Shown here one piece after another: positions 1 through 64,000 of a DNA stretch of 64,000 bases (positions within the stretch are counted from its first letter, which is position 1; every line of letters starts with the position of its first letter). The stretch comes from a virus: positions 1 through 64,000 of IMG/VR virus record IMGVR_UViG_3300037264_003220, one strand, 5' to 3'. Below the pieces are notes generated by a model. It had not been told where the DNA came from, searched no databases, and worked only from the letters and a program-made list of their open reading frames with translations. A program made the translations under genes and the position numbers.

Positions 1-11
1 TTCCTAGTTGT

Positions 12-200
12 TCATTTTTTTCTTCGTCTTCGCTTAATTAATAAACCTCTACATGAACGAGTTTTGCCGCAATGTAATTTAGAACGACTAATAACTGCCG
101 TGTTTCCACAATCACAACGACAATACACATAGTCGTATATTGAAGCGTCAGCAATCACAACCAATCGACCAACTCTACTTCCTATAACTATATTATTCAT
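12..200 (-). pseudogene. Remnant of HNH endonuclease (N-terminal Cys-rich domain only)
   Basis: MNNIVIGSRVGRLVV...CRCDCGN...TRSCRGL resembles the N-termini of the HNH genes at 794-1618 and 3962-4573; SCGCL has decayed to SCRGL and it stops before the nuclease domain. Confidence 0.7.
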
Positions 201-657
201 CTTTGATATCCTTGAATGCCTGCAATCGGTTACGCGTTTTTCCCAACAAATCATGCTCAATAACATCGGCAGCCTTAAATAAAGCAATGCGTTCCGGCGA
301 GCCGCCCTTCTCTCGCTCCGCCAGCATGTGGAGATAAGCCAGGGCGTCGCCAATGCCGTCCCGATGATTTCTGATAAGCTTTTCTTCGACTTCTGGTTTC
401 CTAAAGCCACAAGAGACAAACGCATATAAGCCCAGTAAATATCTGTCACTCACAGGCTCGCCACTTACAAACCTGCGTAAGGTTTCACCGCACACCTCTG
501 CAAACCTATTACCTTCAATGGCGCATGAAGATAAAGCTTCCTGGAACATTGCTATATCATCAGGAGGCAATGCTTTTAAATATCCAGCCGCCATTTCTGC
601 CGCTGGGTGCGGTTCGCCATCTTTTAATGTGCCTCGTTCTATTTCTGACATATTCAT
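193..657 (-). CDS. Hypothetical phage protein
   Basis: 154-aa ORF, start overlaps upstream stop (ATGA), GGAGG upstream. Confidence 0.75.
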   Translation of the reverse strand: MNMSEIERGTLKDGEPHPAAEMAAGYLKALPPDDIAMFQEALSSCAIEGNRFAEVCGETLRRFVSGEPVSDRYLLGLYAFVSCGFRKPEVEEKLIRNHRDGIGDALAYLHMLAEREKGGSPERIALFKAADVIEHDLLGKTRNRLQAFKDIKDE

Positions 658-809
658 CCTCCAATTTTTGCGTCTGATACCTGATTATCAGGAATCGGCT
701 TAAAGCCTGCCATCATTTGTCCAATTTGTCGCGTTGTTAAACCTGCGCTGGGCGTGTGCATCGGCTCTGGAAAGAGCCATCGCCAAAATGATTTCAATTT
801 TTTTTGCAT
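654..809 (-). CDS. Small hypothetical protein (51 aa, not in ORF track)
   Basis: MQKKLKSFWRWLFPEPMHTPSAG...AKIGG*; fills the gap, stop overlaps next start. Confidence 0.55.
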   Translation of the reverse strand: MQKKLKSFWRWLFPEPMHTPSAGLTTRQIGQMMAGFKPIPDNQVSDAKIGG

Positions 810-979
810 TTTTCATACTTCGTTGGGCTGATGGTTTGTTGATGTGACCATTCCAATAAATCCATTACTGTATTTTTAGATGGAAAAAAACTTCGATTGT
901 GCGTTATACAGTCCGCCAATAATTCGTCCAACATGGCATGAAGCATTTTATGTCGCTTGATGTGCTCTTTCTTATTCAT
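794..979 (-). CDS. Small hypothetical protein, in frame with upstream HNH
   Basis: Own AAGGAG RBS before ATG at 979 (MNKKEHIKRHK...). Confidence 0.65.
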   Translation of the reverse strand: MNKKEHIKRHKMLHAMLDELLADCITHNRSFFPSKNTVMDLLEWSHQQTISPTKYEKCKKN

Positions 980-1618
980 ATTTACTCCTTTAATATGTTC
1001 ATCCCTTCTCATATATTCTTTTGGGCGTATCAATTTTGCGCCTCTGTCTCCATGAAGATAGCGTCGTCTAATAGTCTCATATACCAATCCATTTTTTTCT
1101 GCCAATTCAATTAACGGTACTCCATTATATTTTAGAGAACTTCTTTTATTCCTATTTTGTTCGGCGTAAGTTGCCCACCTGCAATTCTCAGATTTATAAT
1201 CTCCGTCATTGTCGATACGCTCAATCGTATGTTTTGGCGATGGCTTTACGCCCATATCAGCAAAAAAATTATTAAAATTATGCCAACGTTTACAAACTTT
1301 AATCCCACGTCCGCCGTAACGATTGTACGCATGGTTATTTTTATTTTCACAGCGTTGTCTAACCTCCATCCAACAACGATACTCCGAAGAACATCCAGAC
1401 CGACGAGATTGACCATGAATTGTATTTCTTTTTTTAGCTTGGTCGATTTGCAGACATCCACATGATTGAGTATTCTTACTTTGCAAATTACCCGCTCTTA
1501 CAATCACTTTCTTGCCACAATTACATTGGCAAAGCCACGCTTTACACTTACAAGCATGAGCCGCTGATGTAACCACTAAACGACCAAATCTATGACCAAT
1601 ATCAATTTTATTTTTCAT
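794..1618 (-). CDS. HNH homing endonuclease (Cys-rich N-terminus, HNH, C-terminal HTH), reading through into the downstream small gene
   Basis: GxRFGRLVV, CxCxCG, SCGC, YGGRGIKVC.RW, TIERIDNDGDY...NCRWAT..EQNRN. Confidence 0.9.
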   Translation of the reverse strand: MKNKIDIGHRFGRLVVTSAAHACKCKAWLCQCNCGKKVIVRAGNLQSKNTQSCGCLQIDQAKKRNTIHGQSRRSGCSSEYRCWMEVRQRCENKNNHAYNRYGGRGIKVCKRWHNFNNFFADMGVKPSPKHTIERIDNDGDYKSENCRWATYAEQNRNKRSSLKYNGVPLIELAEKNGLVYETIRRRYLHGDRGAKLIRPKEYMRRDEHIKGVNMNKKEHIKRHKMLHAMLDELLADCITHNRSFFPSKNTVMDLLEWSHQQTISPTKYEKCKKN

Positions 1619-2612
1619 CTTTAATTTTCCTGATTTCGTAATCTTTGGTGATAGTTCCATATCTACTGTCGCCACGCACTGCTGGATGCCAGAACCAGGA
1701 ACCACGATATTTTCCAAATAACGGTTTATCAGTGAAATTTTTAAAATGACCCCTGACTATCGAAAGAGCCTGTGGCGTTAAATCCTCGCTACCTTGGTTG
1801 CCTTCTCGGATGATTCGCTTAGGCACGTCCAAGACAAGCGTGTGATGGCGAAATAGCGGGAGCCGCCCGCGACGAATCCTGGCTCGCTGCAAAGCGTCAG
1901 GGATTGGCGGCGCCGCCTGTTCCTTGATTCCACGGGCATGAAGGAAGCTCAGGCTCATACATGGGACGCCCGCCATTGAACGAGCGTATTCGATAGCGCT
2001 TTGATGACCTTGTTCCGCCCGTTCTTTCAGCATTTCCACGAGCCAATTTGAAGGATGACTCATGACTCCTTTACCGTTAATTTCAGGGCTTGCGAATGAT
2101 TCCCCATTCGCCTTGGCGAGCAAAAACGTATTGCCGACGAACATGACCAATTTTTCAACATTGAATCGAACAAACATGGTCATGTGCAAAATCCATTTTA
2201 ATTCCTCTGGCGGCACATCAGCCATATCAAGAAGCGATTGAGCTACATTGTCTGTTCCCTTCAAGCCAAATTTAATCAGCACCGTCATCTTAAGTTCACG
2301 TAAAGTATTTTCTGCTTCTTGCGCGGTTCGACATTCGGCGCTGCTAATTAAAACTCCAATGGTCTGACGATTCTCGTTTGGTAAATTCCATTCCATCCAC
2401 ATTGAGCGATAAGCGGGCGCCACGTTAGGAAAGTCTTTCCAATCCCATTCATTCTTTTTTGCTTCCATATATTCACAAACATTATTGACCTTAAAAACTA
2501 CTGGTTTCTCTCGGTCAAAAAATTCAGACATAAAGTCCGCAGGCAACTCGTTAAAGTTGTTTGGCATCTTTTTTGGGTCGCGCCGCAGTTCAGCAATATC
2601 ATCAATAAGCAT
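1608..2612 (-). CDS. Hypothetical phage protein with C-terminal VRGH...W..P..RG motif
   Basis: 334-aa ORF, coupled start/stop; C-terminal motif type recurrent in phage early proteins. Confidence 0.75.
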   Translation of the reverse strand: MLIDDIAELRRDPKKMPNNFNELPADFMSEFFDREKPVVFKVNNVCEYMEAKKNEWDWKDFPNVAPAYRSMWMEWNLPNENRQTIGVLISSAECRTAQEAENTLRELKMTVLIKFGLKGTDNVAQSLLDMADVPPEELKWILHMTMFVRFNVEKLVMFVGNTFLLAKANGESFASPEINGKGVMSHPSNWLVEMLKERAEQGHQSAIEYARSMAGVPCMSLSFLHARGIKEQAAPPIPDALQRARIRRGRLPLFRHHTLVLDVPKRIIREGNQGSEDLTPQALSIVRGHFKNFTDKPLFGKYRGSWFWHPAVRGDSRYGTITKDYEIRKIKDEK

Positions 2613-2803
2613 TACGTTTTCCTCGTTTTAGTGATGGCTTTCAGTTTCATATTTTTCTCATACGCATTAACAGCGCGAGCAATTTTCACCAGTAACTCCT
2701 TGGATTCATATCCTTCAAAAATCAACATACCGTCTGCGGAATGCACTGACCATCCCCATTCGTTTGAAGATAATTTCCATGGTGTCGGCGCGTATTTTTT
2801 CAT
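2612..2803 (-). CDS. Small hypothetical protein
   Basis: 63 aa, AAGGAG RBS, N-terminal TPW motif. Confidence 0.65.
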   Translation of the reverse strand: MKKYAPTPWKLSSNEWGWSVHSADGMLIFEGYESKELLVKIARAVNAYEKNMKLKAITKTRKT

Positions 2804-2814
2804 AGATAGCTCCT

Positions 2815-3105
2815 TTACAATTCAATGTCGCCGCGAGGAATAAGATTCTCAGCAATGCACCATTCGCATACGTCCGTATTTTCTGGAACACAAAAACACT
2901 CTGACGCTTTATGTTCCGCTAAAAGTGCCTTATAAGAATTAACGGCATTCTCAAGATTCCTCCTGACTCCCAATTCTAAAAGACACATTGTTTGAGGCAG
3001 AGTGCCATGCGGAGGCGTGCCGTAAAGGTCGGTATATTTTTTCCATGCGTCATGAATCCATTGCCCCAGCTGCTCCAGTAACGGTATGGTTGCATTCTTT
3101 TTCAT
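2815..3105 (-). CDS. Hypothetical protein (CxC...CxxC)
   Basis: 96 aa, coupled to upstream gene. Confidence 0.65.
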   Translation of the reverse strand: MKKNATIPLLEQLGQWIHDAWKKYTDLYGTPPHGTLPQTMCLLELGVRRNLENAVNSYKALLAEHKASECFCVPENTDVCEWCIAENLIPRGDIEL

Positions 3106-3356
3106 AATGTTTCCTCCATGACTTTGCGTTCAGAATGAATTGCTTCAATATGGGGTCTCCACTCGTGCGGCGTCATGGCGTTAATGTCGCTCTCAAAAGC
3201 GCCGCGAGCTTCACCATAAACCACAACACCAAGCGCTTCGACCGCAGTAAGTTGAGGCTGAGTCTCAATATTAAGCGCATGGCGCATGGACAACGTTGCC
3301 CGTAGCATTGACACAAAATGAGAATCAAGCTCAAGCGTTATTCGTACTTTTTTCAT
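3102..3356 (-). CDS. Hypothetical protein
   Basis: 84 aa, GAGGAG RBS. Confidence 0.65.
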   Translation of the reverse strand: MKKVRITLELDSHFVSMLRATLSMRHALNIETQPQLTAVEALGVVVYGEARGAFESDINAMTPHEWRPHIEAIHSERKVMEETL

Positions 3357-3368
3357 ATTCGGCTCCTC

Positions 3369-3521
3369 TTATTTTTTCGCCATGGCAATGGCTTCTTCAA
3401 GTTCATTCATGAACTTATTTTCAAAATAATTGCCGTCGTTATATTTATCTGTTTTGGCGACATAATCCCTGGCTTTAATGACCATAGTAAGCAGAGCTTC
3501 ATTCAATTTATCATTGTCCAT
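3369..3521 (-). CDS. Small hypothetical protein (50 aa, not in ORF track)
   Basis: MDNDKLNEALLTMVIKARDYV...AMAKK*, AAGGAG upstream. Confidence 0.6.
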   Translation of the reverse strand: MDNDKLNEALLTMVIKARDYVAKTDKYNDGNYFENKFMNELEEAIAMAKK

Positions 3522-3527
3522 AATCGC

Positions 3528-3974
3528 TCACGCTCCTTTGTGTTTGTTGCTTTTGAATCGAAAAACTCTTTCGACTCGCCTCACTCCAATTCGATTCAAT
3601 TTAACTTCGATGCGACATTTTTTCCCAATTAAGTCTGATATATCCCCGTCACCAATTAATTTACCTTCCGTCATTGCAGAATACCAAGATACAGCCATAT
3701 TTATAGTACACGGATAGGCGGCGACAACTTCATTTTTATATTTTCCTTGCGCAATTTTAAAAAACCATCCTCCCATCCTATTTTTTGAAAATCTTGTAAA
3801 CAAGATATCAGCCAATTTAGCTTTATAAATATCTGGAGGTGCATTCGTATTTGCGTGTAGCAGATGTTCCCTTTCCCTTTGTCGCGCCCATAATACGTGC
3901 ACAGGGTCTACTAGAGGCTCATTTTTATATGTTTTATTCATATACACTCGCGCTCCTTTAATTATTTTGACCAA
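3528..3974 (-). CDS. Hypothetical protein (probable start near 3941)
   Basis: ORF with AAGGAG before MNKTYK. Confidence 0.6.
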   Translation of the reverse strand: MVKIIKGARVYMNKTYKNEPLVDPVHVLWARQREREHLLHANTNAPPDIYKAKLADILFTRFSKNRMGGWFFKIAQGKYKNEVVAAYPCTINMAVSWYSAMTEGKLIGDGDISDLIGKKCRIEVKLNRIGVRRVERVFRFKSNKHKGA

Positions 3975-4573
3975 CCTTGTACACGTCGTATTAACTTTGT
4001 GCCTCGTTCGCCTTTGTGATAGCGCACTCGGACAGTTTCGTAAGATAAATTATGCTTTTGAGCAAAATCAGAAAGATAACAACCATTAACTTGGATTGTT
4101 TTACGTTGATTATTAGATTGCTCTTGCGCCGTTGCCCAACGAATGTTTCCTGGCTCATAATGTCCATCATTATTGATGCGGTCGAGAGATAATTTTGACG
4201 ATGGACGCAAACCAATAGTTGCCTTCAAATCAAACAAGAAATTAACAAAATTGTGCCACGGTGGATGAACTGTGATGTTGCGCCCACCATAATCTTTATA
4301 TGCTTTATCATTCTTGTTTTCACAACGTTGAATCATATGATGCCAAGCTCGATACTCTGGCGACCTTCTGTGAGCAGCATTGTGGCCATGCTTTGTAAGA
4401 AGTTTCACACGCAAACAACCACATGAACGAGTTGTTCCACGACGCAAATTGGATTGATAAGCAATCTGCTCTTTTCCGCAATCGCATCGACAACGCCAGC
4501 GTGCTTGGCTATATTTGCCAGAAGCGACTTTATTTATTACGGTTAAAAGCCCAAATCTATTACCTATGTCCAT
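3962..4573 (-). CDS. HNH homing endonuclease
   Basis: GNRFGLLTV, CRCDCG, SCGC, YGGRNI, SLDRINNDGHYEPGNIRWAT..EQSNN; GGAGG RBS. Confidence 0.9.
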   Translation of the reverse strand: MDIGNRFGLLTVINKVASGKYSQARWRCRCDCGKEQIAYQSNLRRGTTRSCGCLRVKLLTKHGHNAAHRRSPEYRAWHHMIQRCENKNDKAYKDYGGRNITVHPPWHNFVNFLFDLKATIGLRPSSKLSLDRINNDGHYEPGNIRWATAQEQSNNQRKTIQVNGCYLSDFAQKHNLSYETVRVRYHKGERGTKLIRRVQGWSK

Positions 4574-4739
4574 GTTGGCAACCTCCATTCAAATAATGAA
4601 CCCGCTTGGCGGCGTCCTCTCTTGAGTCATGGTCGCTATCGGCGTGCCAGTTCCCGCTTGGGTCGTAGAACCCAACCGTCCAAAGTTCTGGCTCGCTCTT
4701 GATATAAACCCACGTTGTCGATTCCGTTTTATTTTCCAT
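4560..4739 (-). CDS. Small protein, paralog A (LWTVGFYDP...AAKRVHYLNGG)
   Basis: AGGAGG RBS; strong identity to 5198-5353. Confidence 0.8.
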   Translation of the reverse strand: MENKTESTTWVYIKSEPELWTVGFYDPSGNWHADSDHDSREDAAKRVHYLNGGCQHGHR

Positions 4740-4893
4740 GACGCCTCCTGTGCCTTTGCCAATATTTATGGACGTGCTCATTGGTATGGGTGGCGAACCA
4801 ATCATAAGGAATATCAATCGTCACACGAATCTTGGTTCCGCCGACCTTGGTCTCAAATCGAATCAGTCTTCCCCAGGTTTGTTTTTTCTTCAC
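4729..4893 (-). CDS. Small hypothetical protein (54 aa, GTG start)
   Basis: MKKKQTWGRLIRFETKVGG...HGK*; start overlaps stop of 4890-5198. Confidence 0.55.
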   Translation of the reverse strand: MKKKQTWGRLIRFETKVGGTKIRVTIDIPYDWFATHTNEHVHKYWQRHRRRHGK

Positions 4894-5198
4894 TTTTTTA
4901 ATTTCCATAATCGTTGAAAAGTTACTCGTGGAATTTTTGAACGCCGCCTGTCGGCACTGTCTTGAAAAACCACGTCGCCGCCATCTATGCCAGTTATGAC
5001 CACTTCTCTATTCCCTTTAATGTAATGCCCGCCAACCTGAATGCGTCGCTCTAAAATCTTTTGCACATATGGACATGCGTATTGCTTATCGCGAAGCACG
5101 GGCTGGTCTTGGGCGTTAATAAGAATTGAATGGAACCCGTGTTGAGGGCATTGCCAGTATTGCACTTCGCCATTCGATGAAAATTGTTTCGATTTCAT
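4890..5198 (-). CDS. Hypothetical protein (CxxH...C, SH3-like C-terminus)
   Basis: 102-aa ORF, TAATG coupling. Confidence 0.65.
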   Translation of the reverse strand: MKSKQFSSNGEVQYWQCPQHGFHSILINAQDQPVLRDKQYACPYVQKILERRIQVGGHYIKGNREVVITGIDGGDVVFQDSADRRRSKIPRVTFQRLWKLKK

Positions 5199-5353
5199 TA
5201 CTCATGACCGCCATTTAAATAATGCACTCGTTTTGCTGCTTCGTCACTATCAGAATAGTCGCTTTCGGGATGCCATTTTCCTTGAGGGTCGTAAAATCCT
5301 ACTGTCCATAAATTTGGTTCAGTTTGTTTATAAACCCATACTGAATTTTCCAT
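5198..5353 (-). CDS. Small protein, paralog B (51 aa, not in ORF track)
   Basis: MENSVWVYKQTEPNLWTVGFYDPQGKWHPESDYSDSDEAAKRVHYLNGGHE*, AGGAGG RBS. Confidence 0.8.
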   Translation of the reverse strand: MENSVWVYKQTEPNLWTVGFYDPQGKWHPESDYSDSDEAAKRVHYLNGGHE

Positions 5354-5394
5354 TGAAGCCTCCTTTCTCGCTCACTCGTTTAAGTTCCCTATCC

Positions 5395-5416
5395 CTGCCC
5401 TCCTGAAGGAGGGCAG
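5395..5416 (-). other. GC-rich stem-loop after DUF932 gene
   Basis: ctgccctcc-tgaa-ggagggcag, perfect 9-bp stem; no U-tract on minus strand. Confidence 0.6.
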
Positions 5417-5426
5417 AGGAGAGAGC

Positions 5427-6431
5427 TTACTTCGCCAATTCCAAGGCAACGTCCCACGCTTTTTGCTTAAGCACGGCTCCGCTACCCATCAAAAGTGACT
5501 TCGTGCGATTTTCCTCAGAGCCACGGGTCTGCCGATAGAAGTCAGCATATTCAACCACGGCATTCAACCCACCCCAAAGCGTGCCCCGCACGCCAGGAAT
5601 TTCGGTTCCCTTGCCATGCTCGAACAAGCCGGACACTTCCTCCATGATATTGAAGATGTTCGTCTTTGCCCGTCCTTCCTCGTCGCCCTTGGGAGCCAAA
5701 CCAAGGGTCTTGAGATAATCCTTGAATGCGCCTTGGGTCAATTGAACCGTGGCAAGTCTCTTAGAGGCTTCGGCAAAAATCTTTTCTTTCGCCGAGATAA
5801 CGCCAAGAGCCTGACGAACTTCTTCGATTTTAAGACCCATTGAGGCGGTGTGACGCAGAGCAACGGAGATTTCATTGTCATTGCTTGTCAACGCCATGTT
5901 GAGCGTGTTTTGACAAACAACCCGAATGCCCGTCCATTTCACAATGACCGAGCCGGAGCCATCATGACGGTTCATGAGGAGCAGGTATTTTTCGGTGATA
6001 TCATTTTTGACGGTCTCAATAACACCGTTTAGCTTGGCAAGAATCCAAACTATTTCGCCGTCGCCCAAGGCTCCTGCCGTATGATAAATGGCTTCTTTGA
6101 TTCCAACCAGGGCATCGGTAAGGTGAAACGCTTCCTTATTTTGAAGCACGGTGTAACGGTCGCCCACAACGCCAAGAGGCGTGTTGGTGTCTTTGCGGAC
6201 GGTCGCCCACTTATTGGGAACCTTTTTGAGGTTGTCGACGCTCACGTCATGACCCATGCCCGTATAGGCGTAGATGGGTTTTTTTTCGACTTCGTAATTC
6301 AACCCTGCCAATTCAATTGCCTGTGCCGAAGTCATAGCGTTCTCAACGTGCGTCCCTAAGCTATGCCAAGGCTTTTCTCCCGTGTATGCCATGCTGACTT
6401 TCCCATTCGTTACATTCAGATTATGCGCCAT
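5427..6431 (-). CDS. DUF932 family phage/plasmid protein (TIGR03299-like)
   Basis: MAHNL...MAY.GEKPWH.LG, LGVVGDRY.V.QN, TAGAL..G, HDGSGS, RVVCQNT, GTLWG..NAV.EY.D. Confidence 0.88.
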   Translation of the reverse strand: MAHNLNVTNGKVSMAYTGEKPWHSLGTHVENAMTSAQAIELAGLNYEVEKKPIYAYTGMGHDVSVDNLKKVPNKWATVRKDTNTPLGVVGDRYTVLQNKEAFHLTDALVGIKEAIYHTAGALGDGEIVWILAKLNGVIETVKNDITEKYLLLMNRHDGSGSVIVKWTGIRVVCQNTLNMALTSNDNEISVALRHTASMGLKIEEVRQALGVISAKEKIFAEASKRLATVQLTQGAFKDYLKTLGLAPKGDEEGRAKTNIFNIMEEVSGLFEHGKGTEIPGVRGTLWGGLNAVVEYADFYRQTRGSEENRTKSLLMGSGAVLKQKAWDVALELAK

Positions 6432-6468
6432 TTTAGTGCCTCCTTAAATCAATTTGCTCCCTCAATAG

Positions 6469-6499
6469 AGAATACGATTGACTGTTCCAAACCATAAAT
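6469..6499 (-). promoter_or_regulatory. Phage promoter motif copy 1 (TTATGG-N17-TATTCT)
   Basis: ATTTATGgtttggaacagTCAATCGTATTCT upstream of DUF932; matches copies at 9334 and 58422. Confidence 0.75.
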
Positions 6500-6569
6500 C
6501 CAAAACGACGCTATTTATAAGCGTGTTTATTAGAGCAATCAAAAAGGTCAAATACTGCATCTCAATGCT

Positions 6570-6836
6570 TTGTTTGAGCCTGTTATATCCCGCCATCGAG
6601 TCGATTCTCTTTTCGTAAAATTGAGAATGTCAGTTGAACAATTCAAATTCAAACGCTGTGAATATTGCGGGCGCAACATGGTCATCTTGCATATTGAGTT
6701 GACGCGCCGCGCCTGTCGACCTCGGTGCATACGCACGGGGCGATGCGCATCATGTAAAAAAATTAACACCGACCCATGTCCTGACACAAAACATGAAGGT
6801 CATAAATGTGACCGCTCAATTTGGATTCATGAATGA
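6570..6836 (+). CDS. Cys-rich Zn-finger hypothetical protein
   Basis: CEYC...CASC...CPD..H; stop coupled to 6833 start. Confidence 0.5.
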   Translation: MFEPVISRHRVDSLFVKLRMSVEQFKFKRCEYCGRNMVILHIELTRRACRPRCIRTGRCASCKKINTDPCPDTKHEGHKCDRSIWIHE

Positions 6837-7036
6837 AAATTAAAGATATCAAGTTGAACAAAAGGCGATACTGCCGCGAAGATTTCGCGCCAGGAGAATT
6901 TCTGATTTTTAAATTCATTGGCGCCGAGTGGGTCGTCGCCATAAACGAAGCAGGCAAAGAAGTCGTCCTTCCTAAGCCAAGCGAAAAGAATGATGAGTGG
7001 TTATTTTTTGACAATGAAGTTATTGAAGACGATTAA
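6833..7036 (+). CDS. Small hypothetical protein
   Basis: 67 aa, ATGA coupling. Confidence 0.6.
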   Translation: MKIKDIKLNKRRYCREDFAPGEFLIFKFIGAEWVVAINEAGKEVVLPKPSEKNDEWLFFDNEVIEDD

Positions 7037-7040
7037 TTTT

Positions 7041-7226
7041 TTACGACGGTTGCCATGACACCTTTTTTGTTCGTTTATTGTAAGTGTACTCCCCGATTCC
7101 TTTAACAGATATTTGACGCTTCTGCTGCCCCGCATGGCGAGCCAAGACCCTTCTCCAAGCAGATAATTCGTCAATTAATTCCAACACTCTTTTAAGTCCG
7201 GCAACTGATAATTCACAAGTAGACAT
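7041..7226 (-). CDS. Small hypothetical protein
   Basis: 61 aa, AAGGAG RBS. Confidence 0.6.
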   Translation of the reverse strand: MSTCELSVAGLKRVLELIDELSAWRRVLARHAGQQKRQISVKGIGEYTYNKRTKKVSWQPS

Positions 7227-7260
7227 AATTTCTCCTTATTCTAATTTGATTAAAAATGTC

Positions 7261-7947
7261 TTATCCCATGCTGTCTGGCAATTGTCCTGGATACTTGAAT
7301 CCGCCTGGAGCGTCTAGTGTCGGCTCCTCACGCACGGGAGCCGTTGCCTTCTTTGCTTGATGCCACATGCGCTTCGCCAGAGACCGCTGCGCCTTGCTAA
7401 TGGCTGTTTTAATCCTTTTGCTTTTTGTCTCTAACTTTTTAATTTTCTTCTTAAGCTGTTCAATTTTATAGGCAGGAGTTTGGCGGATGGCTTTAAGTTT
7501 GCTGGCTCGGTCTTCATGCTTCTTCTGTGATTCAATTTTCTTTTCGACTTCAACATTCATCCTGTCTACCATGGTCTGCGCCTCGGCACGCGCCTTGTCT
7601 ATGAATTGCCTTGCTTCGCAGTAAACTTTAATGAGTGCCTTCTTAAACGTGCCTCTATGCCCGCGCCCTTTGAATTTTTCATAGTTCAAAATATGCGCCA
7701 CTTCATGATAGATAGTCCCAAGGCAACACCAGTGACCCGCTTTGGGCAGGCGAATATAGAGACGGTAAGTGCTCGTGTAGGCTTTGCCTCCAGAATTGTT
7801 TAAATCACATTCAACGCCAATGTCGGGAAGATTGAATTTCTTAGCAATAATGCGAGGTAGGAATATTCGTTCGGGGTATGGAATGCTGATTTCCCTTTCG
7901 GCAGGAAAAGAATCTCGTTCCCAATTATAAATTTCAAGACGTGCCAT
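7261..7947 (-). CDS. SprT-like zinc metalloprotease with C-terminal coiled coil
   Basis: HEVAH (HExxH) followed by GH...F; AGGAGG RBS. Confidence 0.75.
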   Translation of the reverse strand: MARLEIYNWERDSFPAEREISIPYPERIFLPRIIAKKFNLPDIGVECDLNNSGGKAYTSTYRLYIRLPKAGHWCCLGTIYHEVAHILNYEKFKGRGHRGTFKKALIKVYCEARQFIDKARAEAQTMVDRMNVEVEKKIESQKKHEDRASKLKAIRQTPAYKIEQLKKKIKKLETKSKRIKTAISKAQRSLAKRMWHQAKKATAPVREEPTLDAPGGFKYPGQLPDSMG

Positions 7948-7952
7948 AATTC

Positions 7953-8451
7953 CTCCTATTCGCTCTCGCTCATTATTCGATATGAAGACGGCTAAATGAC
8001 ATTGGTCTTGATAAGCGCTTTCCTCTGTCTCCTGCGCGATGGTAACGACACCAAGCAGTTGTATATTTCAAATTATTTTTATTGGCAAAATCTTTTAAAT
8101 ACAGTCCATTAATTTTAATCGTTCTACGCATATTTCGATTTTGTTCTTTTTGCGTAGCCCACTTGCAATTTTTTGGTTCATAGTTGCCATTATTGTCGAT
8201 GCGCTCAAGCGTGTGTTCCGGCGAAGGCTTTAATCCCATATCGGCTAAAAAGTTCTTGAATTTATGCCAACGTTTACAGACTTTAATTCCTCGACCGCCG
8301 TAATTTTTATAAGCTTTATTGTTTTTATTTTCGCAACGTTGCAATATATTGTTCCAAGAATTATATTTTGGCAAAATTCCTTGTTGCAATTTTAAGGTAG
8401 GATTACATTTTTGATGCAATGATATTCTCCTATGCGCTCTCGCTCATTATT
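7953..8451 (-). repeat. 25-bp direct repeat flanking HNH gene
   Basis: ctcctattcgctctcgctcattatt (7953-7977) vs ctcctatgcgctctcgctcattatt (8427-8451), 1 mismatch. Confidence 0.9.
7973..8419 (-). CDS. HNH homing endonuclease (lacks N-terminal Cys domain)
   Basis: YGGRGIKVCKRW, TLERIDNNGNYEPKNCKWAT.KEQNRN. Confidence 0.88.
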   Translation of the reverse strand: MHQKCNPTLKLQQGILPKYNSWNNILQRCENKNNKAYKNYGGRGIKVCKRWHKFKNFLADMGLKPSPEHTLERIDNNGNYEPKNCKWATQKEQNRNMRRTIKINGLYLKDFANKNNLKYTTAWCRYHRAGDRGKRLSRPMSFSRLHIE

Positions 8452-8470
8452 AAGTTTAGCATATTTGCCC

Positions 8471-8505
8471 ACTAAATTACAATCTAATAACTAAATTACA
8501 ATCTA
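8471..8505 (-). promoter_or_regulatory. Tandem 16-bp direct repeat overlapping -35 of a sigma70-like promoter
   Basis: actaaattacaatcta at 8471-8486 and 8490-8505; minus strand TTGTAA-N18-TAAACT with TG extended -10. Confidence 0.6.
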
Positions 8506-8721
8506 CTAACTTATTCCCACATATCCGGCAATAGTCGCGTCTAGCGTCTTGGCTCCTCCATTATGAACCTCGCAAGCCTGTTTGATTTTCCGATGCAAAA
8601 ACACCTCCACGGCATAGAGAAAGCTTCGCCCTACCCGCTTGCCATTGGCTTTGGCGATGGCTTTGACCATCTTTTTATTGATGATGCTCTTATGAACAAT
8701 GCGTGTCTTTTTCTCAATCAT
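8506..8721 (-). CDS. Histone-fold protein (bacterial/phage alpha3-truncated histone-like)
   Basis: SIINKKMVKAIAKANGKRVGRSFLYAVEVFLHRKIKQACEVHNGGAKTL: short helix, G-K-R-V loop 1, long amphipathic helix, G-x-KTL loop 2; basic; AGGAGG RBS. Confidence 0.72.
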   Translation of the reverse strand: MIEKKTRIVHKSIINKKMVKAIAKANGKRVGRSFLYAVEVFLHRKIKQACEVHNGGAKTLDATIAGYVGIS

Positions 8722-8741
8722 GACGTTCCTCCTTATTATTA

Positions 8742-9314
8742 CTATGCCCTTTCTGAAATACGAGCAGTGCCATCCTTGCGCCACTTCTTGATGCCCAAAA
8801 ACTTCCTCGCGCAGTCCTGACCAATATACATAGCATGAACCTGTCCATTGGCGTCTTTGCCATGCACAGGCACAAATCCACTCGCTTTGATGTGCTTTTG
8901 ACACAGCCCGCAATGGTTATTGACCCCGCCAAATCTTGAATCAAATTTTGTCCCTGCTTCCCATTGAGGGTAGCCAATCCAAACCTTCATAGGCTTCCAA
9001 GTCACGACTTCGCCAGTCCCATACCCTCTGCGGTTCGTGGGGCATGTTGGACATTTACCATATGGTAAAGACATGATTTGTTTTTGTCTATCATTCCAAT
9101 CGTAATAATTTTTAGAGCTAGAAATTTTATTGATAGCCAGAGAGCCATCTTGCTCAAAGTGAGCTTCACCAATCCCATAGCAAGTTGGGCATTGTTTTTT
9201 TACAGGCATGTCGCGCATTTCTTGAACCCATTTGATTTCAACCAAGCCCCAATCGTCCGGCTTAGTTCCCATGAGTTCAAGCGTCTTCAATCCTTTTTCA
9301 CTATGTTTGTCCAT
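8742..9314 (-). CDS. DnaJ-type Zn-finger protein with second Zn ribbon
   Basis: CPTCYGIG, CPTC...GYGTG, CGLC...IGQDC. Confidence 0.7.
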   Translation of the reverse strand: MDKHSEKGLKTLELMGTKPDDWGLVEIKWVQEMRDMPVKKQCPTCYGIGEAHFEQDGSLAINKISSSKNYYDWNDRQKQIMSLPYGKCPTCPTNRRGYGTGEVVTWKPMKVWIGYPQWEAGTKFDSRFGGVNNHCGLCQKHIKASGFVPVHGKDANGQVHAMYIGQDCARKFLGIKKWRKDGTARISERA

Positions 9315-9333
9315 ATTGGTTTCCTCTTACTAT

Positions 9334-9364
9334 AGAATACGATTGAGATGTCCAAAGCATAAAT
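9334..9364 (-). promoter_or_regulatory. Phage promoter motif copy 2 (TTATGC-N17-TATTCT)
   Basis: ATTTATGctttggacatcTCAATCGTATTCT upstream of 8742-9314. Confidence 0.75.
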
Positions 9365-9399
9365 TATTTTTGCATCTATAAATATGAGCATTTTTGATG

Positions 9400-9429
9400 T
9401 TGCAAAAATAGCCACAAATGCGGTAAGAT
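9400..9429 (+). promoter_or_regulatory. Putative sigma70-like promoter for helicase operon
   Basis: TTGCAA-N18-TAAGAT. Confidence 0.4.
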
Positions 9430-11122
9430 GGACAACTCCATGAACATGAAAGCTGAAATTTTGCCGCGAGACCAATTCTCTTTTTTTATTAGATTCCAAT
9501 ACGACATGGCTTTGATTGAACTCGTCAGGAGCATTCCTGGATGCTCTTGGGACAAGAAATCAAAATGTTGGATAGGGCGCTATATTTTTTACGATATGGT
9601 CACAGGCGCTCTATTAAAAAAGGGAGTCGAAATTATTGAACGCCCACAAGCCAACCAAGCTCTAAAGGCATTCCACGCCTTTCAGGGCGAACTTGAAAAT
9701 ACGAAAAAACTCGACGGTAACGATTGCTTCATGCTCACCAAAATTAAACTTGACCCGCATCAATGTGTCGGTTCAGCCTTCCTTGCTATCGGTGAAAGAG
9801 TTTTACTTGCTGATGCTGTTGGTCTCCAAAAAACAGCCACTGCCATTAATGCTTGCTTGATTCTCAAGAATCTCCGTGATGTTAAAAAAGTCTTATATGT
9901 CACATTGAACACTTTAAAATTCCAAGTTCAAGAAGAAATTCACAAATTCACAGACGAGCGGGCGCTGGTGATTGACGGCAGTAAAGATGAGAGAGCGGCG
10001 ACATTTGAGCAATGGGAAGCTGGGAATACCATGTTTCTCATAGTCAATTATGAAGCCATCCATTCCTATTTTGAATTATTCGGTCGAGCCAGACCAGAAA
10101 TCATTATCGCTGATGAAGTCAGCCGCGCCAAAAATTGGCAATCCAAAACCTCTAAAGCCTTACGCAAAATTCCGTCTCGATATTTTTGGGCTATGGGCGC
10201 CACGCCACTGGAAAATAATTTCGATGAAGTGTTCAGTATTTTGAAAATCGTCAATCCTGAGCTTCTTGGCAACCGAACAAACTTCATTAATTTTTACGCA
10301 AAAATAGGATTTTTCGGCGAAATCAAGGGATGGCACACGGATAGAATAAAAGATTTTGCCAATCGCATTCAACCTTATATGCTTCAGCGCACCAATGAAG
10401 ACATTGGGCGGACATTGCCAAACACGAATGTTCTGCATCATTGGATGGAGTTATCTCAAGACCAGCGCAGGGTTTATGAAGATTTGAAAGTCAAATCAAA
10501 ACAAACCATTACCGTCGGTGATACGACATATAGCCAAATGATTTCCGTGTTGGTTAAACTTAGAGAGGCGTGCGACTTCGCAGACCTTGGCGACGCAAAC
10601 GCGAGCGGCGCCAGCACCAAGCTCGAAGAATTAATGCGAATCATCAAGGAATCTAAACACGATGATAAAATAATTGTATTCACGCAATGGTTGCAGGCTG
10701 CTAACAGAATAAGCGACCGCCTCACGAGAGATAAGATAAGCCATGTTTTGATTTCCGGCAAAGTTAAAGGAGCGGAACGCCATGACACTCTCAACCATTT
10801 CAAAAAAATGCCTTCCTTAAAAGTCCTTGTTACCACGGATTGCTTGGCTTGGGGTATCAATTTACAGGAATGCAACAAAATGGTTATTTTCGACTTGCTT
10901 TACACGCCGTCTAAAATGACCCAGCGCGTTGGTCGTATACGACGTTATGGACAAAAGCGCGAAATGACTGTTCACACGCTTCTTTGCAAGAACACGGTCG
11001 AAGAAAAAATGCTCGATATCTTGTCTCGCAAACAAGGATATTCAGAAATGCTGTTCGACCCTATGGCAAAAAATGTTAAATTATCAGCCAGTGATTTAAA
11101 GAAAATAATATTGAGCGCATAG
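9428..11122 (+). CDS. SNF2-family DNA helicase/ATPase with N-terminal HARP-like domain
   Basis: LADAVGLQKT (I), IADEVS (II), GATP.EN (III), KIIVFTQW (IV), GINLQ (V), QRVGRIRRYGQ (VI); N-terminal F.Y...LIELVRSIPG..WD...K.W. Confidence 0.9.
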   Translation: MDNSMNMKAEILPRDQFSFFIRFQYDMALIELVRSIPGCSWDKKSKCWIGRYIFYDMVTGALLKKGVEIIERPQANQALKAFHAFQGELENTKKLDGNDCFMLTKIKLDPHQCVGSAFLAIGERVLLADAVGLQKTATAINACLILKNLRDVKKVLYVTLNTLKFQVQEEIHKFTDERALVIDGSKDERAATFEQWEAGNTMFLIVNYEAIHSYFELFGRARPEIIIADEVSRAKNWQSKTSKALRKIPSRYFWAMGATPLENNFDEVFSILKIVNPELLGNRTNFINFYAKIGFFGEIKGWHTDRIKDFANRIQPYMLQRTNEDIGRTLPNTNVLHHWMELSQDQRRVYEDLKVKSKQTITVGDTTYSQMISVLVKLREACDFADLGDANASGASTKLEELMRIIKESKHDDKIIVFTQWLQAANRISDRLTRDKISHVLISGKVKGAERHDTLNHFKKMPSLKVLVTTDCLAWGINLQECNKMVIFDLLYTPSKMTQRVGRIRRYGQKREMTVHTLLCKNTVEEKMLDILSRKQGYSEMLFDPMAKNVKLSASDLKKIILSA

Positions 11123-11132
11123 GAGATGGAGC

Positions 11133-11342
11133 ATGAAATTATCATATGAAAGAACATTGAGTGATAAAAACTCAATGGGGCGTATCGACACTCGACGATT
11201 CAAAAGTGAAGTCGAAATTGATACTTTTGACGTTGACGAAATTATTAAACAAAAACGCATGAAACAAGCCGTGAAAGACCTTCACATAGCCGAGGCAATT
11301 ATGCTGGACACAATCGTTCTTCAAGATGAGGATGGAAAATAA
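11133..11342 (+). CDS. Small hypothetical protein
   Basis: 69 aa, GGAG RBS, TAATG coupling. Confidence 0.6.
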   Translation: MKLSYERTLSDKNSMGRIDTRRFKSEVEIDTFDVDEIIKQKRMKQAVKDLHIAEAIMLDTIVLQDEDGK

Positions 11343-12151
11343 TGGGCGGGCTAGAAGAAGCTTTAGAAATAGAAAAATCAAAGCTCAAACGCAAATGTCC
11401 TCAATGTTCCAAATACGCAGAACTCTTAACTGAGTGCAAGCGCAAATGCCGCGAAATTTACAAGCTCTACATCAAATATGCCTTTGCGAATATCCCGCGC
11501 GAACTGTGGGCGCTTGAATTGGAAGACTTCGACATCAAAGTGCCATACATTAAAGCAGACGAAATAGCTCAACGTAAAAAAACACTCGAAGACGTTCGTT
11601 ATTACATCAAAAATTTTCAAAATGCCTATGAAAATGGTCTAGGCTTGATTATTTACGGAACCCACGGTTCCGGCAAATCCATGCTGACCGCCTGCGTACT
11701 TAAAGAAGCAATATTCCAGGGTAAAAAAGTTCTCATGAGAGATTTTAATGACATCCTGAGTTACATCCGCAAAAACGATAAATTTGCTTCAAATGAATTA
11801 AATATCGAAAAAGAATTTGAAGAAATGGACGTTTATTGTATTGAGAATTTCGGCGTCAATCAGTTTTTAATCAGACCTGACATTAACGCCAAGGAAGATA
11901 AATTCATGCGCGGCCCGAATTACATCACGCGCGAAATTTCCAGATTACTTGATAAGCGCCGCCGCTTCATGTCTCCCACCATCATCACCACTTATTACGA
12001 CATTGACGCTTTAAAAGATGCTCAAGATGAAGAAGGACGCCAGCTCTTAAGCGTCTTCTTCGGCAACTCTCAACGTCTGAATGTCCCTGGCTCGGATTAT
12101 CGAAAACATGTGCTCCAGCCCAACATCAAGCAACGACTCGCCAACTCCTGA
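11342..12151 (+). CDS. DnaC/IstB-like AAA+ ATPase (helicase loader)
   Basis: N-terminal CxxC...C..C, GLIIYGTHGSGKS Walker A, R...PTIITT, V.G.DYR. Confidence 0.85.
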   Translation: MGGLEEALEIEKSKLKRKCPQCSKYAELLTECKRKCREIYKLYIKYAFANIPRELWALELEDFDIKVPYIKADEIAQRKKTLEDVRYYIKNFQNAYENGLGLIIYGTHGSGKSMLTACVLKEAIFQGKKVLMRDFNDILSYIRKNDKFASNELNIEKEFEEMDVYCIENFGVNQFLIRPDINAKEDKFMRGPNYITREISRLLDKRRRFMSPTIITTYYDIDALKDAQDEEGRQLLSVFFGNSQRLNVPGSDYRKHVLQPNIKQRLANS

Positions 12152-12602
12152 CAATCCTCTCATTTGGAAGCCAGTGCCAGGGTTCCCCTATTATCTGGTC
12201 AGCGAGAATGGAATTTTAATAACTATCCCGCGTCAGTTAAGTAAGCACAAAACGCAAATTGTTTGTCCACATATAGGAGTGGATGGCGGATTTTATTACA
12301 GGTTATGGTCTCATAACAAAAGAACGCTTTTTTCAGCCCAATCTCTTGTCGCCAGAGCATTTTTAAAGCCATTTGATGTCCTGTCTCGCTTAGAGGCTCA
12401 AATAATAGATGAGTCCAAGCCACTCCACGCCGATAATTTGAGATACGTGTATCTTCAAAATCCACGAAGGAGACGACGAATCAGGGAAGGGTGGGCACAA
12501 TTACGGGCACGACGAAGAAGCGCGGGTTGGAAATTACCATCGAAACGTCAAAAACAAGCCCCACACGCGCCGCCCATCGACAATCTTGGTCACGGACACT
12601 GA
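12081..12602 (+). CDS. NUMOD4-motif protein (degenerate HNH endonuclease)
   Basis: IWKPVPGFPYYLVSENG NUMOD4 motif; LVARAF...H..NL with eroded HNH residues. Confidence 0.7.
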   Translation: MSLARIIENMCSSPTSSNDSPTPDNPLIWKPVPGFPYYLVSENGILITIPRQLSKHKTQIVCPHIGVDGGFYYRLWSHNKRTLFSAQSLVARAFLKPFDVLSRLEAQIIDESKPLHADNLRYVYLQNPRRRRRIREGWAQLRARRRSAGWKLPSKRQKQAPHAPPIDNLGHGH

Positions 12603-12714
12603 CGGCAGGCGGTTGATAAGTTTTAAAGCCCGATTTGCGAGAGCAAGAATCTTATTGTTCATTTTACAATGAACATTCGGCAAGAGTGAACATTCTTGCT
12701 CTCGCGCGGGTTCG

Positions 12715-13170
12715 TTAATTTTTGGGCTGTTCTGGAAGCACATTGGTCGGCTGCTGACCGCCAAGGTTTTGCGCAAGCGCCATAATAACGGCAATGGCAG
12801 CCAAAGAAGCTTTCACCCAATTCGGGTCGATGCCTCCGGCTTGCAAAGACAGCAAGGAAGCGCTTGCAATCGCCAAAATACCAGACCAGAGCCGCGTGGA
12901 AATGAACAGCGGCGCCGTCCCCACCATATCGGCATTTTTGATGGCTCGCAGCACCTGGTAAACAAAGGTAATGGCTACAGTGACCATTAAGGCTGTCGTG
13001 GCAGGCAAAAATCCGCCCGCATACGTGCCCAAAGTCGCAAGCGTAGCGAATACGGAAATCCACCATGTTAGCGTCTTCCACCCCGTCTTGAGTTGCTTCA
13101 TCTGCCCAACCAATTCAATGGCTGGCTTTCTGACAGCAAACAAGAGCTTGATTTTGTCAACAATTCCCAT
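12715..13170 (-). CDS. Holin-like membrane protein (4 TM, internal duplication)
   Basis: Four hydrophobic segments in two similar halves; two genes downstream of the endolysin. Confidence 0.7.
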   Translation of the reverse strand: MGIVDKIKLLFAVRKPAIELVGQMKQLKTGWKTLTWWISVFATLATLGTYAGGFLPATTALMVTVAITFVYQVLRAIKNADMVGTAPLFISTRLWSGILAIASASLLSLQAGGIDPNWVKASLAAIAVIMALAQNLGGQQPTNVLPEQPKN

Positions 13171-13486
13171 AATTTCTCCTTTTTTTCATGACTGAATATA
13201 AAATACGAATTCCTTGAATAAGGCTGTTCCGGCGGAAGCGAACCTGCATAGCCGGACACTCAATTTCATTAACTTTTGATGGAGGGATACCGCGTTTTTT
13301 GGCAATTTCAACAGCCGTCATCCACATATATTTCAATTCAGTGTTGGATAAACTGTCAGATGTTTGAATCTCAAATACCAGCCTATCCCAGTGCTCAATG
13401 TCGAGCAAAATCACTTTTGGTTTGGCTCGCTCCGGCAAACTTCTTAACTCATCTTCGATGAGCGAGGCAACGAGCACCTCTCGCAT
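13157..13486 (-). CDS. Hypothetical protein
   Basis: 109-aa ORF in lysis cassette. Confidence 0.6.
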   Translation of the reverse strand: MREVLVASLIEDELRSLPERAKPKVILLDIEHWDRLVFEIQTSDSLSNTELKYMWMTAVEIAKKRGIPPSKVNEIECPAMQVRFRRNSLIQGIRILYSVMKKRRNYGNC

Positions 13487-13487
13487 G

Positions 13488-14270
13488 TTAAACCAGAACA
13501 GAGTCTATTTTAGTCTTCAAGTCGGCTTTGGCTGTAAGAATGGAACAAAGACTCGTCAGCTCTCCGGCGTACTTAGGGTTGGTCGCCCATTGATACTTGC
13601 CGCCAGTAAGCCAAAAAAAGTATTTATCTGGCACGTTCCGCCAGCTATATGATTGAGGGTACATCCTTTGAATTTTATCGCAATAGAAAATAAGAGCTTC
13701 TTCAGTCGAGTCCCAATCAATAAATTCTCTCGTGGTTGACAAGCGGACATAGCAATACCCTGGCTTGGAAGGATTAACAGGCTGCACTTCAAAATCATGG
13801 GCGCCAGGGAACTGCCTCTTGGCATATGCGATTGCCTTGGCATTGAGGTCTTTGTCGTTTGGGTCAGGGATGACGTATTTCACGAATTCATGCGTTGGGA
13901 TATGCAAAATTTTGCCTCCCCAATTGTTTGGCATGGTGATGCCGAAGAAATTGTTGTTGCCAATGATGTGTTCAAAGCCGCCAGATTCATTCCAGGCATG
14001 AGTCAAAACAGCGTAAAAATCAAACCCACGGCTCTTAAGGATGCCCGCTGACTTGATAAAGCGGTCGAGCGGCGAGCTGTTCAACGGCGCTGGGGTGGCT
14101 GGTTTGACGGCAGGGGGAGCCTTAACTGGCTCTATGTTCGGCGCAACTGGAATCGCCTGAACTTGAGGGGCGATGGGAGGGATTGGAGAAGATGGCAGCG
14201 GCGCCAAGGGAGGCGGAGCCTTGAGCAACCATCCCGTCATTATTCGCCATATATTCGTCAGGAGTCCCAT
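13488..14270 (-). CDS. Endolysin, GH73/FlgJ-type glucosaminidase-muramidase
   Basis: A..ES.G, NNFFGI, T.E hairpin, F....S..E, WATNPKY motif; Pro-rich N-terminal linker. Confidence 0.85.
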   Translation of the reverse strand: MGLLTNIWRIMTGWLLKAPPPLAPLPSSPIPPIAPQVQAIPVAPNIEPVKAPPAVKPATPAPLNSSPLDRFIKSAGILKSRGFDFYAVLTHAWNESGGFEHIIGNNNFFGITMPNNWGGKILHIPTHEFVKYVIPDPNDKDLNAKAIAYAKRQFPGAHDFEVQPVNPSKPGYCYVRLSTTREFIDWDSTEEALIFYCDKIQRMYPQSYSWRNVPDKYFFWLTGGKYQWATNPKYAGELTSLCSILTAKADLKTKIDSVLV

Positions 14271-14335
14271 AATAAATTGTTTTTACAAAACTGCACTGGC
14301 ACGACAAATCATAACCGCCAAGGGAACACGGCCAC

Positions 14336-14818
14336 TCAACTTTGACCAGCCTCGTCCGGCAATTTGGGCACAACATCAATTATCTCGCCACCCATAGGCG
14401 CTTTTTCGCCAGCGGCATGATTCTTGAGTTCTTGTTCAATTTGGCTGACCTTGTTCGCATCAATAAGCCCTTGAGTAATCGACGGAGCCGTTGCTTGAAC
14501 CAACATTCTTTTGACTGAGTTTTGCATCGCCTTCTCTGCCGCTTCAGGAGGCGAAATATCTATTAAAGTGTTGCGCACTTCCTGTATGGCGACGCCTGTT
14601 TGCATGGTTCGTTGAGATACCTCAATGGCTCCAATAAGAAGCCATGGTATGACACAATCGCCCTTATCAAATTCTTCATTGGTCTGCGGGTTCTTTCCTC
14701 TGACGTGCCGCCACCATTGGCATTTCCCGCGCTCAGCCGTTCTTTCGTCTTCCCCGAAATCCTTACGCCAGCCGTCAAGACACGGCATCCCGTTAATCGG
14801 GCAATGTAAATGAGCCAT
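14336..14818 (-). CDS. Cys-rich hypothetical protein (fibre-adjacent)
   Basis: CP....C...CQWW.HVRG.NP.T.EE.D..DC; AGGAG RBS. Confidence 0.7.
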   Translation of the reverse strand: MAHLHCPINGMPCLDGWRKDFGEDERTAERGKCQWWRHVRGKNPQTNEEFDKGDCVIPWLLIGAIEVSQRTMQTGVAIQEVRNTLIDISPPEAAEKAMQNSVKRMLVQATAPSITQGLIDANKVSQIEQELKNHAAGEKAPMGGEIIDVVPKLPDEAGQS

Positions 14819-14841
14819 GATAATCTCCTATGTTCTGTTTT

Positions 14842-16266
14842 TCAGTTTTTCTGTGCAACAATAACGTCTAAATATTGAAAAGTGAATGTTCCCAGGATGC
14901 TGTCTGTCCCAGGAGCTTGAGAACTTGTGCCAGGCGCTTGAGAATCAGTCGCTGGGGTCGCATTGCCTGTGGCTGCGCCATGGGTATGGCTTCCTTGCGT
15001 ATCAGTTCCTGTGGACGCTTGAACGCTTGTGCTGCCGCCAGCGTAACTTCCCGTATTGATTGCATTGGATAGGAAATATTGGAAAGGCTGTGATAAAACC
15101 CCAAGTGGCGAACCGCCACCAAAAATCATGACATTTGTACCTGTGGCAACAATGTCCCCTGAATATCCCCATGGCGGTGATGGATTCCCAGCAACAACGT
15201 GGGTGTCCGACCCAGCAACATTAGCTCTTAAAACATGAGTTGCGTGCTTGTGGTCAATGGCTGATTGAGTAATGGGATGCGTATGGCTATTGATGGTGTG
15301 GCTATGAGACCCGTCAGCGCTGATTCCGTGAGAGTGACTATTGACCGTATGAGCATGACTGTTGACCGTGTGCGAGTGAGAATTAACGGTATGGCTGTGA
15401 GACAGGGCGAAGCCAGCTGACAAGGCAGACGACCCACCTGTGCCTCCACCCGCGCCATTGACGACGCGCAAGGCTCTATCGTTCATGGAAACAACTTGAG
15501 TCCATCCAGAAGGAGGCGCCGCCATGTAAAACACTTGGACAGTGCCTGTCTGGTTGAACCCTATACCAGACCCAGCGTAAGACGCTGAATTGATTCTGTC
15601 TTGATTGATTGAGCCTGCTTTAATGCGAGTTCCGTCAATATTGAAGTCCGTAAAGCGCTGGCGGTAAGGAACTGGGAAGTCTCCAACAACAAGCATGGAA
15701 CTTCCAATGAAATAAGTTCCAGTTTGAAGGTCGGTTTGCGTGGAATAAAACACTAAAATATTGAGCGTGGTCGCGCTGGCGCTCATAACCTTGGTAATGT
15801 TTAAGGTTTGGTAAGAAGCTCCGCCAGGGTGATATCCACTGTACGACACAGAAATTCCATCATCAATGCCGACACGAACGACATTGGCAAGAGAGCTATA
15901 AACGCGAACGGACAAGGAAACGGTTTGCCCTTTATAATTTAAAGGGTTTATGACGGCCTGAGAAATAGACAGAGCGCCGGAACCAACGCCAATATTGGTG
16001 ACGACGACTTTCATGGCGTAATTGCCGACATCAACCTGGGCGCCAATATCTCCCGTAGCAGCCCTGTTGACCGTGAAAGATGGAGGAGTCGCGCCGGATT
16101 TGAATGCCAACCATGCGTCTAAGGTCGCAGACCCATTAGTTGGATTGGTGTAGAGCGTACCGCCATTCACTTGGTCGGTATCAAAGCCTCCATTTAAAAG
16201 GAGATTTTCATGAACGCCATACGCTTTGACGCTGCCCCTCGGCGATATCTCCCAAAATAATCCCAT
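14842..16266 (-). CDS. Tail fibre/receptor-binding protein (CBM-like domain, collar-like domain, HxH repeats)
   Basis: NLLLNGGFD domain; F..AAPPSGW...NDRALRVV collar; repeated SHSHT metal-binding motifs; Y.DVI.AQK end. Confidence 0.85.
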   Translation of the reverse strand: MGLFWEISPRGSVKAYGVHENLLLNGGFDTDQVNGGTLYTNPTNGSATLDAWLAFKSGATPPSFTVNRAATGDIGAQVDVGNYAMKVVVTNIGVGSGALSISQAVINPLNYKGQTVSLSVRVYSSLANVVRVGIDDGISVSYSGYHPGGASYQTLNITKVMSASATTLNILVFYSTQTDLQTGTYFIGSSMLVVGDFPVPYRQRFTDFNIDGTRIKAGSINQDRINSASYAGSGIGFNQTGTVQVFYMAAPPSGWTQVVSMNDRALRVVNGAGGGTGGSSALSAGFALSHSHTVNSHSHTVNSHAHTVNSHSHGISADGSHSHTINSHTHPITQSAIDHKHATHVLRANVAGSDTHVVAGNPSPPWGYSGDIVATGTNVMIFGGGSPLGVLSQPFQYFLSNAINTGSYAGGSTSVQASTGTDTQGSHTHGAATGNATPATDSQAPGTSSQAPGTDSILGTFTFQYLDVIVAQKN

Positions 16267-16290
16267 GACTGACTCCTTGTCTGTTTTCTT

Positions 16291-16677
16291 TTAAGATTGC
16301 TGCAAATTACAAAATTGAACGCTTTGTAAATCGCATTCATTTTGAATGATGGATGAAGCCAATTCTATTTGAGTTCCCGTTGTCGGCAATCCTCGCCCAA
16401 GAGCAATGGCTTGAACTTCTCCAAGCGTCAACGACATCATTCTGAGGTAATGCAGATATTGCGACCTTGGCCCGCCTGCCAATGGATATTGGCTCATGGT
16501 TCCGCATGTTTTGCACTCAACATTGATTTGTGAAAAATTGGTTAATCCATTAGAGTTGACGGAATATGGCAATGTCGCCACATCAATATCTTGACTGATA
16601 CCATCATTGTGCACGACATCAACTTTGTACCCACCCACATCGGTCATGTTTAAAACGTATACGGTTTGAACTGGCAT
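16291..16677 (-). CDS. Hypothetical fibre-associated protein (CxxC)
   Basis: 128 aa, AGGAGG RBS. Confidence 0.65.
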   Translation of the reverse strand: MPVQTVYVLNMTDVGGYKVDVVHNDGISQDIDVATLPYSVNSNGLTNFSQINVECKTCGTMSQYPLAGGPRSQYLHYLRMMSLTLGEVQAIALGRGLPTTGTQIELASSIIQNECDLQSVQFCNLQQS

Positions 16678-16706
16678 TTCTTTTTCCTCCTAATTATTTT
16701 CTTAAA

Positions 16707-17156
16707 TTAATAAGCAACCAAGTGCGCACTAAAATTCGTATCACCTGCGCTGCCGCCACCGACAGAAACGGTTTTGGTTCCGCCCGAAACTGCGACGGTC
16801 ACATAAGCAGTGTCGCCAGCCCCCATATCACAAAGAACAGGGAAATTAATTGATAGGCTGCCAGTGGCTGCCGCAACGCCATCAAAAATTAAATAAGTTC
16901 TAGCCGTAGTGATTAAGCTAATTTTTCTACCTGTATGAGTTACTAACAAAGCTTCCAAATAAACAGTTACGTTGAATTGATATTTCCCTGCAACAGGAGC
17001 GGTAAATGTGTACGTTGAAATATTGTAATTATTCGCAATATCAAAACGCTCTGTGGCGAATGGAACCGTGACGATAGTCCCGTCGCCAGTTGCATTGGTC
17101 GTCTGCCCGACATAACTGGCTAAAAAAGCGACTGATTCAATATTTGTTCGTGACAT
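16707..17156 (-). CDS. C1q/TNF-like domain protein
   Basis: AF.A...V.F....FD...NYN..T..FTAPVAG.YQF...GD...V...FS.HL. Confidence 0.85.
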   Translation of the reverse strand: MSRTNIESVAFLASYVGQTTNATGDGTIVTVPFATERFDIANNYNISTYTFTAPVAGKYQFNVTVYLEALLVTHTGRKISLITTARTYLIFDGVAAATGSLSINFPVLCDMGAGDTAYVTVAVSGGTKTVSVGGGSAGDTNFSAHLVAY

Positions 17157-17168
17157 AAAAACACCTTT

Positions 17169-18872
17169 TTAAAATATGCTTAATTTATAACCCAAAACCC
17201 AAGCATCATATTCATAATTTGTTCTATTGGTTGCCGTGCTAAAATATTTTGCACGATAAATACATTCAGGAGCCGATTCATTAAATATTGGAATCCATTT
17301 TGTTCCACTGGTTCGGATGACATCTGCATTTTGATATATCGAACTATTTGCCATTAAAGTCGGCGCTCCGCTACCAGGGCTGACGCCTCCAAATTCTCCT
17401 CCAGCATATAAGATAACAGTTCTAGTGCCTGCTACAGAATAAGTAGCTGTCAAAGTGGCAAAAATATATGCCTGCCAAGCAATCAAAGGAGGGATTCTCG
17501 AAGAAATATCAACATCAATGCTGGTGTTGTCGTGAGTTGTATCAGTCAACACTAATTGGTCGAGAGAGTAATACACGGTGTCATCAACCTGAAGTGTTTC
17601 AATAATATTTCCTGAACCATCTGTGCGCACCGCTCCAAGAAGGAGTTTATAAATATATCCAGTGGGCAAAGTGGGCGCTGTTTGACTTAACGAATAAAGC
17701 GCCCCTGTATTAGTCCCATTGGAAATCAGCCATACGTAATACCATGTATTGATAGCGACTGAGCCTACATCAAGTCCATTGACCACTCCAATATTGGTTA
17801 TGTTTGTTGTCACGATACTACCAGGAGCATTGGACACGAATACATTTCCAAGAGTATCGAACATCGCAGCCCACCACCACAACACGTGATTGCCAACCGC
17901 GCTTATATTTGAAATTCGTAATTTTTGAACGTAAGGAGCGTGAGCGTAGACGCCAGGGATAGGAGCAAGAGAACTTTTGGTAAAAATAAAACTGACTTTT
18001 TGACCAGCTATTAACGCATTATTAAAAGTGACAATTAAAGAACTGGTTTCTTGATAATCGACAGTCGCTCCTTTGGTCTGAACCTGACCATCAACGGTCA
18101 CTGTCAATGTGTTGTTCCCAGCAACATACGAATTCGCAAGATTAAACACTGTCGTCGAGCCTGTGTAATTATTTAAAGCAGTTCCGACAACGTAATCTTC
18201 TCTATATGTGACCGCTGCTGGAAGTGGGTCGCTCCCAGTAGGGCTATGAGTCGCGGCATGAGCAAAATTAGGTTGAACACCTTGGGCAATAAATATGACG
18301 TTTTCGCCAAGAGTACGACCCGTAAAAAATGTTACCGTGGTGCTGTTCGTTTCAACGTAATCAACACCAATAAGCAATCGCAATCCGCCGGAATAAACCT
18401 GAAGGGCGCCGGAACCGACAAGATATGAAAAATTCAAATTGAACACGGTTTGGCTTGCCGTGGCGACAAATGATTGGGATGACTGTGTTGGGAAAACGAT
18501 ATTGGTCGTAATCGGGTAGAAAGCCAAAAGTGACGAGCCAGTAAGCGGAGCTGGAGTCATGGTGAAGCCAGGAAGACTGGGTTGCTCAAAAAAGTCGACT
18601 CCATTTTGCATGACCAAGCCATCGCGAGACACAATGAGCTGTCCTGCCGCAAATACGTCTGGCAAGGTATAAGTTAAATTGGAGCCATTAATGGAACCAG
18701 TCGGGACAACATTGACTTTTTGGAGAGTTCCGGCGCCAGCGGCAGTCCACGTCACGCCATCGTAAGCATAAAGAGTTTTGATGTCAGTCTTATAAAATAA
18801 ACGACCAGGGGCTAAATCTATTTGAGGGAAGTTTAATCCAGAAATATCAAGTTCTTGAGATTTTATGCTCAT
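17169..18872 (-). CDS. Tail fibre-associated protein with repeated beta-sandwich modules
   Basis: Three F.L..Y..G..L.V..DG....G.DY.E modules and a C-terminal WYY.W...PTLPTGY..K.LLG domain. Confidence 0.75.
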   Translation of the reverse strand: MSIKSQELDISGLNFPQIDLAPGRLFYKTDIKTLYAYDGVTWTAAGAGTLQKVNVVPTGSINGSNLTYTLPDVFAAGQLIVSRDGLVMQNGVDFFEQPSLPGFTMTPAPLTGSSLLAFYPITTNIVFPTQSSQSFVATASQTVFNLNFSYLVGSGALQVYSGGLRLLIGVDYVETNSTTVTFFTGRTLGENVIFIAQGVQPNFAHAATHSPTGSDPLPAAVTYREDYVVGTALNNYTGSTTVFNLANSYVAGNNTLTVTVDGQVQTKGATVDYQETSSLIVTFNNALIAGQKVSFIFTKSSLAPIPGVYAHAPYVQKLRISNISAVGNHVLWWWAAMFDTLGNVFVSNAPGSIVTTNITNIGVVNGLDVGSVAINTWYYVWLISNGTNTGALYSLSQTAPTLPTGYIYKLLLGAVRTDGSGNIIETLQVDDTVYYSLDQLVLTDTTHDNTSIDVDISSRIPPLIAWQAYIFATLTATYSVAGTRTVILYAGGEFGGVSPGSGAPTLMANSSIYQNADVIRTSGTKWIPIFNESAPECIYRAKYFSTATNRTNYEYDAWVLGYKLSIF

Positions 18873-18909
18873 TTTATTTCCTCAATAAGGATATTCAAAA
18901 AATTCATCA

Positions 18910-20388
18910 TTATGCGACCTCCGCTTGCCAGGTTGCGTTGTTGGCAGTTCCAATCATTATAGCGCCTGCCGTTCCATTGGAAACTACGTTGATAGAGAAT
19001 CCTCTTTTCGATAAGCCATTCCCAGTAATTGAAGAATATGGGCCACTTGTGCTTCCAGCAGTCACAGTCATAGTTGGAATAGCGAATTTTTCAACAGCAA
19101 AATTAATTGGGAGTCTCCAATCTGTTGCAGTTGTAACAGTGAAAGACGCAATAAAGCTTGGATTGGTTTCATAATATCTTTGGCATCTTGCCATGTCGAT
19201 TTGCGGGTCTGCTGGAACAAAAGTAATTGGTGTCGTCCCGACAATCGCCATTGCATTATCAACATAAAAAGTTCCAACACTGACTCCATCGTTTATGAGT
19301 CCAAAATAAAAGTTCATAGCAGTCGGAATGCTTGGCATTATCATGGTTGCCGTTAAAGTTTCCCAATTTCCAGAGCCAGAATGTGGCTGAGACTTCTTTA
19401 CGTTAGTGCCGTCATATATTTGTACAGTGAAAATATTTGCTACTGAACATTTGACGCGTACAGAGAGGCTCACGTTCAGACCGCTATAATTCAAATAATT
19501 TTCAATAGCCTGTGAAAAATAAATACCAGTAGCGCCACCGACCACTGTTACGTCTAATTTCCAAGACGCTCCTGCGCCGTCAACAATTGACGTTTCTTTA
19601 GATATCGTAAATGTGGGAGTTCCATCTTTGCCCATTTTCCAGCGGTCGGCTGAATATGTAGACGTAGCAGGAGAACTAAAAGAAGTTCCTCTTTGCCAAA
19701 TATCAAATGAACCATTAGCAAGAATATTGGGAACGTTATCTTGCAAATCAGATACGGCTCCGATTTTGACTTTTTCAATTTCAGTATGGCCCGCGACATA
19801 ATTCATCGCGGCGCTGCCTATGACCAGCATAACTGAATCAATGTACCCCGTTGAAATGGCAACGTTCGCTGCTTGAATCATGCCTATGCTAAAATATATT
19901 ACCGTAACTGTAGCACTGATGGCTCTTGTCACTGTAAGGGTCTCATAATTTCCAGACCCTGAATGATAGGACGAAAAAGTAGCGCCCAAGCTGTCACCAA
20001 TATTGATTCTCCATTTATTGGCTGTCGACGTTTTAATTCTGGCGCTTAACGTTAAAGTCTGGCCGCGAACGGATTGAGCGAACAATACAGATGGGACTTG
20101 TTCAATATAAACGCCGTCGTTGATGCCGCTACCCGCATTGGTGCAATTTATTTTTACCGCATAAACGCCGCTATCTATTAAAGTTGTTTCAGCAGAAACG
20201 TCTGCGGTTGGCTGAGTCCCTGCCGCACTTTTGACATACGTCCACGCATCAGCAATCCGAGTTGATGGAACAGGGTTTGTAAAAGTTAATCCACGGCTCC
20301 AATTATCAAATCCGCCATTGGCGATAAGATTCTGATAAGGAGTATTCGTCGGGTCTAATGCTCTTGCTGGAACAAATGTTTCACTCAT
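18910..20388 (-). CDS. Tail protein with tandem CBM-like domains
   Basis: Two N[LI][IL]ANG.FD.W.RG domains plus RCQRYY C-terminal domain. Confidence 0.8.
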   Translation of the reverse strand: MSETFVPARALDPTNTPYQNLIANGGFDNWSRGLTFTNPVPSTRIADAWTYVKSAAGTQPTADVSAETTLIDSGVYAVKINCTNAGSGINDGVYIEQVPSVLFAQSVRGQTLTLSARIKTSTANKWRINIGDSLGATFSSYHSGSGNYETLTVTRAISATVTVIYFSIGMIQAANVAISTGYIDSVMLVIGSAAMNYVAGHTEIEKVKIGAVSDLQDNVPNILANGSFDIWQRGTSFSSPATSTYSADRWKMGKDGTPTFTISKETSIVDGAGASWKLDVTVVGGATGIYFSQAIENYLNYSGLNVSLSVRVKCSVANIFTVQIYDGTNVKKSQPHSGSGNWETLTATMIMPSIPTAMNFYFGLINDGVSVGTFYVDNAMAIVGTTPITFVPADPQIDMARCQRYYETNPSFIASFTVTTATDWRLPINFAVEKFAIPTMTVTAGSTSGPYSSITGNGLSKRGFSINVVSNGTAGAIMIGTANNATWQAEVA

Positions 20389-20397
20389 AAATTAACC

Positions 20398-22101
20398 TCA
20401 TGAAGCCGTTGCCGTCCAATTAAATGCCATTCTAACAGGTCTCTGTCCACCTATGGTCTTTGAAGCTCTCAAAGAAAATCCGCGTAACAAATGGTCAGTG
20501 ATGCCAAGAACAAAAGTGTAACTTGATACCGCATTCGTCAGTCCCAGCCCATCCTCGTAAATCTGCACATTGCTCAATGCGAGCACGGGGTTGGATAGCT
20601 TTATCGTATTAAAATCAATGTCGTCATCAATATAATAAGTTGTGTCGTCTGATGCTCCATATTTCGAAAAATCATTATAGCCAAGTTCAAAATATCTTTG
20701 GCAGCGCTGCCATTCTTCGGCAGGGCTGAGAGGAGCGAACGCCAATGCAGACGTGCTTTGAGAAAACATGGCATTGTCGATATAGCAAGTTTGGCTGGCA
20801 CTTATCTCAATTGAAACAGACAAAGATGAAATGCTGGCTCCGATGGTTCTCAGGGCAGTTAAAGTTTCATATGAGCCTGTGCCGACATTGACAGATGAAG
20901 AAGTCGAGCCATTGCTGTCGGTTATTTTGACGATAATTGTTCCTACGGTTCCTGGTCTCACACGAACCGTCAATGAGACATCTTGACCTTGAAGTTCTTT
21001 AAAATTTTCAATGCTTTGGGATATCGACACCACGCCAGACGATATCGTAGAAATGACTTTCATAGCATACGCACTTCTATCCACGGCAGTGCCTTCCTGA
21101 GAAACCGTGGCAGCGTTCGAGCCGAGAGCCAAGCTCCAACGGTCGGCAGTGACGCCATTGGATGTAAAACCGTTGGCGCCCCGCTGCCAAATACTAAATC
21201 CGCCATTCCCAAGAATATTTATAGTCGCACTGCCAGACCCTACAGTGATATTTGAAATGCGAATTTTGTTCCCTGCGGTCAATGTTTCAAGCAGGATATT
21301 CGTCCCGCCTTCGAAATTCACGTTATCAGTTAAGGTGATGCCGCCGACCTGAGCAATGGTCGTAACAACATTCCCAGCCGCTATTTTATCCGAAGTGACC
21401 GCATTGATAGCCAATTTTGAATTGATAACGGCAGAGTCGGAAATGTTTGTAGAAGTGACGGCATTGGTGGATAATTTCGGATTCGTTACCGCTGAATCGG
21501 TGATATTGGTCGTCGCTACAGCATTGACAGCAAGCTTGGAATTGATGACAGCAGAATCTGAAATATTCGTAGAAGTGACCGCATTGACCGCTATTTTTGG
21601 ATTCGTTACAGCAGAGTCGGTAATGTTTGATGTCGCCACTGAGTTGACAGCAAGCTTGGAATTGATGACAGCAGAATCTGAAATATTTGCCGACGTAATG
21701 GCATTGACCGCTATTTTTGGATTCGTTATGGCAGAGTCAGTGACATTGGTCGTCGCTACCGAATTAACAGCAAGCTTGGAATTGATAACGGCAGAATCTG
21801 AAATATTCGTAGAAGTGACAGCGTTGATGGCGAGCTTGGGATTTGTGACAGCAGAGTTTGAAAGCTCTAAAGTGTCAACAGCTCCAGGGGCAATGTCTTG
21901 AGCGATAACAGTGCCATCTGCGATTTTATCTGATGTGACGGAATTGGGTGCGAGCTTGTCATTGGTGATGGCTTGGTCTCTCACCTTTTGAGTGATGATG
22001 GCGCCATCTTCAATTTGAGTCAGACCAACCACCCCGTTAGCGATAACGGGCTGGGTGACTGATTGAGCGCCTAATTCCTGATTTTGGACAAATGTTCGCA
22101 T
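20398..22101 (-). CDS. Tail fibre with 10/20-aa AVT..K[IL]A repeats and CBM-like domain
   Basis: DSAVTNPKIAVNAVTSTNIS repeats; NILGNGGFSIWQRG; RCQRYF. Confidence 0.85.
   Translation of the reverse strand: MRTFVQNQELGAQSVTQPVIANGVVGLTQIEDGAIITQKVRDQAITNDKLAPNSVTSDKIADGTVIAQDIAPGAVDTLELSNSAVTNPKLAINAVTSTNISDSAVINSKLAVNSVATTNVTDSAITNPKIAVNAITSANISDSAVINSKLAVNSVATSNITDSAVTNPKIAVNAVTSTNISDSAVINSKLAVNAVATTNITDSAVTNPKLSTNAVTSTNISDSAVINSKLAINAVTSDKIAAGNVVTTIAQVGGITLTDNVNFEGGTNILLETLTAGNKIRISNITVGSGSATINILGNGGFSIWQRGANGFTSNGVTADRWSLALGSNAATVSQEGTAVDRSAYAMKVISTISSGVVSISQSIENFKELQGQDVSLTVRVRPGTVGTIIVKITDSNGSTSSSVNVGTGSYETLTALRTIGASISSLSVSIEISASQTCYIDNAMFSQSTSALAFAPLSPAEEWQRCQRYFELGYNDFSKYGASDDTTYYIDDDIDFNTIKLSNPVLALSNVQIYEDGLGLTNAVSSYTFVLGITDHLLRGFSLRASKTIGGQRPVRMAFNWTATAS
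21400..21900 (-). repeat. Coding tandem repeat, 60/120-bp period
   Basis: attgat.ac.gcaga.tc.gaaat..t recurs at 21421, 21541, 21661 and 21781. Confidence 0.9.
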
Positions 22102-22114
22102 TGATTACTCCATT

Positions 22115-25100
22115 TTACAGCGAATATATTCCACTTGCTATAATTTTACTCGTATTCGCTGGCACAAAAGTGAAAGCGACATTCAATTGATTGGTCAAAT
22201 ACGTCACTGCGTAATCGTCCGTTACGAATCTTAACACGCCGTTTACGAACACCATCTCATGCCCAGATGTTGGAGTCCCTGGAAGATTGAATACAAAAAT
22301 ATTCGTCAACCCGTCAGGAGAATTAACAGGAAGAACATTGGTAAAGTGTTGATGTTGAGCTGCGAATACTTCGCTCGCCAATTGCGTCAAACCAACGGCG
22401 CCTGCTGCAATCTTCGGTTGAGTCACTGCCAAATCACGAATTAAGGCAGTTGTAATGGATTGAAGCTCGATTTCTGTCAATCCGACGGCGCCAGCCGATA
22501 TTTTGGATTGAGTAATGGCAGAATCCGAAATATTGGTCGAAGTCACTGCGTTGACAGCTAATTTTGAATTGGTAACGGCTGAGTCCGTGATATTGACCGT
22601 GGCAACCGCATTGACGGCAAGCTTTGAGTTCGTCACGGCGAGATTGGACAATTCTAACGTGTCTATGGCTCCTGGAGCGATATCGGCGGCAATGACAGTC
22701 CCGTCGGCAATCTTGTCAGACGTGACCGAATTAGGAGCTAATTTGGCATTGGTGACAGCCAAATCACGAATCAGGCTGGAGATAATGGATTGCAGCTCAA
22801 TCTGCGTCAACCCAACAGCTCCATTGGCAATCCCTGCGCCATTGACCAAGTTCCATGCCAGATTCCCATTCCCGTCATTCTGGGGGAACGTGTTCGACAA
22901 GCCTTGGGCGCCAGGAAGCGCGATAGGATAGGAAGTGACGGCTGCTGGCGCATGAACGGAAATGGCATTTGTCCCTGCTCCAGTTTGTTGAAGTTGCAGG
23001 CTGCCTTTCAGATTTATATCTTGAATAGGAAGACTTGGAGAGCCGACGCTGCGCGTGTTCCCAGTATCAGGAGTCAGGTCTTGATTAAACGCCACATTGG
23101 TCAGATTATTGAGAGCGGTTGATGCTTTTGCATCCAATTGAGTCTGGACATTCCCTGTCAAAGTCGATAGGTAGGATGCTTGCGTGGCAGTCAGGTGATA
23201 ATATTCATTACCAGTCCCGCCTTGCAATCCAGCCAAATCATTGTGACGAGTGACGAGCGGAGTGTGAATGTGGGAATAATGAGTCGTTCCGTCATGAACA
23301 AGATTAATGGTGATGTTGCCAACATTCGTCGTCCGACCATAAAACCGAACCGATAACTCATCTGTCGCGCCAAACCCAGTATAGGCAGGCTGAGCCGTGA
23401 GAACATTTTCAAGAGTCACAGTTGTATCGTTGATTTCTCCAGATTCAACTTGAAATAGATTTCGATGCACGGCATACGCGACGCTGGATTCATTGACATA
23501 CCCGCTTGGCGTTGCGATGGTAACAATCGAAGATGACGTGAATCCTGTAACTTGAAAGGTTTGAGTTGGAGTTTCAATATAGCCGGATAGAGTCATATCC
23601 GCATTGGCATCACCAGCGAGGAATGGAGTGCCGCCAGTAATGGTCGCCAAGCGACTTGTCCCAGACCCTGTGATAGTTACGGTGCCTGCTCCTAAAAAGC
23701 GACGCAAGACTTGCGAGACAATGGTCGAAGTTCCAGATACGACATCGACATACCGATACAAATCAAATTCCCAAATACCGCCATCAAGCTGAGTTCGTCC
23801 TAACGGAGCAGATAAATATCCGCTAATAATGTCCGTGGAATTATTGACGACGACACTATCAGAATGCTCAAGAGCTGTGTCTGGAGCAAATGACAATGTG
23901 AAATTACCATCTGACGACGGCAGGTCATTTAAGAAATAAATAACGCCCGCGCCCGCTGACGTATTGACAGGAGTTCCATTTACCCACTCTATTCCATTAT
24001 ATTGGATGACATCATTCACCGCAGGAGACGCAATAATGACATCGCTCAATTGAGACAGATTCAAAGACATGACTTCAATGCGGATGGCGTTAGAGATGCC
24101 ATCAGAGGTTACGGAGATAGATGGGCTGCCAGCCAATTGAACATTGTCGGTTAAAGTCAGCTGACCATAGGCGGCGATGGTTTTAACAACTTGTCCAGCC
24201 GCTATTTTGTCGCTTGTGACGGCGTTGACCGCTAATTTAGGGTTCGTCACTGCGGAATTGGAAAGTTCCAAAGTATCAACAGCGCTCGGCGCCAGGTCTA
24301 CGGCGATAACAGTTCCATCGGCAATTTTATCGGACGTAACAGAGTTCGGAGCCAGCTTCACATTTGTGACAGCGAAATCACGAATGAGGTTGGTGATAAT
24401 GGCTTGAAGTTCGATTTGCGTAAGCCCGACCGCCCCATCAGAAATTTTCGATTGAATAATTGAGCTGTCACTTATGTTGGTTGACGTTACCGCGTTGACG
24501 GCAAGTTTAGGATTCGTGACGGCAGAGTCAGTAATATTCGCAGTCGCCACGGCATTGGCAGCTAATTTGGGATTGGTGACGGCAGAATTGGACAACTCCA
24601 AAGTGTCGACCGCGCTGGGAGCCAAATCAACAGCAATCACGGTTCCATCAGCAATTTTGTCGGAGGTCACAGAGTTGGGAGCCAACTTCGCATTGGTAAC
24701 GGCGAAATCACGAATCAAATTTGTCACTATGGCTTCAAGTTCTATTTGCGTTACTCCAACAGCCTGAGATGCGATTTTTGGTTGAGTCACGGCTTGGTCG
24801 CGCAATAAACCTGTCAAAATGGCTTGGCTTTCAATTTGCGTCAAACCTACCGCAGCGTTAGCAATCTTCCCTTGCGTCACAGACGTGTCTTGAAGTTTTC
24901 CAGTTGAAACAGACACATCCTGAAGTTGACCTGTCGAAATAGATAGCGCGGCGATTTTCGTATTGGTGACAGAATTATCAGCCAAGAGCGCGTTCGTTAT
25001 AGCTTGATTTTCAATCTGGCTCGTACCAACGGCGCCAGATGAAATATGAAGTTGCGTAATGGCATTGATTTGAATGGCAATCCCAGGAACCGAACGCGGG

Positions 25101-25969
25101 GCGAGAACAGGAGTAATAGTGGTCAAGCCTTGAACGATTTCTTGTATTTGGGTTTCCAAAGGAACTGTTAAATGAGCGTTACCAAGATTGGTCAAGACGG
25201 GAGACGTGTAAATGTCTTTGGCGAGCTGGTTAATATTGAGAACTTCTGTAAGGTCGACAGTCCCATTGAAAAATTTGTCACTGGCAGCAAAAGACTCATC
25301 AACAGTATTCATGTTGTAACGCTGGAGATATTGCCAATCAATGACGGTTAATCCTTGCGGGATAGGAGTGACGACTTCAGGTAAATTTGGAGCCTGAGTA
25401 TAAAATGTCAAGAACCATTGCGTAATTCCTGGGTATTCATAAGTGATGCGAGCGTAAATTTCTAAAGAATTAGTGAGCGCGGGTTCGCCAGTATAAGCGT
25501 CTCGTATATAAGCTTGGTTCTTAGGAGAGTCAGCAATAATGCCTTCTCCGACACCTGCCGATGTAGCAGGAGTCGTGGTCAAACCAATAATGCTGGTTAC
25601 TTCCGTATTGGTCATCCCTTGGGAAAGCGCCAATCCATTTGCCTGAACATAGCTGGTTATTTTTTTATATTGAAGGACGGCTTGCTTGGCAGTGGTGTCG
25701 AGTTTGATTCCAATAACAGCGCCATCAATAATATTGGACGAACTAATGGCGTTATCAGCCATTTTTGCGTTGGTAATGGCATTATGTTCAATCTGAGTAA
25801 TACCGACAGCTTCATTGGCTATTTTGAGTTGTGACACGGAAAGGCTGCCAAGCTTGGAATTTGTGACCGCAGAATCGGTCAAGGCGTTCGTGGTGACGGA
25901 ATTAACCGCCATCTTGGTCGCTATTATCGCATCATCTTTTATGTCATCAGATTGAATAAATGTACGCAT
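22115..25969 (-). CDS. Long tail fibre with AVT..K[IL]A repeat blocks
   Basis: 1284 aa; repeat blocks, LSQLSDV...W.N motif, HNDLAGLQGG...EYYHLT motif, GNVQTQLDAK. Confidence 0.85.
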   Translation of the reverse strand: MRTFIQSDDIKDDAIIATKMAVNSVTTNALTDSAVTNSKLGSLSVSQLKIANEAVGITQIEHNAITNAKMADNAISSSNIIDGAVIGIKLDTTAKQAVLQYKKITSYVQANGLALSQGMTNTEVTSIIGLTTTPATSAGVGEGIIADSPKNQAYIRDAYTGEPALTNSLEIYARITYEYPGITQWFLTFYTQAPNLPEVVTPIPQGLTVIDWQYLQRYNMNTVDESFAASDKFFNGTVDLTEVLNINQLAKDIYTSPVLTNLGNAHLTVPLETQIQEIVQGLTTITPVLAPRSVPGIAIQINAITQLHISSGAVGTSQIENQAITNALLADNSVTNTKIAALSISTGQLQDVSVSTGKLQDTSVTQGKIANAAVGLTQIESQAILTGLLRDQAVTQPKIASQAVGVTQIELEAIVTNLIRDFAVTNAKLAPNSVTSDKIADGTVIAVDLAPSAVDTLELSNSAVTNPKLAANAVATANITDSAVTNPKLAVNAVTSTNISDSSIIQSKISDGAVGLTQIELQAIITNLIRDFAVTNVKLAPNSVTSDKIADGTVIAVDLAPSAVDTLELSNSAVTNPKLAVNAVTSDKIAAGQVVKTIAAYGQLTLTDNVQLAGSPSISVTSDGISNAIRIEVMSLNLSQLSDVIIASPAVNDVIQYNGIEWVNGTPVNTSAGAGVIYFLNDLPSSDGNFTLSFAPDTALEHSDSVVVNNSTDIISGYLSAPLGRTQLDGGIWEFDLYRYVDVVSGTSTIVSQVLRRFLGAGTVTITGSGTSRLATITGGTPFLAGDANADMTLSGYIETPTQTFQVTGFTSSSIVTIATPSGYVNESSVAYAVHRNLFQVESGEINDTTVTLENVLTAQPAYTGFGATDELSVRFYGRTTNVGNITINLVHDGTTHYSHIHTPLVTRHNDLAGLQGGTGNEYYHLTATQASYLSTLTGNVQTQLDAKASTALNNLTNVAFNQDLTPDTGNTRSVGSPSLPIQDINLKGSLQLQQTGAGTNAISVHAPAAVTSYPIALPGAQGLSNTFPQNDGNGNLAWNLVNGAGIANGAVGLTQIELQSIISSLIRDLAVTNAKLAPNSVTSDKIADGTVIAADIAPGAIDTLELSNLAVTNSKLAVNAVATVNITDSAVTNSKLAVNAVTSTNISDSAITQSKISAGAVGLTEIELQSITTALIRDLAVTQPKIAAGAVGLTQLASEVFAAQHQHFTNVLPVNSPDGLTNIFVFNLPGTPTSGHEMVFVNGVLRFVTDDYAVTYLTNQLNVAFTFVPANTSKIIASGIYSL

Positions 25970-25978
25970 GGTTTCTCC

Positions 25979-26746
25979 TTAAACTGAATTATAACTTGCT
26001 AAAATTTTCGACCCAATCGCTGGGGCGAATGTAAAACTCAACCCGTTAGCGCCAAACAACGTATAATCTTCGGCAGCGCCAAAATTCCTTAATACTCCAT
26101 CAATGAAAATTTCTTCTGTTCCAGCCGTAAATGAGTCTGGAGTCGTGAATTGATTGTTAAATCCATCCAGCGACCCAGATACGGGTTGGCGATATTTTCT
26201 GTTAATCGACCCGCCATTAACGTCAAATAAAAACTTATTATTCGGCGTGTCCTGAGTAATGACGATATTACTCCCCGACACCAATACTATATCTCCTTGA
26301 AGACCAACAATGGCTCCAGTAACAGCAAGGGTGTTCACGCCGGACGACACGGCTCCCCCAGGCCCACCAAGGAACGAGCGAGTGTCGACAACAGAAATGA
26401 CGTTCGCAGGCCCAGTGAATACTCGCGCCAGTGGAACTGACAACGACGGGAACCCAGATACATTGAAAGTGATGACGCCGACATTGCTGACGAACACAAA
26501 ATTGGTCGTGTTTGGGGATAGCGTCAGCGCTGTCTGACCAAGGAACGGATAAATAGAACCACCAATTTGAACCTGACCAGGAGCAACGTTGACCTTTAAT
26601 CCCCCAGCCACCGTCACCTGGAGAGCAATGTTGATGGTCGCTAAGCTATCTGAAATATCAAAGTTGCGGCGAAGTGGAGCATCCCACGCCTGGTCTCCGT
26701 GACTAGGCTTCTCAAATCCGGCGTTAGGCGTAAATGTACTAGCCAT
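25979..26746 (-). CDS. Tail/baseplate fibre-attachment protein
   Basis: T.N.GF.KP..GD..W....NFD..D N-terminus; C-terminal G..DG.N..FT module. Confidence 0.7.
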   Translation of the reverse strand: MASTFTPNAGFEKPSHGDQAWDAPLRRNFDISDSLATINIALQVTVAGGLKVNVAPGQVQIGGSIYPFLGQTALTLSPNTTNFVFVSNVGVITFNVSGFPSLSVPLARVFTGPANVISVVDTRSFLGGPGGAVSSGVNTLAVTGAIVGLQGDIVLVSGSNIVITQDTPNNKFLFDVNGGSINRKYRQPVSGSLDGFNNQFTTPDSFTAGTEEIFIDGVLRNFGAAEDYTLFGANGLSFTFAPAIGSKILASYNSV

Positions 26747-27497
26747 TTTTAATTCTCCTTAAAACAGTATCAATGTTATTGACATCATGCTCCCAGATGA
26801 CAGCACATTTATATCCATGCTTAAGATAATAATCTTTACGTTCAAATTCATCACAATATTTTTGCGTTCTATTAGGAAAGTGCTCTGGACATCCATGCCA
26901 ATAACAGCCAAAAATTTCAACAATAATCTTTCTTTGTTTATGAATGAAATCTGGATTTTTAGAACCTATCCAATGTTTGCCATTGCCAACATATGAAAAT
27001 GGTAATTTTTCTTTTAAAGCAATTTTTTTAAACATTAATTCTGGTTGAGTCGGGCGAACATTACGATTAAAATTTGATGCGTTTTTAACACGAGCCGATG
27101 TGTTTGTCTTATATTTTTTAAGCAATTTTTCACTCACTCTTTGTTTGGCTTCAGGCGTCCATCGAACAATAATTCTTTTCTTTTTTGATGGCGTTCTGCC
27201 AAAAAGCAATCCAAGTCTTTCTATTCTATGACTCACGCTAAATTCACTGCGTTCAAGTTTAATTGCGATTTCTTTAGCAAAAAGTTTTTTAGCGTTTTTC
27301 CTTAAAAAATCATCTTCATATTCTGTCCAAAGACGATGACGATGTTCTTTCTTGACAATCGTCCCATTCTGTTTAAGAAGTCTAATAATTTTTTGCATAG
27401 TGTCTTTGCACATCCCAGGAGCCGATTCGCGCGTACTTTGATTTGAACGATAATAGTTCAAGACTTTTTCTTGTATTTCTGGTTTTTGAAAAATCAT
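26739..27497 (-). CDS. Vsr/DUF559-like (EDxHD-type) homing endonuclease with Myb-like HTH
   Basis: WTEYEDDFLR; PT.PE, PDF, VEIFGCYWH, IWEHD; lower GC than flanks. Confidence 0.8.
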   Translation of the reverse strand: MIFQKPEIQEKVLNYYRSNQSTRESAPGMCKDTMQKIIRLLKQNGTIVKKEHRHRLWTEYEDDFLRKNAKKLFAKEIAIKLERSEFSVSHRIERLGLLFGRTPSKKKRIIVRWTPEAKQRVSEKLLKKYKTNTSARVKNASNFNRNVRPTQPELMFKKIALKEKLPFSYVGNGKHWIGSKNPDFIHKQRKIIVEIFGCYWHGCPEHFPNRTQKYCDEFERKDYYLKHGYKCAVIWEHDVNNIDTVLRRIKNG

Positions 27498-28861
27498 GCC
27501 ATTATCACAATAGTGCCTGCATTATCTTTAACTGTTTTAACCTGCCCATCCGCCAAATTAAGCCACCGACGACCAGGAAATAAATCAATCGTAAGCGGGT
27601 CAGTGAAGCGAAGTTCGGTATTGTTTTCGCCAGTAATCGCGCGTAAATCTTTCGGAGTTCTTAAAGCTGAATTATCAGGATTACGAATATTCCCTCCGCC
27701 GCCAGCTGGGTCGAATGGAAGCCAATTTACGGCGAACAGAGGTAAATATTTATTAACAACGACAGTGTTCGCATAATCTGTCGTGATAGCGACATTACCG
27801 CTATTATCCAAATATCCATAATATGTGTTGGTCAATTGTCCAGCGAAAGAAATCGTAATAGGGTTGACGCCGCTCATGATGTTGATAGCTGCTTTTCGAA
27901 TGCCATTCACGTACACAGTTTCAGTGGCGGCGAGATTTTGAATATTAAGAAAATCGTTTCCTGGGTCAACAATAATGATTTGTGGATAAAGACCGCTGGT
28001 CAACAAAGTCGCGTCCGGCATGATGATTTTGTTGTCGTGAGTTTCTTTTTGATAAAGCTCATTCAATGGTTCTAAGCTGGACACGATGCCGAGGTCTGCC
28101 AAGGTAAGACCGTGAGGATTGACTGGGGTGATTGTTCCTGTTCCAATGGAGCGAACATGGTCATCCACGACATGCAATTCTTCAGCGCCATAGGCAGTTA
28201 CGGCGTCAGAGCGGTCAGCTTTCGGCGTTTTCGTTTTAACTGTTTGAAATTTCAGCAGCGCATAAGTTCTGTTCGTATATGAAATATTAACCGATGGAAT
28301 TGGATTCCCGATGCCTTGTCCTTTGACAGACCCGACATAAACGGCGTTCGCGAGAGGAGTGATGATGGGGTCGTTAATTGTGCTGATGATGACTTGATAC
28401 CCGTCAGTTTGCCGAGTGAAGAATTTTTCAGATGTAATCGGATGAATGGAAATTTGAGAAACGTCGATTGTTTGCAAATACTGAATCCAGATATAATTCA
28501 GCGCATTGAGAGTGTAATCCACCAAAGGAACGGCGATATTTCCAGTTGATTGAGGGGTCGGCTTGCCGGAACCAGGGTCTGTTTTAGATGGGTTTGTTGG
28601 GTCATAAAGAACGTTCGCATCAATAACGATTCTTTCTCCGCCAAAATACGCCACGCCAAAACTAATATCAACGCGAGTCTGGTCTAGAATATTCGGAGTC
28701 ATGGTCATTTCGAAGGCGCCGCCCGATTCTGAATGGACGACGCCATTGCCGACATAATCAGACAATCTTTCCTTGATTGCTTGCTGCGTTTGTTGGCTTA
28801 AAGATACGTTAAAATCCTCAACGTATGGTTCTGTCCCGCTGGCGAGTATCAATCCCTTCAT
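27494..28861 (-). CDS. Baseplate/tail structural protein
   Basis: 455 aa in baseplate-fibre cluster; NPHGLTLADL motif. Confidence 0.7.
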   Translation of the reverse strand: MKGLILASGTEPYVEDFNVSLSQQTQQAIKERLSDYVGNGVVHSESGGAFEMTMTPNILDQTRVDISFGVAYFGGERIVIDANVLYDPTNPSKTDPGSGKPTPQSTGNIAVPLVDYTLNALNYIWIQYLQTIDVSQISIHPITSEKFFTRQTDGYQVIISTINDPIITPLANAVYVGSVKGQGIGNPIPSVNISYTNRTYALLKFQTVKTKTPKADRSDAVTAYGAEELHVVDDHVRSIGTGTITPVNPHGLTLADLGIVSSLEPLNELYQKETHDNKIIMPDATLLTSGLYPQIIIVDPGNDFLNIQNLAATETVYVNGIRKAAINIMSGVNPITISFAGQLTNTYYGYLDNSGNVAITTDYANTVVVNKYLPLFAVNWLPFDPAGGGGNIRNPDNSALRTPKDLRAITGENNTELRFTDPLTIDLFPGRRWLNLADGQVKTVKDNAGTIVIMA

Positions 28862-28907
28862 GACAACACCCCTAAAAATTTTTCTTTCATATTTATTTTC
28901 CTTATCA

Positions 28908-30026
28908 TCATGTTGTAAAAACCAGTTCTACCTTAGAGTCTGCCGGAATTAATTGAATTATCAACTGTCTGAGATAATCCTGGTCAATCGCTAATCCGAA
29001 AGTGTTATGCACAGTCAGAATGAAAGCATGAGCTTTTTCAGCTTTACTGTAAATAGTAACGATTGGGGAAAGGGTTGGGTTCAGCGGGTCGCGAATATAA
29101 TAATGCGGTCTATTGGGTTCTGGGTCTGTTTTGGAAAAAATTCTCCACCCAGTTAAATCTTTGATTTGAATGATATCCGGCTCTCGACAAGTAAAGGCTT
29201 TAACGATTTTATTAACAGCGCTGATGGTGCCGGAATATTCATAAGCGTCTTTAAGCTGAATCAACTGCTCTCTATATTCTTGGAGGGTTTGATTGCGCGG
29301 GGAGAAGCTGTAAAGAATGCCAAAATTGTTGTACAGGGATTCGTCGCGAACGGACTCAAGATAGATGTCACGCTTCGCCCTTATAGATTCGAAGGACATC
29401 TCCTCGATTTGACGAGCGTACTCTTTGGCTAAAATATAAACGTAGGTGCTATTAACATCCTTCGTATAGACATTCTCATCAGGATACGTTGCAAAAATTC
29501 TGTTGGTTATATCGGTTTTCAGGCTATCGTCTCTTGTGAGCGTCTGGGTGTCCGTCCAAGGACTTTCCAGAGTTGCACTCAATACACGAACCCTCCAATA
29601 ATATGGAATAGTTTGGTCTTCAGCTCTAATTGGGAATGCCACCTCATAAGAAATGACAAGTTGTCCCTTGCTGTATCCTACTAAACCACGGGCGCCTCCA
29701 GTAAAGCCGCCAATGCCGAATCCGTCATCTCCGAAGCCGCCAATGCCAAATCCTGTAACAGCATCCATCCCATTGAAGCATCTGAGATTTGGGCTTGAGA
29801 AAGTCGGGTCGGTGTCGATGCAAAGTTCAAAGTCATACTGATTGAATGGGGCTGGAGAGCCGCCGACACAAGTGGTGCAACATTGCAATGTCCACAAGAA
29901 CACGTAAGCATTCTCAGATGCGCCCAAATATGAGCGCGGATTTAAAGGAGTCAACACGCTTATTTTTGGAACAAATTGCGTGTTAAAAAGACTCGTGTTG
30001 AATTGTGATGTATTAAACCTTGCCAT
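28908..30026 (-). CDS. Baseplate wedge-type protein
   Basis: FN3-like YYWRVR module; L..NFG...YRE.L....GT...V wedge-like C-terminus; GFG repeats. Confidence 0.65.
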   Translation of the reverse strand: MARFNTSQFNTSLFNTQFVPKISVLTPLNPRSYLGASENAYVFLWTLQCCTTCVGGSPAPFNQYDFELCIDTDPTFSSPNLRCFNGMDAVTGFGIGGFGDDGFGIGGFTGGARGLVGYSKGQLVISYEVAFPIRAEDQTIPYYWRVRVLSATLESPWTDTQTLTRDDSLKTDITNRIFATYPDENVYTKDVNSTYVYILAKEYARQIEEMSFESIRAKRDIYLESVRDESLYNNFGILYSFSPRNQTLQEYREQLIQLKDAYEYSGTISAVNKIVKAFTCREPDIIQIKDLTGWRIFSKTDPEPNRPHYYIRDPLNPTLSPIVTIYSKAEKAHAFILTVHNTFGLAIDQDYLRQLIIQLIPADSKVELVFTT

Positions 30027-30033
30027 TAAATTT

Positions 30034-31233
30034 TTAAACCACCTCGGCTGCCCATGATGCTAAAGTCGACAATCCAATTCCATATTCGCCAACGATTGTT
30101 GGTGTTATTGATAACGTAAAGCCAGTGATAAATGGTGCCGTTGTTCCAACGCTGGTGACATTAGCTATCGTGCCATTCACAACGGTCACGCTCGGTAAGG
30201 ACGCCTTTATCGCTCTATAAACGACAGGAGAATATTGAGCATTGGTCGACCCTGCATAAGCTCTCAATGAAAATTGATTCGATTCATAATATCTCAAACA
30301 CCGTGACCAATCATCGGCGCTCTGGAAGGGCTGATATTCCATTGGCTTAGAGCCATTCACGAGCATGGCAGAATCAAGCCAAAATTGACTCAATGAAGGG
30401 GATATGTCAGCGAACCCAATACCGACTTCAAGAAATGCCGAGCCAACAGGAACCGTATACGTACAAGTCAAACGCTGCCAAGCCGTCCCTCCTGAATGAG
30501 CCACAGAAAAAGAAGTCGCTGGAGTGGCATTAGAGATAAATGCTTTGATTCCTGGGACAGTAGATTTAACCCAGATTGAAAATGAAACCGTTTTCCCTAT
30601 GAAATCTTGATAATTTTCAACAAATTGTCGAATGAAATAAGATGTAGACCCGCCCACGGCAGAGATTTGACTGGAAAGAGACGCGCTGCCGAGATTGATA
30701 TTGGGAGCGGATGTGTCCTTGGTTATGGTAAATGACGGGGCGCCGGAATAACTCACCTTCCACTTATCTGCCGTAAAAGCGTCAGTGATGGGGCTGGCAA
30801 AAGAAGCGCCGCGCTGCCAGATTTCAAACCCAGGGTTGACCAATAAATTATTAAAAGCATTCAATCGAATGCCATTTACAAGGTCATTTTCAATGGCTTC
30901 AACTTCATCTTGAATTGAATTATGATGAAGCGCGACATGGTTGACAGCCACGGAAACACCCGACACATGAGTTGCTGCCGTCGTTCCATCTGCTCCGCGA
31001 GTATACCCAGTCAAATTGTTGCCGGAGATGCCAGTGTAAGTGACAATTTCACCGTCTTCAATAGTGACGACCCCAGCCGTCGGCATCCCTGCGGTACTCA
31101 CAACGGCGATGCCGCTTCCTGCCGTATTATCTCCGCTGGCTCCAAGGCTGCCATTCAAAGTCGTGGCGAAATTGTTTATGGCTCGCGGGATGTTTATATC
31201 TGAAACGACCGCATTAGGATATTGAGCTGTCAT
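30034..31233 (-). CDS. Tail protein with CBM-like domain
   Basis: TRGADGTTAATH module; NLLVNPGFEIWQRG; RCLRYY. Confidence 0.75.
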   Translation of the reverse strand: MTAQYPNAVVSDINIPRAINNFATTLNGSLGASGDNTAGSGIAVVSTAGMPTAGVVTIEDGEIVTYTGISGNNLTGYTRGADGTTAATHVSGVSVAVNHVALHHNSIQDEVEAIENDLVNGIRLNAFNNLLVNPGFEIWQRGASFASPITDAFTADKWKVSYSGAPSFTITKDTSAPNINLGSASLSSQISAVGGSTSYFIRQFVENYQDFIGKTVSFSIWVKSTVPGIKAFISNATPATSFSVAHSGGTAWQRLTCTYTVPVGSAFLEVGIGFADISPSLSQFWLDSAMLVNGSKPMEYQPFQSADDWSRCLRYYESNQFSLRAYAGSTNAQYSPVVYRAIKASLPSVTVVNGTIANVTSVGTTAPFITGFTLSITPTIVGEYGIGLSTLASWAAEVV

Positions 31234-31988
31234 TATTGTACCCTCATTTGTAAATTTACGTTCACTGCTTGAAACGTCCCCACCAACACTTCAATAACAA
31301 TGTCAATCAATCTTGGGTCTTGGCTATTCGTGTTGATGGATAAGTTGTTTAACCCAAGAACAATTTCTTCTGCTGGCAAAATATCTATTTCCTGAGCTTG
31401 AATTTGAATCAAGCTCTGTACCGCATTGACGATAGACTGCTGAAGCTTGAAAAAAATCGTCGGCGTCAACTTTTCTCCAATGGCTGAGTTTAACGTGCTC
31501 CCATAATCAGGATTGAAAACGTTATTCCCGATGACAGTCAATAGCATCTTTAAAATATTCTGCCTCGCTCTGTCTATTCCTGTCAAAGTTGTCAGCTGAC
31601 CAAGCCTGTCAAAATTAACGTCTTTGACGAATTTAAGCCCCAAGCATTTAGGGCAGGTCGTCAAAGGCGTCAAATAATCAACTTCGTAAATCTTGTTCGG
31701 GATGACTGATGTCAACCCCTCAACAAAATTAACTCCTGGAGCAAATAAGAGATTGTTGAACTGCAATCTCTGGCTCCCCTGAAGAACAAAATCAGTTATC
31801 CCGTCCAAGAAAAACACATAGTTCGGATTCTGCTCTGTGTTGTAATGCTCTCGAACCTGAATCTCGTTCGTGTTCATATTGGTCGGGAACCTCAAATCCG
31901 CGTAATAAAACGGACTCATCCCATCCAGCATTATGACTTCATCACGGATGTGGTGGTCGCAAACAGTGTTAATTTGCAAATCAATCAT
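31233..31988 (-). CDS. Baseplate gp25/gpW-like protein
   Basis: Q.ILK.LLT..G...F.PDYGS.L motif; CxxC. Confidence 0.8.
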   Translation of the reverse strand: MIDLQINTVCDHHIRDEVIMLDGMSPFYYADLRFPTNMNTNEIQVREHYNTEQNPNYVFFLDGITDFVLQGSQRLQFNNLLFAPGVNFVEGLTSVIPNKIYEVDYLTPLTTCPKCLGLKFVKDVNFDRLGQLTTLTGIDRARQNILKMLLTVIGNNVFNPDYGSTLNSAIGEKLTPTIFFKLQQSIVNAVQSLIQIQAQEIDILPAEEIVLGLNNLSINTNSQDPRLIDIVIEVLVGTFQAVNVNLQMRVQ

Positions 31989-33433
31989 TAAATCACCGAC
32001 ATCCCAAGTAAACTATTCCCATCAAGCCGCAAATACTCAGTCAAACTCGCCTGGACGAATTGGTTGCTGCCTGACGACCCGCGCCGCGCCAATGTCGCGA
32101 ATGGAACCACAATGGATGCCACCCCAGGAACCTGGCTCCGAATCTGGTACACCAAATCGCTTTGTTCCACTTTCGCTCCCAAACCGCCAGAATTGACAAT
32201 GGTATTTAAGGCGTTGATGACGCTTGTCAGCACGGCGCCCTTGTCATACCCGCCATTGGCGACCGCAGTGAACCCAATGTCTATTATGACCATTGTTGCC
32301 TCTTTAGCTAAAGTGTCTGCTGTTAAAATTTGGTTGTTTGGGTCGTCCAAAATCAACTGCGTGTCTGGGACGTTTTTGTCGTAAATATATGCCACGGTGA
32401 ATAAAGAGGCATTATCTGGCTTCATCCCAGGAATTGTCCATTGAACCGCGTCTAAAGATTTGACGGATTTGGCATAGGGGGAGGTCGTATCGTTCACCAA
32501 GGCATAATCGACTCCTTGTGAAAATGTGAACGGTACTGAGTTCGACAATCCGAGAACTCCAACAATGGACAATACGGGCTTATTATCGAGCACGTAGGTC
32601 AACTGTGAATTGTAAAATGTAGTGACTTGCTGGGCTTGAATCGGGTTCGTGCCCAATAGATAAATGTCAACCTCGTTCCCAAATTGAGTGCGCACCGCCT
32701 CGGCATCATTCGGGCCTACCACGGAAGCATCCTGAACCCCTTGCTGACTGATGACCAAACTTCGATACCCCGCCTTGGTTCCCAAATTACGAGCTTCCGC
32801 TTTGGCTATGACTCTTTGAGCCAAAGCAGTGTTGCTCTCAATATCCAACCCGCCTGAAGTCGCCAGCCTATTTGTGATGGAATTGATACCAGGAACGGGC
32901 TGTTGAAGAACGACAACGTTATTGGAACCGACGTTCCCTGACGCTCCAGCAAACACGGCTATAATGGACGCGGTAACGTCATACGTGCCATAGGTCAAAT
33001 CCTGAACGGCTGTCGACTTCAAAAAGACAGTCTGGCTGGTCACAAATTGAACCACGGAACCATCGGCTTGGCTTCGAGTGCTGACAACGACGCCTCCAGA
33101 GCCATCACTGGCTCCGATTTGAATATCGGCAGTGGGTTTATTGAAAGCCGAAAACGTGACGAATCCAGTGGCGTAAGCAGGCTGTTTACGAGACAAATTG
33201 TAATTGGCAGCCAAAGCGTCCATTTCTTCAGTAGTGAGGTCTGCGGCAAAAGCGACAGACTGAGCTTGTTGCAGCGTGGCGATGCTGGAGTAAGCGCTTG
33301 CAATTTCATTGGCTACGGCTTCAATAACGATATCGCGGAGGACGGTTCCCTCTAAAATATCCGCGTCTGGGCGCTTCAGCTTTATGTATGACTCCATGTC
33401 TGACACTATGTCTGCAAATGATTTGATTGCCAT
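31988..33433 (-). CDS. Baseplate J-like protein
   Basis: EG.V.RDI, LAANYNL.R..A.G.V.F, G..GNV, GG.D.ES...L.QR. Confidence 0.9.
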   Translation of the reverse strand: MAIKSFADIVSDMESYIKLKRPDADILEGTVLRDIVIEAVANEIASAYSSIATLQQAQSVAFAADLTTEEMDALAANYNLSRKQPAYATGFVTFSAFNKPTADIQIGASDGSGGVVVSTRSQADGSVVQFVTSQTVFLKSTAVQDLTYGTYDVTASIIAVFAGASGNVGSNNVVVLQQPVPGINSITNRLATSGGLDIESNTALAQRVIAKAEARNLGTKAGYRSLVISQQGVQDASVVGPNDAEAVRTQFGNEVDIYLLGTNPIQAQQVTTFYNSQLTYVLDNKPVLSIVGVLGLSNSVPFTFSQGVDYALVNDTTSPYAKSVKSLDAVQWTIPGMKPDNASLFTVAYIYDKNVPDTQLILDDPNNQILTADTLAKEATMVIIDIGFTAVANGGYDKGAVLTSVINALNTIVNSGGLGAKVEQSDLVYQIRSQVPGVASIVVPFATLARRGSSGSNQFVQASLTEYLRLDGNSLLGMSVI

Positions 33434-33435
33434 AA

Positions 33436-34686
33436 TTAACCCACCTTTGTAATAACTGAGCCGATTTGCGCAGGCGTCAGCGGTATGACTGGAGGCGCTG
33501 AAATTGCTGAACCAGGCCCATTAACAACTCCAGGAACCACATGAGTATGCGTATTAAATAAGGGCGCCAATATATCAGCCAACACAGCCGGATGAATTGC
33601 CAGCGGCCCACCTAAATTCACCATTGACCCGCTTGCACCAATATTTACATTGGTGCCAGTTAAGGTAATATTTTGACTTTGCACAATAACGTTATTATCT
33701 CGAATGTCGACCATGGTTCCATTTGGAGATTTTACCGTCGTCCCCCCAATTCCATCCATCGTCACTATGCCGCCAGCTGCGTCCGTGGCAACCATCGAAC
33801 CATCAGGCTTTAACACAATCGACACTTCTTTTCCATTTGCCGATACCTTAATAGTGTATAAATCATTTGCGATATGCGTTTCTTTCCCAACTGTAGTTGT
33901 TTGAATATCTTTTGGAACAGTAACGCTCATGCTTCCTTCTGCATCGACTTGAACATTGAATCCGCTTTTATGCGTAGCGTCATAATTTACATCTTGCTGA
34001 TTAAAGGATTGTTTCTTCTCATCTTTTCTACGAATTGTTGCCGTTTCTTCATTGGCCGCGATAAGAAATAAATCATTAAGACGAGCCGTGCCTAAAGTGA
34101 CATCCCATATTTTTTCTTTTTCAGTGGCACTATCAATCGTCAAATTTTGAACATTATTGTCTTCTACATCGTCACGCACCTGACGAATAATAGTCCGCAA
34201 ATTGGCAAATCTGTCCATATAAATCTCTGCGCCTTGAAATGATTTTAAAAATACTTCCCCGCCAGTGAGGTAACGCGTTGGTCTATAAAGAATCTCGCCC
34301 CCAGACACTTCAGACGCAGACGGAGGCAGACGATTCCCTTGAGCATCAATAGAGCCGCGTTCATAATAAGGATTGCCCTGAAGATAACCGACAATGACCG
34401 CATATCCACCAGGTCTAAAGCCAACAACGACAATATCGCCAGTGCGAGGATAAGCGAAGATTCCCCAACCTTGACCAGACGCGGGGAACGTTAAAGGAAT
34501 CTGGTCAACAGTGCCAAGACGAGTATCTACCCATTGAACTTGAGCCGTCCCATATGTTTGACGACGAGACGAACCACCTTGTTGAGGCGCGTTATAATCA
34601 ATTTGCGTCAACACTCCAATGCGCAAATATTCATAAAAGTTAGTTTTTTCTGTTCCTGAATAAGGCGATGAAAAAAGTTCATTCAT
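33436..34686 (-). CDS. Baseplate central spike (gp5/gpV-like OB fold + beta-helix)
   Basis: P..GD.VVVGF OB motif; C-terminal FNTHTH. Confidence 0.8.
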   Translation of the reverse strand: MNELFSSPYSGTEKTNFYEYLRIGVLTQIDYNAPQQGGSSRRQTYGTAQVQWVDTRLGTVDQIPLTFPASGQGWGIFAYPRTGDIVVVGFRPGGYAVIVGYLQGNPYYERGSIDAQGNRLPPSASEVSGGEILYRPTRYLTGGEVFLKSFQGAEIYMDRFANLRTIIRQVRDDVEDNNVQNLTIDSATEKEKIWDVTLGTARLNDLFLIAANEETATIRRKDEKKQSFNQQDVNYDATHKSGFNVQVDAEGSMSVTVPKDIQTTTVGKETHIANDLYTIKVSANGKEVSIVLKPDGSMVATDAAGGIVTMDGIGGTTVKSPNGTMVDIRDNNVIVQSQNITLTGTNVNIGASGSMVNLGGPLAIHPAVLADILAPLFNTHTHVVPGVVNGPGSAISAPPVIPLTPAQIGSVITKVG

Positions 34687-34687
34687 A

Positions 34688-36991
34688 TTAATGAGCCAAT
34701 GTCTGAGTCGTATCAAAATTAGTATTTGTCGGCATACCTGTTATTTTTGTCGCTTTAGTGCTTGCATTTTTATTATCTGCGGCAACTTGACCAGCGATAT
34801 AGGCTTTTTCTATAGCTAAAGCATCTGCGAAATCAATATCGACGCCATATTCCCAAATATACCCACCATAATAAAATGGACTTAAACTTGGAGATAACGC
34901 TTCTTTTGTGAACAATTTTTGTGGGTTATAAATATGAGCAATTTCATCAGGACTATACCCATTTACTTTCATTGTCGACAAAATAGAATTATAAGCAAGG
35001 TTTAATTGCCCAGCAGATAAAACAGTAAAAATTTCATTTTTTAAAATATCTCTATCGAGTTTGCGTTGCATCACATTTCTATTTTCATCGTTTGAGGCGA
35101 CAACAAAAACGCCAGCGCCCGTCACGACACTTCCAGCAATAAGACCAGCCAAATCAAGGACGGGCATTCGTCGATAAGTTAAATTCATTCTGCATGTATA
35201 ACGAGAACCAGGAGCAATTGAATGCTCGATAGAGTCAACATAAAAAAGCATATTGCTTGATTTCAAATAAATGTAATTCCCTACACGATAACGCGAATCT
35301 CCAATTACTTCCAAAGAACCACCAGAGAAAGCTTTGCGATTAATTCTATTTAGCACCGAACTCGCCCAGACATTCAAGCTTGCATTAGTGATTAAGCCGA
35401 TAACTGGCTGAATGTTCAGCATTTTTTCGCCATATTTTTTAATAAGACGATTATCTTTGATGTATCCAAAAATACCTAAAGCATCCAAATTGGTGCCCAG
35501 TCGAATTTTCCAATTTCCTGTCACGACAGCTACATTAGCGATGTCTGTATTATCTTCATAAGTGTTTTCTTGATAAATATCAGTATCGGCTATGGCATTA
35601 ATATTTGCAGGATTAACTAATTGTTGAAGACTAACATTCACAGGACGGAATCGAACCACTCCTTCTTCAGTAGCAAAAAATTCAAAATTAACTATATTGG
35701 CAAACTCTTGAAATAATTTTTGAACCTCTTTCCATTCGGAAATCCACAAATCAAAACCATTTCTAAAAGCTACATCATAGGCTGGCTGAGCCGTACCTTC
35801 AATGACCATAATTGGTTTTTTAACAAAATTAGAAGCTTGAGCAGTTACAAGTGCTTTAGTGTTTTTAAAAATTTGTGTGCCTTGAACTTTCATCCCAGTA
35901 GAGCCAGATGTGTCAATATATTGTGTTATGTTGTTACTTCTGTCGTCTTCGATTTTTTTACGCAAATTAGCTATTTCAGTGTCAATAGCATCACCTCGCT
36001 CAATGCCGACATTGCCTGAATTAATCGCTCCAGCTAAATTTTGAGTTTGAGTTGAGAAAAAATTCTTTTGTTTATAAAGAACGTTGTATTGGTTGATTGA
36101 GGACGAAATAGATGGGATTGAATTAATTGTTGAAAAAGAAAAAGCTCCTACATTGCTAACGACCTTCTCAACAGCTTCGGCGCCGCCGCCATCACCTTGA
36201 ACCCATGGAAAAACAAAAGCGCTTAACGGTATATATTGAGCCTCTGGGTCTCGGTCAATAAGTGCCTTGCGAATTGCCACGCGAGAATATCGCAATCTTT
36301 TAGTCACATCTTCACAATCAAGATTGATTGTGTTTTGATTTGGCGCCTTGTTGCGCGTCACTTTATTAATGAAGCCAGTAAAACATACACGCAAAACATT
36401 ATTTTTATCTGGCAATCGAATTACAATAATATCGTCTGCTTCAAAAATTGTTTTTCCGACGAGAAGTGTATTTTTTTGAAAACAATATTTGTTTAAATCA
36501 TTTTTAATTGTCACGGAAGCAGAGCCAGCAGAACTCACTGACAATCTAGTAGACACATTCAAAACATCCTCAATGCCATCTATAGCTGATGAACGAACCC
36601 TCACCGCCCATGCAGGTCTGCTTAAATCAATAATTCCGAGAGCGACAATATCAATATAAGACGCATTGATGTAAAGCTGAACTGGAGCCGCATCTAAAGC
36701 TGGAGTAAAACCTGGGCCAATCGCCGAAGTACGAATTGGGAATGTTCCTGGTGATGGTCGAGTATCTATAATTGGCTGAAGAATGACATCTTTTCTTTTA
36801 AAAATAAAATCAAGCTTGCCCTTAATAGTCGATATAAATTCAGAGTAATAGCTTTGAAAATTCTTCAATTCCGTATCATAATCTTGCGGCAAAGCTCGAA
36901 GCTGCTTAATAACGAAAACGTCAAATTCTCTATCAAGAGCGATTTGATTTTCAACCAACGCATCTTTGCCGCCTGCTGGATAAATATTCAC
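34688..36991 (-). CDS. Baseplate hub (gp27/gpD-like)
   Basis: F.GFI.KV...CED, EFFA.E.G.V.FRP, G....RVG..I...FYV.SI.H; position after tube initiator. Confidence 0.75.
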   Translation of the reverse strand: MNIYPAGGKDALVENQIALDREFDVFVIKQLRALPQDYDTELKNFQSYYSEFISTIKGKLDFIFKRKDVILQPIIDTRPSPGTFPIRTSAIGPGFTPALDAAPVQLYINASYIDIVALGIIDLSRPAWAVRVRSSAIDGIEDVLNVSTRLSVSSAGSASVTIKNDLNKYCFQKNTLLVGKTIFEADDIIVIRLPDKNNVLRVCFTGFINKVTRNKAPNQNTINLDCEDVTKRLRYSRVAIRKALIDRDPEAQYIPLSAFVFPWVQGDGGGAEAVEKVVSNVGAFSFSTINSIPSISSSINQYNVLYKQKNFFSTQTQNLAGAINSGNVGIERGDAIDTEIANLRKKIEDDRSNNITQYIDTSGSTGMKVQGTQIFKNTKALVTAQASNFVKKPIMVIEGTAQPAYDVAFRNGFDLWISEWKEVQKLFQEFANIVNFEFFATEEGVVRFRPVNVSLQQLVNPANINAIADTDIYQENTYEDNTDIANVAVVTGNWKIRLGTNLDALGIFGYIKDNRLIKKYGEKMLNIQPVIGLITNASLNVWASSVLNRINRKAFSGGSLEVIGDSRYRVGNYIYLKSSNMLFYVDSIEHSIAPGSRYTCRMNLTYRRMPVLDLAGLIAGSVVTGAGVFVVASNDENRNVMQRKLDRDILKNEIFTVLSAGQLNLAYNSILSTMKVNGYSPDEIAHIYNPQKLFTKEALSPSLSPFYYGGYIWEYGVDIDFADALAIEKAYIAGQVAADNKNASTKATKITGMPTNTNFDTTQTLAH

Positions 36992-37659
36992 GCCGCACCT
37001 GCCGAAAGAAATCCTGGAGCGCTCGTGATAGCTTGAATTGGGCCTGCCATGGCAAGCTTGGCGCTGTCAGGAAAATTCACCAAAAGCTGACGACAAATAT
37101 AATCTGTCGATGAAAATGTCACTACAAATTCAAAGCTGTAATCGTAGACACGAGGTCTATCAATCTGTTCAGACCAAGAAAATGACGTAAAAAATCCAAG
37201 ATAAAGCGTATAGCGGTAAACGATAAATGACTGAGCCAAATCTTTTAAACTCTTTTGTTTCTGACCAGTCACTTGGTCTTGAATTGATTTTTCTCCAGAA
37301 TTTAAGTTCGTAACAGATGAGCCAGCCGGAAGCGTGTTTGGACTGAACATCTTCATAAAACTCACCATACGTTCTTTGTCAATTTTAAACAACTGTTGAA
37401 GCTTCAAAATTTGATAATCCACCATGGCAAAATCAGTAGCTGTTCCGACTTTCCTGGTTGTCCAACCAACGCAAGAGATAACATCAGGTCGATTGCCCCA
37501 ATGCTCATACACGAAAGAGCCAAGAGTTTGCGCTTCAGAAAATGATTTACGAGACGTAATTCTAAAATTTTGAGGATTTGGCTTGGTGATAATCAAAAAA
37601 GGAACAGTCGAGTTCCCAATAATCATCTGCGAAACTAAATCACGAGCACTAAAAGCCAT
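36988..37659 (-). CDS. Tail tube initiator-like protein
   Basis: NPQ...T.G.V.EHWG, Y.GFF.SF...E...Y.FEF; follows tape measure. Confidence 0.7.
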   Translation of the reverse strand: MAFSARDLVSQMIIGNSTVPFLIITKPNPQNFRITSRKSFSEAQTLGSFVYEHWGNRPDVISCVGWTTRKVGTATDFAMVDYQILKLQQLFKIDKERMVSFMKMFSPNTLPAGSSVTNLNSGEKSIQDQVTGQKQKSLKDLAQSFIVYRYTLYLGFFTSFSWSEQIDRPRVYDYSFEFVVTFSSTDYICRQLLVNFPDSAKLAMAGPIQAITSAPGFLSAGAA

Positions 37660-39782
37660 TAGTTGCTCCCCCTATCTGTAGCTTGTGAAAATTGAAATTT
37701 CTTACGAAGCGCCATTACCACGGCTTCAATCAATGCTTCTGGATTTCCACCTGTCGATGTGACGTTCACATTTACGGTTGTTCCTTGGCCGCCAGATTGT
37801 GAGCCTTGCACAGGTTGTCTAGTTGATGTCGAAGTTGTGGTCTGTCTTTGTGCCGGAGCCACAGGAGTCGTGATATTTGGCAAATTTGGTATTAATGTAA
37901 ATTTTGCAATGTCCATCGTGTTCGATACAGGATTCGCCATGAATTTTTTTTCAGGAACGCCCATGCGCTCCTGCTGTCTCCTCAAAGCTTCTTGATTTGC
38001 TATCTCAGGAGGCATGATTTTTGACAATGAAATTTTTTCTTTTTGTGTTCGTTCTGATTCTTCGTGAAGGACACTTTGAATCTTTTTTAATTTAACTTGA
38101 GATTCAACGTCCCCGTGTGCCGCTTTCTCTCGAAGGTCAGAAAGTTCAGCTGAACGATATTTAGTTTTTGCCGCAAAAGCTTCTTCTTTAGCTCCGCCTC
38201 CTCCACCAAATAAAGTCACCCTAAATGCTGTGGCTTCACTGACGGCTTTTAAAGCGTCCGCTATCGCTCTCGTGCTTAAACTCGTATCCTTGGCGAATCC
38301 AATTAAATCAGCAGTTTGTTCGGCTGGGTCTTTGCCTCCCGCTTTCTTGATTTCAGCTTGCATCTTTGCTAAATCATTAACGCCGTCAACAATATTGTTC
38401 AAACTTTCATTCGATAAACTTTGAAGACTTTTTAACGCAGGGAATTCCTGCATTGTGAGTCTCATCGCTCCCATTTTTTCTTCTGAAGTTGCTCCGGCAG
38501 GAGTGATTTGATTCGCTAAAGCTTTCATGGTATTGACTTGAAGCTCAAGTAGAGCAGCTGGGTCTTTGCCTCCCATCATTCCAATGGCTCCCAATGGACT
38601 CATATTTCGTGGAATATTAGGCGTTCGCACATTCATTTGCTGCGCCAAAGCATAAATACCAGCCTGACGACCAAAATCTGCTTGGCGCATGGCTCCTGCC
38701 ATCTGCGAAAATTGTTGAATCGACATAACGCCACTTATTAATTCTTTACCGAATTTGCGAACAATGGCTTCAGAAAAAGACACTTCTTTGGTGTAATTTA
38801 CAGTCGATTGAGATAATTCTGTCACAAGGCTCGTGTACATGTTTGTTGACATTCCAGCGGCTTTTGCCCCGTTTTCAAAGCCCATCAATGTCGCTCCAGC
38901 TTTATTGGCGGACATCCCAAATCTCTGAATCAAATTAATTGTAGCGGCTTGAGCGACATCCTGAGATACATTTGCGACTGTGGCGAAAGCAGCCGAAACT
39001 TCGGCAGCCTTCATAACCAGGCTTGTTCCCATATTGTTAAAATTGGCTCCGAACACACGAGTCATGGCAAGAACTTCGTCAGCAGCTTGCGTCGAAGTAC
39101 GTCCCATTAAAATAAGGTTGGCGATAGTTTTTCCTGAAGCTTCGCGTAATTCGTCGGTGGCTTGATATGCGCGTACCCCGCCAAAACCAGCGGCGCCGCC
39201 AACTCGTCCTTGACCAATCCCCATCATTCCAATTGTCGCCCTGCGAGTTTGGATGTCGATATTCTCAATTCCTTTGGCTAAGTCAAGACCGACGCCAGCC
39301 CAGCCATATCTCATACTGGTGAAATTGCCCGTAGCTTGTTTGGCAAGTTCATTCATTGAAATCATCCCGCCTGCAAGCTTTCGTTTGAAATCAGTTATCG
39401 TCATCGTCCCAAGGTCAAATTCTTTAGAAACACTATTAAGACGACGACCAAATAAATCCATCCCCGCAGCCAGTTTCTCAGGGGCTACCCCCATTGAGCG
39501 TAGCGCTTGGCTCATTTGTTCAAGACCTCGCCTAGCGCTAGAATAAGACATAGCAGATTGAGCATTGGCTTCAATTAAACCCAATATTGATTTTTTTGCT
39601 TCATCAGTTTTGAAGCCCATTAATTCTAATTCAAGATTTAAGTCACGAGTGGTCGTATTGTATTTTCTCGTGGCTGAATCTATGCGACCAATCTGCTCCA
39701 ATAAGCCTTTAATTGTTTTTTGCATTGCTTCAAGGCTTGTTGAGTCAACTGGCTGTTGCGGATTTGTGGGGTCAATTGCCAT
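37659..39782 (-). CDS. Tape measure protein
   Basis: 707 aa, helical Ala/Gly/Met-rich, directly after tail chaperones. Confidence 0.8.
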   Translation of the reverse strand: MAIDPTNPQQPVDSTSLEAMQKTIKGLLEQIGRIDSATRKYNTTTRDLNLELELMGFKTDEAKKSILGLIEANAQSAMSYSSARRGLEQMSQALRSMGVAPEKLAAGMDLFGRRLNSVSKEFDLGTMTITDFKRKLAGGMISMNELAKQATGNFTSMRYGWAGVGLDLAKGIENIDIQTRRATIGMMGIGQGRVGGAAGFGGVRAYQATDELREASGKTIANLILMGRTSTQAADEVLAMTRVFGANFNNMGTSLVMKAAEVSAAFATVANVSQDVAQAATINLIQRFGMSANKAGATLMGFENGAKAAGMSTNMYTSLVTELSQSTVNYTKEVSFSEAIVRKFGKELISGVMSIQQFSQMAGAMRQADFGRQAGIYALAQQMNVRTPNIPRNMSPLGAIGMMGGKDPAALLELQVNTMKALANQITPAGATSEEKMGAMRLTMQEFPALKSLQSLSNESLNNIVDGVNDLAKMQAEIKKAGGKDPAEQTADLIGFAKDTSLSTRAIADALKAVSEATAFRVTLFGGGGGAKEEAFAAKTKYRSAELSDLREKAAHGDVESQVKLKKIQSVLHEESERTQKEKISLSKIMPPEIANQEALRRQQERMGVPEKKFMANPVSNTMDIAKFTLIPNLPNITTPVAPAQRQTTTSTSTRQPVQGSQSGGQGTTVNVNVTSTGGNPEALIEAVVMALRKKFQFSQATDRGSN

Positions 39783-40539
39783 TATTCAATCACCTGCATA
39801 GAATCGCCTTCGTCTTCATTTTCGTCTTCTCCCTCAAACACGATGTCGCCCAAATTAATTTTGGACACATCAATTCCTTGAGACCTAAGCATGTCAAGAT
39901 ATTCCGACTTCCGCTGTTCCTGATATCGCTTTTTACCTTCTTTTTCTTTTTCCATCCCTGACCATAGCTCATAGTTGACCCATGGCAGCAAGGACTTGAT
40001 TCTGTCCCCTAATTCCTCCTCGTCGGCAACGATGTTTTCACGAGACCAATCCCAATGAACAGCTTCAAACTCGCTTATTAAGCGGGCTGGAGTTGCGCCG
40101 AGTTTTGAGCAGACTTTCCAGAGGAGTCTGCCGATTGGCCCCTTGAGGAGTTTTTTAGTGAATCAAGCTCCTTCCCACGTTCCTGTACCAGGTCGGAATA
40201 GCAATAGGTGAAAATGTATTCCACCATGCTCCAATCCATATCAGACAGGACTTGCTCAACGGCTTGCGCAACCGCCATTGAAGGGTCATTCCTTAATTTC
40301 TCACGCACTTCCGGCTGACCATCAATAGGGACATTATTAATGGATACCATTGAACGCGCGAGAATCGGAATTTTCGATGTCTCAATTTGAGACATATAAT
40401 CCAACCCTCTATTGCCAGTGACTCTGCTTATTTCCGCCTGTTCTCCGGCTGTCAAAGTCTGCATCATCACTTTCGCCTCTCCGACCTGGTACTCTTTCAA
40501 TTTGCGTTGACCAAGCAACGCGTCTATAAGCTTTTGCAT
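39782..40539 (-). CDS. Long tail assembly chaperone (gpGT-like) via -1 frameshift
   Basis: A-AAA-AAC slippery site at 40150-40156; -1 frame is open (LLKGPIGRLLWKVCSK...WDWSRENI...LPWVNYELW) to the stop at 39782. Confidence 0.85.
40078..40539 (-). CDS. Tail assembly chaperone (gpG-like)
   Basis: Between tube and tape measure; contains LKN slippery motif near its end. Confidence 0.85.
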   Translation of the reverse strand: MQKLIDALLGQRKLKEYQVGEAKVMMQTLTAGEQAEISRVTGNRGLDYMSQIETSKIPILARSMVSINNVPIDGQPEVREKLRNDPSMAVAQAVEQVLSDMDWSMVEYIFTYCYSDLVQERGKELDSLKNSSRGQSADSSGKSAQNSAQLQPA

Positions 40540-40587
40540 AATTTCTCCCCTTCAGTGTTCTGTTTTCGAATCACTTCATGTCAAGGC

Positions 40588-41127
40588 TTAGAAGCCTTGA
40601 GATTGAAGCGCTGGCGTCTCAACTTGACCGTAAACAATGGTGGCGTTTTCGATTTCTCGAATATCTCCGCCGGACACGTCACGAGTCGAGTCGTATCTGC
40701 TAATCCAAGCATCCTTGTATATCTTCTGCACCACTTCAGTGGCTGGCGCCGAGATATTGGGAGTGCCATCTTGATTGAATTGAGGCGTCGACACGCTTTC
40801 ATGGATTTCAAAAGGCGTATCCATTTCAAAGAGCGTTTGCGTCCCAACTTTGGCTCCGAGAGCTTCCATGAGGTTCGCCCGATACAGCCGAATCCTTTTC
40901 ACGGTAAGCGATTTTTCCCTGACAAGACCAGGAACCATTTCAAATGGTTCGCCAATTCTCTTGCCAAGCGTCGTACCAATCTCAAACGAGGCGGTTACGT
41001 CCCTCGATTCAGACGGGTTGATGGTTTGGATAGCGCCTACATCAACAAGTGCTCCTGCACTATTTTTCACCCTGATGATGTAGGAGGTCGCTAACTGTAT
41101 TCTTGTACTGGCTGGCTTGATGCTCAT
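40588..41127 (-). CDS. Tail tube protein
   Basis: VGAIQ....E.R...EIG, PFEI.E, Y.DAW...Y...I.EN; synteny. Confidence 0.85.
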   Translation of the reverse strand: MSIKPASTRIQLATSYIIRVKNSAGALVDVGAIQTINPSESRDVTASFEIGTTLGKRIGEPFEMVPGLVREKSLTVKRIRLYRANLMEALGAKVGTQTLFEMDTPFEIHESVSTPQFNQDGTPNISAPATEVVQKIYKDAWISRYDSTRDVSGGDIREIENATIVYGQVETPALQSQGF

Positions 41128-42032
41128 TTCGTGTTTCCTCCTGTAATAAATAATTTAGAAATTATTTCTTCGGCAGTTCGTGATTTCAGTTCATGTTCCC
41201 AAATGATTTTTGATTGAATGCCATATTTTGCAAATGCTTTAGTTCTAAATTCAGCATCTTTTTGCTGTTCTACTTCTTTATTAGGATGGCATTTTGGACA
41301 ACCATGCCAATAACAGCCAAAAAGCTCAACGACTTCTTTCTTCCCGTTTACATTGACAAAATCTGGGTTCATGTTTTCAACCCAAAATTTGCCATTGCCA
41401 ACATACTGATAAGGAAGTTTGAATTTTGCAAATGCTTTGATGAATTTTCCTTCAAAACCATTCGGGTGGCTTTGCCCAAATCCACCATGCCCAAGTCTAC
41501 GAATCGCGTGCTCTCTAAGATTATTTTTGACTTTATCTTGATTCGCCCAAAGAGTGACTGCTTTAGAAATATTCCGACAAGTTTCTTTTGACCTTTTTTT
41601 ACCTGTATGCAATTTGCTGATAAATTTCTTGAATTTTTGTGAACGTTTTTTTCCAAGCCATGAGCCGGAATGAGTCGAATACCATTTGTTCAATGATAAG
41701 CTGGTTTTCTTTTTCCATTCATCAGTATGATGCTTGCCAAATAAATAATGTTTTAGACCAGATTGAGCCTTGCTCATTTTTCTTTTTGTCGTTTCGGAAT
41801 GATGCTTCCCAAGCATTCCATATGTTGCGCATCTTGCATCGCCCTTGCGTTGTTCGCTCATTTTTCTTTTTGTTTTTTCACTATGGCGTTTCCCTTTCAT
41901 TGGGCTGATTCTTCCAATTTGGCTTAAACCAATATTGGCTCTACGCTCGGCAGACAATGTTCTGCCGAGTTTCGCCAGACGCATTTTGCGCCTAGTTTTC
42001 TCAGATATATGACTACCGAGCATAGAACTCAT
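41124..42032 (-). CDS. NUMOD3-repeat Vsr/DUF559-like homing endonuclease
   Basis: Several GK.HSE.TKRKMS repeats; PDF, VELFGCYWH, IWEHE. Confidence 0.88.
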   Translation of the reverse strand: MSSMLGSHISEKTRRKMRLAKLGRTLSAERRANIGLSQIGRISPMKGKRHSEKTKRKMSEQRKGDARCATYGMLGKHHSETTKRKMSKAQSGLKHYLFGKHHTDEWKKKTSLSLNKWYSTHSGSWLGKKRSQKFKKFISKLHTGKKRSKETCRNISKAVTLWANQDKVKNNLREHAIRRLGHGGFGQSHPNGFEGKFIKAFAKFKLPYQYVGNGKFWVENMNPDFVNVNGKKEVVELFGCYWHGCPKCHPNKEVEQQKDAEFRTKAFAKYGIQSKIIWEHELKSRTAEEIISKLFITGGNTK

Positions 42033-42045
42033 TATTGTTGCCTTA

Positions 42046-43398
42046 TTATAGTGCCGAGTTCACGAATATACTGAACGAAACATTCACGAAACGAAGTGGA
42101 AACACGGGCGCGATTTCAAACGACACATTCACCTGGCGCGGGTCAACAGAGTCAAGTTTGGCACTGATATTGCGGAACGCCGTAATAAGAGTCGAGCTGA
42201 TGAAGTTCGACAGAATCGCCTGAACACTGGCTTGAATATTGCTCAGACTTCCTGTCAACAGCTTCGTACCGATGTATCGGGTATTCAGCGTGTCTCTTAC
42301 GACTTTACGCAATAAGTCTTTGATGCGCCGAACACTGGGTTCGACACGTTCAATGCTGGATGTGTCAGTCGTCGACGCTTCCTTCACATAGACTCCATTG
42401 GAATCCTGTTGGAGGATAGTCACGCCAGAGCGAAGCATGAACAGAATTTCGCTTCTGATGTATTTGTAGCTATTCACGTCGAGACGAGACGGCAGCCGTT
42501 TCCGTAGAAGCGGCGTAGCCGCGTCATTGGCGGTTTCAATGCCAGCAAGAGCCGCCCCAGCATAAACTGAGGAAACCACGAGCCGAGCATCAGTAGTCGT
42601 TCCCACATCTTTCAACGTAATCCCGACAGACGGAGGAGCAACCATATTCACGCGGTCGCTATTGATTCCGTCAGCAAGAGTGCCAATGGTCTGCACGGTG
42701 TCATTCAGATTCGCCGGAGCAATCCAAGCATGACGTTCTTTCTGATTGAAGTCGGTCGACATCGCCTGCACATGGTTAATGACGGCGCTTCTCACTTGCG
42801 TATTGGTCACGCCAGTCACAATCAAGGTATCAACTTCTTCCCGCTCTAATTGAGTCAAGGCATCAATATACGAGCTGGTCTGCCCATCAACGGCTTGACA
42901 GGTGACGACGATGGTTCCGTCTCCTCCTGATTCAAATGTCAACAGCGCAGCCAAAGTGATTTCGCTGATGACCCCATTATTCAATTCTGCTCCGTAAATC
43001 GCTCGAACATCGTCAATGCTGAACAATGTTTTCGGCGTGTAATAAGTGGCGTCTTTCACTAATTTATACGACACATAATAAAGCGCCGCCGTAGAAGGCT
43101 GTTGACCAATCCACACAATCGTATTGTTGACGATGTTGTAGTCAACTCCTGCTACAAAGTCGAAAAACCCTGGGGAACTTCCCACTCCAAGAACCGAAGC
43201 GACGTTGCTGACGGTCGTGTTTGGGATAGTGTCAGTGCCGTTGAAGGCACCTTTGGTCACTTCGGCATTATCCACTTCCACGGTGGCGCTCGCAGTGCCG
43301 ACAATCCCAGTGACATTCACTGTCCCCGCTCCAATCGCCAACGACGGGTTTTCAATTTCAGAAACAACCACACCAGATTCTCTAACTGTTACTGACAT
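42046..43398 (-). CDS. Contractile tail sheath protein
   Basis: GVVV.E N-terminus, H...MS....ER, GV..L, E.SV.RI.D, P.FPL.F. Confidence 0.9.
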   Translation of the reverse strand: MSVTVRESGVVVSEIENPSLAIGAGTVNVTGIVGTASATVEVDNAEVTKGAFNGTDTIPNTTVSNVASVLGVGSSPGFFDFVAGVDYNIVNNTIVWIGQQPSTAALYYVSYKLVKDATYYTPKTLFSIDDVRAIYGAELNNGVISEITLAALLTFESGGDGTIVVTCQAVDGQTSSYIDALTQLEREEVDTLIVTGVTNTQVRSAVINHVQAMSTDFNQKERHAWIAPANLNDTVQTIGTLADGINSDRVNMVAPPSVGITLKDVGTTTDARLVVSSVYAGAALAGIETANDAATPLLRKRLPSRLDVNSYKYIRSEILFMLRSGVTILQQDSNGVYVKEASTTDTSSIERVEPSVRRIKDLLRKVVRDTLNTRYIGTKLLTGSLSNIQASVQAILSNFISSTLITAFRNISAKLDSVDPRQVNVSFEIAPVFPLRFVNVSFSIFVNSAL

Positions 43399-43412
43399 AA
43401 TAATCCTCCTCT

Positions 43413-44096
43413 TTAAAAGTTCGGGTCTGTAATACCATCAACAATCGTTATAAGACCGTTGACATCTGGTATTTGAATCTTGTCAATCAATTCAGCTTCG
43501 GCTATGGACAATGTGTCTTCAAATTCGGTGTAAACTTCAACATTCAATTCGTGAGAGAAAATAGGGTCATTGCCTATTTTTTCATAACTTTCTCCGACAA
43601 GATTAATATCGGTTATCTCAATTCCAGCAATTCTGAATTTTTCAAAAACCAAAAATCGCAGCGCCGAGATAAGCTTATCCGTAATTCTCTCAACTTTCTT
43701 GGGGTTATAATCATAGACCTTAATGTTGACGCTCAAATTTAATGGGCCGCCGTATCTTTCGCCTACGACTCCTGTCTGAGTCATGCCGTTTAAAAATACG
43801 TCACCCATCAATGGCTCTTGAAACTCTCTATTCAAGGAACGGAAGAAGCTTCTCCCGCCGACAATATCAACCACGATAATGGGATAAATTCGGAACTGAA
43901 CAGGAAAATGCTCAACTACGGTAATCTTCGTCGTCTTGTTGTCGGCGTTCCAAGTAAAGTCTGTATCAGACGCCGGAACAGGCGGTGACTGTTCAGGAAA
44001 TTGCGCGTCCGGCAACCCGCTTATGGCGAAAAATTGCTGGATTATGCTGATGAACGTCATTCGTGTAAATCGTTTCGCGCGTAAAATCATCAGCAC
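43413..44096 (-). CDS. Tail terminator/completion protein
   Basis: Immediately upstream of sheath; YP.I.V motif. Confidence 0.6.
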   Translation of the reverse strand: MLMILRAKRFTRMTFISIIQQFFAISGLPDAQFPEQSPPVPASDTDFTWNADNKTTKITVVEHFPVQFRIYPIIVVDIVGGRSFFRSLNREFQEPLMGDVFLNGMTQTGVVGERYGGPLNLSVNIKVYDYNPKKVERITDKLISALRFLVFEKFRIAGIEITDINLVGESYEKIGNDPIFSHELNVEVYTEFEDTLSIAEAELIDKIQIPDVNGLITIVDGITDPNF

Positions 44097-44974
44097 GCCC
44101 CTCCTTGTAAATATGGAGCCAACAAGTCTGGCGCTATCAATTGTGGATGTTTATAAGCCAAGTCTGTACGTTCCAGCTCATTCATTTCAAAATCCTGATG
44201 CGTAATCAGGTCACGTTGAAAATAAGGCGTCACGTTCAAAATTTCAAATCGTCTATTTTCTCGGTCAATCAAAATATCCCTATCATGCAGTCTAGGCGTC
44301 CAAATCGTCCATGACCGTGGAACTCGCTGCTTCCTGAGTCCATACGTCGCCAGTTCTTTCAAAGCTGCCATGTTGTAATACCGAACCCTAATTTTGATAG
44401 GGTTAAAATAAGTCACTGTGTCGGCGCGACCATAATCTTCTTCTGTGTTGGCATTGATTTCTTTCTGTTGGCGCTTAAACAGCCAAAAATCGCCGCCATC
44501 CTGCTCCAAAAGCCACATATTTCGGCGCCTTATTTCTTCAAAGAAAAATTTCTGCTGGATGTTGGTCGGATACATGCCGCTGCGCGATTCAATCGTGACC
44601 GTGCTAATTTTTGTCTGTGGGGCTGTGAAAGTCATATTCATATCCCCAAAAGGAGACACGTCAAACGCTGGCAAATTCTCATATGTAATCGGATTCGACG
44701 GCGGACTTTCACCAAGCAAATTCACCGACGTAACGGAATAATACGGGTCTGTGTCGATAATAATAGGGACATTGCTATCTAAGAAACTCGTCGACTGAAT
44801 CAAAGACACATTCAATTTCGTGAAATCACCATACGGCGTATAATTTCGATAAACATTAAATCCGCTCACGCCATTGAGTGCGTCCCAATAAAGACGCACT
44901 TGCGTCTCAGGGAGATTTTGCCCTGTTGCCAACAGATTGCGAGCTATGACGTTACTAGGCGGTACGCATGACAT
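44090..44974 (-). CDS. Neck/head-closure protein with N-terminal FN3-like domain
   Basis: L.W....GFNVYR...F.D...YY.VT.VN..GES.PS; C-terminal W....P.L..RD.L....RF.I. Confidence 0.7.
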   Translation of the reverse strand: MSCVPPSNVIARNLLATGQNLPETQVRLYWDALNGVSGFNVYRNYTPYGDFTKLNVSLIQSTSFLDSNVPIIIDTDPYYSVTSVNLLGESPPSNPITYENLPAFDVSPFGDMNMTFTAPQTKISTVTIESRSGMYPTNIQQKFFFEEIRRRNMWLLEQDGGDFWLFKRQQKEINANTEEDYGRADTVTYFNPIKIRVRYYNMAALKELATYGLRKQRVPRSWTIWTPRLHDRDILIDRENRRFEILNVTPYFQRDLITHQDFEMNELERTDLAYKHPQLIAPDLLAPYLQGGAC

Positions 44975-45449
44975 AATCAATAACTCCACTCGATGCTAAT
45001 TCATTCGGACTGACCAGTGTCTCTTTCACAGATGTCAATGGGAACCCTGCCTTTTTATAAGCTTCATCAACCCATCCAGAACAAACTTGGTGACAATGCA
45101 AAAGTCCCATTCTTCCCAAAACCATATCAATAAAGCTGTAATGCTCTCCAATATTCAAATAACACCATGAAATAGCTCGTGTTTTAATAATGTCTCCACA
45201 CATGGGTCGATAAATAACTTTCGCTCTTATATCATCAGCGATGAATCGAAATCGTGGGCGCGGCCACACCATTTCAACCGCTAAATCAGGCTCGGTACTC
45301 ACCATCGCCACATGTGTATACCCTGGATAAGTCATCTTCCCCATCTCGCCACCAATCTTCTGAAGCCAGGAAAATATTCGATGTTTCCAATTCCCATCAT
45401 CTGGATAAAAAATCAAATCTCCTGGCTTCAAAATACTCACTGCGTTCAT
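44955..45449 (-). CDS. Permuted papain-like (NlpC/P60, YiiX-like) enzyme
   Basis: PGDLIF, THVAM (His), Y, CS..V..AY (Cys), SP.EL. Confidence 0.8.
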   Translation of the reverse strand: MNAVSILKPGDLIFYPDDGNWKHRIFSWLQKIGGEMGKMTYPGYTHVAMVSTEPDLAVEMVWPRPRFRFIADDIRAKVIYRPMCGDIIKTRAISWCYLNIGEHYSFIDMVLGRMGLLHCHQVCSGWVDEAYKKAGFPLTSVKETLVSPNELASSGVIDYVMRTA

Positions 45450-46087
45450 TGAAAAAATTCCGTTAAAATATTGAAATATTTTATTTCTGTCGCGCTTAGT
45501 CCATTCGGACAATAACAATGAACCCGAAGTTTCATATATGTCGGGAATGCCATTGATTCATCACTAAGAAAGCTTAATTGAACTCCTGATGCAGTGTGAA
45601 CATTCTGAATCATATTTGGCATCAACATTTGGTCTGTTGGATTCATTAAAACGTCGGCGCTAATGTAATCATTTTCGTCATTAAAGTTTGAATAAAGATG
45701 CCCGCCACGGAAATAAACCGTTGCAGGCCAAGACAAATCTACAAATGAATATGTCATTCCTGGCGCCACAATTGCTTGAAATCCTTTCCATTTGTTGTAA
45801 GTATTTGCAGGCTGCGGAGAAATGGATACCCTAGCGGGGCGCCCAACCCCTGCGCGAATAATCAAAGATTGATTAAATGAAGCCATGTAATTATTCTCGA
45901 ATTCCGTAGCATCTGGATTCGCACTTCCGTCAATTAATTTAGGCAAATCGTATTGCCAATTAATGCCATTAGAGTCAGGCCCAACGAGACGGTAAGAGCT
46001 ACCAATATCAACATACTGATTGGTAAGTCCTTTAGAAATAATGCAGAGATTTTTAAAGTCAGCCCACGTTTTAATTATTAATTCCAT
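45446..46087 (-). CDS. Hypothetical virion-associated protein
   Basis: W.DFK...D...FE.NY motif; within late operon. Confidence 0.65.
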   Translation of the reverse strand: MELIIKTWADFKNLCIISKGLTNQYVDIGSSYRLVGPDSNGINWQYDLPKLIDGSANPDATEFENNYMASFNQSLIIRAGVGRPARVSISPQPANTYNKWKGFQAIVAPGMTYSFVDLSWPATVYFRGGHLYSNFNDENDYISADVLMNPTDQMLMPNMIQNVHTASGVQLSFLSDESMAFPTYMKLRVHCYCPNGLSATEIKYFNILTEFFQ

Positions 46088-49000
46088 TAAACTTCCTCCA
46101 CCCATTCCACAACATAACTAAAGTTCCCACCTGTAACGGTGACTCCATTAAAGTTGACGGCTACCCCTTCTCCCGCGCCGCGCAAAGTAATAGCTTTATC
46201 TGGTTTAAGAGCCAAAAATAAATCATAAGGCGGAGAAGTCGTAGCGCCAGATGAGCCAGGTGCGACAGCTGGAATCATCATGCGGTATGACGCTGTTGTC
46301 CCGACTGCCGCGCCAAGCCCAGTCGGATTAGCCGTATAAGAACGAACTGTTGCCGTGGCTGCCGCATCTGTCGAATCATGCGAGACAGCTGTTTGCAAAG
46401 CAGATGTCCCACCCGTGTTCACGGCGGAACGTTTAATTAAACGCACATCTTCAATGCTTTGAGTTGTTTGCGAACCAGATATGGCAATTCGCATAATGCG
46501 AATAGTTTTTGTTGCAGACCCATAAATCGTAAACACATCTGTTGCTGTTGCCGCAGAAGCAATGCTGGGAGCAGAAGCGGAATACGTAACTTGTTCTGAC
46601 GTGCCTTGCAAAGCAACCTTTAAACTGCCCGCTTGCGTCAATGCTCGCGGTAACGCTTCAACAACTGGGCACAGCGCAGTCAATAATCTCAAATAAGTTG
46701 TCGCTATCGCTCCATTATTCGTTACCAATATTCTGAAATATAAACACACGGCTTGAAATGTCCTGCCGTCTCCAATTCCAGCTCGCGGAGTGAATGAATC
46801 AACAATATCCCAATTAACATTGTCGGTTGATTGTTGAACTTGAATAGTGCAATCCTGGCTCGCAATGAAATTAATTTGTATCCCAGAAATTCCTACAGTT
46901 GTTTCACCAGCGCCTGTAAAAGTAGCCCCAGCAGCCAAATTTGCAGTAGAGTTATTAGATTGAGATGTTTCAACATCCTGAGTAATGCCAACAGCTAAAT
47001 AACGATTGTTGTTCCGAACTATCCCTTCCATATACCCAACGCCATCTGTCACTCGAACAGGCAAATAATTTAAAGCAGAAAGCGTTAAACCATTTACAAG
47101 TGTCAAGTTTTCAGGAATCGCTGTTTGGTCTGCGGCAACGACAACAGGTAAAGACCCGCTCATTGCTTTTTGCCCATTTGTAAGACCAATAACGGCAGAC
47201 GAAACAATGGTGGTAAGTTGACTGACCTGCTGCGATTCATAAAGTTGAATCGTCGTCAATTGAGACACTTCAAGTGCCACGGCAGCATTCAAATTACTTA
47301 ACTGCGTTATCTCTTGAGACATTAAAACATTGGCTGTTAATCCATTTACGACCTGTTGACTATTGGACGAATTCAATGTGCTGAGTTGGGCAACTTCTTG
47401 AGCCAATGTCGTATTGATTGTCGTTAATTGAGTTATTTCTAAAACTACGGCAGCGTTAAGATTTGAAAGCTCAGTGACTTCTTGACTCGATAAAACTATT
47501 TGAGCCGCTTGAGCTGACGCCGTTGCCACGGAAGTATTAAGAGTTGACAATTGAGCCACTTGTTGACTTTCATAAAGTTGGATGGTTGTGAGCTGCCCCA
47601 CTTCAACGGACACAGCCATATTTAAGTTAGAAAGTTGAGTAATTTGTTGAGAAACAAGAATATTTTCAGCACTCTCAAAACCAGTGTTTGAAATAATTTG
47701 AGATAGCTGAGAGACCTCTTGAGCCAACAAAGAGACCTGGTTATCGCTGGACGTGTTCAATGTTGAAAGCTGAGCAACCTCTTGGACTAAAGTCGTATTG
47801 ACAGTCGTTAATTGAGAAACCTCTAAAGCAACGGCTAAATTGAGATTGGTTAATTGATTAACCTGTTGAACCATCAAATAAACATCCGAATCTGGCGTCG
47901 TCAAAAGTTGTGATAACTGAGAAACTTCTTGCGCTCCATATAATTGCAATGTCGATAATTGAGTTATCTCCTGAGATAAATAGGGACGAGTGTCGATTGA
48001 TGGAGACCCCGTATTGGTCATAATCTGAGACAACTGAGAAATTTCCTGGGAGCCGTATAGTTCAAGCGTTGTCATTTGAGTCACAACGTTTGACAGCCTG
48101 GCATCAATCGAAGTCAATTGCGAAACCTGTTGAGCCTCGTAAATTCCAATCGTGGTCAGTTGAGCCACTTCCAGAGAAACAGACACCTCAAGATTGCTGA
48201 GTTGACCAACTTGCTGAGCGCCATAAAGCTCAAGCGTTGATAATTGAGTTATTTCCTGAGCTAAATAAGGGCGAATGTCGACTTGAGAAACGCCAGTGTT
48301 GGCGATAATTTGAGAAAGCTGCCCTACCTCTTGAACCAATAAAGTTGTCTGAGCATCTTGTTTATTTTGAACTTGCGTAAGCTGTCCGACCTGCTGCGAT
48401 TCATAAAGTTCGATTGTCGTTAATTGAGTAACGACAGTGGACAGGCGCCCATCAATACTGGTCAATTGCGCGACCTGTTCGTACTCATACAGACCGATAG
48501 TCGTCAATTGACTAACTTCTAAAACAACGGAAACATTCAAATCGTTGAGTTGTGAGATTTGTTGAGAGCCATAAAATTCAATCGTGGAAAGCTGAGAAAC
48601 TTGCTGATTTAAGATGGGCCTCGTATCAATATCGGCTACGCCAGTGTTGGTGATAATTTGACTTAATTGTGAAATTTCATGAGATAATAATACGGTCTGG
48701 TCTTGCTGGTTTGTTTCGACCTGAGAAAGTTGAGCAACCTGTTGATTGGCGACAACAACAATATTGGTTAAACCGTCTTGAAGTGATTCTGTTGTAGATT
48801 TAATTTTGTCGAAAGTTTGAGTAAATCCATCGGCAATGGTGGCGATAGAAACGCGATTCAATAATTCCAATTCATCCGTATTAAGATTTATGCTGTCGAC
48901 GTTAATAGACAGCCCAGCCAATGATTGCAGGATGCTTAACTGAGTCGCTTCTGTAGAAACGCGAATTTGAATATCGGACAATTGACCGACTTCTTGAGTC

Positions 49001-49197
49001 AATAATAAAGATATGTCACTTAATTGACTGACTTGCTGAATCGTCCCAGTAGTTTCGACCGCTATTTTATTAAGCGCATCCGAATCTTCCTGAGATAAAT
49101 TGACAGTGCCTACTCTCGCCGATATTTCTCTGCCAGTTGTGCCGTCGGCATTATGAATATTGACATCGTTGCCGCCTGTTATTCCACCAAAACTCAT
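46087..49197 (-). CDS. Ser/Thr/Gln-rich coiled-coil fibre with about 30 [QE][VI]xQL[ST] repeats
   Basis: Repeats with about 14-aa period; GQK.M..SLPVV.A.DQ motif; beta-rich C-terminal domains. Confidence 0.75.
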   Translation of the reverse strand: MSFGGITGGNDVNIHNADGTTGREISARVGTVNLSQEDSDALNKIAVETTGTIQQVSQLSDISLLLTQEVGQLSDIQIRVSTEATQLSILQSLAGLSINVDSINLNTDELELLNRVSIATIADGFTQTFDKIKSTTESLQDGLTNIVVVANQQVAQLSQVETNQQDQTVLLSHEISQLSQIITNTGVADIDTRPILNQQVSQLSTIEFYGSQQISQLNDLNVSVVLEVSQLTTIGLYEYEQVAQLTSIDGRLSTVVTQLTTIELYESQQVGQLTQVQNKQDAQTTLLVQEVGQLSQIIANTGVSQVDIRPYLAQEITQLSTLELYGAQQVGQLSNLEVSVSLEVAQLTTIGIYEAQQVSQLTSIDARLSNVVTQMTTLELYGSQEISQLSQIMTNTGSPSIDTRPYLSQEITQLSTLQLYGAQEVSQLSQLLTTPDSDVYLMVQQVNQLTNLNLAVALEVSQLTTVNTTLVQEVAQLSTLNTSSDNQVSLLAQEVSQLSQIISNTGFESAENILVSQQITQLSNLNMAVSVEVGQLTTIQLYESQQVAQLSTLNTSVATASAQAAQIVLSSQEVTELSNLNAAVVLEITQLTTINTTLAQEVAQLSTLNSSNSQQVVNGLTANVLMSQEITQLSNLNAAVALEVSQLTTIQLYESQQVSQLTTIVSSAVIGLTNGQKAMSGSLPVVVAADQTAIPENLTLVNGLTLSALNYLPVRVTDGVGYMEGIVRNNNRYLAVGITQDVETSQSNNSTANLAAGATFTGAGETTVGISGIQINFIASQDCTIQVQQSTDNVNWDIVDSFTPRAGIGDGRTFQAVCLYFRILVTNNGAIATTYLRLLTALCPVVEALPRALTQAGSLKVALQGTSEQVTYSASAPSIASAATATDVFTIYGSATKTIRIMRIAISGSQTTQSIEDVRLIKRSAVNTGGTSALQTAVSHDSTDAAATATVRSYTANPTGLGAAVGTTASYRMMIPAVAPGSSGATTSPPYDLFLALKPDKAITLRGAGEGVAVNFNGVTVTGGNFSYVVEWVEEV

Positions 49198-50471
49198 ACG
49201 GTTCCTCCATTTGCATAAATCTGCAAATTCGTCGTCACTGTAGTTGTGACGTATATTTTTTCCGCGTTCTGCCAATTAAAATCAAATTGACCCTTAAACA
49301 CGGGAATCGGCGTACTCAATGTTGAATTAAATTTCACAGATACTGGCTGCGACACCGACAAATAAACATCCTGCATCCGTGCGCCAAAATCATAAAGAAC
49401 GTCCGTTAATCCAGCTGCCTGAGTCGCCTCATTTACATAATACTTTCCATGAGGCGAAGCGATAGTGACACTAACAGAAAGCCCTTCCAAAGTTTGCAGG
49501 ACGCTCAACTGCGTCACTTCTTGATTTAACGTCGTTGAACTAAAGTTGAAACACAGTCCCTGCAAATCTTGAAGGATGCTCAACTGCGTCACTTCCTGAG
49601 CCAAAGAAGGAGCGTCAAAATTGATGCACAATCCTTCCAACTCTTGAAGAATACTCAGTTGCGTCGTTTCTTGAGCCAATGCCGGAGAGTCAAATGTCAA
49701 TCCTTGCAGCTGGCTTAAAATACTAAGCTGAGTGACCTCAGTTGAAACACGAATTTGAATATCTGAAAGTTGAGTCACTTCTTGAGATAAAAGACTCTCA
49801 ACGCTTAAAGACTGTTGACGAATAAGACTCTCCAATGTGCTCAACTGCGTCACTTCCTGGGCGACCAAAGTAATAATATTGGTCAACCCTTCGAGCAGCT
49901 CAAGCTTCATGTCAGTCAATCCGTCTTGAATGGAGATAGTGGACGATTGCATGGTCGCCAACATGAGCGTTATTCCATCGGCAACCGTGGCAGTGTTAAG
50001 CCTCATCAATAATTCAAGCTCGTCCGTGTTGACATCAATCTTCCCAATATTGATGCACAGCCCGTTTAAGGCACTTATAATGTTTGTCATGCCTTCGCTA
50101 TTGGAAACAATCAGCTTATCCAAAAGCGCAATTTGTGTAAGCTGGCTAGATTCCTGAGCCAACGTCGGACTTTCAACGCTCAGGCTCCACATCCCATCCG
50201 CATTTGGTAATGCTTCAAGGTCATGCTTTAACCCTTGAGTGTCAATTCCCTGAATAATAACTTTGCCAATGGTGATTGGCGGCAGCGAAATTTCCGTATT
50301 AACCGTCAGCGCGTATTGGTCTGTGGTTCCGTCGACCAACGCAACTTGCAGCGGGACAATCACTCCATCAGAGCGCTGCCCCGCCAATACAGAAACCCAT
50401 TCCGAGTCTGCGCTCCTCGGAAAGTGTTTCTTATTGAGATTCGGATGCCATTCAGGGAATGTTTCTGACAA
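49194..50471 (-). CDS. Second QEVTQLS-repeat virion protein
   Basis: Shares NTDELELL and LSDIQIRVSTE segments with 46087-49197; about 25-aa tandem repeats. Confidence 0.75.
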   Translation of the reverse strand: MSETFPEWHPNLNKKHFPRSADSEWVSVLAGQRSDGVIVPLQVALVDGTTDQYALTVNTEISLPPITIGKVIIQGIDTQGLKHDLEALPNADGMWSLSVESPTLAQESSQLTQIALLDKLIVSNSEGMTNIISALNGLCINIGKIDVNTDELELLMRLNTATVADGITLMLATMQSSTISIQDGLTDMKLELLEGLTNIITLVAQEVTQLSTLESLIRQQSLSVESLLSQEVTQLSDIQIRVSTEVTQLSILSQLQGLTFDSPALAQETTQLSILQELEGLCINFDAPSLAQEVTQLSILQDLQGLCFNFSSTTLNQEVTQLSVLQTLEGLSVSVTIASPHGKYYVNEATQAAGLTDVLYDFGARMQDVYLSVSQPVSVKFNSTLSTPIPVFKGQFDFNWQNAEKIYVTTTVTTNLQIYANGGTV

Positions 50472-50472
50472 T

Positions 50473-52932
50473 TTAGGCTACTCCTGCTGGTTCAAGTTTT
50501 TGCTGTTGAATCTTTTGAAGCATGGCGTCAGTAGCCTTCAAGTTATCTTCGATTTTTTTAACATGAGACGAATGGCTATTGGAACTAATAGCTTCTTTGG
50601 CTTTCACAAAAGCGTCTTTCGCTTCCACGTATTTACCTTTGTTGAAAAGAATGACTCCGATATCGTTCCAGGCTCCCCACAGTTTCGGGTCAAGCTCCAC
50701 CGTCTTTTGATACAACACAAAAGCTTCGTCATATTTTTTGTTGTGATAAAGATGAATCGCGCGAATAAAATAAGGACGTGGGTCTTTGGGAGTCAGTTCA
50801 CACTGGCGCTCCGCCAAAGCGTAATACCAGTCATGCTTGGCTGTCAAAGAATGCTTCTCTTTCAAATATCCGAAGTGGTAAAGAGGAACCTGCGTTCGCA
50901 CTATGTTTACCTTTCTTGATTTCCCCATCTCAGCCAAGCTATCGTCAATGTCCTCATGAACGAGCCGCGTGTAAAATATGCGCGGGTCATTCACGAACAT
51001 GCGTAGCGTCTCTGACAAAACCCAATTGGCATCCCACCCATTCTCGAATGGATTGGCTTGGTAATTCCGAATCGGAACCAAATAAGCGTCGACGTTCTCT
51101 ACTTGCGCCAATTTCCATACATTTAAAAGATGGTCTTTAGGCACGATTTCGTCTGCATCAAGCCTCAAAATCCATGGTTTTGTACAGGCTCTTATGGCAG
51201 CGTTCCGTGGCTCTGAAAAGCCCTTAGACGGGATATCCCATGGAAACTCGACAACGCGGGCGCCCAGAGACTTGGCAATTTCTATGGTCTTATCCGTGCT
51301 GCCTGTGTCGCACACCACAACCTCATCTACAATAGGCAGGGCGCTTTGAATTGCCTGCGCTATGTTCTTTTCCTCATTCTTAGCCATGATAGATAGACTG
51401 ATTTGGTTATAGCGAGGCAGTTTAGACCGCCAATCCTTAAATTTCGTTATTTCGTCAGCCAAACGCTTTTCTTCTTCTTCGGCTCGTTTAGCTTTCACCT
51501 CTGGGGACTCAACCAAGTTCTCCGGCTTCTCCAAATGGTCAGGAGTGAAATATGTGTCAGCCCAGAGCTTATAGCCTGCGCACATCGCACGCACACAGAA
51601 ATCCCTGTCTTCGCCGCGAACGTTGCTGGGGAGGTTTTGAACGCGGCTGTATCCAACGCCACGGCTGATAGGCTCTCTGCCAATCAAGGTGCAGGCGCCG
51701 AGACCTCCAACAGGATACGTCCCAGGGCGTTTTAACATGGATAGGAACTCAGCATTGATTTCATACCCGCCACGAATCCACACATTGGGGAGTGGCTGCG
51801 CATCTTTATGTCCCCAAGTTGCCCAAAATACTTCGGACACGATAGGGCGCTCCAGACCAACCAAATGCTTAAGCAAGCGCGGGTGTTTCATCACGATATC
51901 CGAATCCACCATGAACACGGCTTCGGATTGGAATCTATCTAAAGAGCCAAGCACGCGATTACGCATGAAAGCCATATTCGCCAGCTTCTGGTCTTCCCAG
52001 GAATGCTCTTTATCGCTGGCGTTCCCAAAATTAATGGTCTCTATTTCAACAAGCTTGTAAACCTTGTCTTTGCTCTCTGCCCACTTCTTCAATATCTCAA
52101 ACGTGCCATCCTGAGAGTCATTGACGATAAAATAGAAGCTCAATTTTTCCTTTGGGTAATCCAGCAAGTCCATCCCAGCCAAAAATTTATCAATGACCCA
52201 TTCACGGTTGCGAACCAATGAAGCCACGACAATGTTGGGCCATTCAATTTCATTTCTGAATGGCTTTAATTGAGCTGGCTTAAATATGCTATGGGCGTGC
52301 TCAAGATTGATGCCAGTCGCTCTCTGCAAGTAAAACTCATATTTACGTTCTTTATCTTTATCGTCAGCCCATCCCCAATGATTCAAAAACAAATCAGAGC
52401 GAGCCATGCCGCGCATTGATTGAGACACGTAAGACGGCACGCACCCGCAATGAATGTTGCCAGCGTACCCAAATGGTTTATCCTGATAACGGAACAAACG
52501 CGTAATCAGAGGACTCCAATAGCCATCTGTGCGATATTCGGTTTCATTCCACATGTCCAATAAGCGAACCGAGTACCAGTCATATTCCGTGGTCTTGATA
52601 AGCTCAGGCAATTCTTTAATAAAGCTGTCACTGAAGGTTTCATCGGCATCCTGACTGATTATCCAATCACCGTCTTTGGCGAAGCTTTTAGTCATCTCCC
52701 ATTGCGTATTGCGTAGTTTGGATTCGTCTATTCCAAACATGGATTGCTCATATTGAGACGTGAAAAATTTGACCTTGGGATACGACCGACACAATGATTC
52801 AGTCTTCCCGCCGTCATCGCTCTTGTCATCTAAAACAAGAATCAGGTCGGCAAACGCTGACGCGTTGTCAAGCATCCGCTTCAAATATCTCTCGCTTTCA
52901 TTTCTTACCAACAGTTGAACTATGACACTCAT
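50473..52932 (-). CDS. Triple GT-A (GT2-like) glycosyltransferase with C-terminal TPRs
   Basis: Domain 1 RNE...LDD.SDD...DADE; domain 2 VDSD...GLGACTL...GED; domain 3 KNEE...DTGSTD...FS..RN...LDADE...VHE...H.GY (SunS/GmaR-like); TPRs. Confidence 0.9.
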   Translation of the reverse strand: MSVIVQLLVRNESERYLKRMLDNASAFADLILVLDDKSDDGGKTESLCRSYPKVKFFTSQYEQSMFGIDESKLRNTQWEMTKSFAKDGDWIISQDADETFSDSFIKELPELIKTTEYDWYSVRLLDMWNETEYRTDGYWSPLITRLFRYQDKPFGYAGNIHCGCVPSYVSQSMRGMARSDLFLNHWGWADDKDKERKYEFYLQRATGINLEHAHSIFKPAQLKPFRNEIEWPNIVVASLVRNREWVIDKFLAGMDLLDYPKEKLSFYFIVNDSQDGTFEILKKWAESKDKVYKLVEIETINFGNASDKEHSWEDQKLANMAFMRNRVLGSLDRFQSEAVFMVDSDIVMKHPRLLKHLVGLERPIVSEVFWATWGHKDAQPLPNVWIRGGYEINAEFLSMLKRPGTYPVGGLGACTLIGREPISRGVGYSRVQNLPSNVRGEDRDFCVRAMCAGYKLWADTYFTPDHLEKPENLVESPEVKAKRAEEEEKRLADEITKFKDWRSKLPRYNQISLSIMAKNEEKNIAQAIQSALPIVDEVVVCDTGSTDKTIEIAKSLGARVVEFPWDIPSKGFSEPRNAAIRACTKPWILRLDADEIVPKDHLLNVWKLAQVENVDAYLVPIRNYQANPFENGWDANWVLSETLRMFVNDPRIFYTRLVHEDIDDSLAEMGKSRKVNIVRTQVPLYHFGYLKEKHSLTAKHDWYYALAERQCELTPKDPRPYFIRAIHLYHNKKYDEAFVLYQKTVELDPKLWGAWNDIGVILFNKGKYVEAKDAFVKAKEAISSNSHSSHVKKIEDNLKATDAMLQKIQQQKLEPAGVA

Positions 52933-53642
52933 TTTAAGTCTCCTTTCATTTTTTCGATTTTCAATTCCTCTAATATCACTGACGTGGTTACTGATTTGGC
53001 ATGTTCCAAATCAAAACCAACTGCTCTACCGTCGAGATAAAATTTTTGTTTAGCCAGTCTCTTGGCTTCGTCCGCCCAGCCCCAATGAATAATTTTCACG
53101 TCACGTCGCTCTATGCCATTGTGACTTTGCAAGATGTATTGCGGCAACAATGGAATATGATTAACGCCAGCGGGCAAATTTGCTGGTTCATCTTGATATC
53201 TAAAAAATATCTCTTTGACCGGAGACCACATGCCGTCCACGCGAAAATGTGTTGGCGACCACATGTCTAAAATTCTGAATCTATACCAGTCATAAATTCC
53301 TTTGGTTAGGTCGTCGACGACCTGAGCAAATGATTTATCCATTTCTTCGTCGGCGTCAAGAACGAGAATCCAGTCGCCCTTCTTCGCCACTTCACGAACT
53401 TTCTCCCATTGGACTTCACGCAACTTCGGTTCATTGATAGGGTACATGGACACATCAAACGAGGATTCATGAAAAATAACTTTTGGGTATGATTTAAAGA
53501 GAAACTTTGTCGCGCCTCCGTCGTTGCTTTTATCATCCAGTACCACAAAAGAATCAACAATGTCTCGAACGGATTCCAACACTCGCTCAATATAAGGCGA
53601 ATGGGCTTCGTTCTTCACTATCATAGTGGCTATAATCGACAT
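52929..53642 (-). CDS. GT2-like glycosyltransferase (paralog of domain 1 of 50473-52932)
   Basis: KNE...LDDKSND...LDADE...DMW...RVDG.W...HWGW. Confidence 0.88.
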   Translation of the reverse strand: MSIIATMIVKNEAHSPYIERVLESVRDIVDSFVVLDDKSNDGGATKFLFKSYPKVIFHESSFDVSMYPINEPKLREVQWEKVREVAKKGDWILVLDADEEMDKSFAQVVDDLTKGIYDWYRFRILDMWSPTHFRVDGMWSPVKEIFFRYQDEPANLPAGVNHIPLLPQYILQSHNGIERRDVKIIHWGWADEAKRLAKQKFYLDGRAVGFDLEHAKSVTTSVILEELKIEKMKGDLK

Positions 53643-54272
53643 TTATTTCTCCACGGCAAAAGCATAAACCGCTAATTGGTCAACGTGGCAATCAACATCA
53701 TATTCGCGGCTACGCAAAACATCCACTGGCATGACGGGATTGACGCCAAGGTTCTTGGCGAACCTGACAAAGTTATCCAACGAAAAATCATACGGACTTG
53801 GTTCGATGCTGACATCCACAGTCAAATAGAATTTTCCACCAGGTTTTATCACTCTCATACATTCATTAAATGGAATCATGGGGTCGTCGCCAACATGCTC
53901 CAAAACGCTGATACAAAATGCAGCATCAAAACTGCAATCTTGGAACGGCATTTTTCTTATGTCGGCAACGCACGCAGAAAGGTTGGCAATCTCTTTCTCG
54001 TGCACGACCACGGCTGAGTCAATATCCACGTTAATGACTTGCTTGGCTTTTTTGCACAGGTACTTTTGAAGCACGGAATGTCCGGCGCCAGCATCAAGAA
54101 CTTTATGAGTTTCATTCAACCAATTACTTTGAATAATCGCCCAAGGATATTCGACTTGTCTACTCCATGCTAAGCGACCATGATTTAAAATTTCTAAATC
54201 AGATTTAATTTTTATGAAATCTGGGTCACTCAACCACGTTTTCAACATAAATCCATGATTCATTATTTTCAT
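53643..54272 (-). CDS. Class I SAM-dependent methyltransferase
   Basis: VLDAGAG, VDID, ADIRKMPF...SFD...ISVLEH, RV.KPGG. Confidence 0.9.
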   Translation of the reverse strand: MKIMNHGFMLKTWLSDPDFIKIKSDLEILNHGRLAWSRQVEYPWAIIQSNWLNETHKVLDAGAGHSVLQKYLCKKAKQVINVDIDSAVVVHEKEIANLSACVADIRKMPFQDCSFDAAFCISVLEHVGDDPMIPFNECMRVIKPGGKFYLTVDVSIEPSPYDFSLDNFVRFAKNLGVNPVMPVDVLRSREYDVDCHVDQLAVYAFAVEK

Positions 54273-55024
54273 TTGCTTAACCTTTTAATGAGACAATCAC
54301 GAAAATTTGACTTATTTAGCTCGTGTTCCCAAATAACCTTACAATTAAACCCATATCGTTTAAATGCTGCCACTCTTTGTTGACGATTATTTTTTATCCC
54401 GCCAACTCCGCCATTGGGATAACATTTTTGACAACCATGCCAATAACAACCAAAAAGCTCAACGACTTCTTTCTTCCCATTTACATTGACGAAATCTGGA
54501 TTCATCCATCCAACGGTAAAGCTACCATCGCCGACATATTTATATGGCAAATTGGCGTCGTCAATAATTTTTTGCAATTCTAGTTCCGTCTTATTCGGCT
54601 TCATAGAAAACTTGCCATCATTCATCATTTGCGCCGCCACTTCTCTATGAAGCTTCATCATGGTTTTACTTTTATGAAACTTTTTCATTTTCAAAAGTTC
54701 TTCTTTTGTATGCTTGCGACCAAAGGTCGGACTTTTACTGCCAGACAAGCCATACATAGGGTTATTTTTTCCAATTTTCAATTCAGAGATTCTTTTCAAT
54801 CGAGAATCTGTTTCTTTAGTAAGACCATAATTCCACAATTTTTTCCCATAAGACGGATTATCTTTCCCGAACATCACATGCTTATTTTTTCTCATGCGTT
54901 CTTTCGTTGCTTCACTGTGCTTCTTCCCATAAAAAGAATTATCAGCGCCCATCCTTGAAACAGAAATACGCTTCATGCCAGGATGTAAATCCTTTGTAAT
55001 TCCTTTATTCCAAGCTATTCGCAT
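54269..55024 (-). CDS. NUMOD3 Vsr/DUF559-like homing endonuclease
   Basis: WNKG.TK, N.FYGKKHSE, PNKTE, PDFVNVNGKKEVVELFGCYWH, IWEHE. Confidence 0.88.
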   Translation of the reverse strand: MRIAWNKGITKDLHPGMKRISVSRMGADNSFYGKKHSEATKERMRKNKHVMFGKDNPSYGKKLWNYGLTKETDSRLKRISELKIGKNNPMYGLSGSKSPTFGRKHTKEELLKMKKFHKSKTMMKLHREVAAQMMNDGKFSMKPNKTELELQKIIDDANLPYKYVGDGSFTVGWMNPDFVNVNGKKEVVELFGCYWHGCQKCYPNGGVGGIKNNRQQRVAAFKRYGFNCKVIWEHELNKSNFRDCLIKRLSK

Positions 55025-55027
55025 TAT

Positions 55028-55912
55028 TTATTCTATGACGTTAAGCTCGTGCGCCCAGAATGCGCCTTCTTTCCCGTCATTCCACTTTATCGCGAAAGAG
55101 CCATCCTTGTTTTTCTTCTGAACTGTCCCAATGGCGTTTCCTTTGGCAACTTTAGCAAGACGAGTCACGGGCTTATATCCTTCTTCTTTTGGAACGGAGA
55201 ATGAGGCTTTCTTTTCCATCTGCGGAACACTGAGAACGCTCAAAACGGCGCTCGCGATACGCAAAGACGTTTCCCGCTTCTTATTTGTTTCAATGAATTC
55301 ATCCAAAGATGTTTTGTCTGAAACAGCGCCAAACTTTTTGAAAGAACAAAATTCTTTCGCATTGGCTTTGAGATAAAACGGACACGGCTCGTCTCCGCTT
55401 GTTCCCCTGCACGCTTTCACTTCAATCTTACTGGTGTCGATAGGACAGGTAACGCATTCAGCTTTCAACTCAGCAAACACTTCAATCCCTGGTCTGGCTT
55501 TCTGGGCATTCTCAATTTGCACAAGAGAGAATCCGGCTTCCCAATCCAAGTCAAGAATCTTCGCTTTGCGATTACCATATTTCTTGGCAATGTATGCCAA
55601 AACTTCCTTACCAATAACATTCGCGTCCCATTTGGTATTATTGGCATCTTTCAAATCCCACTGCGCAGCTACAAACAACGAATCGTCCTGCGACGAATAA
55701 TGAGACCATTGTTCAGTCACCTTCCCAGCATCGACCGCCATGTATTCCTGCGGCTCATTCTGAGGTCTGGCTTCCCATATGGTTTTTGCCGTATTCCACT
55801 TCCATGTTTTACCAGCCCCAGCATCGGTCATCGGTTTTGGAACGGCTGGCTTATCTGCCACCCTTGTGTGTCTTTGCTCCTTTATTTGTTGGAGCCTATC
55901 TTTAATATTCAT
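55028..55912 (-). CDS. Hypothetical head-associated protein
   Basis: 294 aa, GGAGGAGG RBS, Cys cluster, SH3-like C-terminus. Confidence 0.65.
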   Translation of the reverse strand: MNIKDRLQQIKEQRHTRVADKPAVPKPMTDAGAGKTWKWNTAKTIWEARPQNEPQEYMAVDAGKVTEQWSHYSSQDDSLFVAAQWDLKDANNTKWDANVIGKEVLAYIAKKYGNRKAKILDLDWEAGFSLVQIENAQKARPGIEVFAELKAECVTCPIDTSKIEVKACRGTSGDEPCPFYLKANAKEFCSFKKFGAVSDKTSLDEFIETNKKRETSLRIASAVLSVLSVPQMEKKASFSVPKEEGYKPVTRLAKVAKGNAIGTVQKKNKDGSFAIKWNDGKEGAFWAHELNVIE

Positions 55913-55953
55913 TGTGTGTTCCTCCTCCTCGATTTAAAACTACGATACGACGA

Positions 55954-57936
55954 TTACTTTGGTTTTTTAACGCAAAGCGACCGCCGATTCATGTAATCTT
56001 CAACTTCGAACATTTCATCAGTCATTGGGTCTTTCACTGTCGGTTCTCTGAAAAAAACCATTACCTGCCATCTATTGAGCGGCTGCACAAATATTGCCAT
56101 GGCTTTATAAAACGGGACGCATTTTGAGCCGTCGTCATTTAATAAATGCCCATTCAAATCAGGCTGGCTCTCAGAAGGAACCCCATCGGGTAAGACGGGA
56201 CGGCTGGTAGATTTTTGTTCAGGGGCTTTCTTTTGCGGCGCCTTTTCTTCTGATTGCTCTTGAGAATATTCGCTTTGCGGAGTCGAGATTTTGGTTTGTT
56301 TAAATCTTTCATTGGCTACTCCTGTAATCACCCCAGAAGCGTCGTCAATCATCTCTTGCGCGTTCTCATAAATGGCAGTCAGTGACGTTCTGAAATCAAT
56401 CAAATTATCCGCTATTTCTTCAGGGTCGACTATTTGCAAACTGCCGTCGGACGTGTCATTGTCGACAGCCCAAAACAAACGCCCATCAGCTGAATCTATG
56501 TGACCAACGGCTCGATACAATCCTAAGCCAGGCTTATACTCATCCCAATCTATAACGATTTCATTGGGGCTAAAAAATCCAGACGCCTCGCGAATGCCGT
56601 AATCCATCCTGGTCATCAACCCTTTGCTTTCAAGAGCGCTTTCTTCGTAATAACGCCAATCCAAATCTTTCAAAACTTCATCATCGGTTTTGCGACGCAC
56701 GAATTCGATTTCATTGGGATGAACTTCAAAAATGGTTTGACCATTTATCGGAGTCTCCCATCGAACCACGATATCAACATCCGCTTCATGGTGCATTTTA
56801 GAAATCGCAATGACCTCGCCCTGAGTCTTCGTGTTGATATCTTTGACGATATCGCCAACGCTTAAGGTCAAGGTCTTGTCTATTTCAGAGCCAAGCTTCA
56901 TCAAAGAATAATTCCCGTATCCATCCTGAACAAAGGTTCCTTTGCGCAGGAAGCTAAACAAGGAATCCATGGGGTATTTTTGATGAGACTGGCGCAGTAG
57001 CTCGGCTAAATAAGGGGTGATACGCTGGATAAAGATGGGCTGCTGGAGCGGAGAGACTTCGCCATGACTCAAGGTCACGGCTTTGATGGCTGCCAATTCT
57101 TTCTTGTCTCTCACGAGCGGCAGAATATTGTCGATTGAAAATGAAACGCTATTTGCCGTAATCTTGAACTCGCGCCGAAGCCACGGATTATAAACGGCTC
57201 GCACGAACATAGGAGACACGGAAGCGACAGGCGTATAGAAATTCACATCACTCCCAGCGTCACCTGGTACGTCTTCAACAAGATTCTTGGGCACGCGCAT
57301 AACTGCAATTTGGTAGCCCTTATGATTCGAGGCAATACTGAGAGAATCCGATAGTGTTTCATCGGCTTTTAACCCTGTCATGGTCGGGTCTGTGAATCTG
57401 TCCACGGCGGCGTAGAGCGTCAAAAAAGATTGAGCTGACGACTTATAAGAAATCCCCAAATACTGCTCCACCAAAGACCAGGCAGCGTCAATCTTGCCCT
57501 GGTCAATCAATTTTTTGAATTGAGCAATATCTTCCTCGTCAGCCTGCTGTAAAAACTTGGCTGTTTCCATGACTCCCATCCATCCAGGATAAAACACGGA
57601 ACGGCGCCGTAGCCGAGATTGAACAGTTCCTTCCGGCTTGCTTACGGATACGATACAGGCTGGGTCTATGATTTTCTTGGCATAGATTCCCAGAGGTTCA
57701 ATGATTGTCACAGCGTCTTTAGGAACATCCAACTCGACTACGGCAGGCTTTCCGAGCATGGCGTCTGGGAAAGCCAGTTTAAAATCATCACTGACGTTTG
57801 ATTGAATCAACGCAAATGAAAGAGCTTCGTCAAACGAATCTGTTAAAAAGGCGGGCTGCTTGTTTGACCAATCCCAAATTCCAATTTTCGCCACTTTGCT
57901 GGCTATAATGTCCGTCGTTCCGTAAAAGAGTTTCAT
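55954..57936 (-). CDS. Multidomain protein with ADP-ribosyltransferase-fold (KptA/Tpt1-like) domains
   Basis: LFYGT...G....AFLT...A..FA...PAVVELDV...I.P..I; second degenerate copy TLYAAV...; SH3-like VGD.V...GEV...VRW. Confidence 0.55.
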   Translation of the reverse strand: MKLFYGTTDIIASKVAKIGIWDWSNKQPAFLTDSFDEALSFALIQSNVSDDFKLAFPDAMLGKPAVVELDVPKDAVTIIEPLGIYAKKIIDPACIVSVSKPEGTVQSRLRRRSVFYPGWMGVMETAKFLQQADEEDIAQFKKLIDQGKIDAAWSLVEQYLGISYKSSAQSFLTLYAAVDRFTDPTMTGLKADETLSDSLSIASNHKGYQIAVMRVPKNLVEDVPGDAGSDVNFYTPVASVSPMFVRAVYNPWLRREFKITANSVSFSIDNILPLVRDKKELAAIKAVTLSHGEVSPLQQPIFIQRITPYLAELLRQSHQKYPMDSLFSFLRKGTFVQDGYGNYSLMKLGSEIDKTLTLSVGDIVKDINTKTQGEVIAISKMHHEADVDIVVRWETPINGQTIFEVHPNEIEFVRRKTDDEVLKDLDWRYYEESALESKGLMTRMDYGIREASGFFSPNEIVIDWDEYKPGLGLYRAVGHIDSADGRLFWAVDNDTSDGSLQIVDPEEIADNLIDFRTSLTAIYENAQEMIDDASGVITGVANERFKQTKISTPQSEYSQEQSEEKAPQKKAPEQKSTSRPVLPDGVPSESQPDLNGHLLNDDGSKCVPFYKAMAIFVQPLNRWQVMVFFREPTVKDPMTDEMFEVEDYMNRRSLCVKKPK

Positions 57937-58376
57937 ATGTTCGTCTCCCCCTGAAGTCCAAAACTATCAACACGAATGGGCCTTAATTCAGCATTGTCGC
58001 GGCAATAAATGATGAGAGAACAACTTTTGTCGCCAGGATGTGAGCGCTCAAATAGAGGGGCGTCGTGCATCAGACCACTCAAAAACTGCGTCAAGTCCCA
58101 ACGCTGCCCATGCAAAGCCACGCACACGTCATGGGTCGACGCGCCGCTGTCCCATTGCACGGTGTCATATCCGCGTGATTGAAGGCTTTGCAAAATCGGG
58201 CGCGACATGTCCTTGCGGTGATTGCCTGGCCCAGGCCCAGTTTGCACAGTAGGAGATTTTGGGGTCTTCTTGGGCGCGGGTGTTTGAGTTGGCGACAGCT
58301 TGCGCTTAAGCCAATTCCAAGCGTCTCCGATTCCGAGAGCTTTTCTGGTGATATTTGAGACCGTTGTCCAGCTCAT
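57933..58376 (-). CDS. MuF/gp7-like minor head protein domain
   Basis: W....S...C..L.G..W...P....HP...C resembles the MuF HP.C.C signature. Confidence 0.55.
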   Translation of the reverse strand: MSWTTVSNITRKALGIGDAWNWLKRKLSPTQTPAPKKTPKSPTVQTGPGPGNHRKDMSRPILQSLQSRGYDTVQWDSGASTHDVCVALHGQRWDLTQFLSGLMHDAPLFERSHPGDKSCSLIIYCRDNAELRPIRVDSFGLQGETNI

Positions 58377-58421
58377 TTTTATCGTCCCTCAAAAACAATC
58401 TTATAAATCAATACGTTTTTC

Positions 58422-58452
58422 ATTTATGATTCACGCAACTCAATCGTATTCT
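58422..58452 (+). promoter_or_regulatory. Phage promoter motif copy 3 (TTATGA-N17-TATTCT)
   Basis: ATTTATGattcacgcaacTCAATCGTATTCT followed by AGGAGG and ATG at 58473. Confidence 0.75.
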
Positions 58453-58472
58453 TTAAGTAGGAGGGTACAAAT

Positions 58473-58943
58473 ATGAAACCGAACAAAGTCTGGTTCCCGC
58501 AATTGGGAAAATATGTCGAAGTCAGCTACAAGCCTTTCAAATGTCAAGCATGGGAAAGCCTGCAAAACACTCATAAAAGCAGTTACTGGTCTAACTTCAA
58601 CGTCTTCGAGTTTCTGTTTCGACTTGTCGTTTTCTTGTTCGTATTCCTGCCACTCAGTTACTTCTGTCTCGCCGTTTATTTCGGCATGTTTGGTGCAAAA
58701 TGGGGCTTCATTATCATTGGCGTCGCCTACTGTCTTATCATTGCGTGCATCTTGAGCAACACCAAGCCAACGCAATTCATTCCCACTGTTGGGATGATTA
58801 TTCAAGGTACTGCTTTGTTGCCATTCCTATTCATTGGCGGATTCATCCTGGGGCAAGCCCCTTTCGGAAGTTCCACCATTGCGGGCATCGGCGCAAGCCT
58901 TGTGTCAGCATCCCCTCCAGGGAGTAAAAGCCATGACAATTAA
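58473..58943 (+). CDS. Membrane protein (3-4 TM), counter-oriented moron
   Basis: Hydrophobic segments; own promoter and RBS. Confidence 0.75.
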   Translation: MKPNKVWFPQLGKYVEVSYKPFKCQAWESLQNTHKSSYWSNFNVFEFLFRLVVFLFVFLPLSYFCLAVYFGMFGAKWGFIIIGVAYCLIIACILSNTKPTQFIPTVGMIIQGTALLPFLFIGGFILGQAPFGSSTIAGIGASLVSASPPGSKSHDN

Positions 58944-59088
58944 TCTTCTCAAAAACTTCATCCGTTACAAATTGGGGCTGTCCAAAACGTCCTTCAAGGG
59001 TCGCCGTCCCTGGCTCATCCTGTTTTGGACATGCCTCTGGCTCGACCTATCTCGATTCTTTACCCGCCATCCCTCGGAGGCTGAGTAA
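58933..59088 (+). CDS. Small protein in moron (MTINLLKNF...)
   Basis: GGGAG RBS, overlaps end of 58473-58943. Confidence 0.45.
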   Translation: MTINLLKNFIRYKLGLSKTSFKGRRPWLILFWTCLWLDLSRFFTRHPSEAE

Positions 59089-59467
59089 CCCTGTCCATTA
59101 TCTCTGAATGACCTGCCGGAGGGCTGGCGGGGTCGATGATGGGCTGATTCTTGTATTTGGGTCTCAACCTATCTCGTTCCCTGGTATATCCCTGCGCCGC
59201 GTCTTCCTCGGTGGTTGGGTCGGCGCCCATGGCTGATGGGGACTCGCCTTCACCGTCATCCGTAAAATTATCCCCAGTTTGAACCGTAGAAGGATTGGCA
59301 TCGTTCAAATCCCAACGACCAGCTTCAATATCGGCAGACGTAATGACCCAATGGGAATCAAGACCATAAACGCGGCTGCGCAGCCCGATTTTGCCGTTTT
59401 GAAGCCATTTCACAAAACCATGGCGATGCCCCACTTTGTCAATCAACCAATCCCCGACTTTAAGCAC
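59060..59467 (-). CDS. Hypothetical protein (SH3-like N-terminus, acidic tail)
   Basis: LKVGDW...G.V; AAGGAG RBS. Confidence 0.65.
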   Translation of the reverse strand: MLKVGDWLIDKVGHRHGFVKWLQNGKIGLRSRVYGLDSHWVITSADIEAGRWDLNDANPSTVQTGDNFTDDGEGESPSAMGADPTTEEDAAQGYTRERDRLRPKYKNQPIIDPASPPAGHSEIMDRVTQPPRDGG

Positions 59468-59726
59468 CAGCGGTCTCCTTTTGAGCCTTGAACGCTTTCA
59501 TTTCATCAACCGTGTCGAATCTTGGACACTTGCCCTTTACCAGTTCCTTGGTGCTGACGATGCAATGGCACACCGAACACCGCAATATGCCAATGTAAAC
59601 ACCAAACAAATCCCGCTTACTTAGCGGGCATTGGCTACACACTTCGTTTGAAACGACGAATGCCATTTTGACTCGATATTTTGAATTTCTGTCTATGTTC
59701 CAACAAATGCGGTGCGCAAAGAACAT
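59460..59726 (-). CDS. Small Zn-ribbon protein (start uncertain)
   Basis: CSVC...GKCP. Confidence 0.4.
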   Translation of the reverse strand: MFFAHRICWNIDRNSKYRVKMAFVVSNEVCSQCPLSKRDLFGVYIGILRCSVCHCIVSTKELVKGKCPRFDTVDEMKAFKAQKETAGA

Positions 59727-59859
59727 GACCTGGAGCCGCCTTCTCTTTGCACAGAGGGCATAATCCCATTCTTTTTAAACACTCGTATTGCTGTTTCGCA
59801 TTACAAGCAAAGACTGAGACTCGTCCATTCCCGTTCGGGCCGCAAGCCGTTTTTTTCAT
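59635..59859 (-). CDS. Small Zn-finger protein
   Basis: GLCPLC..A.PG...C..H; ATGA coupling. Confidence 0.55.
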   Translation of the reverse strand: MKKTACGPNGNGRVSVFACNAKQQYECLKRMGLCPLCKEKAAPGHVLCAPHLLEHRQKFKISSQNGIRRFKRSV

Positions 59860-61283
59860 CTTTTGGTAAAGTCTGTCGGAACCAAGCCTTTTTCAATGTT
59901 GCCAATAATGGCGTCAAAACACCCTTTACAGTCAAACCTGTAATGAGCCAATTTAATCAAGTCCACATCTTTCCGGCTGGCAAATTTCTTCGCCATTTCA
60001 ACGCTGACCGCGCTCACTTCGTCCTGGCTCGCAATCTTCTTCGCAAACTCCGGCTCGGCGCTGGCTCGCTTGCTGATGGATTCGATAATCGTCTTCGCCA
60101 AGTCAGCTTCAGGAACCGATGCTTCGATTTTGACTTCAGCAGTCGTCGGAGCGGCAGTTGCCGTGGTCGTCACGCAATCAAGGCATGAAGTATAAGCAGC
60201 CTGCTTCTTGGTTTTGCCTTTCTGACCCTTGAACCCAGCGTCAGCGATTTTGGCTTCCACGCATTTATCCAGGGCTTCCGCTTCTTCGCGCGTCTTGGCA
60301 ACCACGTGGATGCCTTCGTCCCGCTTCATGAATCCGCCCATGGCTTCCTTCCAGCCGCCCATTTGACGAGGTTTCACTCGGTCAAGAGTGCGGGCAATGG
60401 CGGTAATCATCTTGTCGATTCTTTCCACCATGTTATTGGAAGACTCAATCCCGATATGAGCAAGAGCCTTGCCGAACATTTCCTGGTCGACAGTCTCATT
60501 GGTGGCTTGGCAGTAAAACCCGTAGAGAGTGGCATATTCATTCGCCATCTCAGAGTAAGAAGCAAACCGCGAAGGAAGCGCTGGTTCCGCATCCTGAACT
60601 TCAGGATTTTTCAACCAAGCATTGATTTTTTCCAAGCTGGCATCCTTCTCAGTCATCTTCTTGCCTTTCTCTTTGTAATCTTCGCCGCTTACATCTGATT
60701 TATGAGTTTCAGATTTGATGGCGCCTTGGTCGCCTTCCGGCGCCTTGGTCTTTTCTTGATTGCCTTCTTCTTTATATTCCTCGCCAATCTTTTCATCTTT
60801 GGTGGTTTTCTGAGAAATAGATTTCTGGTCTCCGCTCGGTTCATCAAGAACCTTGGTCGACTCTCCATCTTTTTCCTTAAAGTCATATCCAATGGATTTA
60901 TCCGTTGTGCCTGGTTTGATATCCTTGTTGGCTACGCCAGGAGTCGCGTCGGCTTTCTTAAGCCATTTCGCTGTCATGGTCTTGCCTTCAGACATGACAT
61001 CGAGCGCCGGAGCTTCTGTGGTGGTTTTCTGCGAGATTGCTTTCTGGTCTCCTTCAGGAGCGTTGGTCTTTTCCTGGTTGTCGACGCGTTTGTATTCCGC
61101 GCCAATAGCTTCGTCCGGCTTCGTTGTTTCTTTGGGTTCTGCCTGAGTTCCTTCCGGCTCGTCCATTATTTTCGCTTTATCTTCTTCTTTAAATTCTTGC
61201 CCAATCGTTGAATCTTCCGTCCCTGGTTTAATGTCCTTGTTAGGAACGCCCGTGGTTACATCTGCTTTTTTAGACCATTGCAT
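59856..61283 (-). CDS. Charged repeat-rich head-associated/internal protein
   Basis: Duplicated W.KKAD.T.GV.NKDIKPGT block and IG..[FY]K...P.G.Q repeats; AGGAGG RBS. Confidence 0.7.
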   Translation of the reverse strand: MQWSKKADVTTGVPNKDIKPGTEDSTIGQEFKEEDKAKIMDEPEGTQAEPKETTKPDEAIGAEYKRVDNQEKTNAPEGDQKAISQKTTTEAPALDVMSEGKTMTAKWLKKADATPGVANKDIKPGTTDKSIGYDFKEKDGESTKVLDEPSGDQKSISQKTTKDEKIGEEYKEEGNQEKTKAPEGDQGAIKSETHKSDVSGEDYKEKGKKMTEKDASLEKINAWLKNPEVQDAEPALPSRFASYSEMANEYATLYGFYCQATNETVDQEMFGKALAHIGIESSNNMVERIDKMITAIARTLDRVKPRQMGGWKEAMGGFMKRDEGIHVVAKTREEAEALDKCVEAKIADAGFKGQKGKTKKQAAYTSCLDCVTTTATAAPTTAEVKIEASVPEADLAKTIIESISKRASAEPEFAKKIASQDEVSAVSVEMAKKFASRKDVDLIKLAHYRFDCKGCFDAIIGNIEKGLVPTDFTKR

Positions 61284-61382
61284 TGTGATTCCTCCTTAAA
61301 TTAACTTTATAAGTTCATTCGGCTTTTGCTCGGTGAATCACCAACGCATCCGCCATTTACGACAGAAATCTTTTCGTTTTCT

Positions 61383-62147
61383 TTATCGACCCATCGAATT
61401 AAAAATATCGAGAATGTTCGAAACGCCTCTCGACATGACGCCGCCAATACCGACGGGCAATTGCATAGTGCCGACGCTCTCGCCTTGGAACGCAAATTCA
61501 AGTTTGATAAGAGCCAGAAGGTCGTTCACTATTTTTTGCACGTTCGTCAGCGCCTGATTTATTTTGGCGCCACGGTCAATATTGAGAGACAATCCGTTGT
61601 CGCTGTAACTGAAGTCGTTGATGGAAAGCCCCAGGTATTTATTCATCAGCGTAAACAACTGAGCCAAATACATCAACATGGCTTCATACCCGCAGCAAGG
61701 GAAATTCTCAATAGTGAAGCACGTCACAGGCGGATAAATATTGAAGGCGCCAAGCGCGAAATTAAGACCGACGAGAAGCTCTTGGTCTGTAAATTGCTTC
61801 CCCGTATTTGGGTCGGCGGTCAAAACAGTTCCCAACATCTCCCTGAGCAGGTAAACGAGACGCGCTTCTTTCGGCGTCAGGTCGAGAAAGGCAGGGTTAT
61901 ATCCAGAAGCTTGATTCGCAACTGAATCAAAAAACTTAATGGTATAGAATTTATCCCTGCCATTCTCGGCTGAACTGTCGACATAAGAAGTGATAAACGC
62001 GGGCGGGCAATTCGCAATTCCAGAAGGAACCGTGGCAATCAGGAAATAAGGGTTCGCTTCTGAAGTTGACCGATAAATCTGAATCTGGTCATAATTGGCT
62101 TGACCAGCGATACTCGGCGGAATTGTCCAGTTTATCTGTGTGCTCAA
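61383..62147 (-). CDS. Head-tail adaptor/neck protein with N-terminal FN3-like domain
   Basis: I.W...IYRS...Y.D...Y.I; F.D.EL...A..FN..PP; FSYSDNGLSL..DR. Confidence 0.7.
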   Translation of the reverse strand: MSTQINWTIPPSIAGQANYDQIQIYRSTSEANPYFLIATVPSGIANCPPAFITSYVDSSAENGRDKFYTIKFFDSVANQASGYNPAFLDLTPKEARLVYLLREMLGTVLTADPNTGKQFTDQELLVGLNFALGAFNIYPPVTCFTIENFPCCGYEAMLMYLAQLFTLMNKYLGLSINDFSYSDNGLSLNIDRGAKINQALTNVQKIVNDLLALIKLEFAFQGESVGTMQLPVGIGGVMSRGVSNILDIFNSMGR

Positions 62148-62740
62148 GAAGCCTCCTCGTGGGCCGCGTCGTCAACCAATATTTCAGGAACAGAATCATC
62201 CTTCACTATAATGACCTTCCGCTTCCCTTCCTTCATTTCATCAGGGTTCATCACAACCACGGGCAAGCACATGACTCCGCCATGTTCAACCAAAGGAAGC
62301 TTGAACCATTTTCTTTTGGCAGAGGCATATCCGTACATGTGCTCATTCTTGCGGCTATCGTCCTTTTCGTAAGGCGGCAACACGCCATAGCTGTGAACCT
62401 TGATGCGAGCTTCCAATTGTTCGTCAGGAACATCGACAGAGCCGAACATAACTTTAAACCAATAGTCTTCCTGTGACGATAAGCGGTTGTCCTCGTGACG
62501 AACCAGAGCCATATCAGTTTCAGGAATTTCAATTTTAATGCCTTCGCCAGAAGCCGTCCCGTATCTCACGGGACGGTAAATGTCATTGTCTTCAACGGCG
62601 ATAGAAATGTTGTCTTTTTGATTCGGGCTTAATCCCTTGGTATCCCACAGAAGCGTGATAAGCTCCTGCGTCCGGCGATAAACTCGCAATCGAATGGGCG
62701 GCTTTTGAAGCTGTCCTTGTGTTGGCGTTGTAATTGTCAT
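62144..62740 (-). CDS. Hypothetical protein (Ig/FN3-like)
   Basis: 198 aa, AGGAG RBS. Confidence 0.6.
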   Translation of the reverse strand: MTITTPTQGQLQKPPIRLRVYRRTQELITLLWDTKGLSPNQKDNISIAVEDNDIYRPVRYGTASGEGIKIEIPETDMALVRHEDNRLSSQEDYWFKVMFGSVDVPDEQLEARIKVHSYGVLPPYEKDDSRKNEHMYGYASAKRKWFKLPLVEHGGVMCLPVVVMNPDEMKEGKRKVIIVKDDSVPEILVDDAAHEEAS

Positions 62741-62759
62741 TTCAGTTTTCTCCTAATTA

Positions 62760-64000
62760 TTAAACGATTTGAAGTTGAGCTATCCGTTGTTCAATCATCT
62801 TATGAACGGGAAGTTCATGCGGAATGTGCTCAGCCATAACCGCTAACTTTTCAACGTCATTTTCTTTCACAACAAACATCTTCTGCTCATTCAGACTCTT
62901 GGCTAAAAAATCAACAACAAACTTCGGAGCAGCCTTACTTGCTGTCGGCTTTTCCGCTTGCTTAGCGCCTTCTTTTTGCGCCTTCAGCTTTTTTTGATAA
63001 TTTTTATTCCATAGACGTTTCTTTTCGGTTTGCGACATCTCTCGCGCCGTGTGCTTAATAGCGCTTGATACCATCTCTCCCGTGGTAATTTCTTCACCGC
63101 CAAGAGGATTGGCTTTAGAGCCATTCATCACAATAGAGCTTTCGTCTATTTCAACTTCCGGCACGTCTGATGTTGCAACCGCGCGATGCAGCTTCTCGGA
63201 CACAAGCGTTTCCGAATTGACCAGCTGTCCGTCCATTACTATTTCCACTCCGCCATGCACAGGCGGTCTGCTCTTGACTTCATCAGTGGTGAAGCGCCGC
63301 CCTGAAACAGGCGTATCGACTTCGGGACGTGACGGTCTCCCCTGCATTTGGCTGGCGGGAAGGCTGGTTCGATTACGAATCACGTCATCGGCGTGCATCC
63401 TGGAATTATTCTTAACATCGAAGTTCTTTTGCTGAGCCGGAGTAACCAATCCGCGCTTCAACACTTCAGATGCTTTTAGGGTGGTGCGCTGAGCTTCAGT
63501 AGGCTGACTCACGGCATACTGGTCAACAGTGAGCATCGCGTCTTCAACGGCGTAAGCCACGCGCCCATCGGAGAGCTTGATTTGCCATCGCCCGTCGGTT
63601 CCTCTACGCCCAGATATCTTGCCGGACATATTGGATGGGCCTTTGATGTAAACAAAGTCTCCAATGTTAAATTTTGGATTTACGAACTCAGTTCCTTGGG
63701 ACGCGACCGTGCTGGCGCCGCGCTCTCCCAAATCCTGGACATCAACTCCTTCCGGCACAACGCGCCGTAACGGTGGGTTAAATTCCGGCGTGCGCGACAA
63801 AGGATTAGTCTTGCCGGACTTCTTTAAAGGAGGGAATGATTCTTCAATGTCTTCTTCTTGGGTTAAAATACCCAAATGAAAAAAGCGGCGAAGGTCGCTT
63901 GATTGGCGAACCTCGTCGGCTGAGAAACTACGGCTGACTTCACGAGGCGCAATGCTGGCGGGCCTCGAAAGGTCGTTAATAATGATTGTACTGTCGGTTG
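62760..64000 (-). CDS. Hypothetical protein, 5'-truncated by the window edge
   Basis: Frame is open from 63998 (TDSTIIINDL...SSDLRRFFHLGIL) into the 62760-63875 ORF; SH3-like FNIGDFV module. Confidence 0.7.
   Translation of the reverse strand, partial: TDSTIIINDLSRPASIAPREVSRSFSADEVRQSSDLRRFFHLGILTQEEDIEESFPPLKKSGKTNPLSRTPEFNPPLRRVVPEGVDVQDLGERGASTVASQGTEFVNPKFNIGDFVYIKGPSNMSGKISGRRGTDGRWQIKLSDGRVAYAVEDAMLTVDQYAVSQPTEAQRTTLKASEVLKRGLVTPAQQKNFDVKNNSRMHADDVIRNRTSLPASQMQGRPSRPEVDTPVSGRRFTTDEVKSRPPVHGGVEIVMDGQLVNSETLVSEKLHRAVATSDVPEVEIDESSIVMNGSKANPLGGEEITTGEMVSSAIKHTAREMSQTEKKRLWNKNYQKKLKAQKEGAKQAEKPTASKAAPKFVVDFLAKSLNEQKMFVVKENDVEKLAVMAEHIPHELPVHKMIEQRIAQLQIV

Follow-up and report, generated by a model that had tools for sequence, protein, structure and literature searches.

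Among the closest described systems, Clostridioides difficile SgtA is a soluble GT-A enzyme with four TPRs that is encoded upstream of bclA3 and is described as transferring GlcNAc onto the Thr of GPT, with Ser also accepted (PMC7157674). Listeria GmaR, a cytoplasmic O-GlcNAc transferase for flagellin, carries an N-terminal GT-A domain of ~180 aa followed by TPRs, according to the account in PMC9638930. The glycocin S-glycosyltransferases SunS, ThuS and PalS are reported to modify Cys in a loop after a helix; ThuS also modifies Ser and thus forms O-links as well as S-links, and for SunS the helix must precede the loop Cys (PMC6405829). In mycobacteriophages, phage glycosyltransferases (GTs) are reported to modify the phages' own virion proteins (Freeman et al. 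2023, via PMC12619734), with glycans on the C-terminal ends of the subunits that form the capsid and the tail tube, as cited in PMC12619734.

The window analyzed here, the whole stretch of 64,000 nucleotides from IMG/VR virus record IMGVR_UViG_3300037264_003220, carries a GT cluster beside fibre-like genes (Table 1). The gene of an 819-aa GT lies directly upstream of the genes of a 425-aa and a 1036-aa fibre-like protein, both of which, judging from gene order, are probably parts of the virion. The initial annotation had proposed that the tripeptide G-[LIMVF]-[STC] (hereafter G-h-[STC]) serves as a glycosylation acceptor throughout the virion. In our view, it is probable that the tripeptide recurs because four fibre proteins carry it within repeats of three unrelated designs, and is not a virion-wide acceptor code.

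Table 1. Coordinates of the features discussed, in window positions
Feature	Position	Strand	Remarks
567-aa tail fibre	20398..22101	-	8 sites, one inside an AVGLTQIE unit
1284-aa tail fibre	22115..25969	-	PHROG 892; 16 G-h-[ST] sites
219-aa protein	45446..46105	-	N-terminal domain (W.DFK...K.L.IQY) also present in related phages' QL[ST]-repeat fibres
1036-aa fibre-like protein	46087..49197	-	11 G-h-[STC] sites (counted in 46087-49197/49275)
14-residue repeat array of the 1036-aa protein	47179..49044	-	32 units, x-x-[QE]-[VI]-x-Q-L-[ST]; spacing 14 in 19/31 gaps
425-aa fibre-like protein	49194..50471	-	10 G-h-[STC] sites
Four aligned repeats, residues 244-341 of the 425-aa protein	49449..49742	-	Form QEVTQLSILQELQ-G-L-[T/C/C/S]-x-N/S; weakly LRR-like
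819-aa protein, three GT-A domains then TPR repeats	50473..52932	-	Pfam Glyco_tranf_2_4, Anp1, Glycos_transf_2, TPR; PHROG 13126
Third GT-A + TPR module, residues ~506-790 of the 819-aa protein	50563..51417	-	Protein-glycosyltransferase-like
237-aa GT2-family glycosyltransferase	52929..53642	-	Family scan
209-aa class I SAM methyltransferase	53643..54272	-	Family scan

In the third module of the 819-aa protein, a GT-A domain is directly followed by TPRs, as in GmaR and SgtA with their N-terminal GT-A of ~180-260 aa; PF00535 lies at residues 514-647 and TPR_1/TPR_2 at 720-780. GmaR (PDB 22ao) was the best non-TPR PDB match of the module (E 2e-21, residues 506-691), although its antirepressor domain is absent from the 819-aa protein. 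We know of no acceptor motif for GmaR. The order of a GT-A domain and then a helical repeat/TPR domain is also that of SunS, whose structures matched at E 1e-13 (7msp/7msn) and 2e-8 (7msk), aligned to SunS chain residues 56-278. The NCBIfam SunS model TIGR04195, which has 421 positions, aligned at 56-283 with residues 508-747 (E 7.8e-19), with 67.8 bits against an equivalog cut-off of 350, and a tblastn search with the module matched SPbeta yolJ. The earlier guess of a SunS-type enzyme has sequence support in that GmaR and SunS, both of which glycosylate proteins, are the nearest solved or curated relatives, but not at the level of the SunS model itself. Family scans of the neighbouring ORFs turned up no gene for a precursor peptide or a transporter.

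Like SgtA and BclA3, the enzyme here is encoded immediately upstream of a repeat-built fibrous protein, a likeness that concerns adjacency only, with SgtA compared by its description. In the window, as in all three related contigs with a complete upstream gene (L001, L008, and L010), the GT gene directly precedes the gene of the 425-aa protein or its homologue, and its 3′ part is present at that place in L009. The third GT-A + TPR module was the part of the 819-aa protein best conserved against relatives. Unlike in the SgtA/BclA3 system, the enzyme is a fusion of three GT-A domains, the fibres have no collagen-like repeats, and G-x-T-[GA] was not enriched in the four fibres (6 vs. 3.8 expected) or in the other virion proteins (10 vs. 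9.3). The SgtA acceptor is a Thr two residues past Gly (G-P-T), and G-h-T is likewise spaced, with a hydrophobic middle residue instead of Pro. Whereas mycobacteriophage glycans are placed at subunit C-termini, the motif here is an internal tripeptide in fibres.

The motif was counted in 63 ORFs and compared with per-protein composition shuffles, 2000 for each. The earlier counts of 10, 11, and 16 sites in the 425-aa, 1036-aa, and 1284-aa proteins were exact. Only four proteins were outliers: the 425-aa protein (10 vs. 1.6 expected), the 1062-aa ORF of the 1036-aa protein (11 vs. 4.1), the 1284-aa fibre (16 vs. 5.2), and the 567-aa fibre (8 vs. 2.5). Pooled, these repeat-rich fibre proteins had 45 sites against 13.6 expected, and the two GT-adjacent ones 21 against ~5.7. 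There was no enrichment in the window's remaining 22 virion proteins (36 vs. 31.9, P 0.25), in the genes at 50473-63875 (10 vs. 8.4), or in those at 64-90 kb (24 vs. 17.6, P 0.08). Since the excess was limited to the four fibres, with the rest of the virion and the non-virion proteins at expectation, the proposed phage-written code across structurally unrelated virion proteins is unsupported.

The tetrapeptides on which that proposal drew were all found, in the gp25-like protein (31233-31988), in 43413-44096, in the 219-aa protein, and in 16291-16677. However, these small proteins reached nominal P values of only 0.02-0.15, the level also of a homing endonuclease (54269-55024; 3 sites vs. 0.68, P 0.027). 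The label 'terminator' given to 43413-44096 had no family support, and in each of the four orthologues compared, ALL or ALM stood in place of the KGLT of the 219-aa protein. The proteins that Pfam identified as SNF2 (9428-11122) and DUF932 (5427-6431) indeed had zero sites, which is unremarkable because ~1.1 were expected in each.

In the four fibres, G-h was followed by Thr at 34 sites (7.1-8.6 expected) and by Cys at three (0.2 expected), whereas Ser was not enriched (8 vs. 6.2-7.6) and G-nonhydrophobic-T stayed at expectation (18 vs. 16.7). The excess is Thr-specific, and interchange of Ser, Thr, and Cys, the proposed mark of a sequon, was found only in the repeats of the 425-aa family. Two repeat contexts (8 and 6 sites) accounted for 14 of the 45 sites, and 33 context clusters remained; the dipeptide-aware expectation was 24.2. 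The excess survived each single correction (33 clusters vs. 13.6; 45 sites vs. 24.2) as well as block shuffles of 20 or 40 residues, but shrank to ~1.4-fold once dipeptides and repeat copies were allowed for together. Moreover, control motifs without a proposed function were as enriched as G-h-[STC], with 48 A-h-[STC] vs. 20.2 in the four fibres and 39 N-h-[STC] vs. 24.6 in the other virion proteins. In the two GT-adjacent proteins, GLT was tenth among enriched tripeptides, after QLS (24 vs. 1.8) and QLT (13 vs. 2.0).

The related phage G001 showed a similar pattern: its orthologues of the four fibres had 46 sites against 14.2 expected, and the other virion orthologues 43 against 32.6 (P 0.037). 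Within the four fibres, G001 kept S/T/C after G-h at 31/38 positions, after A-h at 30/40, and after Q-h at 35/46. When the comparison was confined to the window, the motif Ser/Thr was retained in 23 of 27 orthologue comparisons of seven non-repeat virion proteins and in one of seven for neighbouring non-virion proteins; the sheath sites kept Thr in L001 in 3/3 cases. The whole relative genome weakened this gap to 25/32 for virion proteins (Ser/Thr baseline 0.64) and 17/28 for non-virion proteins (4/8 plus 13/20), and retention in virion proteins was not significantly higher. Speaking against our reading, the motif was not enriched (17 sites vs. ~18.4 expected in all) in four distant homologues of the tail fibres whose phages lack any PF00535 domain, indicating that the excess is specific to this GT-bearing lineage.

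Three repeat designs probably account for the motif in the four fibres. In the tail fibres, A-V-G-L-T-Q-I-E is probably a variant of a 10-residue unit, A-V-T-x-x-K-I-A, that was copied eight times by internal duplication; 7 of the 16 sites of the 1284-aa fibre lay within one duplicated 10-residue unit, A-V-G-[LIV]-T-[QE]-[IL]-E. In the 425-aa and 1036-aa proteins, the motif would form the [DE]-G-[LIMF]-T-[ND] junction of a common 'NTDELELL' module, which holds four [DE]-G-[LIM]-T sites in the 425-aa protein. The latter matched no Pfam, PHROG, or NCBIfam family and consists of a conserved N-terminal beta domain, this module, four repeats of 23-25 aa, and, at its C-terminus, another beta domain; the 1036-aa protein is paralogous to it in its N-terminal part and shares its C-terminal ~165 aa with many other proteins. 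The third design would be a G-L-[C>S>T] step, within the weakly LRR-like repeat of the 425-aa protein, from a QEVTQLSILQEL segment to a short strand-like L-C-V-N-I segment. We infer that one secondary-structure element most likely stops at the Gly, that the hydrophobic residue is packed, and that the small polar residue opens the next element.

The 425-aa repeats resemble leucine-rich repeats in their 23-25-aa period and their L..L..L..L.V pattern. The LRR matches of the family (4u08, Pfam LRR_14, P0058, and P0061) were weak and all under curated cut-offs; LRR_14 matched 4/9 family members (best E 1.9e-4) and gave the window protein 9.8 bits against a gathering cut-off of 40. Genuine LRR proteins retrieved with the family profile have GLT in their repeat, 17 times in P0061. 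Unlike in LRRs, L-C-V-N-I fits LxxLxLxxN only after a one-residue shift, and the registers of different matches disagree.

As first described, the four aligned repeats end in QGLT, EGLC, QGLC, and EGLS (codons ACA, TGC, TGT, and TCT), and GLC holds all three Cys of the protein. Across seven family members, 20 of 20 Cys were in G-L-C-[VIF]-[NT]. The proposed OH/SH exchange holds at this repeat position, which across homologues was restricted to Cys, then Ser, then Thr, and never Ala or Val. A nucleophile requirement would predict both this restriction and the confinement of Cys. On the other side, the choice among C, S, and T followed the downstream context (GLC-x-N vs. GLS-[IV]-[ST]), as would be expected if the residue served in packing.

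We put at about one half the chance that the two GT-neighbouring fibres are glycosylated. If they are, Q-L-[ST] of the 14-residue repeat is more likely to be the acceptor conserved across relatives than G-L-[C/S/T]; Ser or Thr followed Q/E-L/M in 32/32 units of the 1036-aa array.

It is possible, though somewhat unlikely, that the GT cluster is a moron-type insertion that acts not on the fibres but on a polymer of the host envelope or some other product of the phage. The nearest PHROG families carry the annotations 'auxiliary metabolic gene and host takeover' and GtrB-like. Of the GT domains, the second is similar to Anp1/collagen galactosyltransferase and the rest are generic GT2, and the short relatives of the third GT-A domain are mostly unnamed GT2 proteins. 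However, the family matches imply no membrane segment, the TPR fusion and the similarity to GmaR and SunS suggest a protein substrate, and the adjacency of GT and fibre was kept in every related contig examined, with 425-aa homologues at 51-58% identity.

A local acceptor appears doubtful. By analogy with the helix and loop Cys of SunS and the G-P-T of SgtA, the GT-A-TPR module would read a helix and then a Gly-initiated turn. Its targets would be confined to the two adjacent fibres and would be the Cys/Ser/Thr of G-L-[C/S/T] in the LRR-like repeats and perhaps also the [DE]-G-h-T threonine. The affinities of the module, the conserved gene order, the motif excess in these two fibres, the confinement of Cys, and the acceptor range of ThuS and SgtA speak for it. 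Against it, the homologue encoded next after the L010 module (GT-A3 74% and TPR 78% identity) lacks both Cys and the GLC repeat, the family members P0007 and P0008 have no Cys, and the Gly is occasionally replaced in homologues (NLS and ESLS). The dependence on downstream context and the low SunS model score point the same way. In addition, the S-glycosylated Cys described in PMC6405829 lie in a G-C-G-G/S interhelical loop of small secreted disulfide peptides, whereas here the candidate, G-L-C-[VIF]-N, belongs to a repeat protein of 425 aa. That the adjacent GmaR/SunS-like module attaches an S- or O-linked glycan to the Cys>Ser>Thr position in particular is slightly more doubtful still.

A virion-wide code, in which one phage enzyme set glycosylates G-h-[S/T/C] in tail, baseplate, sheath, and fibre proteins, is highly improbable: many virion proteins carry sites that are mostly retained in relatives, and G001 shows a slight excess, but these points are outweighed by the expectation-level counts, a retention not significantly above the Ser/Thr baseline, the loss of KGLT, the stronger N-h-[STC] control in the same proteins, and the equal standing of the homing endonuclease.

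A real virus-wide sequon would make glycosylated phage surfaces predictable from sequence alone, which would matter for how the immune system recognizes therapeutic phages and for the engineering of host range. G-h-[STC] is unusable as such a predictor, since it behaves like any other tripeptide outside the four repeat fibres. If the GLC position were glycosylated by the adjacent module, a virus would for the first time have an S-glycosylated structural protein, and a glycocin-type enzyme would be acting on a large repeat protein. What stays of interest is a three-domain GT whose protein-type GT-A-TPR end is conserved beside two repeat fibres.

The phage genome is 90,280 bp long and the window covers its first 64 kb; nearly all genes are carried on the minus strand. 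The 425-aa protein found no match in the phage collection and the 1036-aa protein none in PDB; the position of both genes, between the head-side and the tail genes, suggests that the products are virion parts. The late structural operon is broken up by three homing-endonuclease-like genes, and for two of them (54269-55024 and 41124-42032) no counterpart exists in L001, L008, L009, or L010, the related contigs used for comparison. The 187-aa protein has a weak match to a ClpP/crotonase-like PHROG (E 5e-7) and none in Pfam.

Features of the window
Feature	Position	Strand	Basis or remark
Two tail fibres	20398-25969	-	family scans: PHROG 892 and 4492
Baseplate wedge proteins	31233-33433		family scans
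Sheath	42046-43398		family scans
187-aa protein	44955-45518	-	
219-aa protein	45446-46105	-	
1036-aa protein	46087-49197	-	start confirmed by protein P0009; no family matched
C-terminal part of 1036-aa protein (residues ~871-1035)	46087-46600	-	
14-residue repeats of 1036-aa protein	47179-49044	-	
425-aa protein	49194-50471	-	family scans: no family matched
C-terminal beta domain of 425-aa protein (residues ~340-425)	49194-49460	-	
819-aa protein, three GT-A domains and TPRs	50473-52932	-	family scans
237-aa GT2	52929-53642	-	family scans
SAM methyltransferase	53643-54272	-	family scans
Homing-endonuclease-like genes	26739-27497, 41124-42032, 54269-55024	-	NUMOD3/HNH; PHROG 314, 13076, 21964, 323

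The initial annotation had proposed G-[LIMVF]-[S/T/C] (hereafter G-h-[STC]) as a glycosylation acceptor written across the virion. The observation behind it was accurate. Every count and every named tetrapeptide was found on recount; the repeats of the 425-aa protein (residues 244-341) end in QGLT, EGLC, QGLC, and EGLS, and all three Cys of this protein lie within GLC. Pairwise, the four repeats have 10 to 16 of 25 residues in common, and their final codons are ACA, TGC, TGT, and TCT in the same order, indicating that Cys-Ser and Ser-Thr are each single-base steps. But the virion-wide code was not supported. When each of 63 ORFs was shuffled 2000 times, only four proteins were clearly enriched, namely those of 425 aa (10 sites against 1.6 expected), 1036 aa (11 against 4.1, counted in the 1062-aa ORF), 1284 aa (16 against 5.2), and 567 aa (8 against 2.5). 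Pooled, these four fibres had 45 sites against 13.6, whereas the 22 other virion proteins had 36 against 31.9 (P 0.25). The genes at 50473-63875 gave 10 against 8.4, and the 25 ORFs at 64-90 kb gave 24 against 17.6 (P 0.08). The small proteins cited as unrelated carriers of the motif reached P 0.02 to 0.15, comparable to the homing endonuclease at 54269-55024, whose P of 0.027 is at chance level because 63 tests were made. The SNF2 and DUF932 proteins, both identified by Pfam, had no site as stated, but only about 1.1 was expected in each.

The main picture was reproduced in G001, a related phage of 146,629 bases used for orthologue comparison, in which the four fibre orthologues had 46 sites against 14.2 and the other virion orthologues 43 against 32.6 (P 0.037). 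The 21 early ORFs (1-14818) had 2 sites against 8.8 (P 0.0055); however, the G001 orthologues of 12 of them stood at 5 against 4.9, and the depletion was treated as an effect of chance or ORF calling.

Conservation of an OH or SH side chain had been taken as the mark of a sequon, which the make-up of the fibre excess did not bear out. After Gly-hydrophobic, the four fibres had 34 Thr (8.6 expected), 8 Ser (7.6), and 3 Cys (0.2), indicating that the signal is G-h-Thr plus the three GLC rather than a side-chain class. Thr after Gly and a nonhydrophobic residue was at expectation (18 against 16.7), and G-x-T-[GA] was enriched in no protein group of the phage. Many sites belonged to repeats. Eight of the 24 tail-fibre sites were a single unit, A-V-G-[LIV]-T-[QE]-[IL]-E, in register with a basic 10-residue unit, A-V-T-x-x-K-I-A, and copied by internal duplication. 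Six sites formed the G-L-[C/S/T] repeat class, one of them (QGLT at residue 281 of the 1284-aa tail fibre) lying outside the 25-aa repeats and grouped by context identity, and six more were [DE]-G-[LIMF]-T junctions, located in a module that the 425-aa and 1036-aa proteins share. Collapsing the contexts left 33 clusters, and the dipeptide-aware expectation was 24.2. The excess in the four fibres survived each single correction, but fell to about 1.4-fold when the dipeptide and context corrections were combined. Local composition was rejected as its cause, since block shuffles of 20 and 40 residues gave the same expectation as global shuffles and the excess persisted under them.

For the comparison with GT-free relatives, which the initial annotation had named as a possible refutation, four distant tail fibres were the only usable homologues from phages without a GT2 domain, and they had no G-h-[STC] excess, which is evidence that the fibre excess is lineage-specific and not fully explained. 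Less weight was placed on this because the controls were enriched as well, A-h-[STC] 2.4-fold in the same four fibres and N-h-[STC] 1.6-fold (P 0.005) in the other virion proteins, and because GLT ranked only tenth among tripeptides in the two GT-adjacent proteins, with QLS (24 against 1.8) and QLT (13 against 2.0) ahead of it. Orthologue comparisons for seven non-repeat virion proteins encoded near the fibres showed the Ser/Thr of the motif retained in 23 of 27 cases (baseline 0.65), which are not independent because they come from only 9 sites; in neighbouring non-virion proteins it was retained in 1 of 7. Across the whole of G001 the values were 25/32 for virion (baseline 0.64) against 4/8 and 13/20 for non-virion proteins, a difference that was not significant, and KGLT of the 219-aa protein read ALL or ALM in all four orthologues. 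Within the four fibres, G-h sites were retained (31/38) much as the A-h (30/40) and Q-h (35/46) repeat positions were. The most plausible reading is that the motif belongs to three repeat designs found in the four fibres. From general knowledge of helix capping, we infer that in G-h-[S/T/C] the Gly may end a helix, the hydrophobic residue may pack, and the third residue may begin the element that follows.

Residues ~506-790 of the 819-aa protein form its third GT-A domain (GT-A3) followed by TPRs. The best non-TPR PDB matches of this module were GmaR (E 2e-21), SunS (E 1e-13), and 7msk (E 2e-8), tblastn led to SPbeta yolJ, and short relatives of the GT domain had no informative names. GmaR is described as a GT domain plus TPR protein that transfers GlcNAc onto flagellin (PMC9638930). 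SunS, ThuS, and PalS are described as glycosylating a Cys in a G-C-G-G/S loop that follows a helix, with ThuS modifying Ser as well (PMC6405829). SgtA is described as a GT-A enzyme with four TPRs, encoded just upstream of bclA3, that adds GlcNAc to Thr of G-P-T repeats and accepts Ser (PMC7157674). Together, the similarity to GmaR and SunS and these activities mark the module, as far as its sequence tells, as of the protein-glycosylating kind. The suggestion of a SunS/GccA-type enzyme held to that extent, but the module is not a SunS equivalog: the SunS family model, its top NCBIfam match, gave 67.8 bits where the cut-off is 350. DxD motifs lie near residues 95, 343, and 592 of the 819-aa protein, one for each GT-A domain. 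The middle domain (residues 226-470) is similar to Anp1 and to procollagen galactosyltransferase 1 (E about 4e-7). A fusion of three GT domains suggests a glycan with more than one sugar.

In L001/G001, L008, and L010, the gene immediately upstream of the 425-aa homologue is the GT gene, of which L009 covers only the 3' end. All 4 loci of a metagenome scan had the GT wherever upstream DNA was covered; viral-contig scans with the proteins P0007, P0006, P0047, and P0012 yielded no new gene context. GT-A3 (74-84% identity) and the TPRs (78-80%) are the best-conserved parts of the 819-aa protein. Judged from these alignments, Cys cannot be the conserved acceptor of the module, because L010 keeps it (GT-A3 74%, TPR 78%) beside P0007, a homologue without Cys and without GLC repeats. 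P0007 still has [DE]-G-[LI]-T four times and Q-L-[ST] six times, and the three fibres that come next in L010 also carry Q-L-[ST], at 18, 7, and 21 sites.

The 425-aa protein has eight homologues among 5.8 billion proteins, and a profile search of 1.84 billion representatives gave 36 matches, mostly sharing only the C-terminal domain or the repeats; distant homologues had no informative names. The 20 Cys of the window protein and P0001-P0006 are without exception part of G-L-C-[VIF]-[NT]; P0007 and P0008 lack Cys. At the repeat position Cys stands before x-N and Ser before [IV]-[ST]; the first repeat of the window protein has Thr where its orthologues have Cys, and the Gly was substituted twice in the family (NLS, ESLS). 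Resemblance of the repeat region to LRRs is weak: it matched PDB 4u08 at E 3e-5, and Pfam LRR_14 hit 4 of 9 family members (best E 1.9e-4). Two bona fide LRR proteins, P0058 and P0061, matched it as well, and the units of P0061 contain 17 GLT. LRR membership was rejected and kept as a lead only, as all matches fell under curated cut-offs with conflicting registers. The C-terminal beta domain (YDFG...QIYANGG) is found on its own as well, in proteins of 98-310 aa (P0037-P0063).

The 1036-aa protein contains 32 units of a 14-residue repeat with Ser (19) or Thr (13) after Q/E-L/M in every unit, spaced by 14 residues in 19 of 31 gaps. Because all 32 units keep the hydroxyl without keeping the residue, Q-L-[ST] would be a far stronger candidate than G-L-[C/S/T] by the reasoning first applied to the latter. 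The hydrophobic residues are spaced by 3, 3, 2, and 6, unlike those of a canonical LRR and unlike those of a plain heptad coiled coil. The C-terminal ~165 aa share 38-52% identity with many otherwise different metagenome proteins of 570-1320 aa (P0016-P0036), and none of the 10 scanned had an informative Pfam family. At its N-terminus the 219-aa protein has a domain (W.DFK...K.L.IQY; see also L009 1940-8099 and L010 3725-9758) that begins five consecutive paralogous genes in a related phage, three of which bear Q-L-[ST] repeats. This suggests a common anchor domain that serves several exchangeable fibres.

A narrower reading, in which only the two fibres beside the GT-A-TPR enzyme are glycosylated, at G-L-[C/S/T] and perhaps also at [DE]-G-h-T, is improbable in our estimate. 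As in the SgtA-BclA3 pair, the gene of a GT-A-TPR enzyme lies here next to that of a repeat fibre, and the arrangement is a further member of the kind known there.

What the first reader, a model, noticed from the sequence alone, without database searches (positions are those of the whole stretch)
46087..54272. Candidate virion glycosylation system: four GT-A domains, TPRs and a methyltransferase next to Ser/Thr-rich repeat fibres
Seen: inside the late structural operon, a SAM methyltransferase (53643-54272), a GT2 (52929-53642) and a triple-GT/TPR protein (50473-52932) are adjacent or overlapping. They are followed immediately by two S/T/Q-rich repeat proteins (49194-50471, 46087-49197). Established: GT2+TPR enzymes (SunS, GmaR-type) glycosylate proteins, and some mycobacteriophages glycosylate virions using GTs encoded among structural genes. 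Inference: the TPR-bearing domain primes protein acceptors, the other GT domains extend the glycan and the methyltransferase caps it, giving a multi-sugar, methylated virion coat. No nucleotide-sugar synthesis or base-modification genes are adjacent, which favours protein targets over DNA.
Basis: partly seen in the sequence, partly recalled or inferred. Interest (0 to 1): 0.85.

Follow-up and report, generated by a model that had tools for sequence, protein, structure and literature searches.

The report
Phage glycosylation genes beside fibre genes
An uncultured sediment phage carries a methyltransferase and four sugar-adding enzyme domains inside its particle-building operon, most likely to coat its own structural proteins with a methylated sugar chain, as some mycobacteriophages do with unrelated enzymes.

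Summary
On the minus strand, between the major capsid and tail sheath genes, lie a SAM methyltransferase, a 237-aa GT-A enzyme, an 819-aa fusion (GT-A, GT-A, GT-A, TPR) and two proteins built from a [QE][VI]x[QE]L[ST] repeat. Start and stop codons touch or overlap.

The third GT domain is closest to GmaR and SunS, which glycosylate proteins or peptides. The second resembles procollagen galactosyltransferase. All enzymes lack membrane segments, and DxD motifs are invariant in all three fused domains.

Two 83-84% complete relatives keep the order, with the fusion (75-77% identity) as conserved as the sheath. No thymidylate-synthase-family, epimerase or nucleotidyltransferase gene was found, so DNA is an unlikely target.

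New here:
- The same enzyme families form a conserved cluster in Bacillota, mostly spore-forming genera, next to DUF6385 proteins.
- The larger fibre carries a remotely DUF6385-like domain, but its relatives do not.

The enzymes show no detectable homology to Corndog gp35-38, so the plan is analogous.

The acceptor is unproven. A more distant phage keeps the GTs without repeat fibres.

The scan had noted this same stretch before (e1-6121401), not other DNA.

Verdict: probable virion protein glycosylation; a new variant of a known kind.

The parts
53643..54272 (-). SAM-dependent class I methyltransferase, 209 aa
   Evidence: Pfam Methyltransf_11 E 4.8e-19. 67-69% identical orthologues sit at the same place in L005 and L006. 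About 30%-identical homologues occur in the bacterial GT loci, once fused to the double GT (L076, 720 aa). No membrane segment.
52929..53642 (-). Stand-alone GT-A (GT2_4-type) glycosyltransferase, 237 aa; paralogue of domain 1 of the fusion
   Evidence: Pfam PF13704 28.0 bits and PF00535 24.2 bits. 46% identity to residues 1-223 of the fusion, E 7e-62. DADEE motif visible in the translation. In the L006 genome its orthologue lies elsewhere (L007 9974-10795) and an HNH endonuclease fills the slot.
50473..52932 (-). 819-aa fusion of three GT-A domains and a TPR tail
   Evidence: Pfam. Nine full-length relatives at 37-77% identity. DxD motifs invariant in all three domains across 10 sequences: D95-A-D97-E98, D343-S-D345, D592-x-D594-E595. 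75-77% identity to L005 and L006, like the sheath at 72-75%.
52258..52932 (-). Fusion domain 1 (residues 1-225), GT2_4 type
   Evidence: Pfam PF13704 at residues 13-101. Homologous to the C-terminal half of the bacterial 520-aa double GT.
51493..52257 (-). Fusion domain 2 (residues 226-480), Anp1/GT62-like
   Evidence: Pfam Anp1 41.2 bits. Matches the N-terminal GT-A domain of procollagen galactosyltransferase 1, E 1.4e-7. Homologous to the N-terminal half of the bacterial double GT, E 1.5e-57.
50833..51417 (-). Fusion domain 3 (residues 506-700), GT2, GmaR/SunS-like
   Evidence: GmaR E 4.8e-22 with DADE aligned; SunS 2.2e-10. NCBIfam SunS family 67.8 bits, far below its cut-off of 350. 33% identity to bacterial GT2-TPR proteins, E 6e-32.
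50563..50832 (-). TPR repeats (residues about 701-790)
   Evidence: Pfam TPR_1 39.2 bits and TPR_2 37.6 bits. Matches consensus TPR proteins in the PDB.
49194..50471 (-). Smaller repeat protein, 425 aa: conserved N-terminal 115 aa, repeat region, small C-terminal domain
   Evidence: 5 motif copies against 0.04 expected. Orthologues in L005, L006 and L009 with a nearly invariant N-terminus. No Pfam, PHROG or NCBIfam match.
46087..49197 (-). Larger repeat protein, 1036 aa from the ATG at 49197
   Evidence: 29 motif copies against 0.09 expected. Repeat spacing is mostly 14, 21, 25 or 28 residues. The repeat part is 42% identical to the L005 and L006 orthologues.
46609..47001 (-). DUF6385-like beta domain of the larger repeat protein (residues about 733-863)
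   Evidence: A family profile (123 sequences) hit only DUF6385 clusters among 1062 bacterial ORFs: best E 1.2e-5, reversed control 0.034. hhalign probability 93.6%, P 2e-7. Pfam's own DUF6385 model does not hit.
46093..46596 (-). C-terminal tip domain of the larger repeat protein (residues about 868-1035)
   Evidence: With the domain before it, it has 5248 relatives at E<=0.001 among 1.84 billion representatives. It is the sole module in most of the 80 IMG/VR loci fetched. No solved relative by sequence.

Best explanation
This is a phage-encoded protein glycosylation module, expressed with the virion genes, that decorates one or more structural proteins in the cytoplasm before or during assembly.

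Shown:
- Four GT-A-type domains, a TPR tail and a class I methyltransferase are encoded as one tightly packed gene string inside the head-to-tail structural module.
- All are soluble.
- All three fused domains keep their DxD metal and nucleotide-sugar motifs.
- The set is as conserved among relatives as the tail sheath.

Inferred:
- The GT2+TPR unit (domain 3) behaves like GmaR or SgtA. It uses its TPR to hold a protein acceptor and puts the first sugar on Ser or Thr from a host UDP-sugar.
- Domains 1 and 2 and the stand-alone paralogue extend the chain.
- The methyltransferase methylates the glycan.
- The most likely acceptors are the two adjacent repeat proteins, whose [QE][VI]xQL[ST] unit offers 34 regularly spaced Ser/Thr. 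About 0.35-0.4 of the probability of this explanation goes to these proteins.
- Capsid, decoration or tail proteins are the alternative acceptors.
For: - Domain calls. No window with Kyte-Doolittle mean above 1.6 in any enzyme, against 38 such windows in a membrane-protein control.
- Position between capsid and sheath genes. Abutting or overlapping start and stop codons.
- No excess of promoter-like (33 against 31.3) or terminator-like (19 against 17.1) sites in 42000-60000.
- Domain 3 to GmaR, 4.8e-22 over 181 residues with DADE aligned; SunS 2.2e-10. Domain 2 to procollagen galactosyltransferase, 1.4e-7.
- SgtA of C. difficile has the same GT-A plus TPR plan and puts O-GlcNAc on Thr of the spore protein BclA3 (PMC7157674, passages).
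- The order p660, p294, MT, GT, fusion, repeat, repeat is kept in L005 and, apart from the displaced GT237, in L006. L009 and L011 each hold one half of it. The fusion is 75-77% identical in L005 and L006 and 66% in L009 and L011.
- In L018 (sheath 41% identical) the domains are split into two genes but still lie in the head-to-neck region.
- Bacterial counterpart: of 79 loci with the double GT, 68 also hold GT2-TPR genes and 48 hold DUF6385 proteins. MT homologues occur in some loci, one fused to the double GT.
- Precedent: Corndog has an O-methyltransferase and three GTs between its portal and protease genes (PMC4351075).
- Mycobacteriophage capsid and tail tube glycosylation is reported, but seen here only as cited in PMC12619734 and PMC12363180.
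- No ThyA-family, epimerase or NTP_transferase gene in 0 of 3 genomes.
Against: - No glycan has been seen. Everything rests on homology of 25-33% identity within the very broad GT2/GT-A superfamily, where acceptor type is not predictable from sequence.
- The function of the bacterial counterpart cluster is itself unknown.
- In the L014 and L015 type contigs, the 37%-identical triple GT sits beside LicD, a cytidylyltransferase, an epimerase and ABC sugar-transport genes, a set that suggests cell-wall polymer work.
- Capsid and tube have no Ser/Thr-rich C-terminal tail of the kind reported for mycobacteriophages.
- Repeat proteins are absent from L018 and from L012-L017, although the GTs are present.
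- The DUF6385-like tip is absent from the L005, L006 and L009 fibres.
- Only 3 of 29 IMG/VR loci with that domain have a GT2-like gene within 10 kb.
- The enzymes show no detectable similarity to Corndog gp35-38.
- RNA evidence is only presence of matching short contigs in one metatranscriptome, which may hold DNA.
Confidence: 0.6

Rival explanations
1. The module modifies a host component rather than the virion: a cell-wall glycopolymer such as teichoic acid, or a host surface protein such as a spore, S-layer or flagellar protein. It was captured from a Bacillota surface-glycosylation cluster and might serve exclusion of other phages or alter the lysing cell.
For: - GT2 domains are typical of polysaccharide synthesis.
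- The same enzyme families form a chromosomal cluster in 78 of 80 Bacillota-titled loci.
- The L014 and L015 type contigs place a related triple GT beside LicD, CTP_transf_3, an epimerase and an ABC sugar importer.
- There are weak PHROG matches to GtrB-like O-antigen conversion, 6.8e-7.
Against: - No membrane segment or signal-like hydrophobic stretch in any enzyme, unlike GtrB-type or teichoic-acid enzymes that act at the membrane.
- The genes are embedded in and translationally packed with late structural genes, not in an early or lysogeny module.
- The closest solved relatives act on proteins or peptides.
- Conservation equals that of the sheath.
Confidence: 0.2
2. Domain 3 is a SunS-like peptide glycosyltransferase that matures a small secreted glycopeptide (a glycocin-type bacteriocin or a lysis or signal peptide). 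The other domains are accessory.
For: The best PHROG is the SPbeta YolJ/SunS family, 9e-32. NCBIfam SunS family scores 7.8e-19. PDB SunS scores 2.2e-10.
Against: - The NCBIfam score of 67.8 is far below the family cut-off of 350.
- GmaR, a protein O-GlcNAc transferase, matches far better.
- No small Cys-rich precursor or transporter gene lies in the string.
- SunS-like systems have no need for three further GT domains.
Confidence: 0.06
3. The enzymes glycosylate hypermodified bases in phage DNA to escape restriction.
For: Phage GTs often do this (general knowledge; also stated in PMC12619734).
Against: - No thymidylate-synthase-family hydroxymethylase in 0 of 3 genomes, two of them 83-84% complete.
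- The genes lie among structural genes, not replication genes.
- A TPR tail and GmaR-like catalytic domain point to protein acceptors.
- The missing 16-47% of the genomes could still hide such genes.
Confidence: 0.03
4. The gene string is a selfish or decaying passenger with no role for the phage. Homing endonucleases flank it.
For: A homing endonuclease abuts the methyltransferase here. An HNH gene replaces GT237 in the L006 genome.
Against: - The fusion is 75-77% identical across relatives, as conserved as the sheath and more than the repeat proteins at 42-58%.
- DxD motifs are invariant in 10 of 10 sequences.
- All frames are open.
Confidence: 0.03

Closest known systems
Mycobacteriophage virion glycosylation (Corndog gp35-38; Che8, Myrna)
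   Same: A methyltransferase plus several glycosyltransferases are encoded inside the virion structural operon. The enzymes are not virion parts in Corndog (PMC4351075). Capsid and tail tube glycosylation is reported (as cited in PMC12619734 and PMC12363180; Freeman 2023 itself was not held).
   Different: - No detectable sequence similarity: best BLASTP E 0.3, profile E 0.03 or worse.
- The Corndog methyltransferase is TylF-type and its GTs are GT25-like and Glyco_tranf_2_2-like.
- Here three GT domains and a TPR are fused in one 819-aa chain.
- The host is unknown and the phage is an uncultured sediment myovirus.
- Capsid and tube lack Ser/Thr-rich C-terminal tails.
GmaR (Listeria flagellin O-GlcNAc transferase) and SgtA (C. 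difficile BclA3 O-GlcNAc transferase)
   Same: A GT-A catalytic domain followed by TPR repeats. Domain 3 matches the GmaR catalytic domain at 4.8e-22 with the DADE motif aligned. SgtA is described as GT-A (residues 1-260) plus four TPR, acting on Thr of a repetitive surface protein (PMC7157674).
   Different: Here the unit is the C-terminal third of a fusion with two more GT-A domains. No SgtA sequence was compared. The donor sugar and the acceptor are unknown.
Uncharacterised Bacillota cluster: GT2-TPR (1-3 copies) + 520-aa double GT-A + DUF6385 proteins
   Same: Homologues of domain 3-TPR (33% identity, 6e-32), domains 2 and 1 (1.5e-57) and sometimes the methyltransferase (30%, 1.5e-11) lie together. 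Of 79 loci, 68 hold GT2-TPR genes and 48 hold DUF6385 proteins. The phage's larger fibre has a remotely DUF6385-like domain.
   Different: - Domain order is reversed in the bacterial double GT.
- The genes are separate, not fused.
- The function is unknown: one paper mentions DUF6385, by full-text search.
- Pfam's DUF6385 model does not hit the phage protein.
SunS family peptide S-glycosyltransferases (SPbeta YolJ)
   Same: Same GT2 subfamily by PHROG (9e-32) and PDB (2.2e-10).
   Different: The score is far below the NCBIfam cut-off, 67.8 against 350. No glycocin precursor lies nearby.

Membership tests
Phage virion glycosylation systems (mycobacteriophage type) | GT genes (with or without a methyltransferase) embedded in the virion structural operon | tested here: met
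   The genes lie between capsid and sheath, on the same strand with overlapping junctions. The arrangement is conserved in L005, L006, L009 and L011.
Phage virion glycosylation systems (mycobacteriophage type) | Sequence homology to the proven enzymes (Corndog gp35-38) | tested here: not met
   BLASTP best E 0.31. Domain profiles D1, D2 and D3 best E 0.033 against 4 proteins. Che8 and Myrna enzymes were not compared.
Phage virion glycosylation systems (mycobacteriophage type) | Glycan detected on virion proteins | not testable with these tools
   Needs glycoprotein stain or mass spectrometry of virions or co-expressed proteins.
Phage virion glycosylation systems (mycobacteriophage type) | Ser/Thr-rich C-terminal extension on capsid or tail tube as acceptor (feature as cited in PMC12619734) | tested here: not met
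   Capsid and tube sequences end without such a tail. The maximum Ser+Thr in 30 aa is 37%, internal.
GT-A + TPR protein O-glycosyltransferases (GmaR/SgtA type) | GT2/GT-A catalytic domain with DxD motif | tested here: met
   PF00535 at residues 514-647. D592-x-D594-E595 invariant in 10 of 10 sequences. Aligned to DADE of GmaR.
GT-A + TPR protein O-glycosyltransferases (GmaR/SgtA type) | TPR repeats C-terminal to the catalytic domain | tested here: met
   TPR_1, TPR_2 and TPR_17 at residues 720-780. PDB consensus TPR matches.
GT-A + TPR protein O-glycosyltransferases (GmaR/SgtA type) | Transfers sugar to Ser/Thr of a protein | not testable with these tools
   An enzyme assay is needed.
SunS family peptide S-glycosyltransferase (TIGR04195) | Score above the curated family cut-off | tested here: not met
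   67.8 bits against a cut-off of 350.
Pfam DUF6385 (domain in the larger repeat protein) | Match to the Pfam model above its gathering score | tested here: not met
   No match for the protein. No six-frame match at E<=10. 1 of 20 family members matched at 0.0093.
Pfam DUF6385 (domain in the larger repeat protein) | Remote homology by profile methods | tested here: met
   The family HMM hits only DUF6385 clusters among 1062 ORFs: 17 at E<1e-3, and alignments fall on the domain. Reversed control best 0.034. hhalign probability 93.6%. Single-sequence hhalign gave only 4% and the 20-sequence alignment 13%.
DNA base glycosyltransferase systems | Companion hydroxymethylase (thymidylate synthase family) in the genome | tested here: not met
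   PF00303 found in 0 of 3 genomes; the control rang in 10 of 14. The genomes are 53%, 84% and 83% complete.
GtrB-like or O-antigen-conversion membrane GTs | Membrane-spanning segments | tested here: not met
   Maximum 19-residue hydropathy is 1.16 or less in the enzymes, against 2.44 in a membrane-protein control.
Fibritin-like segmented coiled-coil fibres | Trimeric alpha-helical coiled coil | not tested
Hydrophobic positions fall at +1, +4, +7 and +11 of the unit, which is suggestive only.

The most novel reading that the evidence does not exclude
The phage module is a compacted, fused copy of a widespread but unstudied surface-protein glycosylation system of spore-forming Bacillota, whose natural acceptors are DUF6385-domain proteins. 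The phage uses it to put a host-like methylated glycan on its own fibres, one of which ends in a DUF6385-like domain. The particle would then wear the same sugar coat as a host surface structure, for camouflage, adhesion or stability. That would make virion glycosylation a repeatedly invented phage trait well outside the actinobacteriophages, and it would assign a function to DUF6385 and its GT cluster.
Probability: 0.15. Interest if true: 0.8.

Novelty: new variant of a known kind. Interest (0 to 1): 0.55.

Why it matters
Enzyme-encoded glycosylation of phage particles has, to my knowledge and in the papers seen here, been shown only for mycobacteriophages. There it blunts antibody recognition (as cited in PMC12363180).

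A second, non-homologous enzyme set in an unrelated myovirus lineage would show that the trait arose more than once. This set is fused into one chain and conserved as strongly as the tail sheath. It would also give a compact, soluble enzyme cassette that could be tested for glyco-engineering of phage fibres.

The link to a conserved GT2-TPR, double-GT and DUF6385 cluster in Bacillota points to an unstudied bacterial protein glycosylation system. That system can be tested in cultivable spore formers.

Tried and rejected
- Close relatives by single-protein scan of IMG/VR: none. An alignment was needed.
- Cultured phages (INPHARED): the methyltransferase, GT237 and the fibre tip gave no match at E<=1e-3. 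The fusion matched only by single domains, 15 records, none covering 80%.
- DUF6385 in the fibre, first attempts: an HMM of the bacterial domain against 1361 phage ORFs gave nothing at E<1. Single-sequence hhalign gave 4%, and the 20-sequence alignment 13%. Only the 123-sequence family profile gave a clear result.
- The C-terminus of the smaller repeat protein is not DUF6385-like (1.9%; P 0.63). An ESM Atlas row naming DUF6385 at 0.78 is below the tool's own threshold and was not used.
- DUF6385-like tip as a general partner of GTs in phages: rejected. Of 80 IMG/VR loci, 4 have a GT2-like gene within 10 kb: 3 of 29 with the domain, 1 of 51 without. My GT profiles came from this family only, so other GT families would be missed.
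- Relatives lacking the module, for a presence/absence test: the sheath alignment found only the two known genomes in IMG/VR.
- Host: the sheath was not found in 4 Bacillota genomes or in 112 genomes of the class of a Desulfosporosinus genome. An empty answer shows nothing, so the host remains unknown.
- Promoter and terminator scans showed no excess over shuffles.
- DNA-level tandem repeats: only one 75-nt array of 1.9 copies. The repeats are visible only at protein level.
- PDB by sequence for the fibre tip: nothing.
- Names for 10 fibre-tip relatives: none informative.
- Runs X2 and X3 hold only small shares of the stretch. X3 (soil, 4 short pieces) is not used for habitat.
- Supplementary files of papers were not asked for. 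Freeman et al. 2023 and its supplements, which I could not see, may list enzyme families and acceptor sites that bear on the comparison.

Full report
**What the window is.** The window is the first 64 kb of a 90,280-bp IMG/VR virus contig, rated 53% complete. It has no tRNA genes. PHROG scans place a portal (69170-71065), a protease (66757-68391) and a major head protein (64175-65173) upstream. Downstream lie a tail sheath (42046-43398), a tube-like protein (40588-41127), baseplate wedge proteins (31-33.4 kb) and tail fibre proteins (20.4-26 kb). The 707-aa ORF at 37659-39782 is taken as the tape measure from its position only, since it matched no PHROG. All of these are on the minus strand. 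The sheath's best matches among cultured phages are 26-29% identical, so this is a divergent, uncultured myovirus. A DNA run from a sediment metagenome, possibly the source, holds 99% of the sampled words.

**The observation.**
- 53643-54272 is a class I SAM methyltransferase (Methyltransf_11, 4.8e-19).
- 52929-53642 just passes two GT2 models.
- 50473-52932 has Glyco_tranf_2_4 at residues 13-101, Anp1 at 233-373, Glycos_transf_2 at 514-647 and TPR motifs at 720-780.
- The 237-aa enzyme is a 46%-identical paralogue of the first domain of the fusion.

Gene junctions abut or overlap. The ATG at 49197 of the larger repeat protein shares ATGA with the stop of the smaller one and follows GGAGGA. 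Promoter-like and terminator-like sites do not exceed shuffles. The string reads as one transcription unit, but that is inferred.

**The repeat proteins.** The motif [QE][VI]x[QE]L[ST] occurs 29 and 5 times, against 0.09 and 0.04 expected, and never in the other 28,101 aa of the contig. Spacing is mostly 14, 21, 25 or 28 residues. The repeats are diverged at DNA level. Ser+Thr is 20-22% against a median of 12%, but tail fibres and sheath are equal, and no mucin-like tract exists. "Fibre" is an inference from repeat architecture, a conserved N-terminal 115 residues and a variable tip. The fold could not be predicted.

**What the enzymes resemble.**
- Against solved structures, domain 3 matches the GmaR catalytic domain (4.8e-22, DADE aligned) and SunS (2.2e-10).
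- Domain 2 matches the N-terminal GT-A domain of procollagen galactosyltransferase 1 (1.4e-7).
- GT237 matches GmaR only weakly (0.004).
- The SunS NCBIfam model scores 67.8 bits against a cut-off of 350, so this is not a SunS-family member.
- The methyltransferase matches only generic small-molecule, lipid and sugar methyltransferases.
- None of the enzymes has a membrane-like segment.
- In an alignment of ten full-length relatives, the DxD-type motifs of all three fused domains are invariant.

**Relatives and neighbourhoods.** A protein search gave 55 hits among 8000 scored candidates. Nine besides the window's own cover 93% or more of the fusion at 37-77% identity.
- IMG/VR holds two related genomes, of 146.6 and 144.3 kb and 84% and 83% complete.
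- Both keep the order p660, p294, MT, (GT237), fusion, repeat, repeat, neck genes, sheath.
- Identities: fusion 75-77%, sheath 72-75%, MT 67-69%, repeat proteins 42-58%.
- In one of them GT237's orthologue lies about 70 kb away, and an HNH endonuclease occupies its slot.
- Two partial JGI contigs at 66% identity show the same order, one with four repeat genes in a row.
- A more distant myovirus contig (L018, sheath 41% identical) has domains 1-2 as a 483-aa gene and domain 3-TPR as a 349-aa gene. Both lie in the head-to-neck region, and it has no repeat protein.
- A further group (L012-L017, 37% identical) has a triple GT without TPR. It lies between a nucleotide-sugar epimerase and tail genes with a tape measure, downstream of LicD, a cytidylyltransferase and ABC sugar-transport genes. 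This last context is the main evidence for a cell-wall reading.

**Alternatives tested.** No thymidylate-synthase-family gene, epimerase or sugar nucleotidyltransferase was found in any of the three genomes, while controls rang. GT2 matches occur only at this locus and at the displaced paralogue. DNA glycosylation is therefore unlikely, and donor sugars must come from the host.

**Comparison with the known phage system.** Corndog has an O-methyltransferase and three GTs between its portal and protease genes. The authors proposed capsid modification (PMC4351075, passages). Later papers cite Freeman et al. 2023 for glycans on capsid and tail tube of Che8, Corndog and Myrna (passages in PMC12619734 and PMC12363180). 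The paper itself was not held. The Corndog enzymes belong to other families (TylF-type MT, GT25-like and Glyco_tranf_2_2-like GTs) and show no detectable similarity to the window's enzymes. The plan is the same but the parts are not.

**A bacterial counterpart.** Shorter hits of about 520 aa came from Desulfosporosinus, Desulfotomaculum and Paenibacillus. They carry the same two domains in reverse order.
Of the best 80, 78 have Bacillota-type titles and 2 are Verrucomicrobia MAGs. That these are largely spore-forming genera is my own knowledge.
- Clustering 1062 neighbouring ORFs showed that, of 79 loci with the double GT, 68 also have one to three GT2-TPR proteins. 48 have proteins with Pfam DUF6385, and 47 have both.
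- The phage's domain 3-TPR is 33% identical to the GT2-TPR proteins (6e-32). Domains 2-1 match the double GT (1.5e-57). The methyltransferase matches genes in seven loci, once as a fusion to the double GT.
- The whole phage module therefore mirrors a bacterial cluster of unknown function. One paper in the library mentions DUF6385.

**The fibre tip.** The last 371 residues of the larger repeat protein have 5248 relatives at E<=0.001 among 1.84 billion representatives. They form two modules. A profile of the first module, built from 123 sequences, hit only DUF6385 clusters among the 1062 bacterial ORFs. Seventeen hits fell below 1e-3, alignments lay on the domain itself, and the reversed control's best was 0.034. 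hhalign gives 93.6% probability. Pfam's own model does not reach it, so this is remote homology, not membership.

Two results weaken the tip as a clue to the acceptor:
- The fibres of the three relatives lack both modules.
- Of 80 IMG/VR loci with these modules, only 4 have a GT2-like gene within 10 kb.

**Expression.** A sediment metatranscriptome from another study yielded 25 short contigs, 21 of them 99% or more identical. They are spread over 27 of 30 bins of 42000-60000, including the MT and GT genes. This shows the phage in an RNA library, not transcription.

**Verdict.** The most likely function is glycosylation, probably followed by methylation, of the phage's own structural proteins (confidence 0.6). 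The adjacent repeat fibres are the leading but unproven acceptors. This is a new variant of a known kind: analogous to the mycobacteriophage system, built from unrelated enzymes, fused into one chain, and related to an unstudied Bacillota cluster.

Noticed in passing
window 54269-55024 and 41124-42032; L003 12455-13180; L006 9462-10010: NUMOD3-type homing endonuclease genes sit directly upstream of the methyltransferase and between the sheath and tube genes. The two share a near-identical C-terminal stretch in the translations. A third lies beyond the window. In a relative, an HNH endonuclease occupies the place of GT237, whose orthologue is about 70 kb away.
   Followed up: partly
window 48411-48613: One contig of the RNA-library run X2 skips 201 nt of the repeat array of the larger fibre gene and has 33 other letters there. 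The net in-frame change is 168 nt, or 56 codons, so repeat number seems to vary in natural populations.
   Followed up: no
window 45446-46105; L009 3725-5332 and 5340-6272; L006 16471-17499: The first 70-80 residues of the 219-aa protein downstream of the fibres resemble the N-termini of extra fibre-like genes in relatives (29-34% identity). This suggests a shared attachment module.
   Followed up: no
L030-L109 (bacterial loci): A conserved Bacillota cluster holds GT2-TPR genes, a double GT-A gene and DUF6385 proteins. Some DUF6385 proteins carry Thr/Pro/Gly-rich repeats. SipL/SPOCS-domain proteins lie nearby in 4 loci.
   Followed up: partly
L014 616-8124; L015: A different phage-like contig type carries ABC sugar-transport permeases and a binding protein, LicD, a cytidylyltransferase and an epimerase. 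These lie directly upstream of a triple GT and tail genes. Whether this is phage or flanking host DNA was not settled.
   Followed up: partly
window 59856-61283: A 475-aa acidic protein has two long internal repeats (a KKAD..GV.NKDIKPGT.D..IG unit seen twice in the translation). It matches no PHROG.
   Followed up: no
window 58473-58943 (+): A multi-pass membrane protein is encoded on the opposite strand inside the minus-strand operon: hydropathy maximum 2.44, with 38 windows above 1.6.
   Followed up: no
window 44955-45518: The 187-aa protein gives weak matches to the YaeF family of permuted papain-like enzymes (4.2e-4, far below cut-off) and to phrog_1128 (4.6e-7). It is 61-68% identical in relatives.
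   Followed up: no
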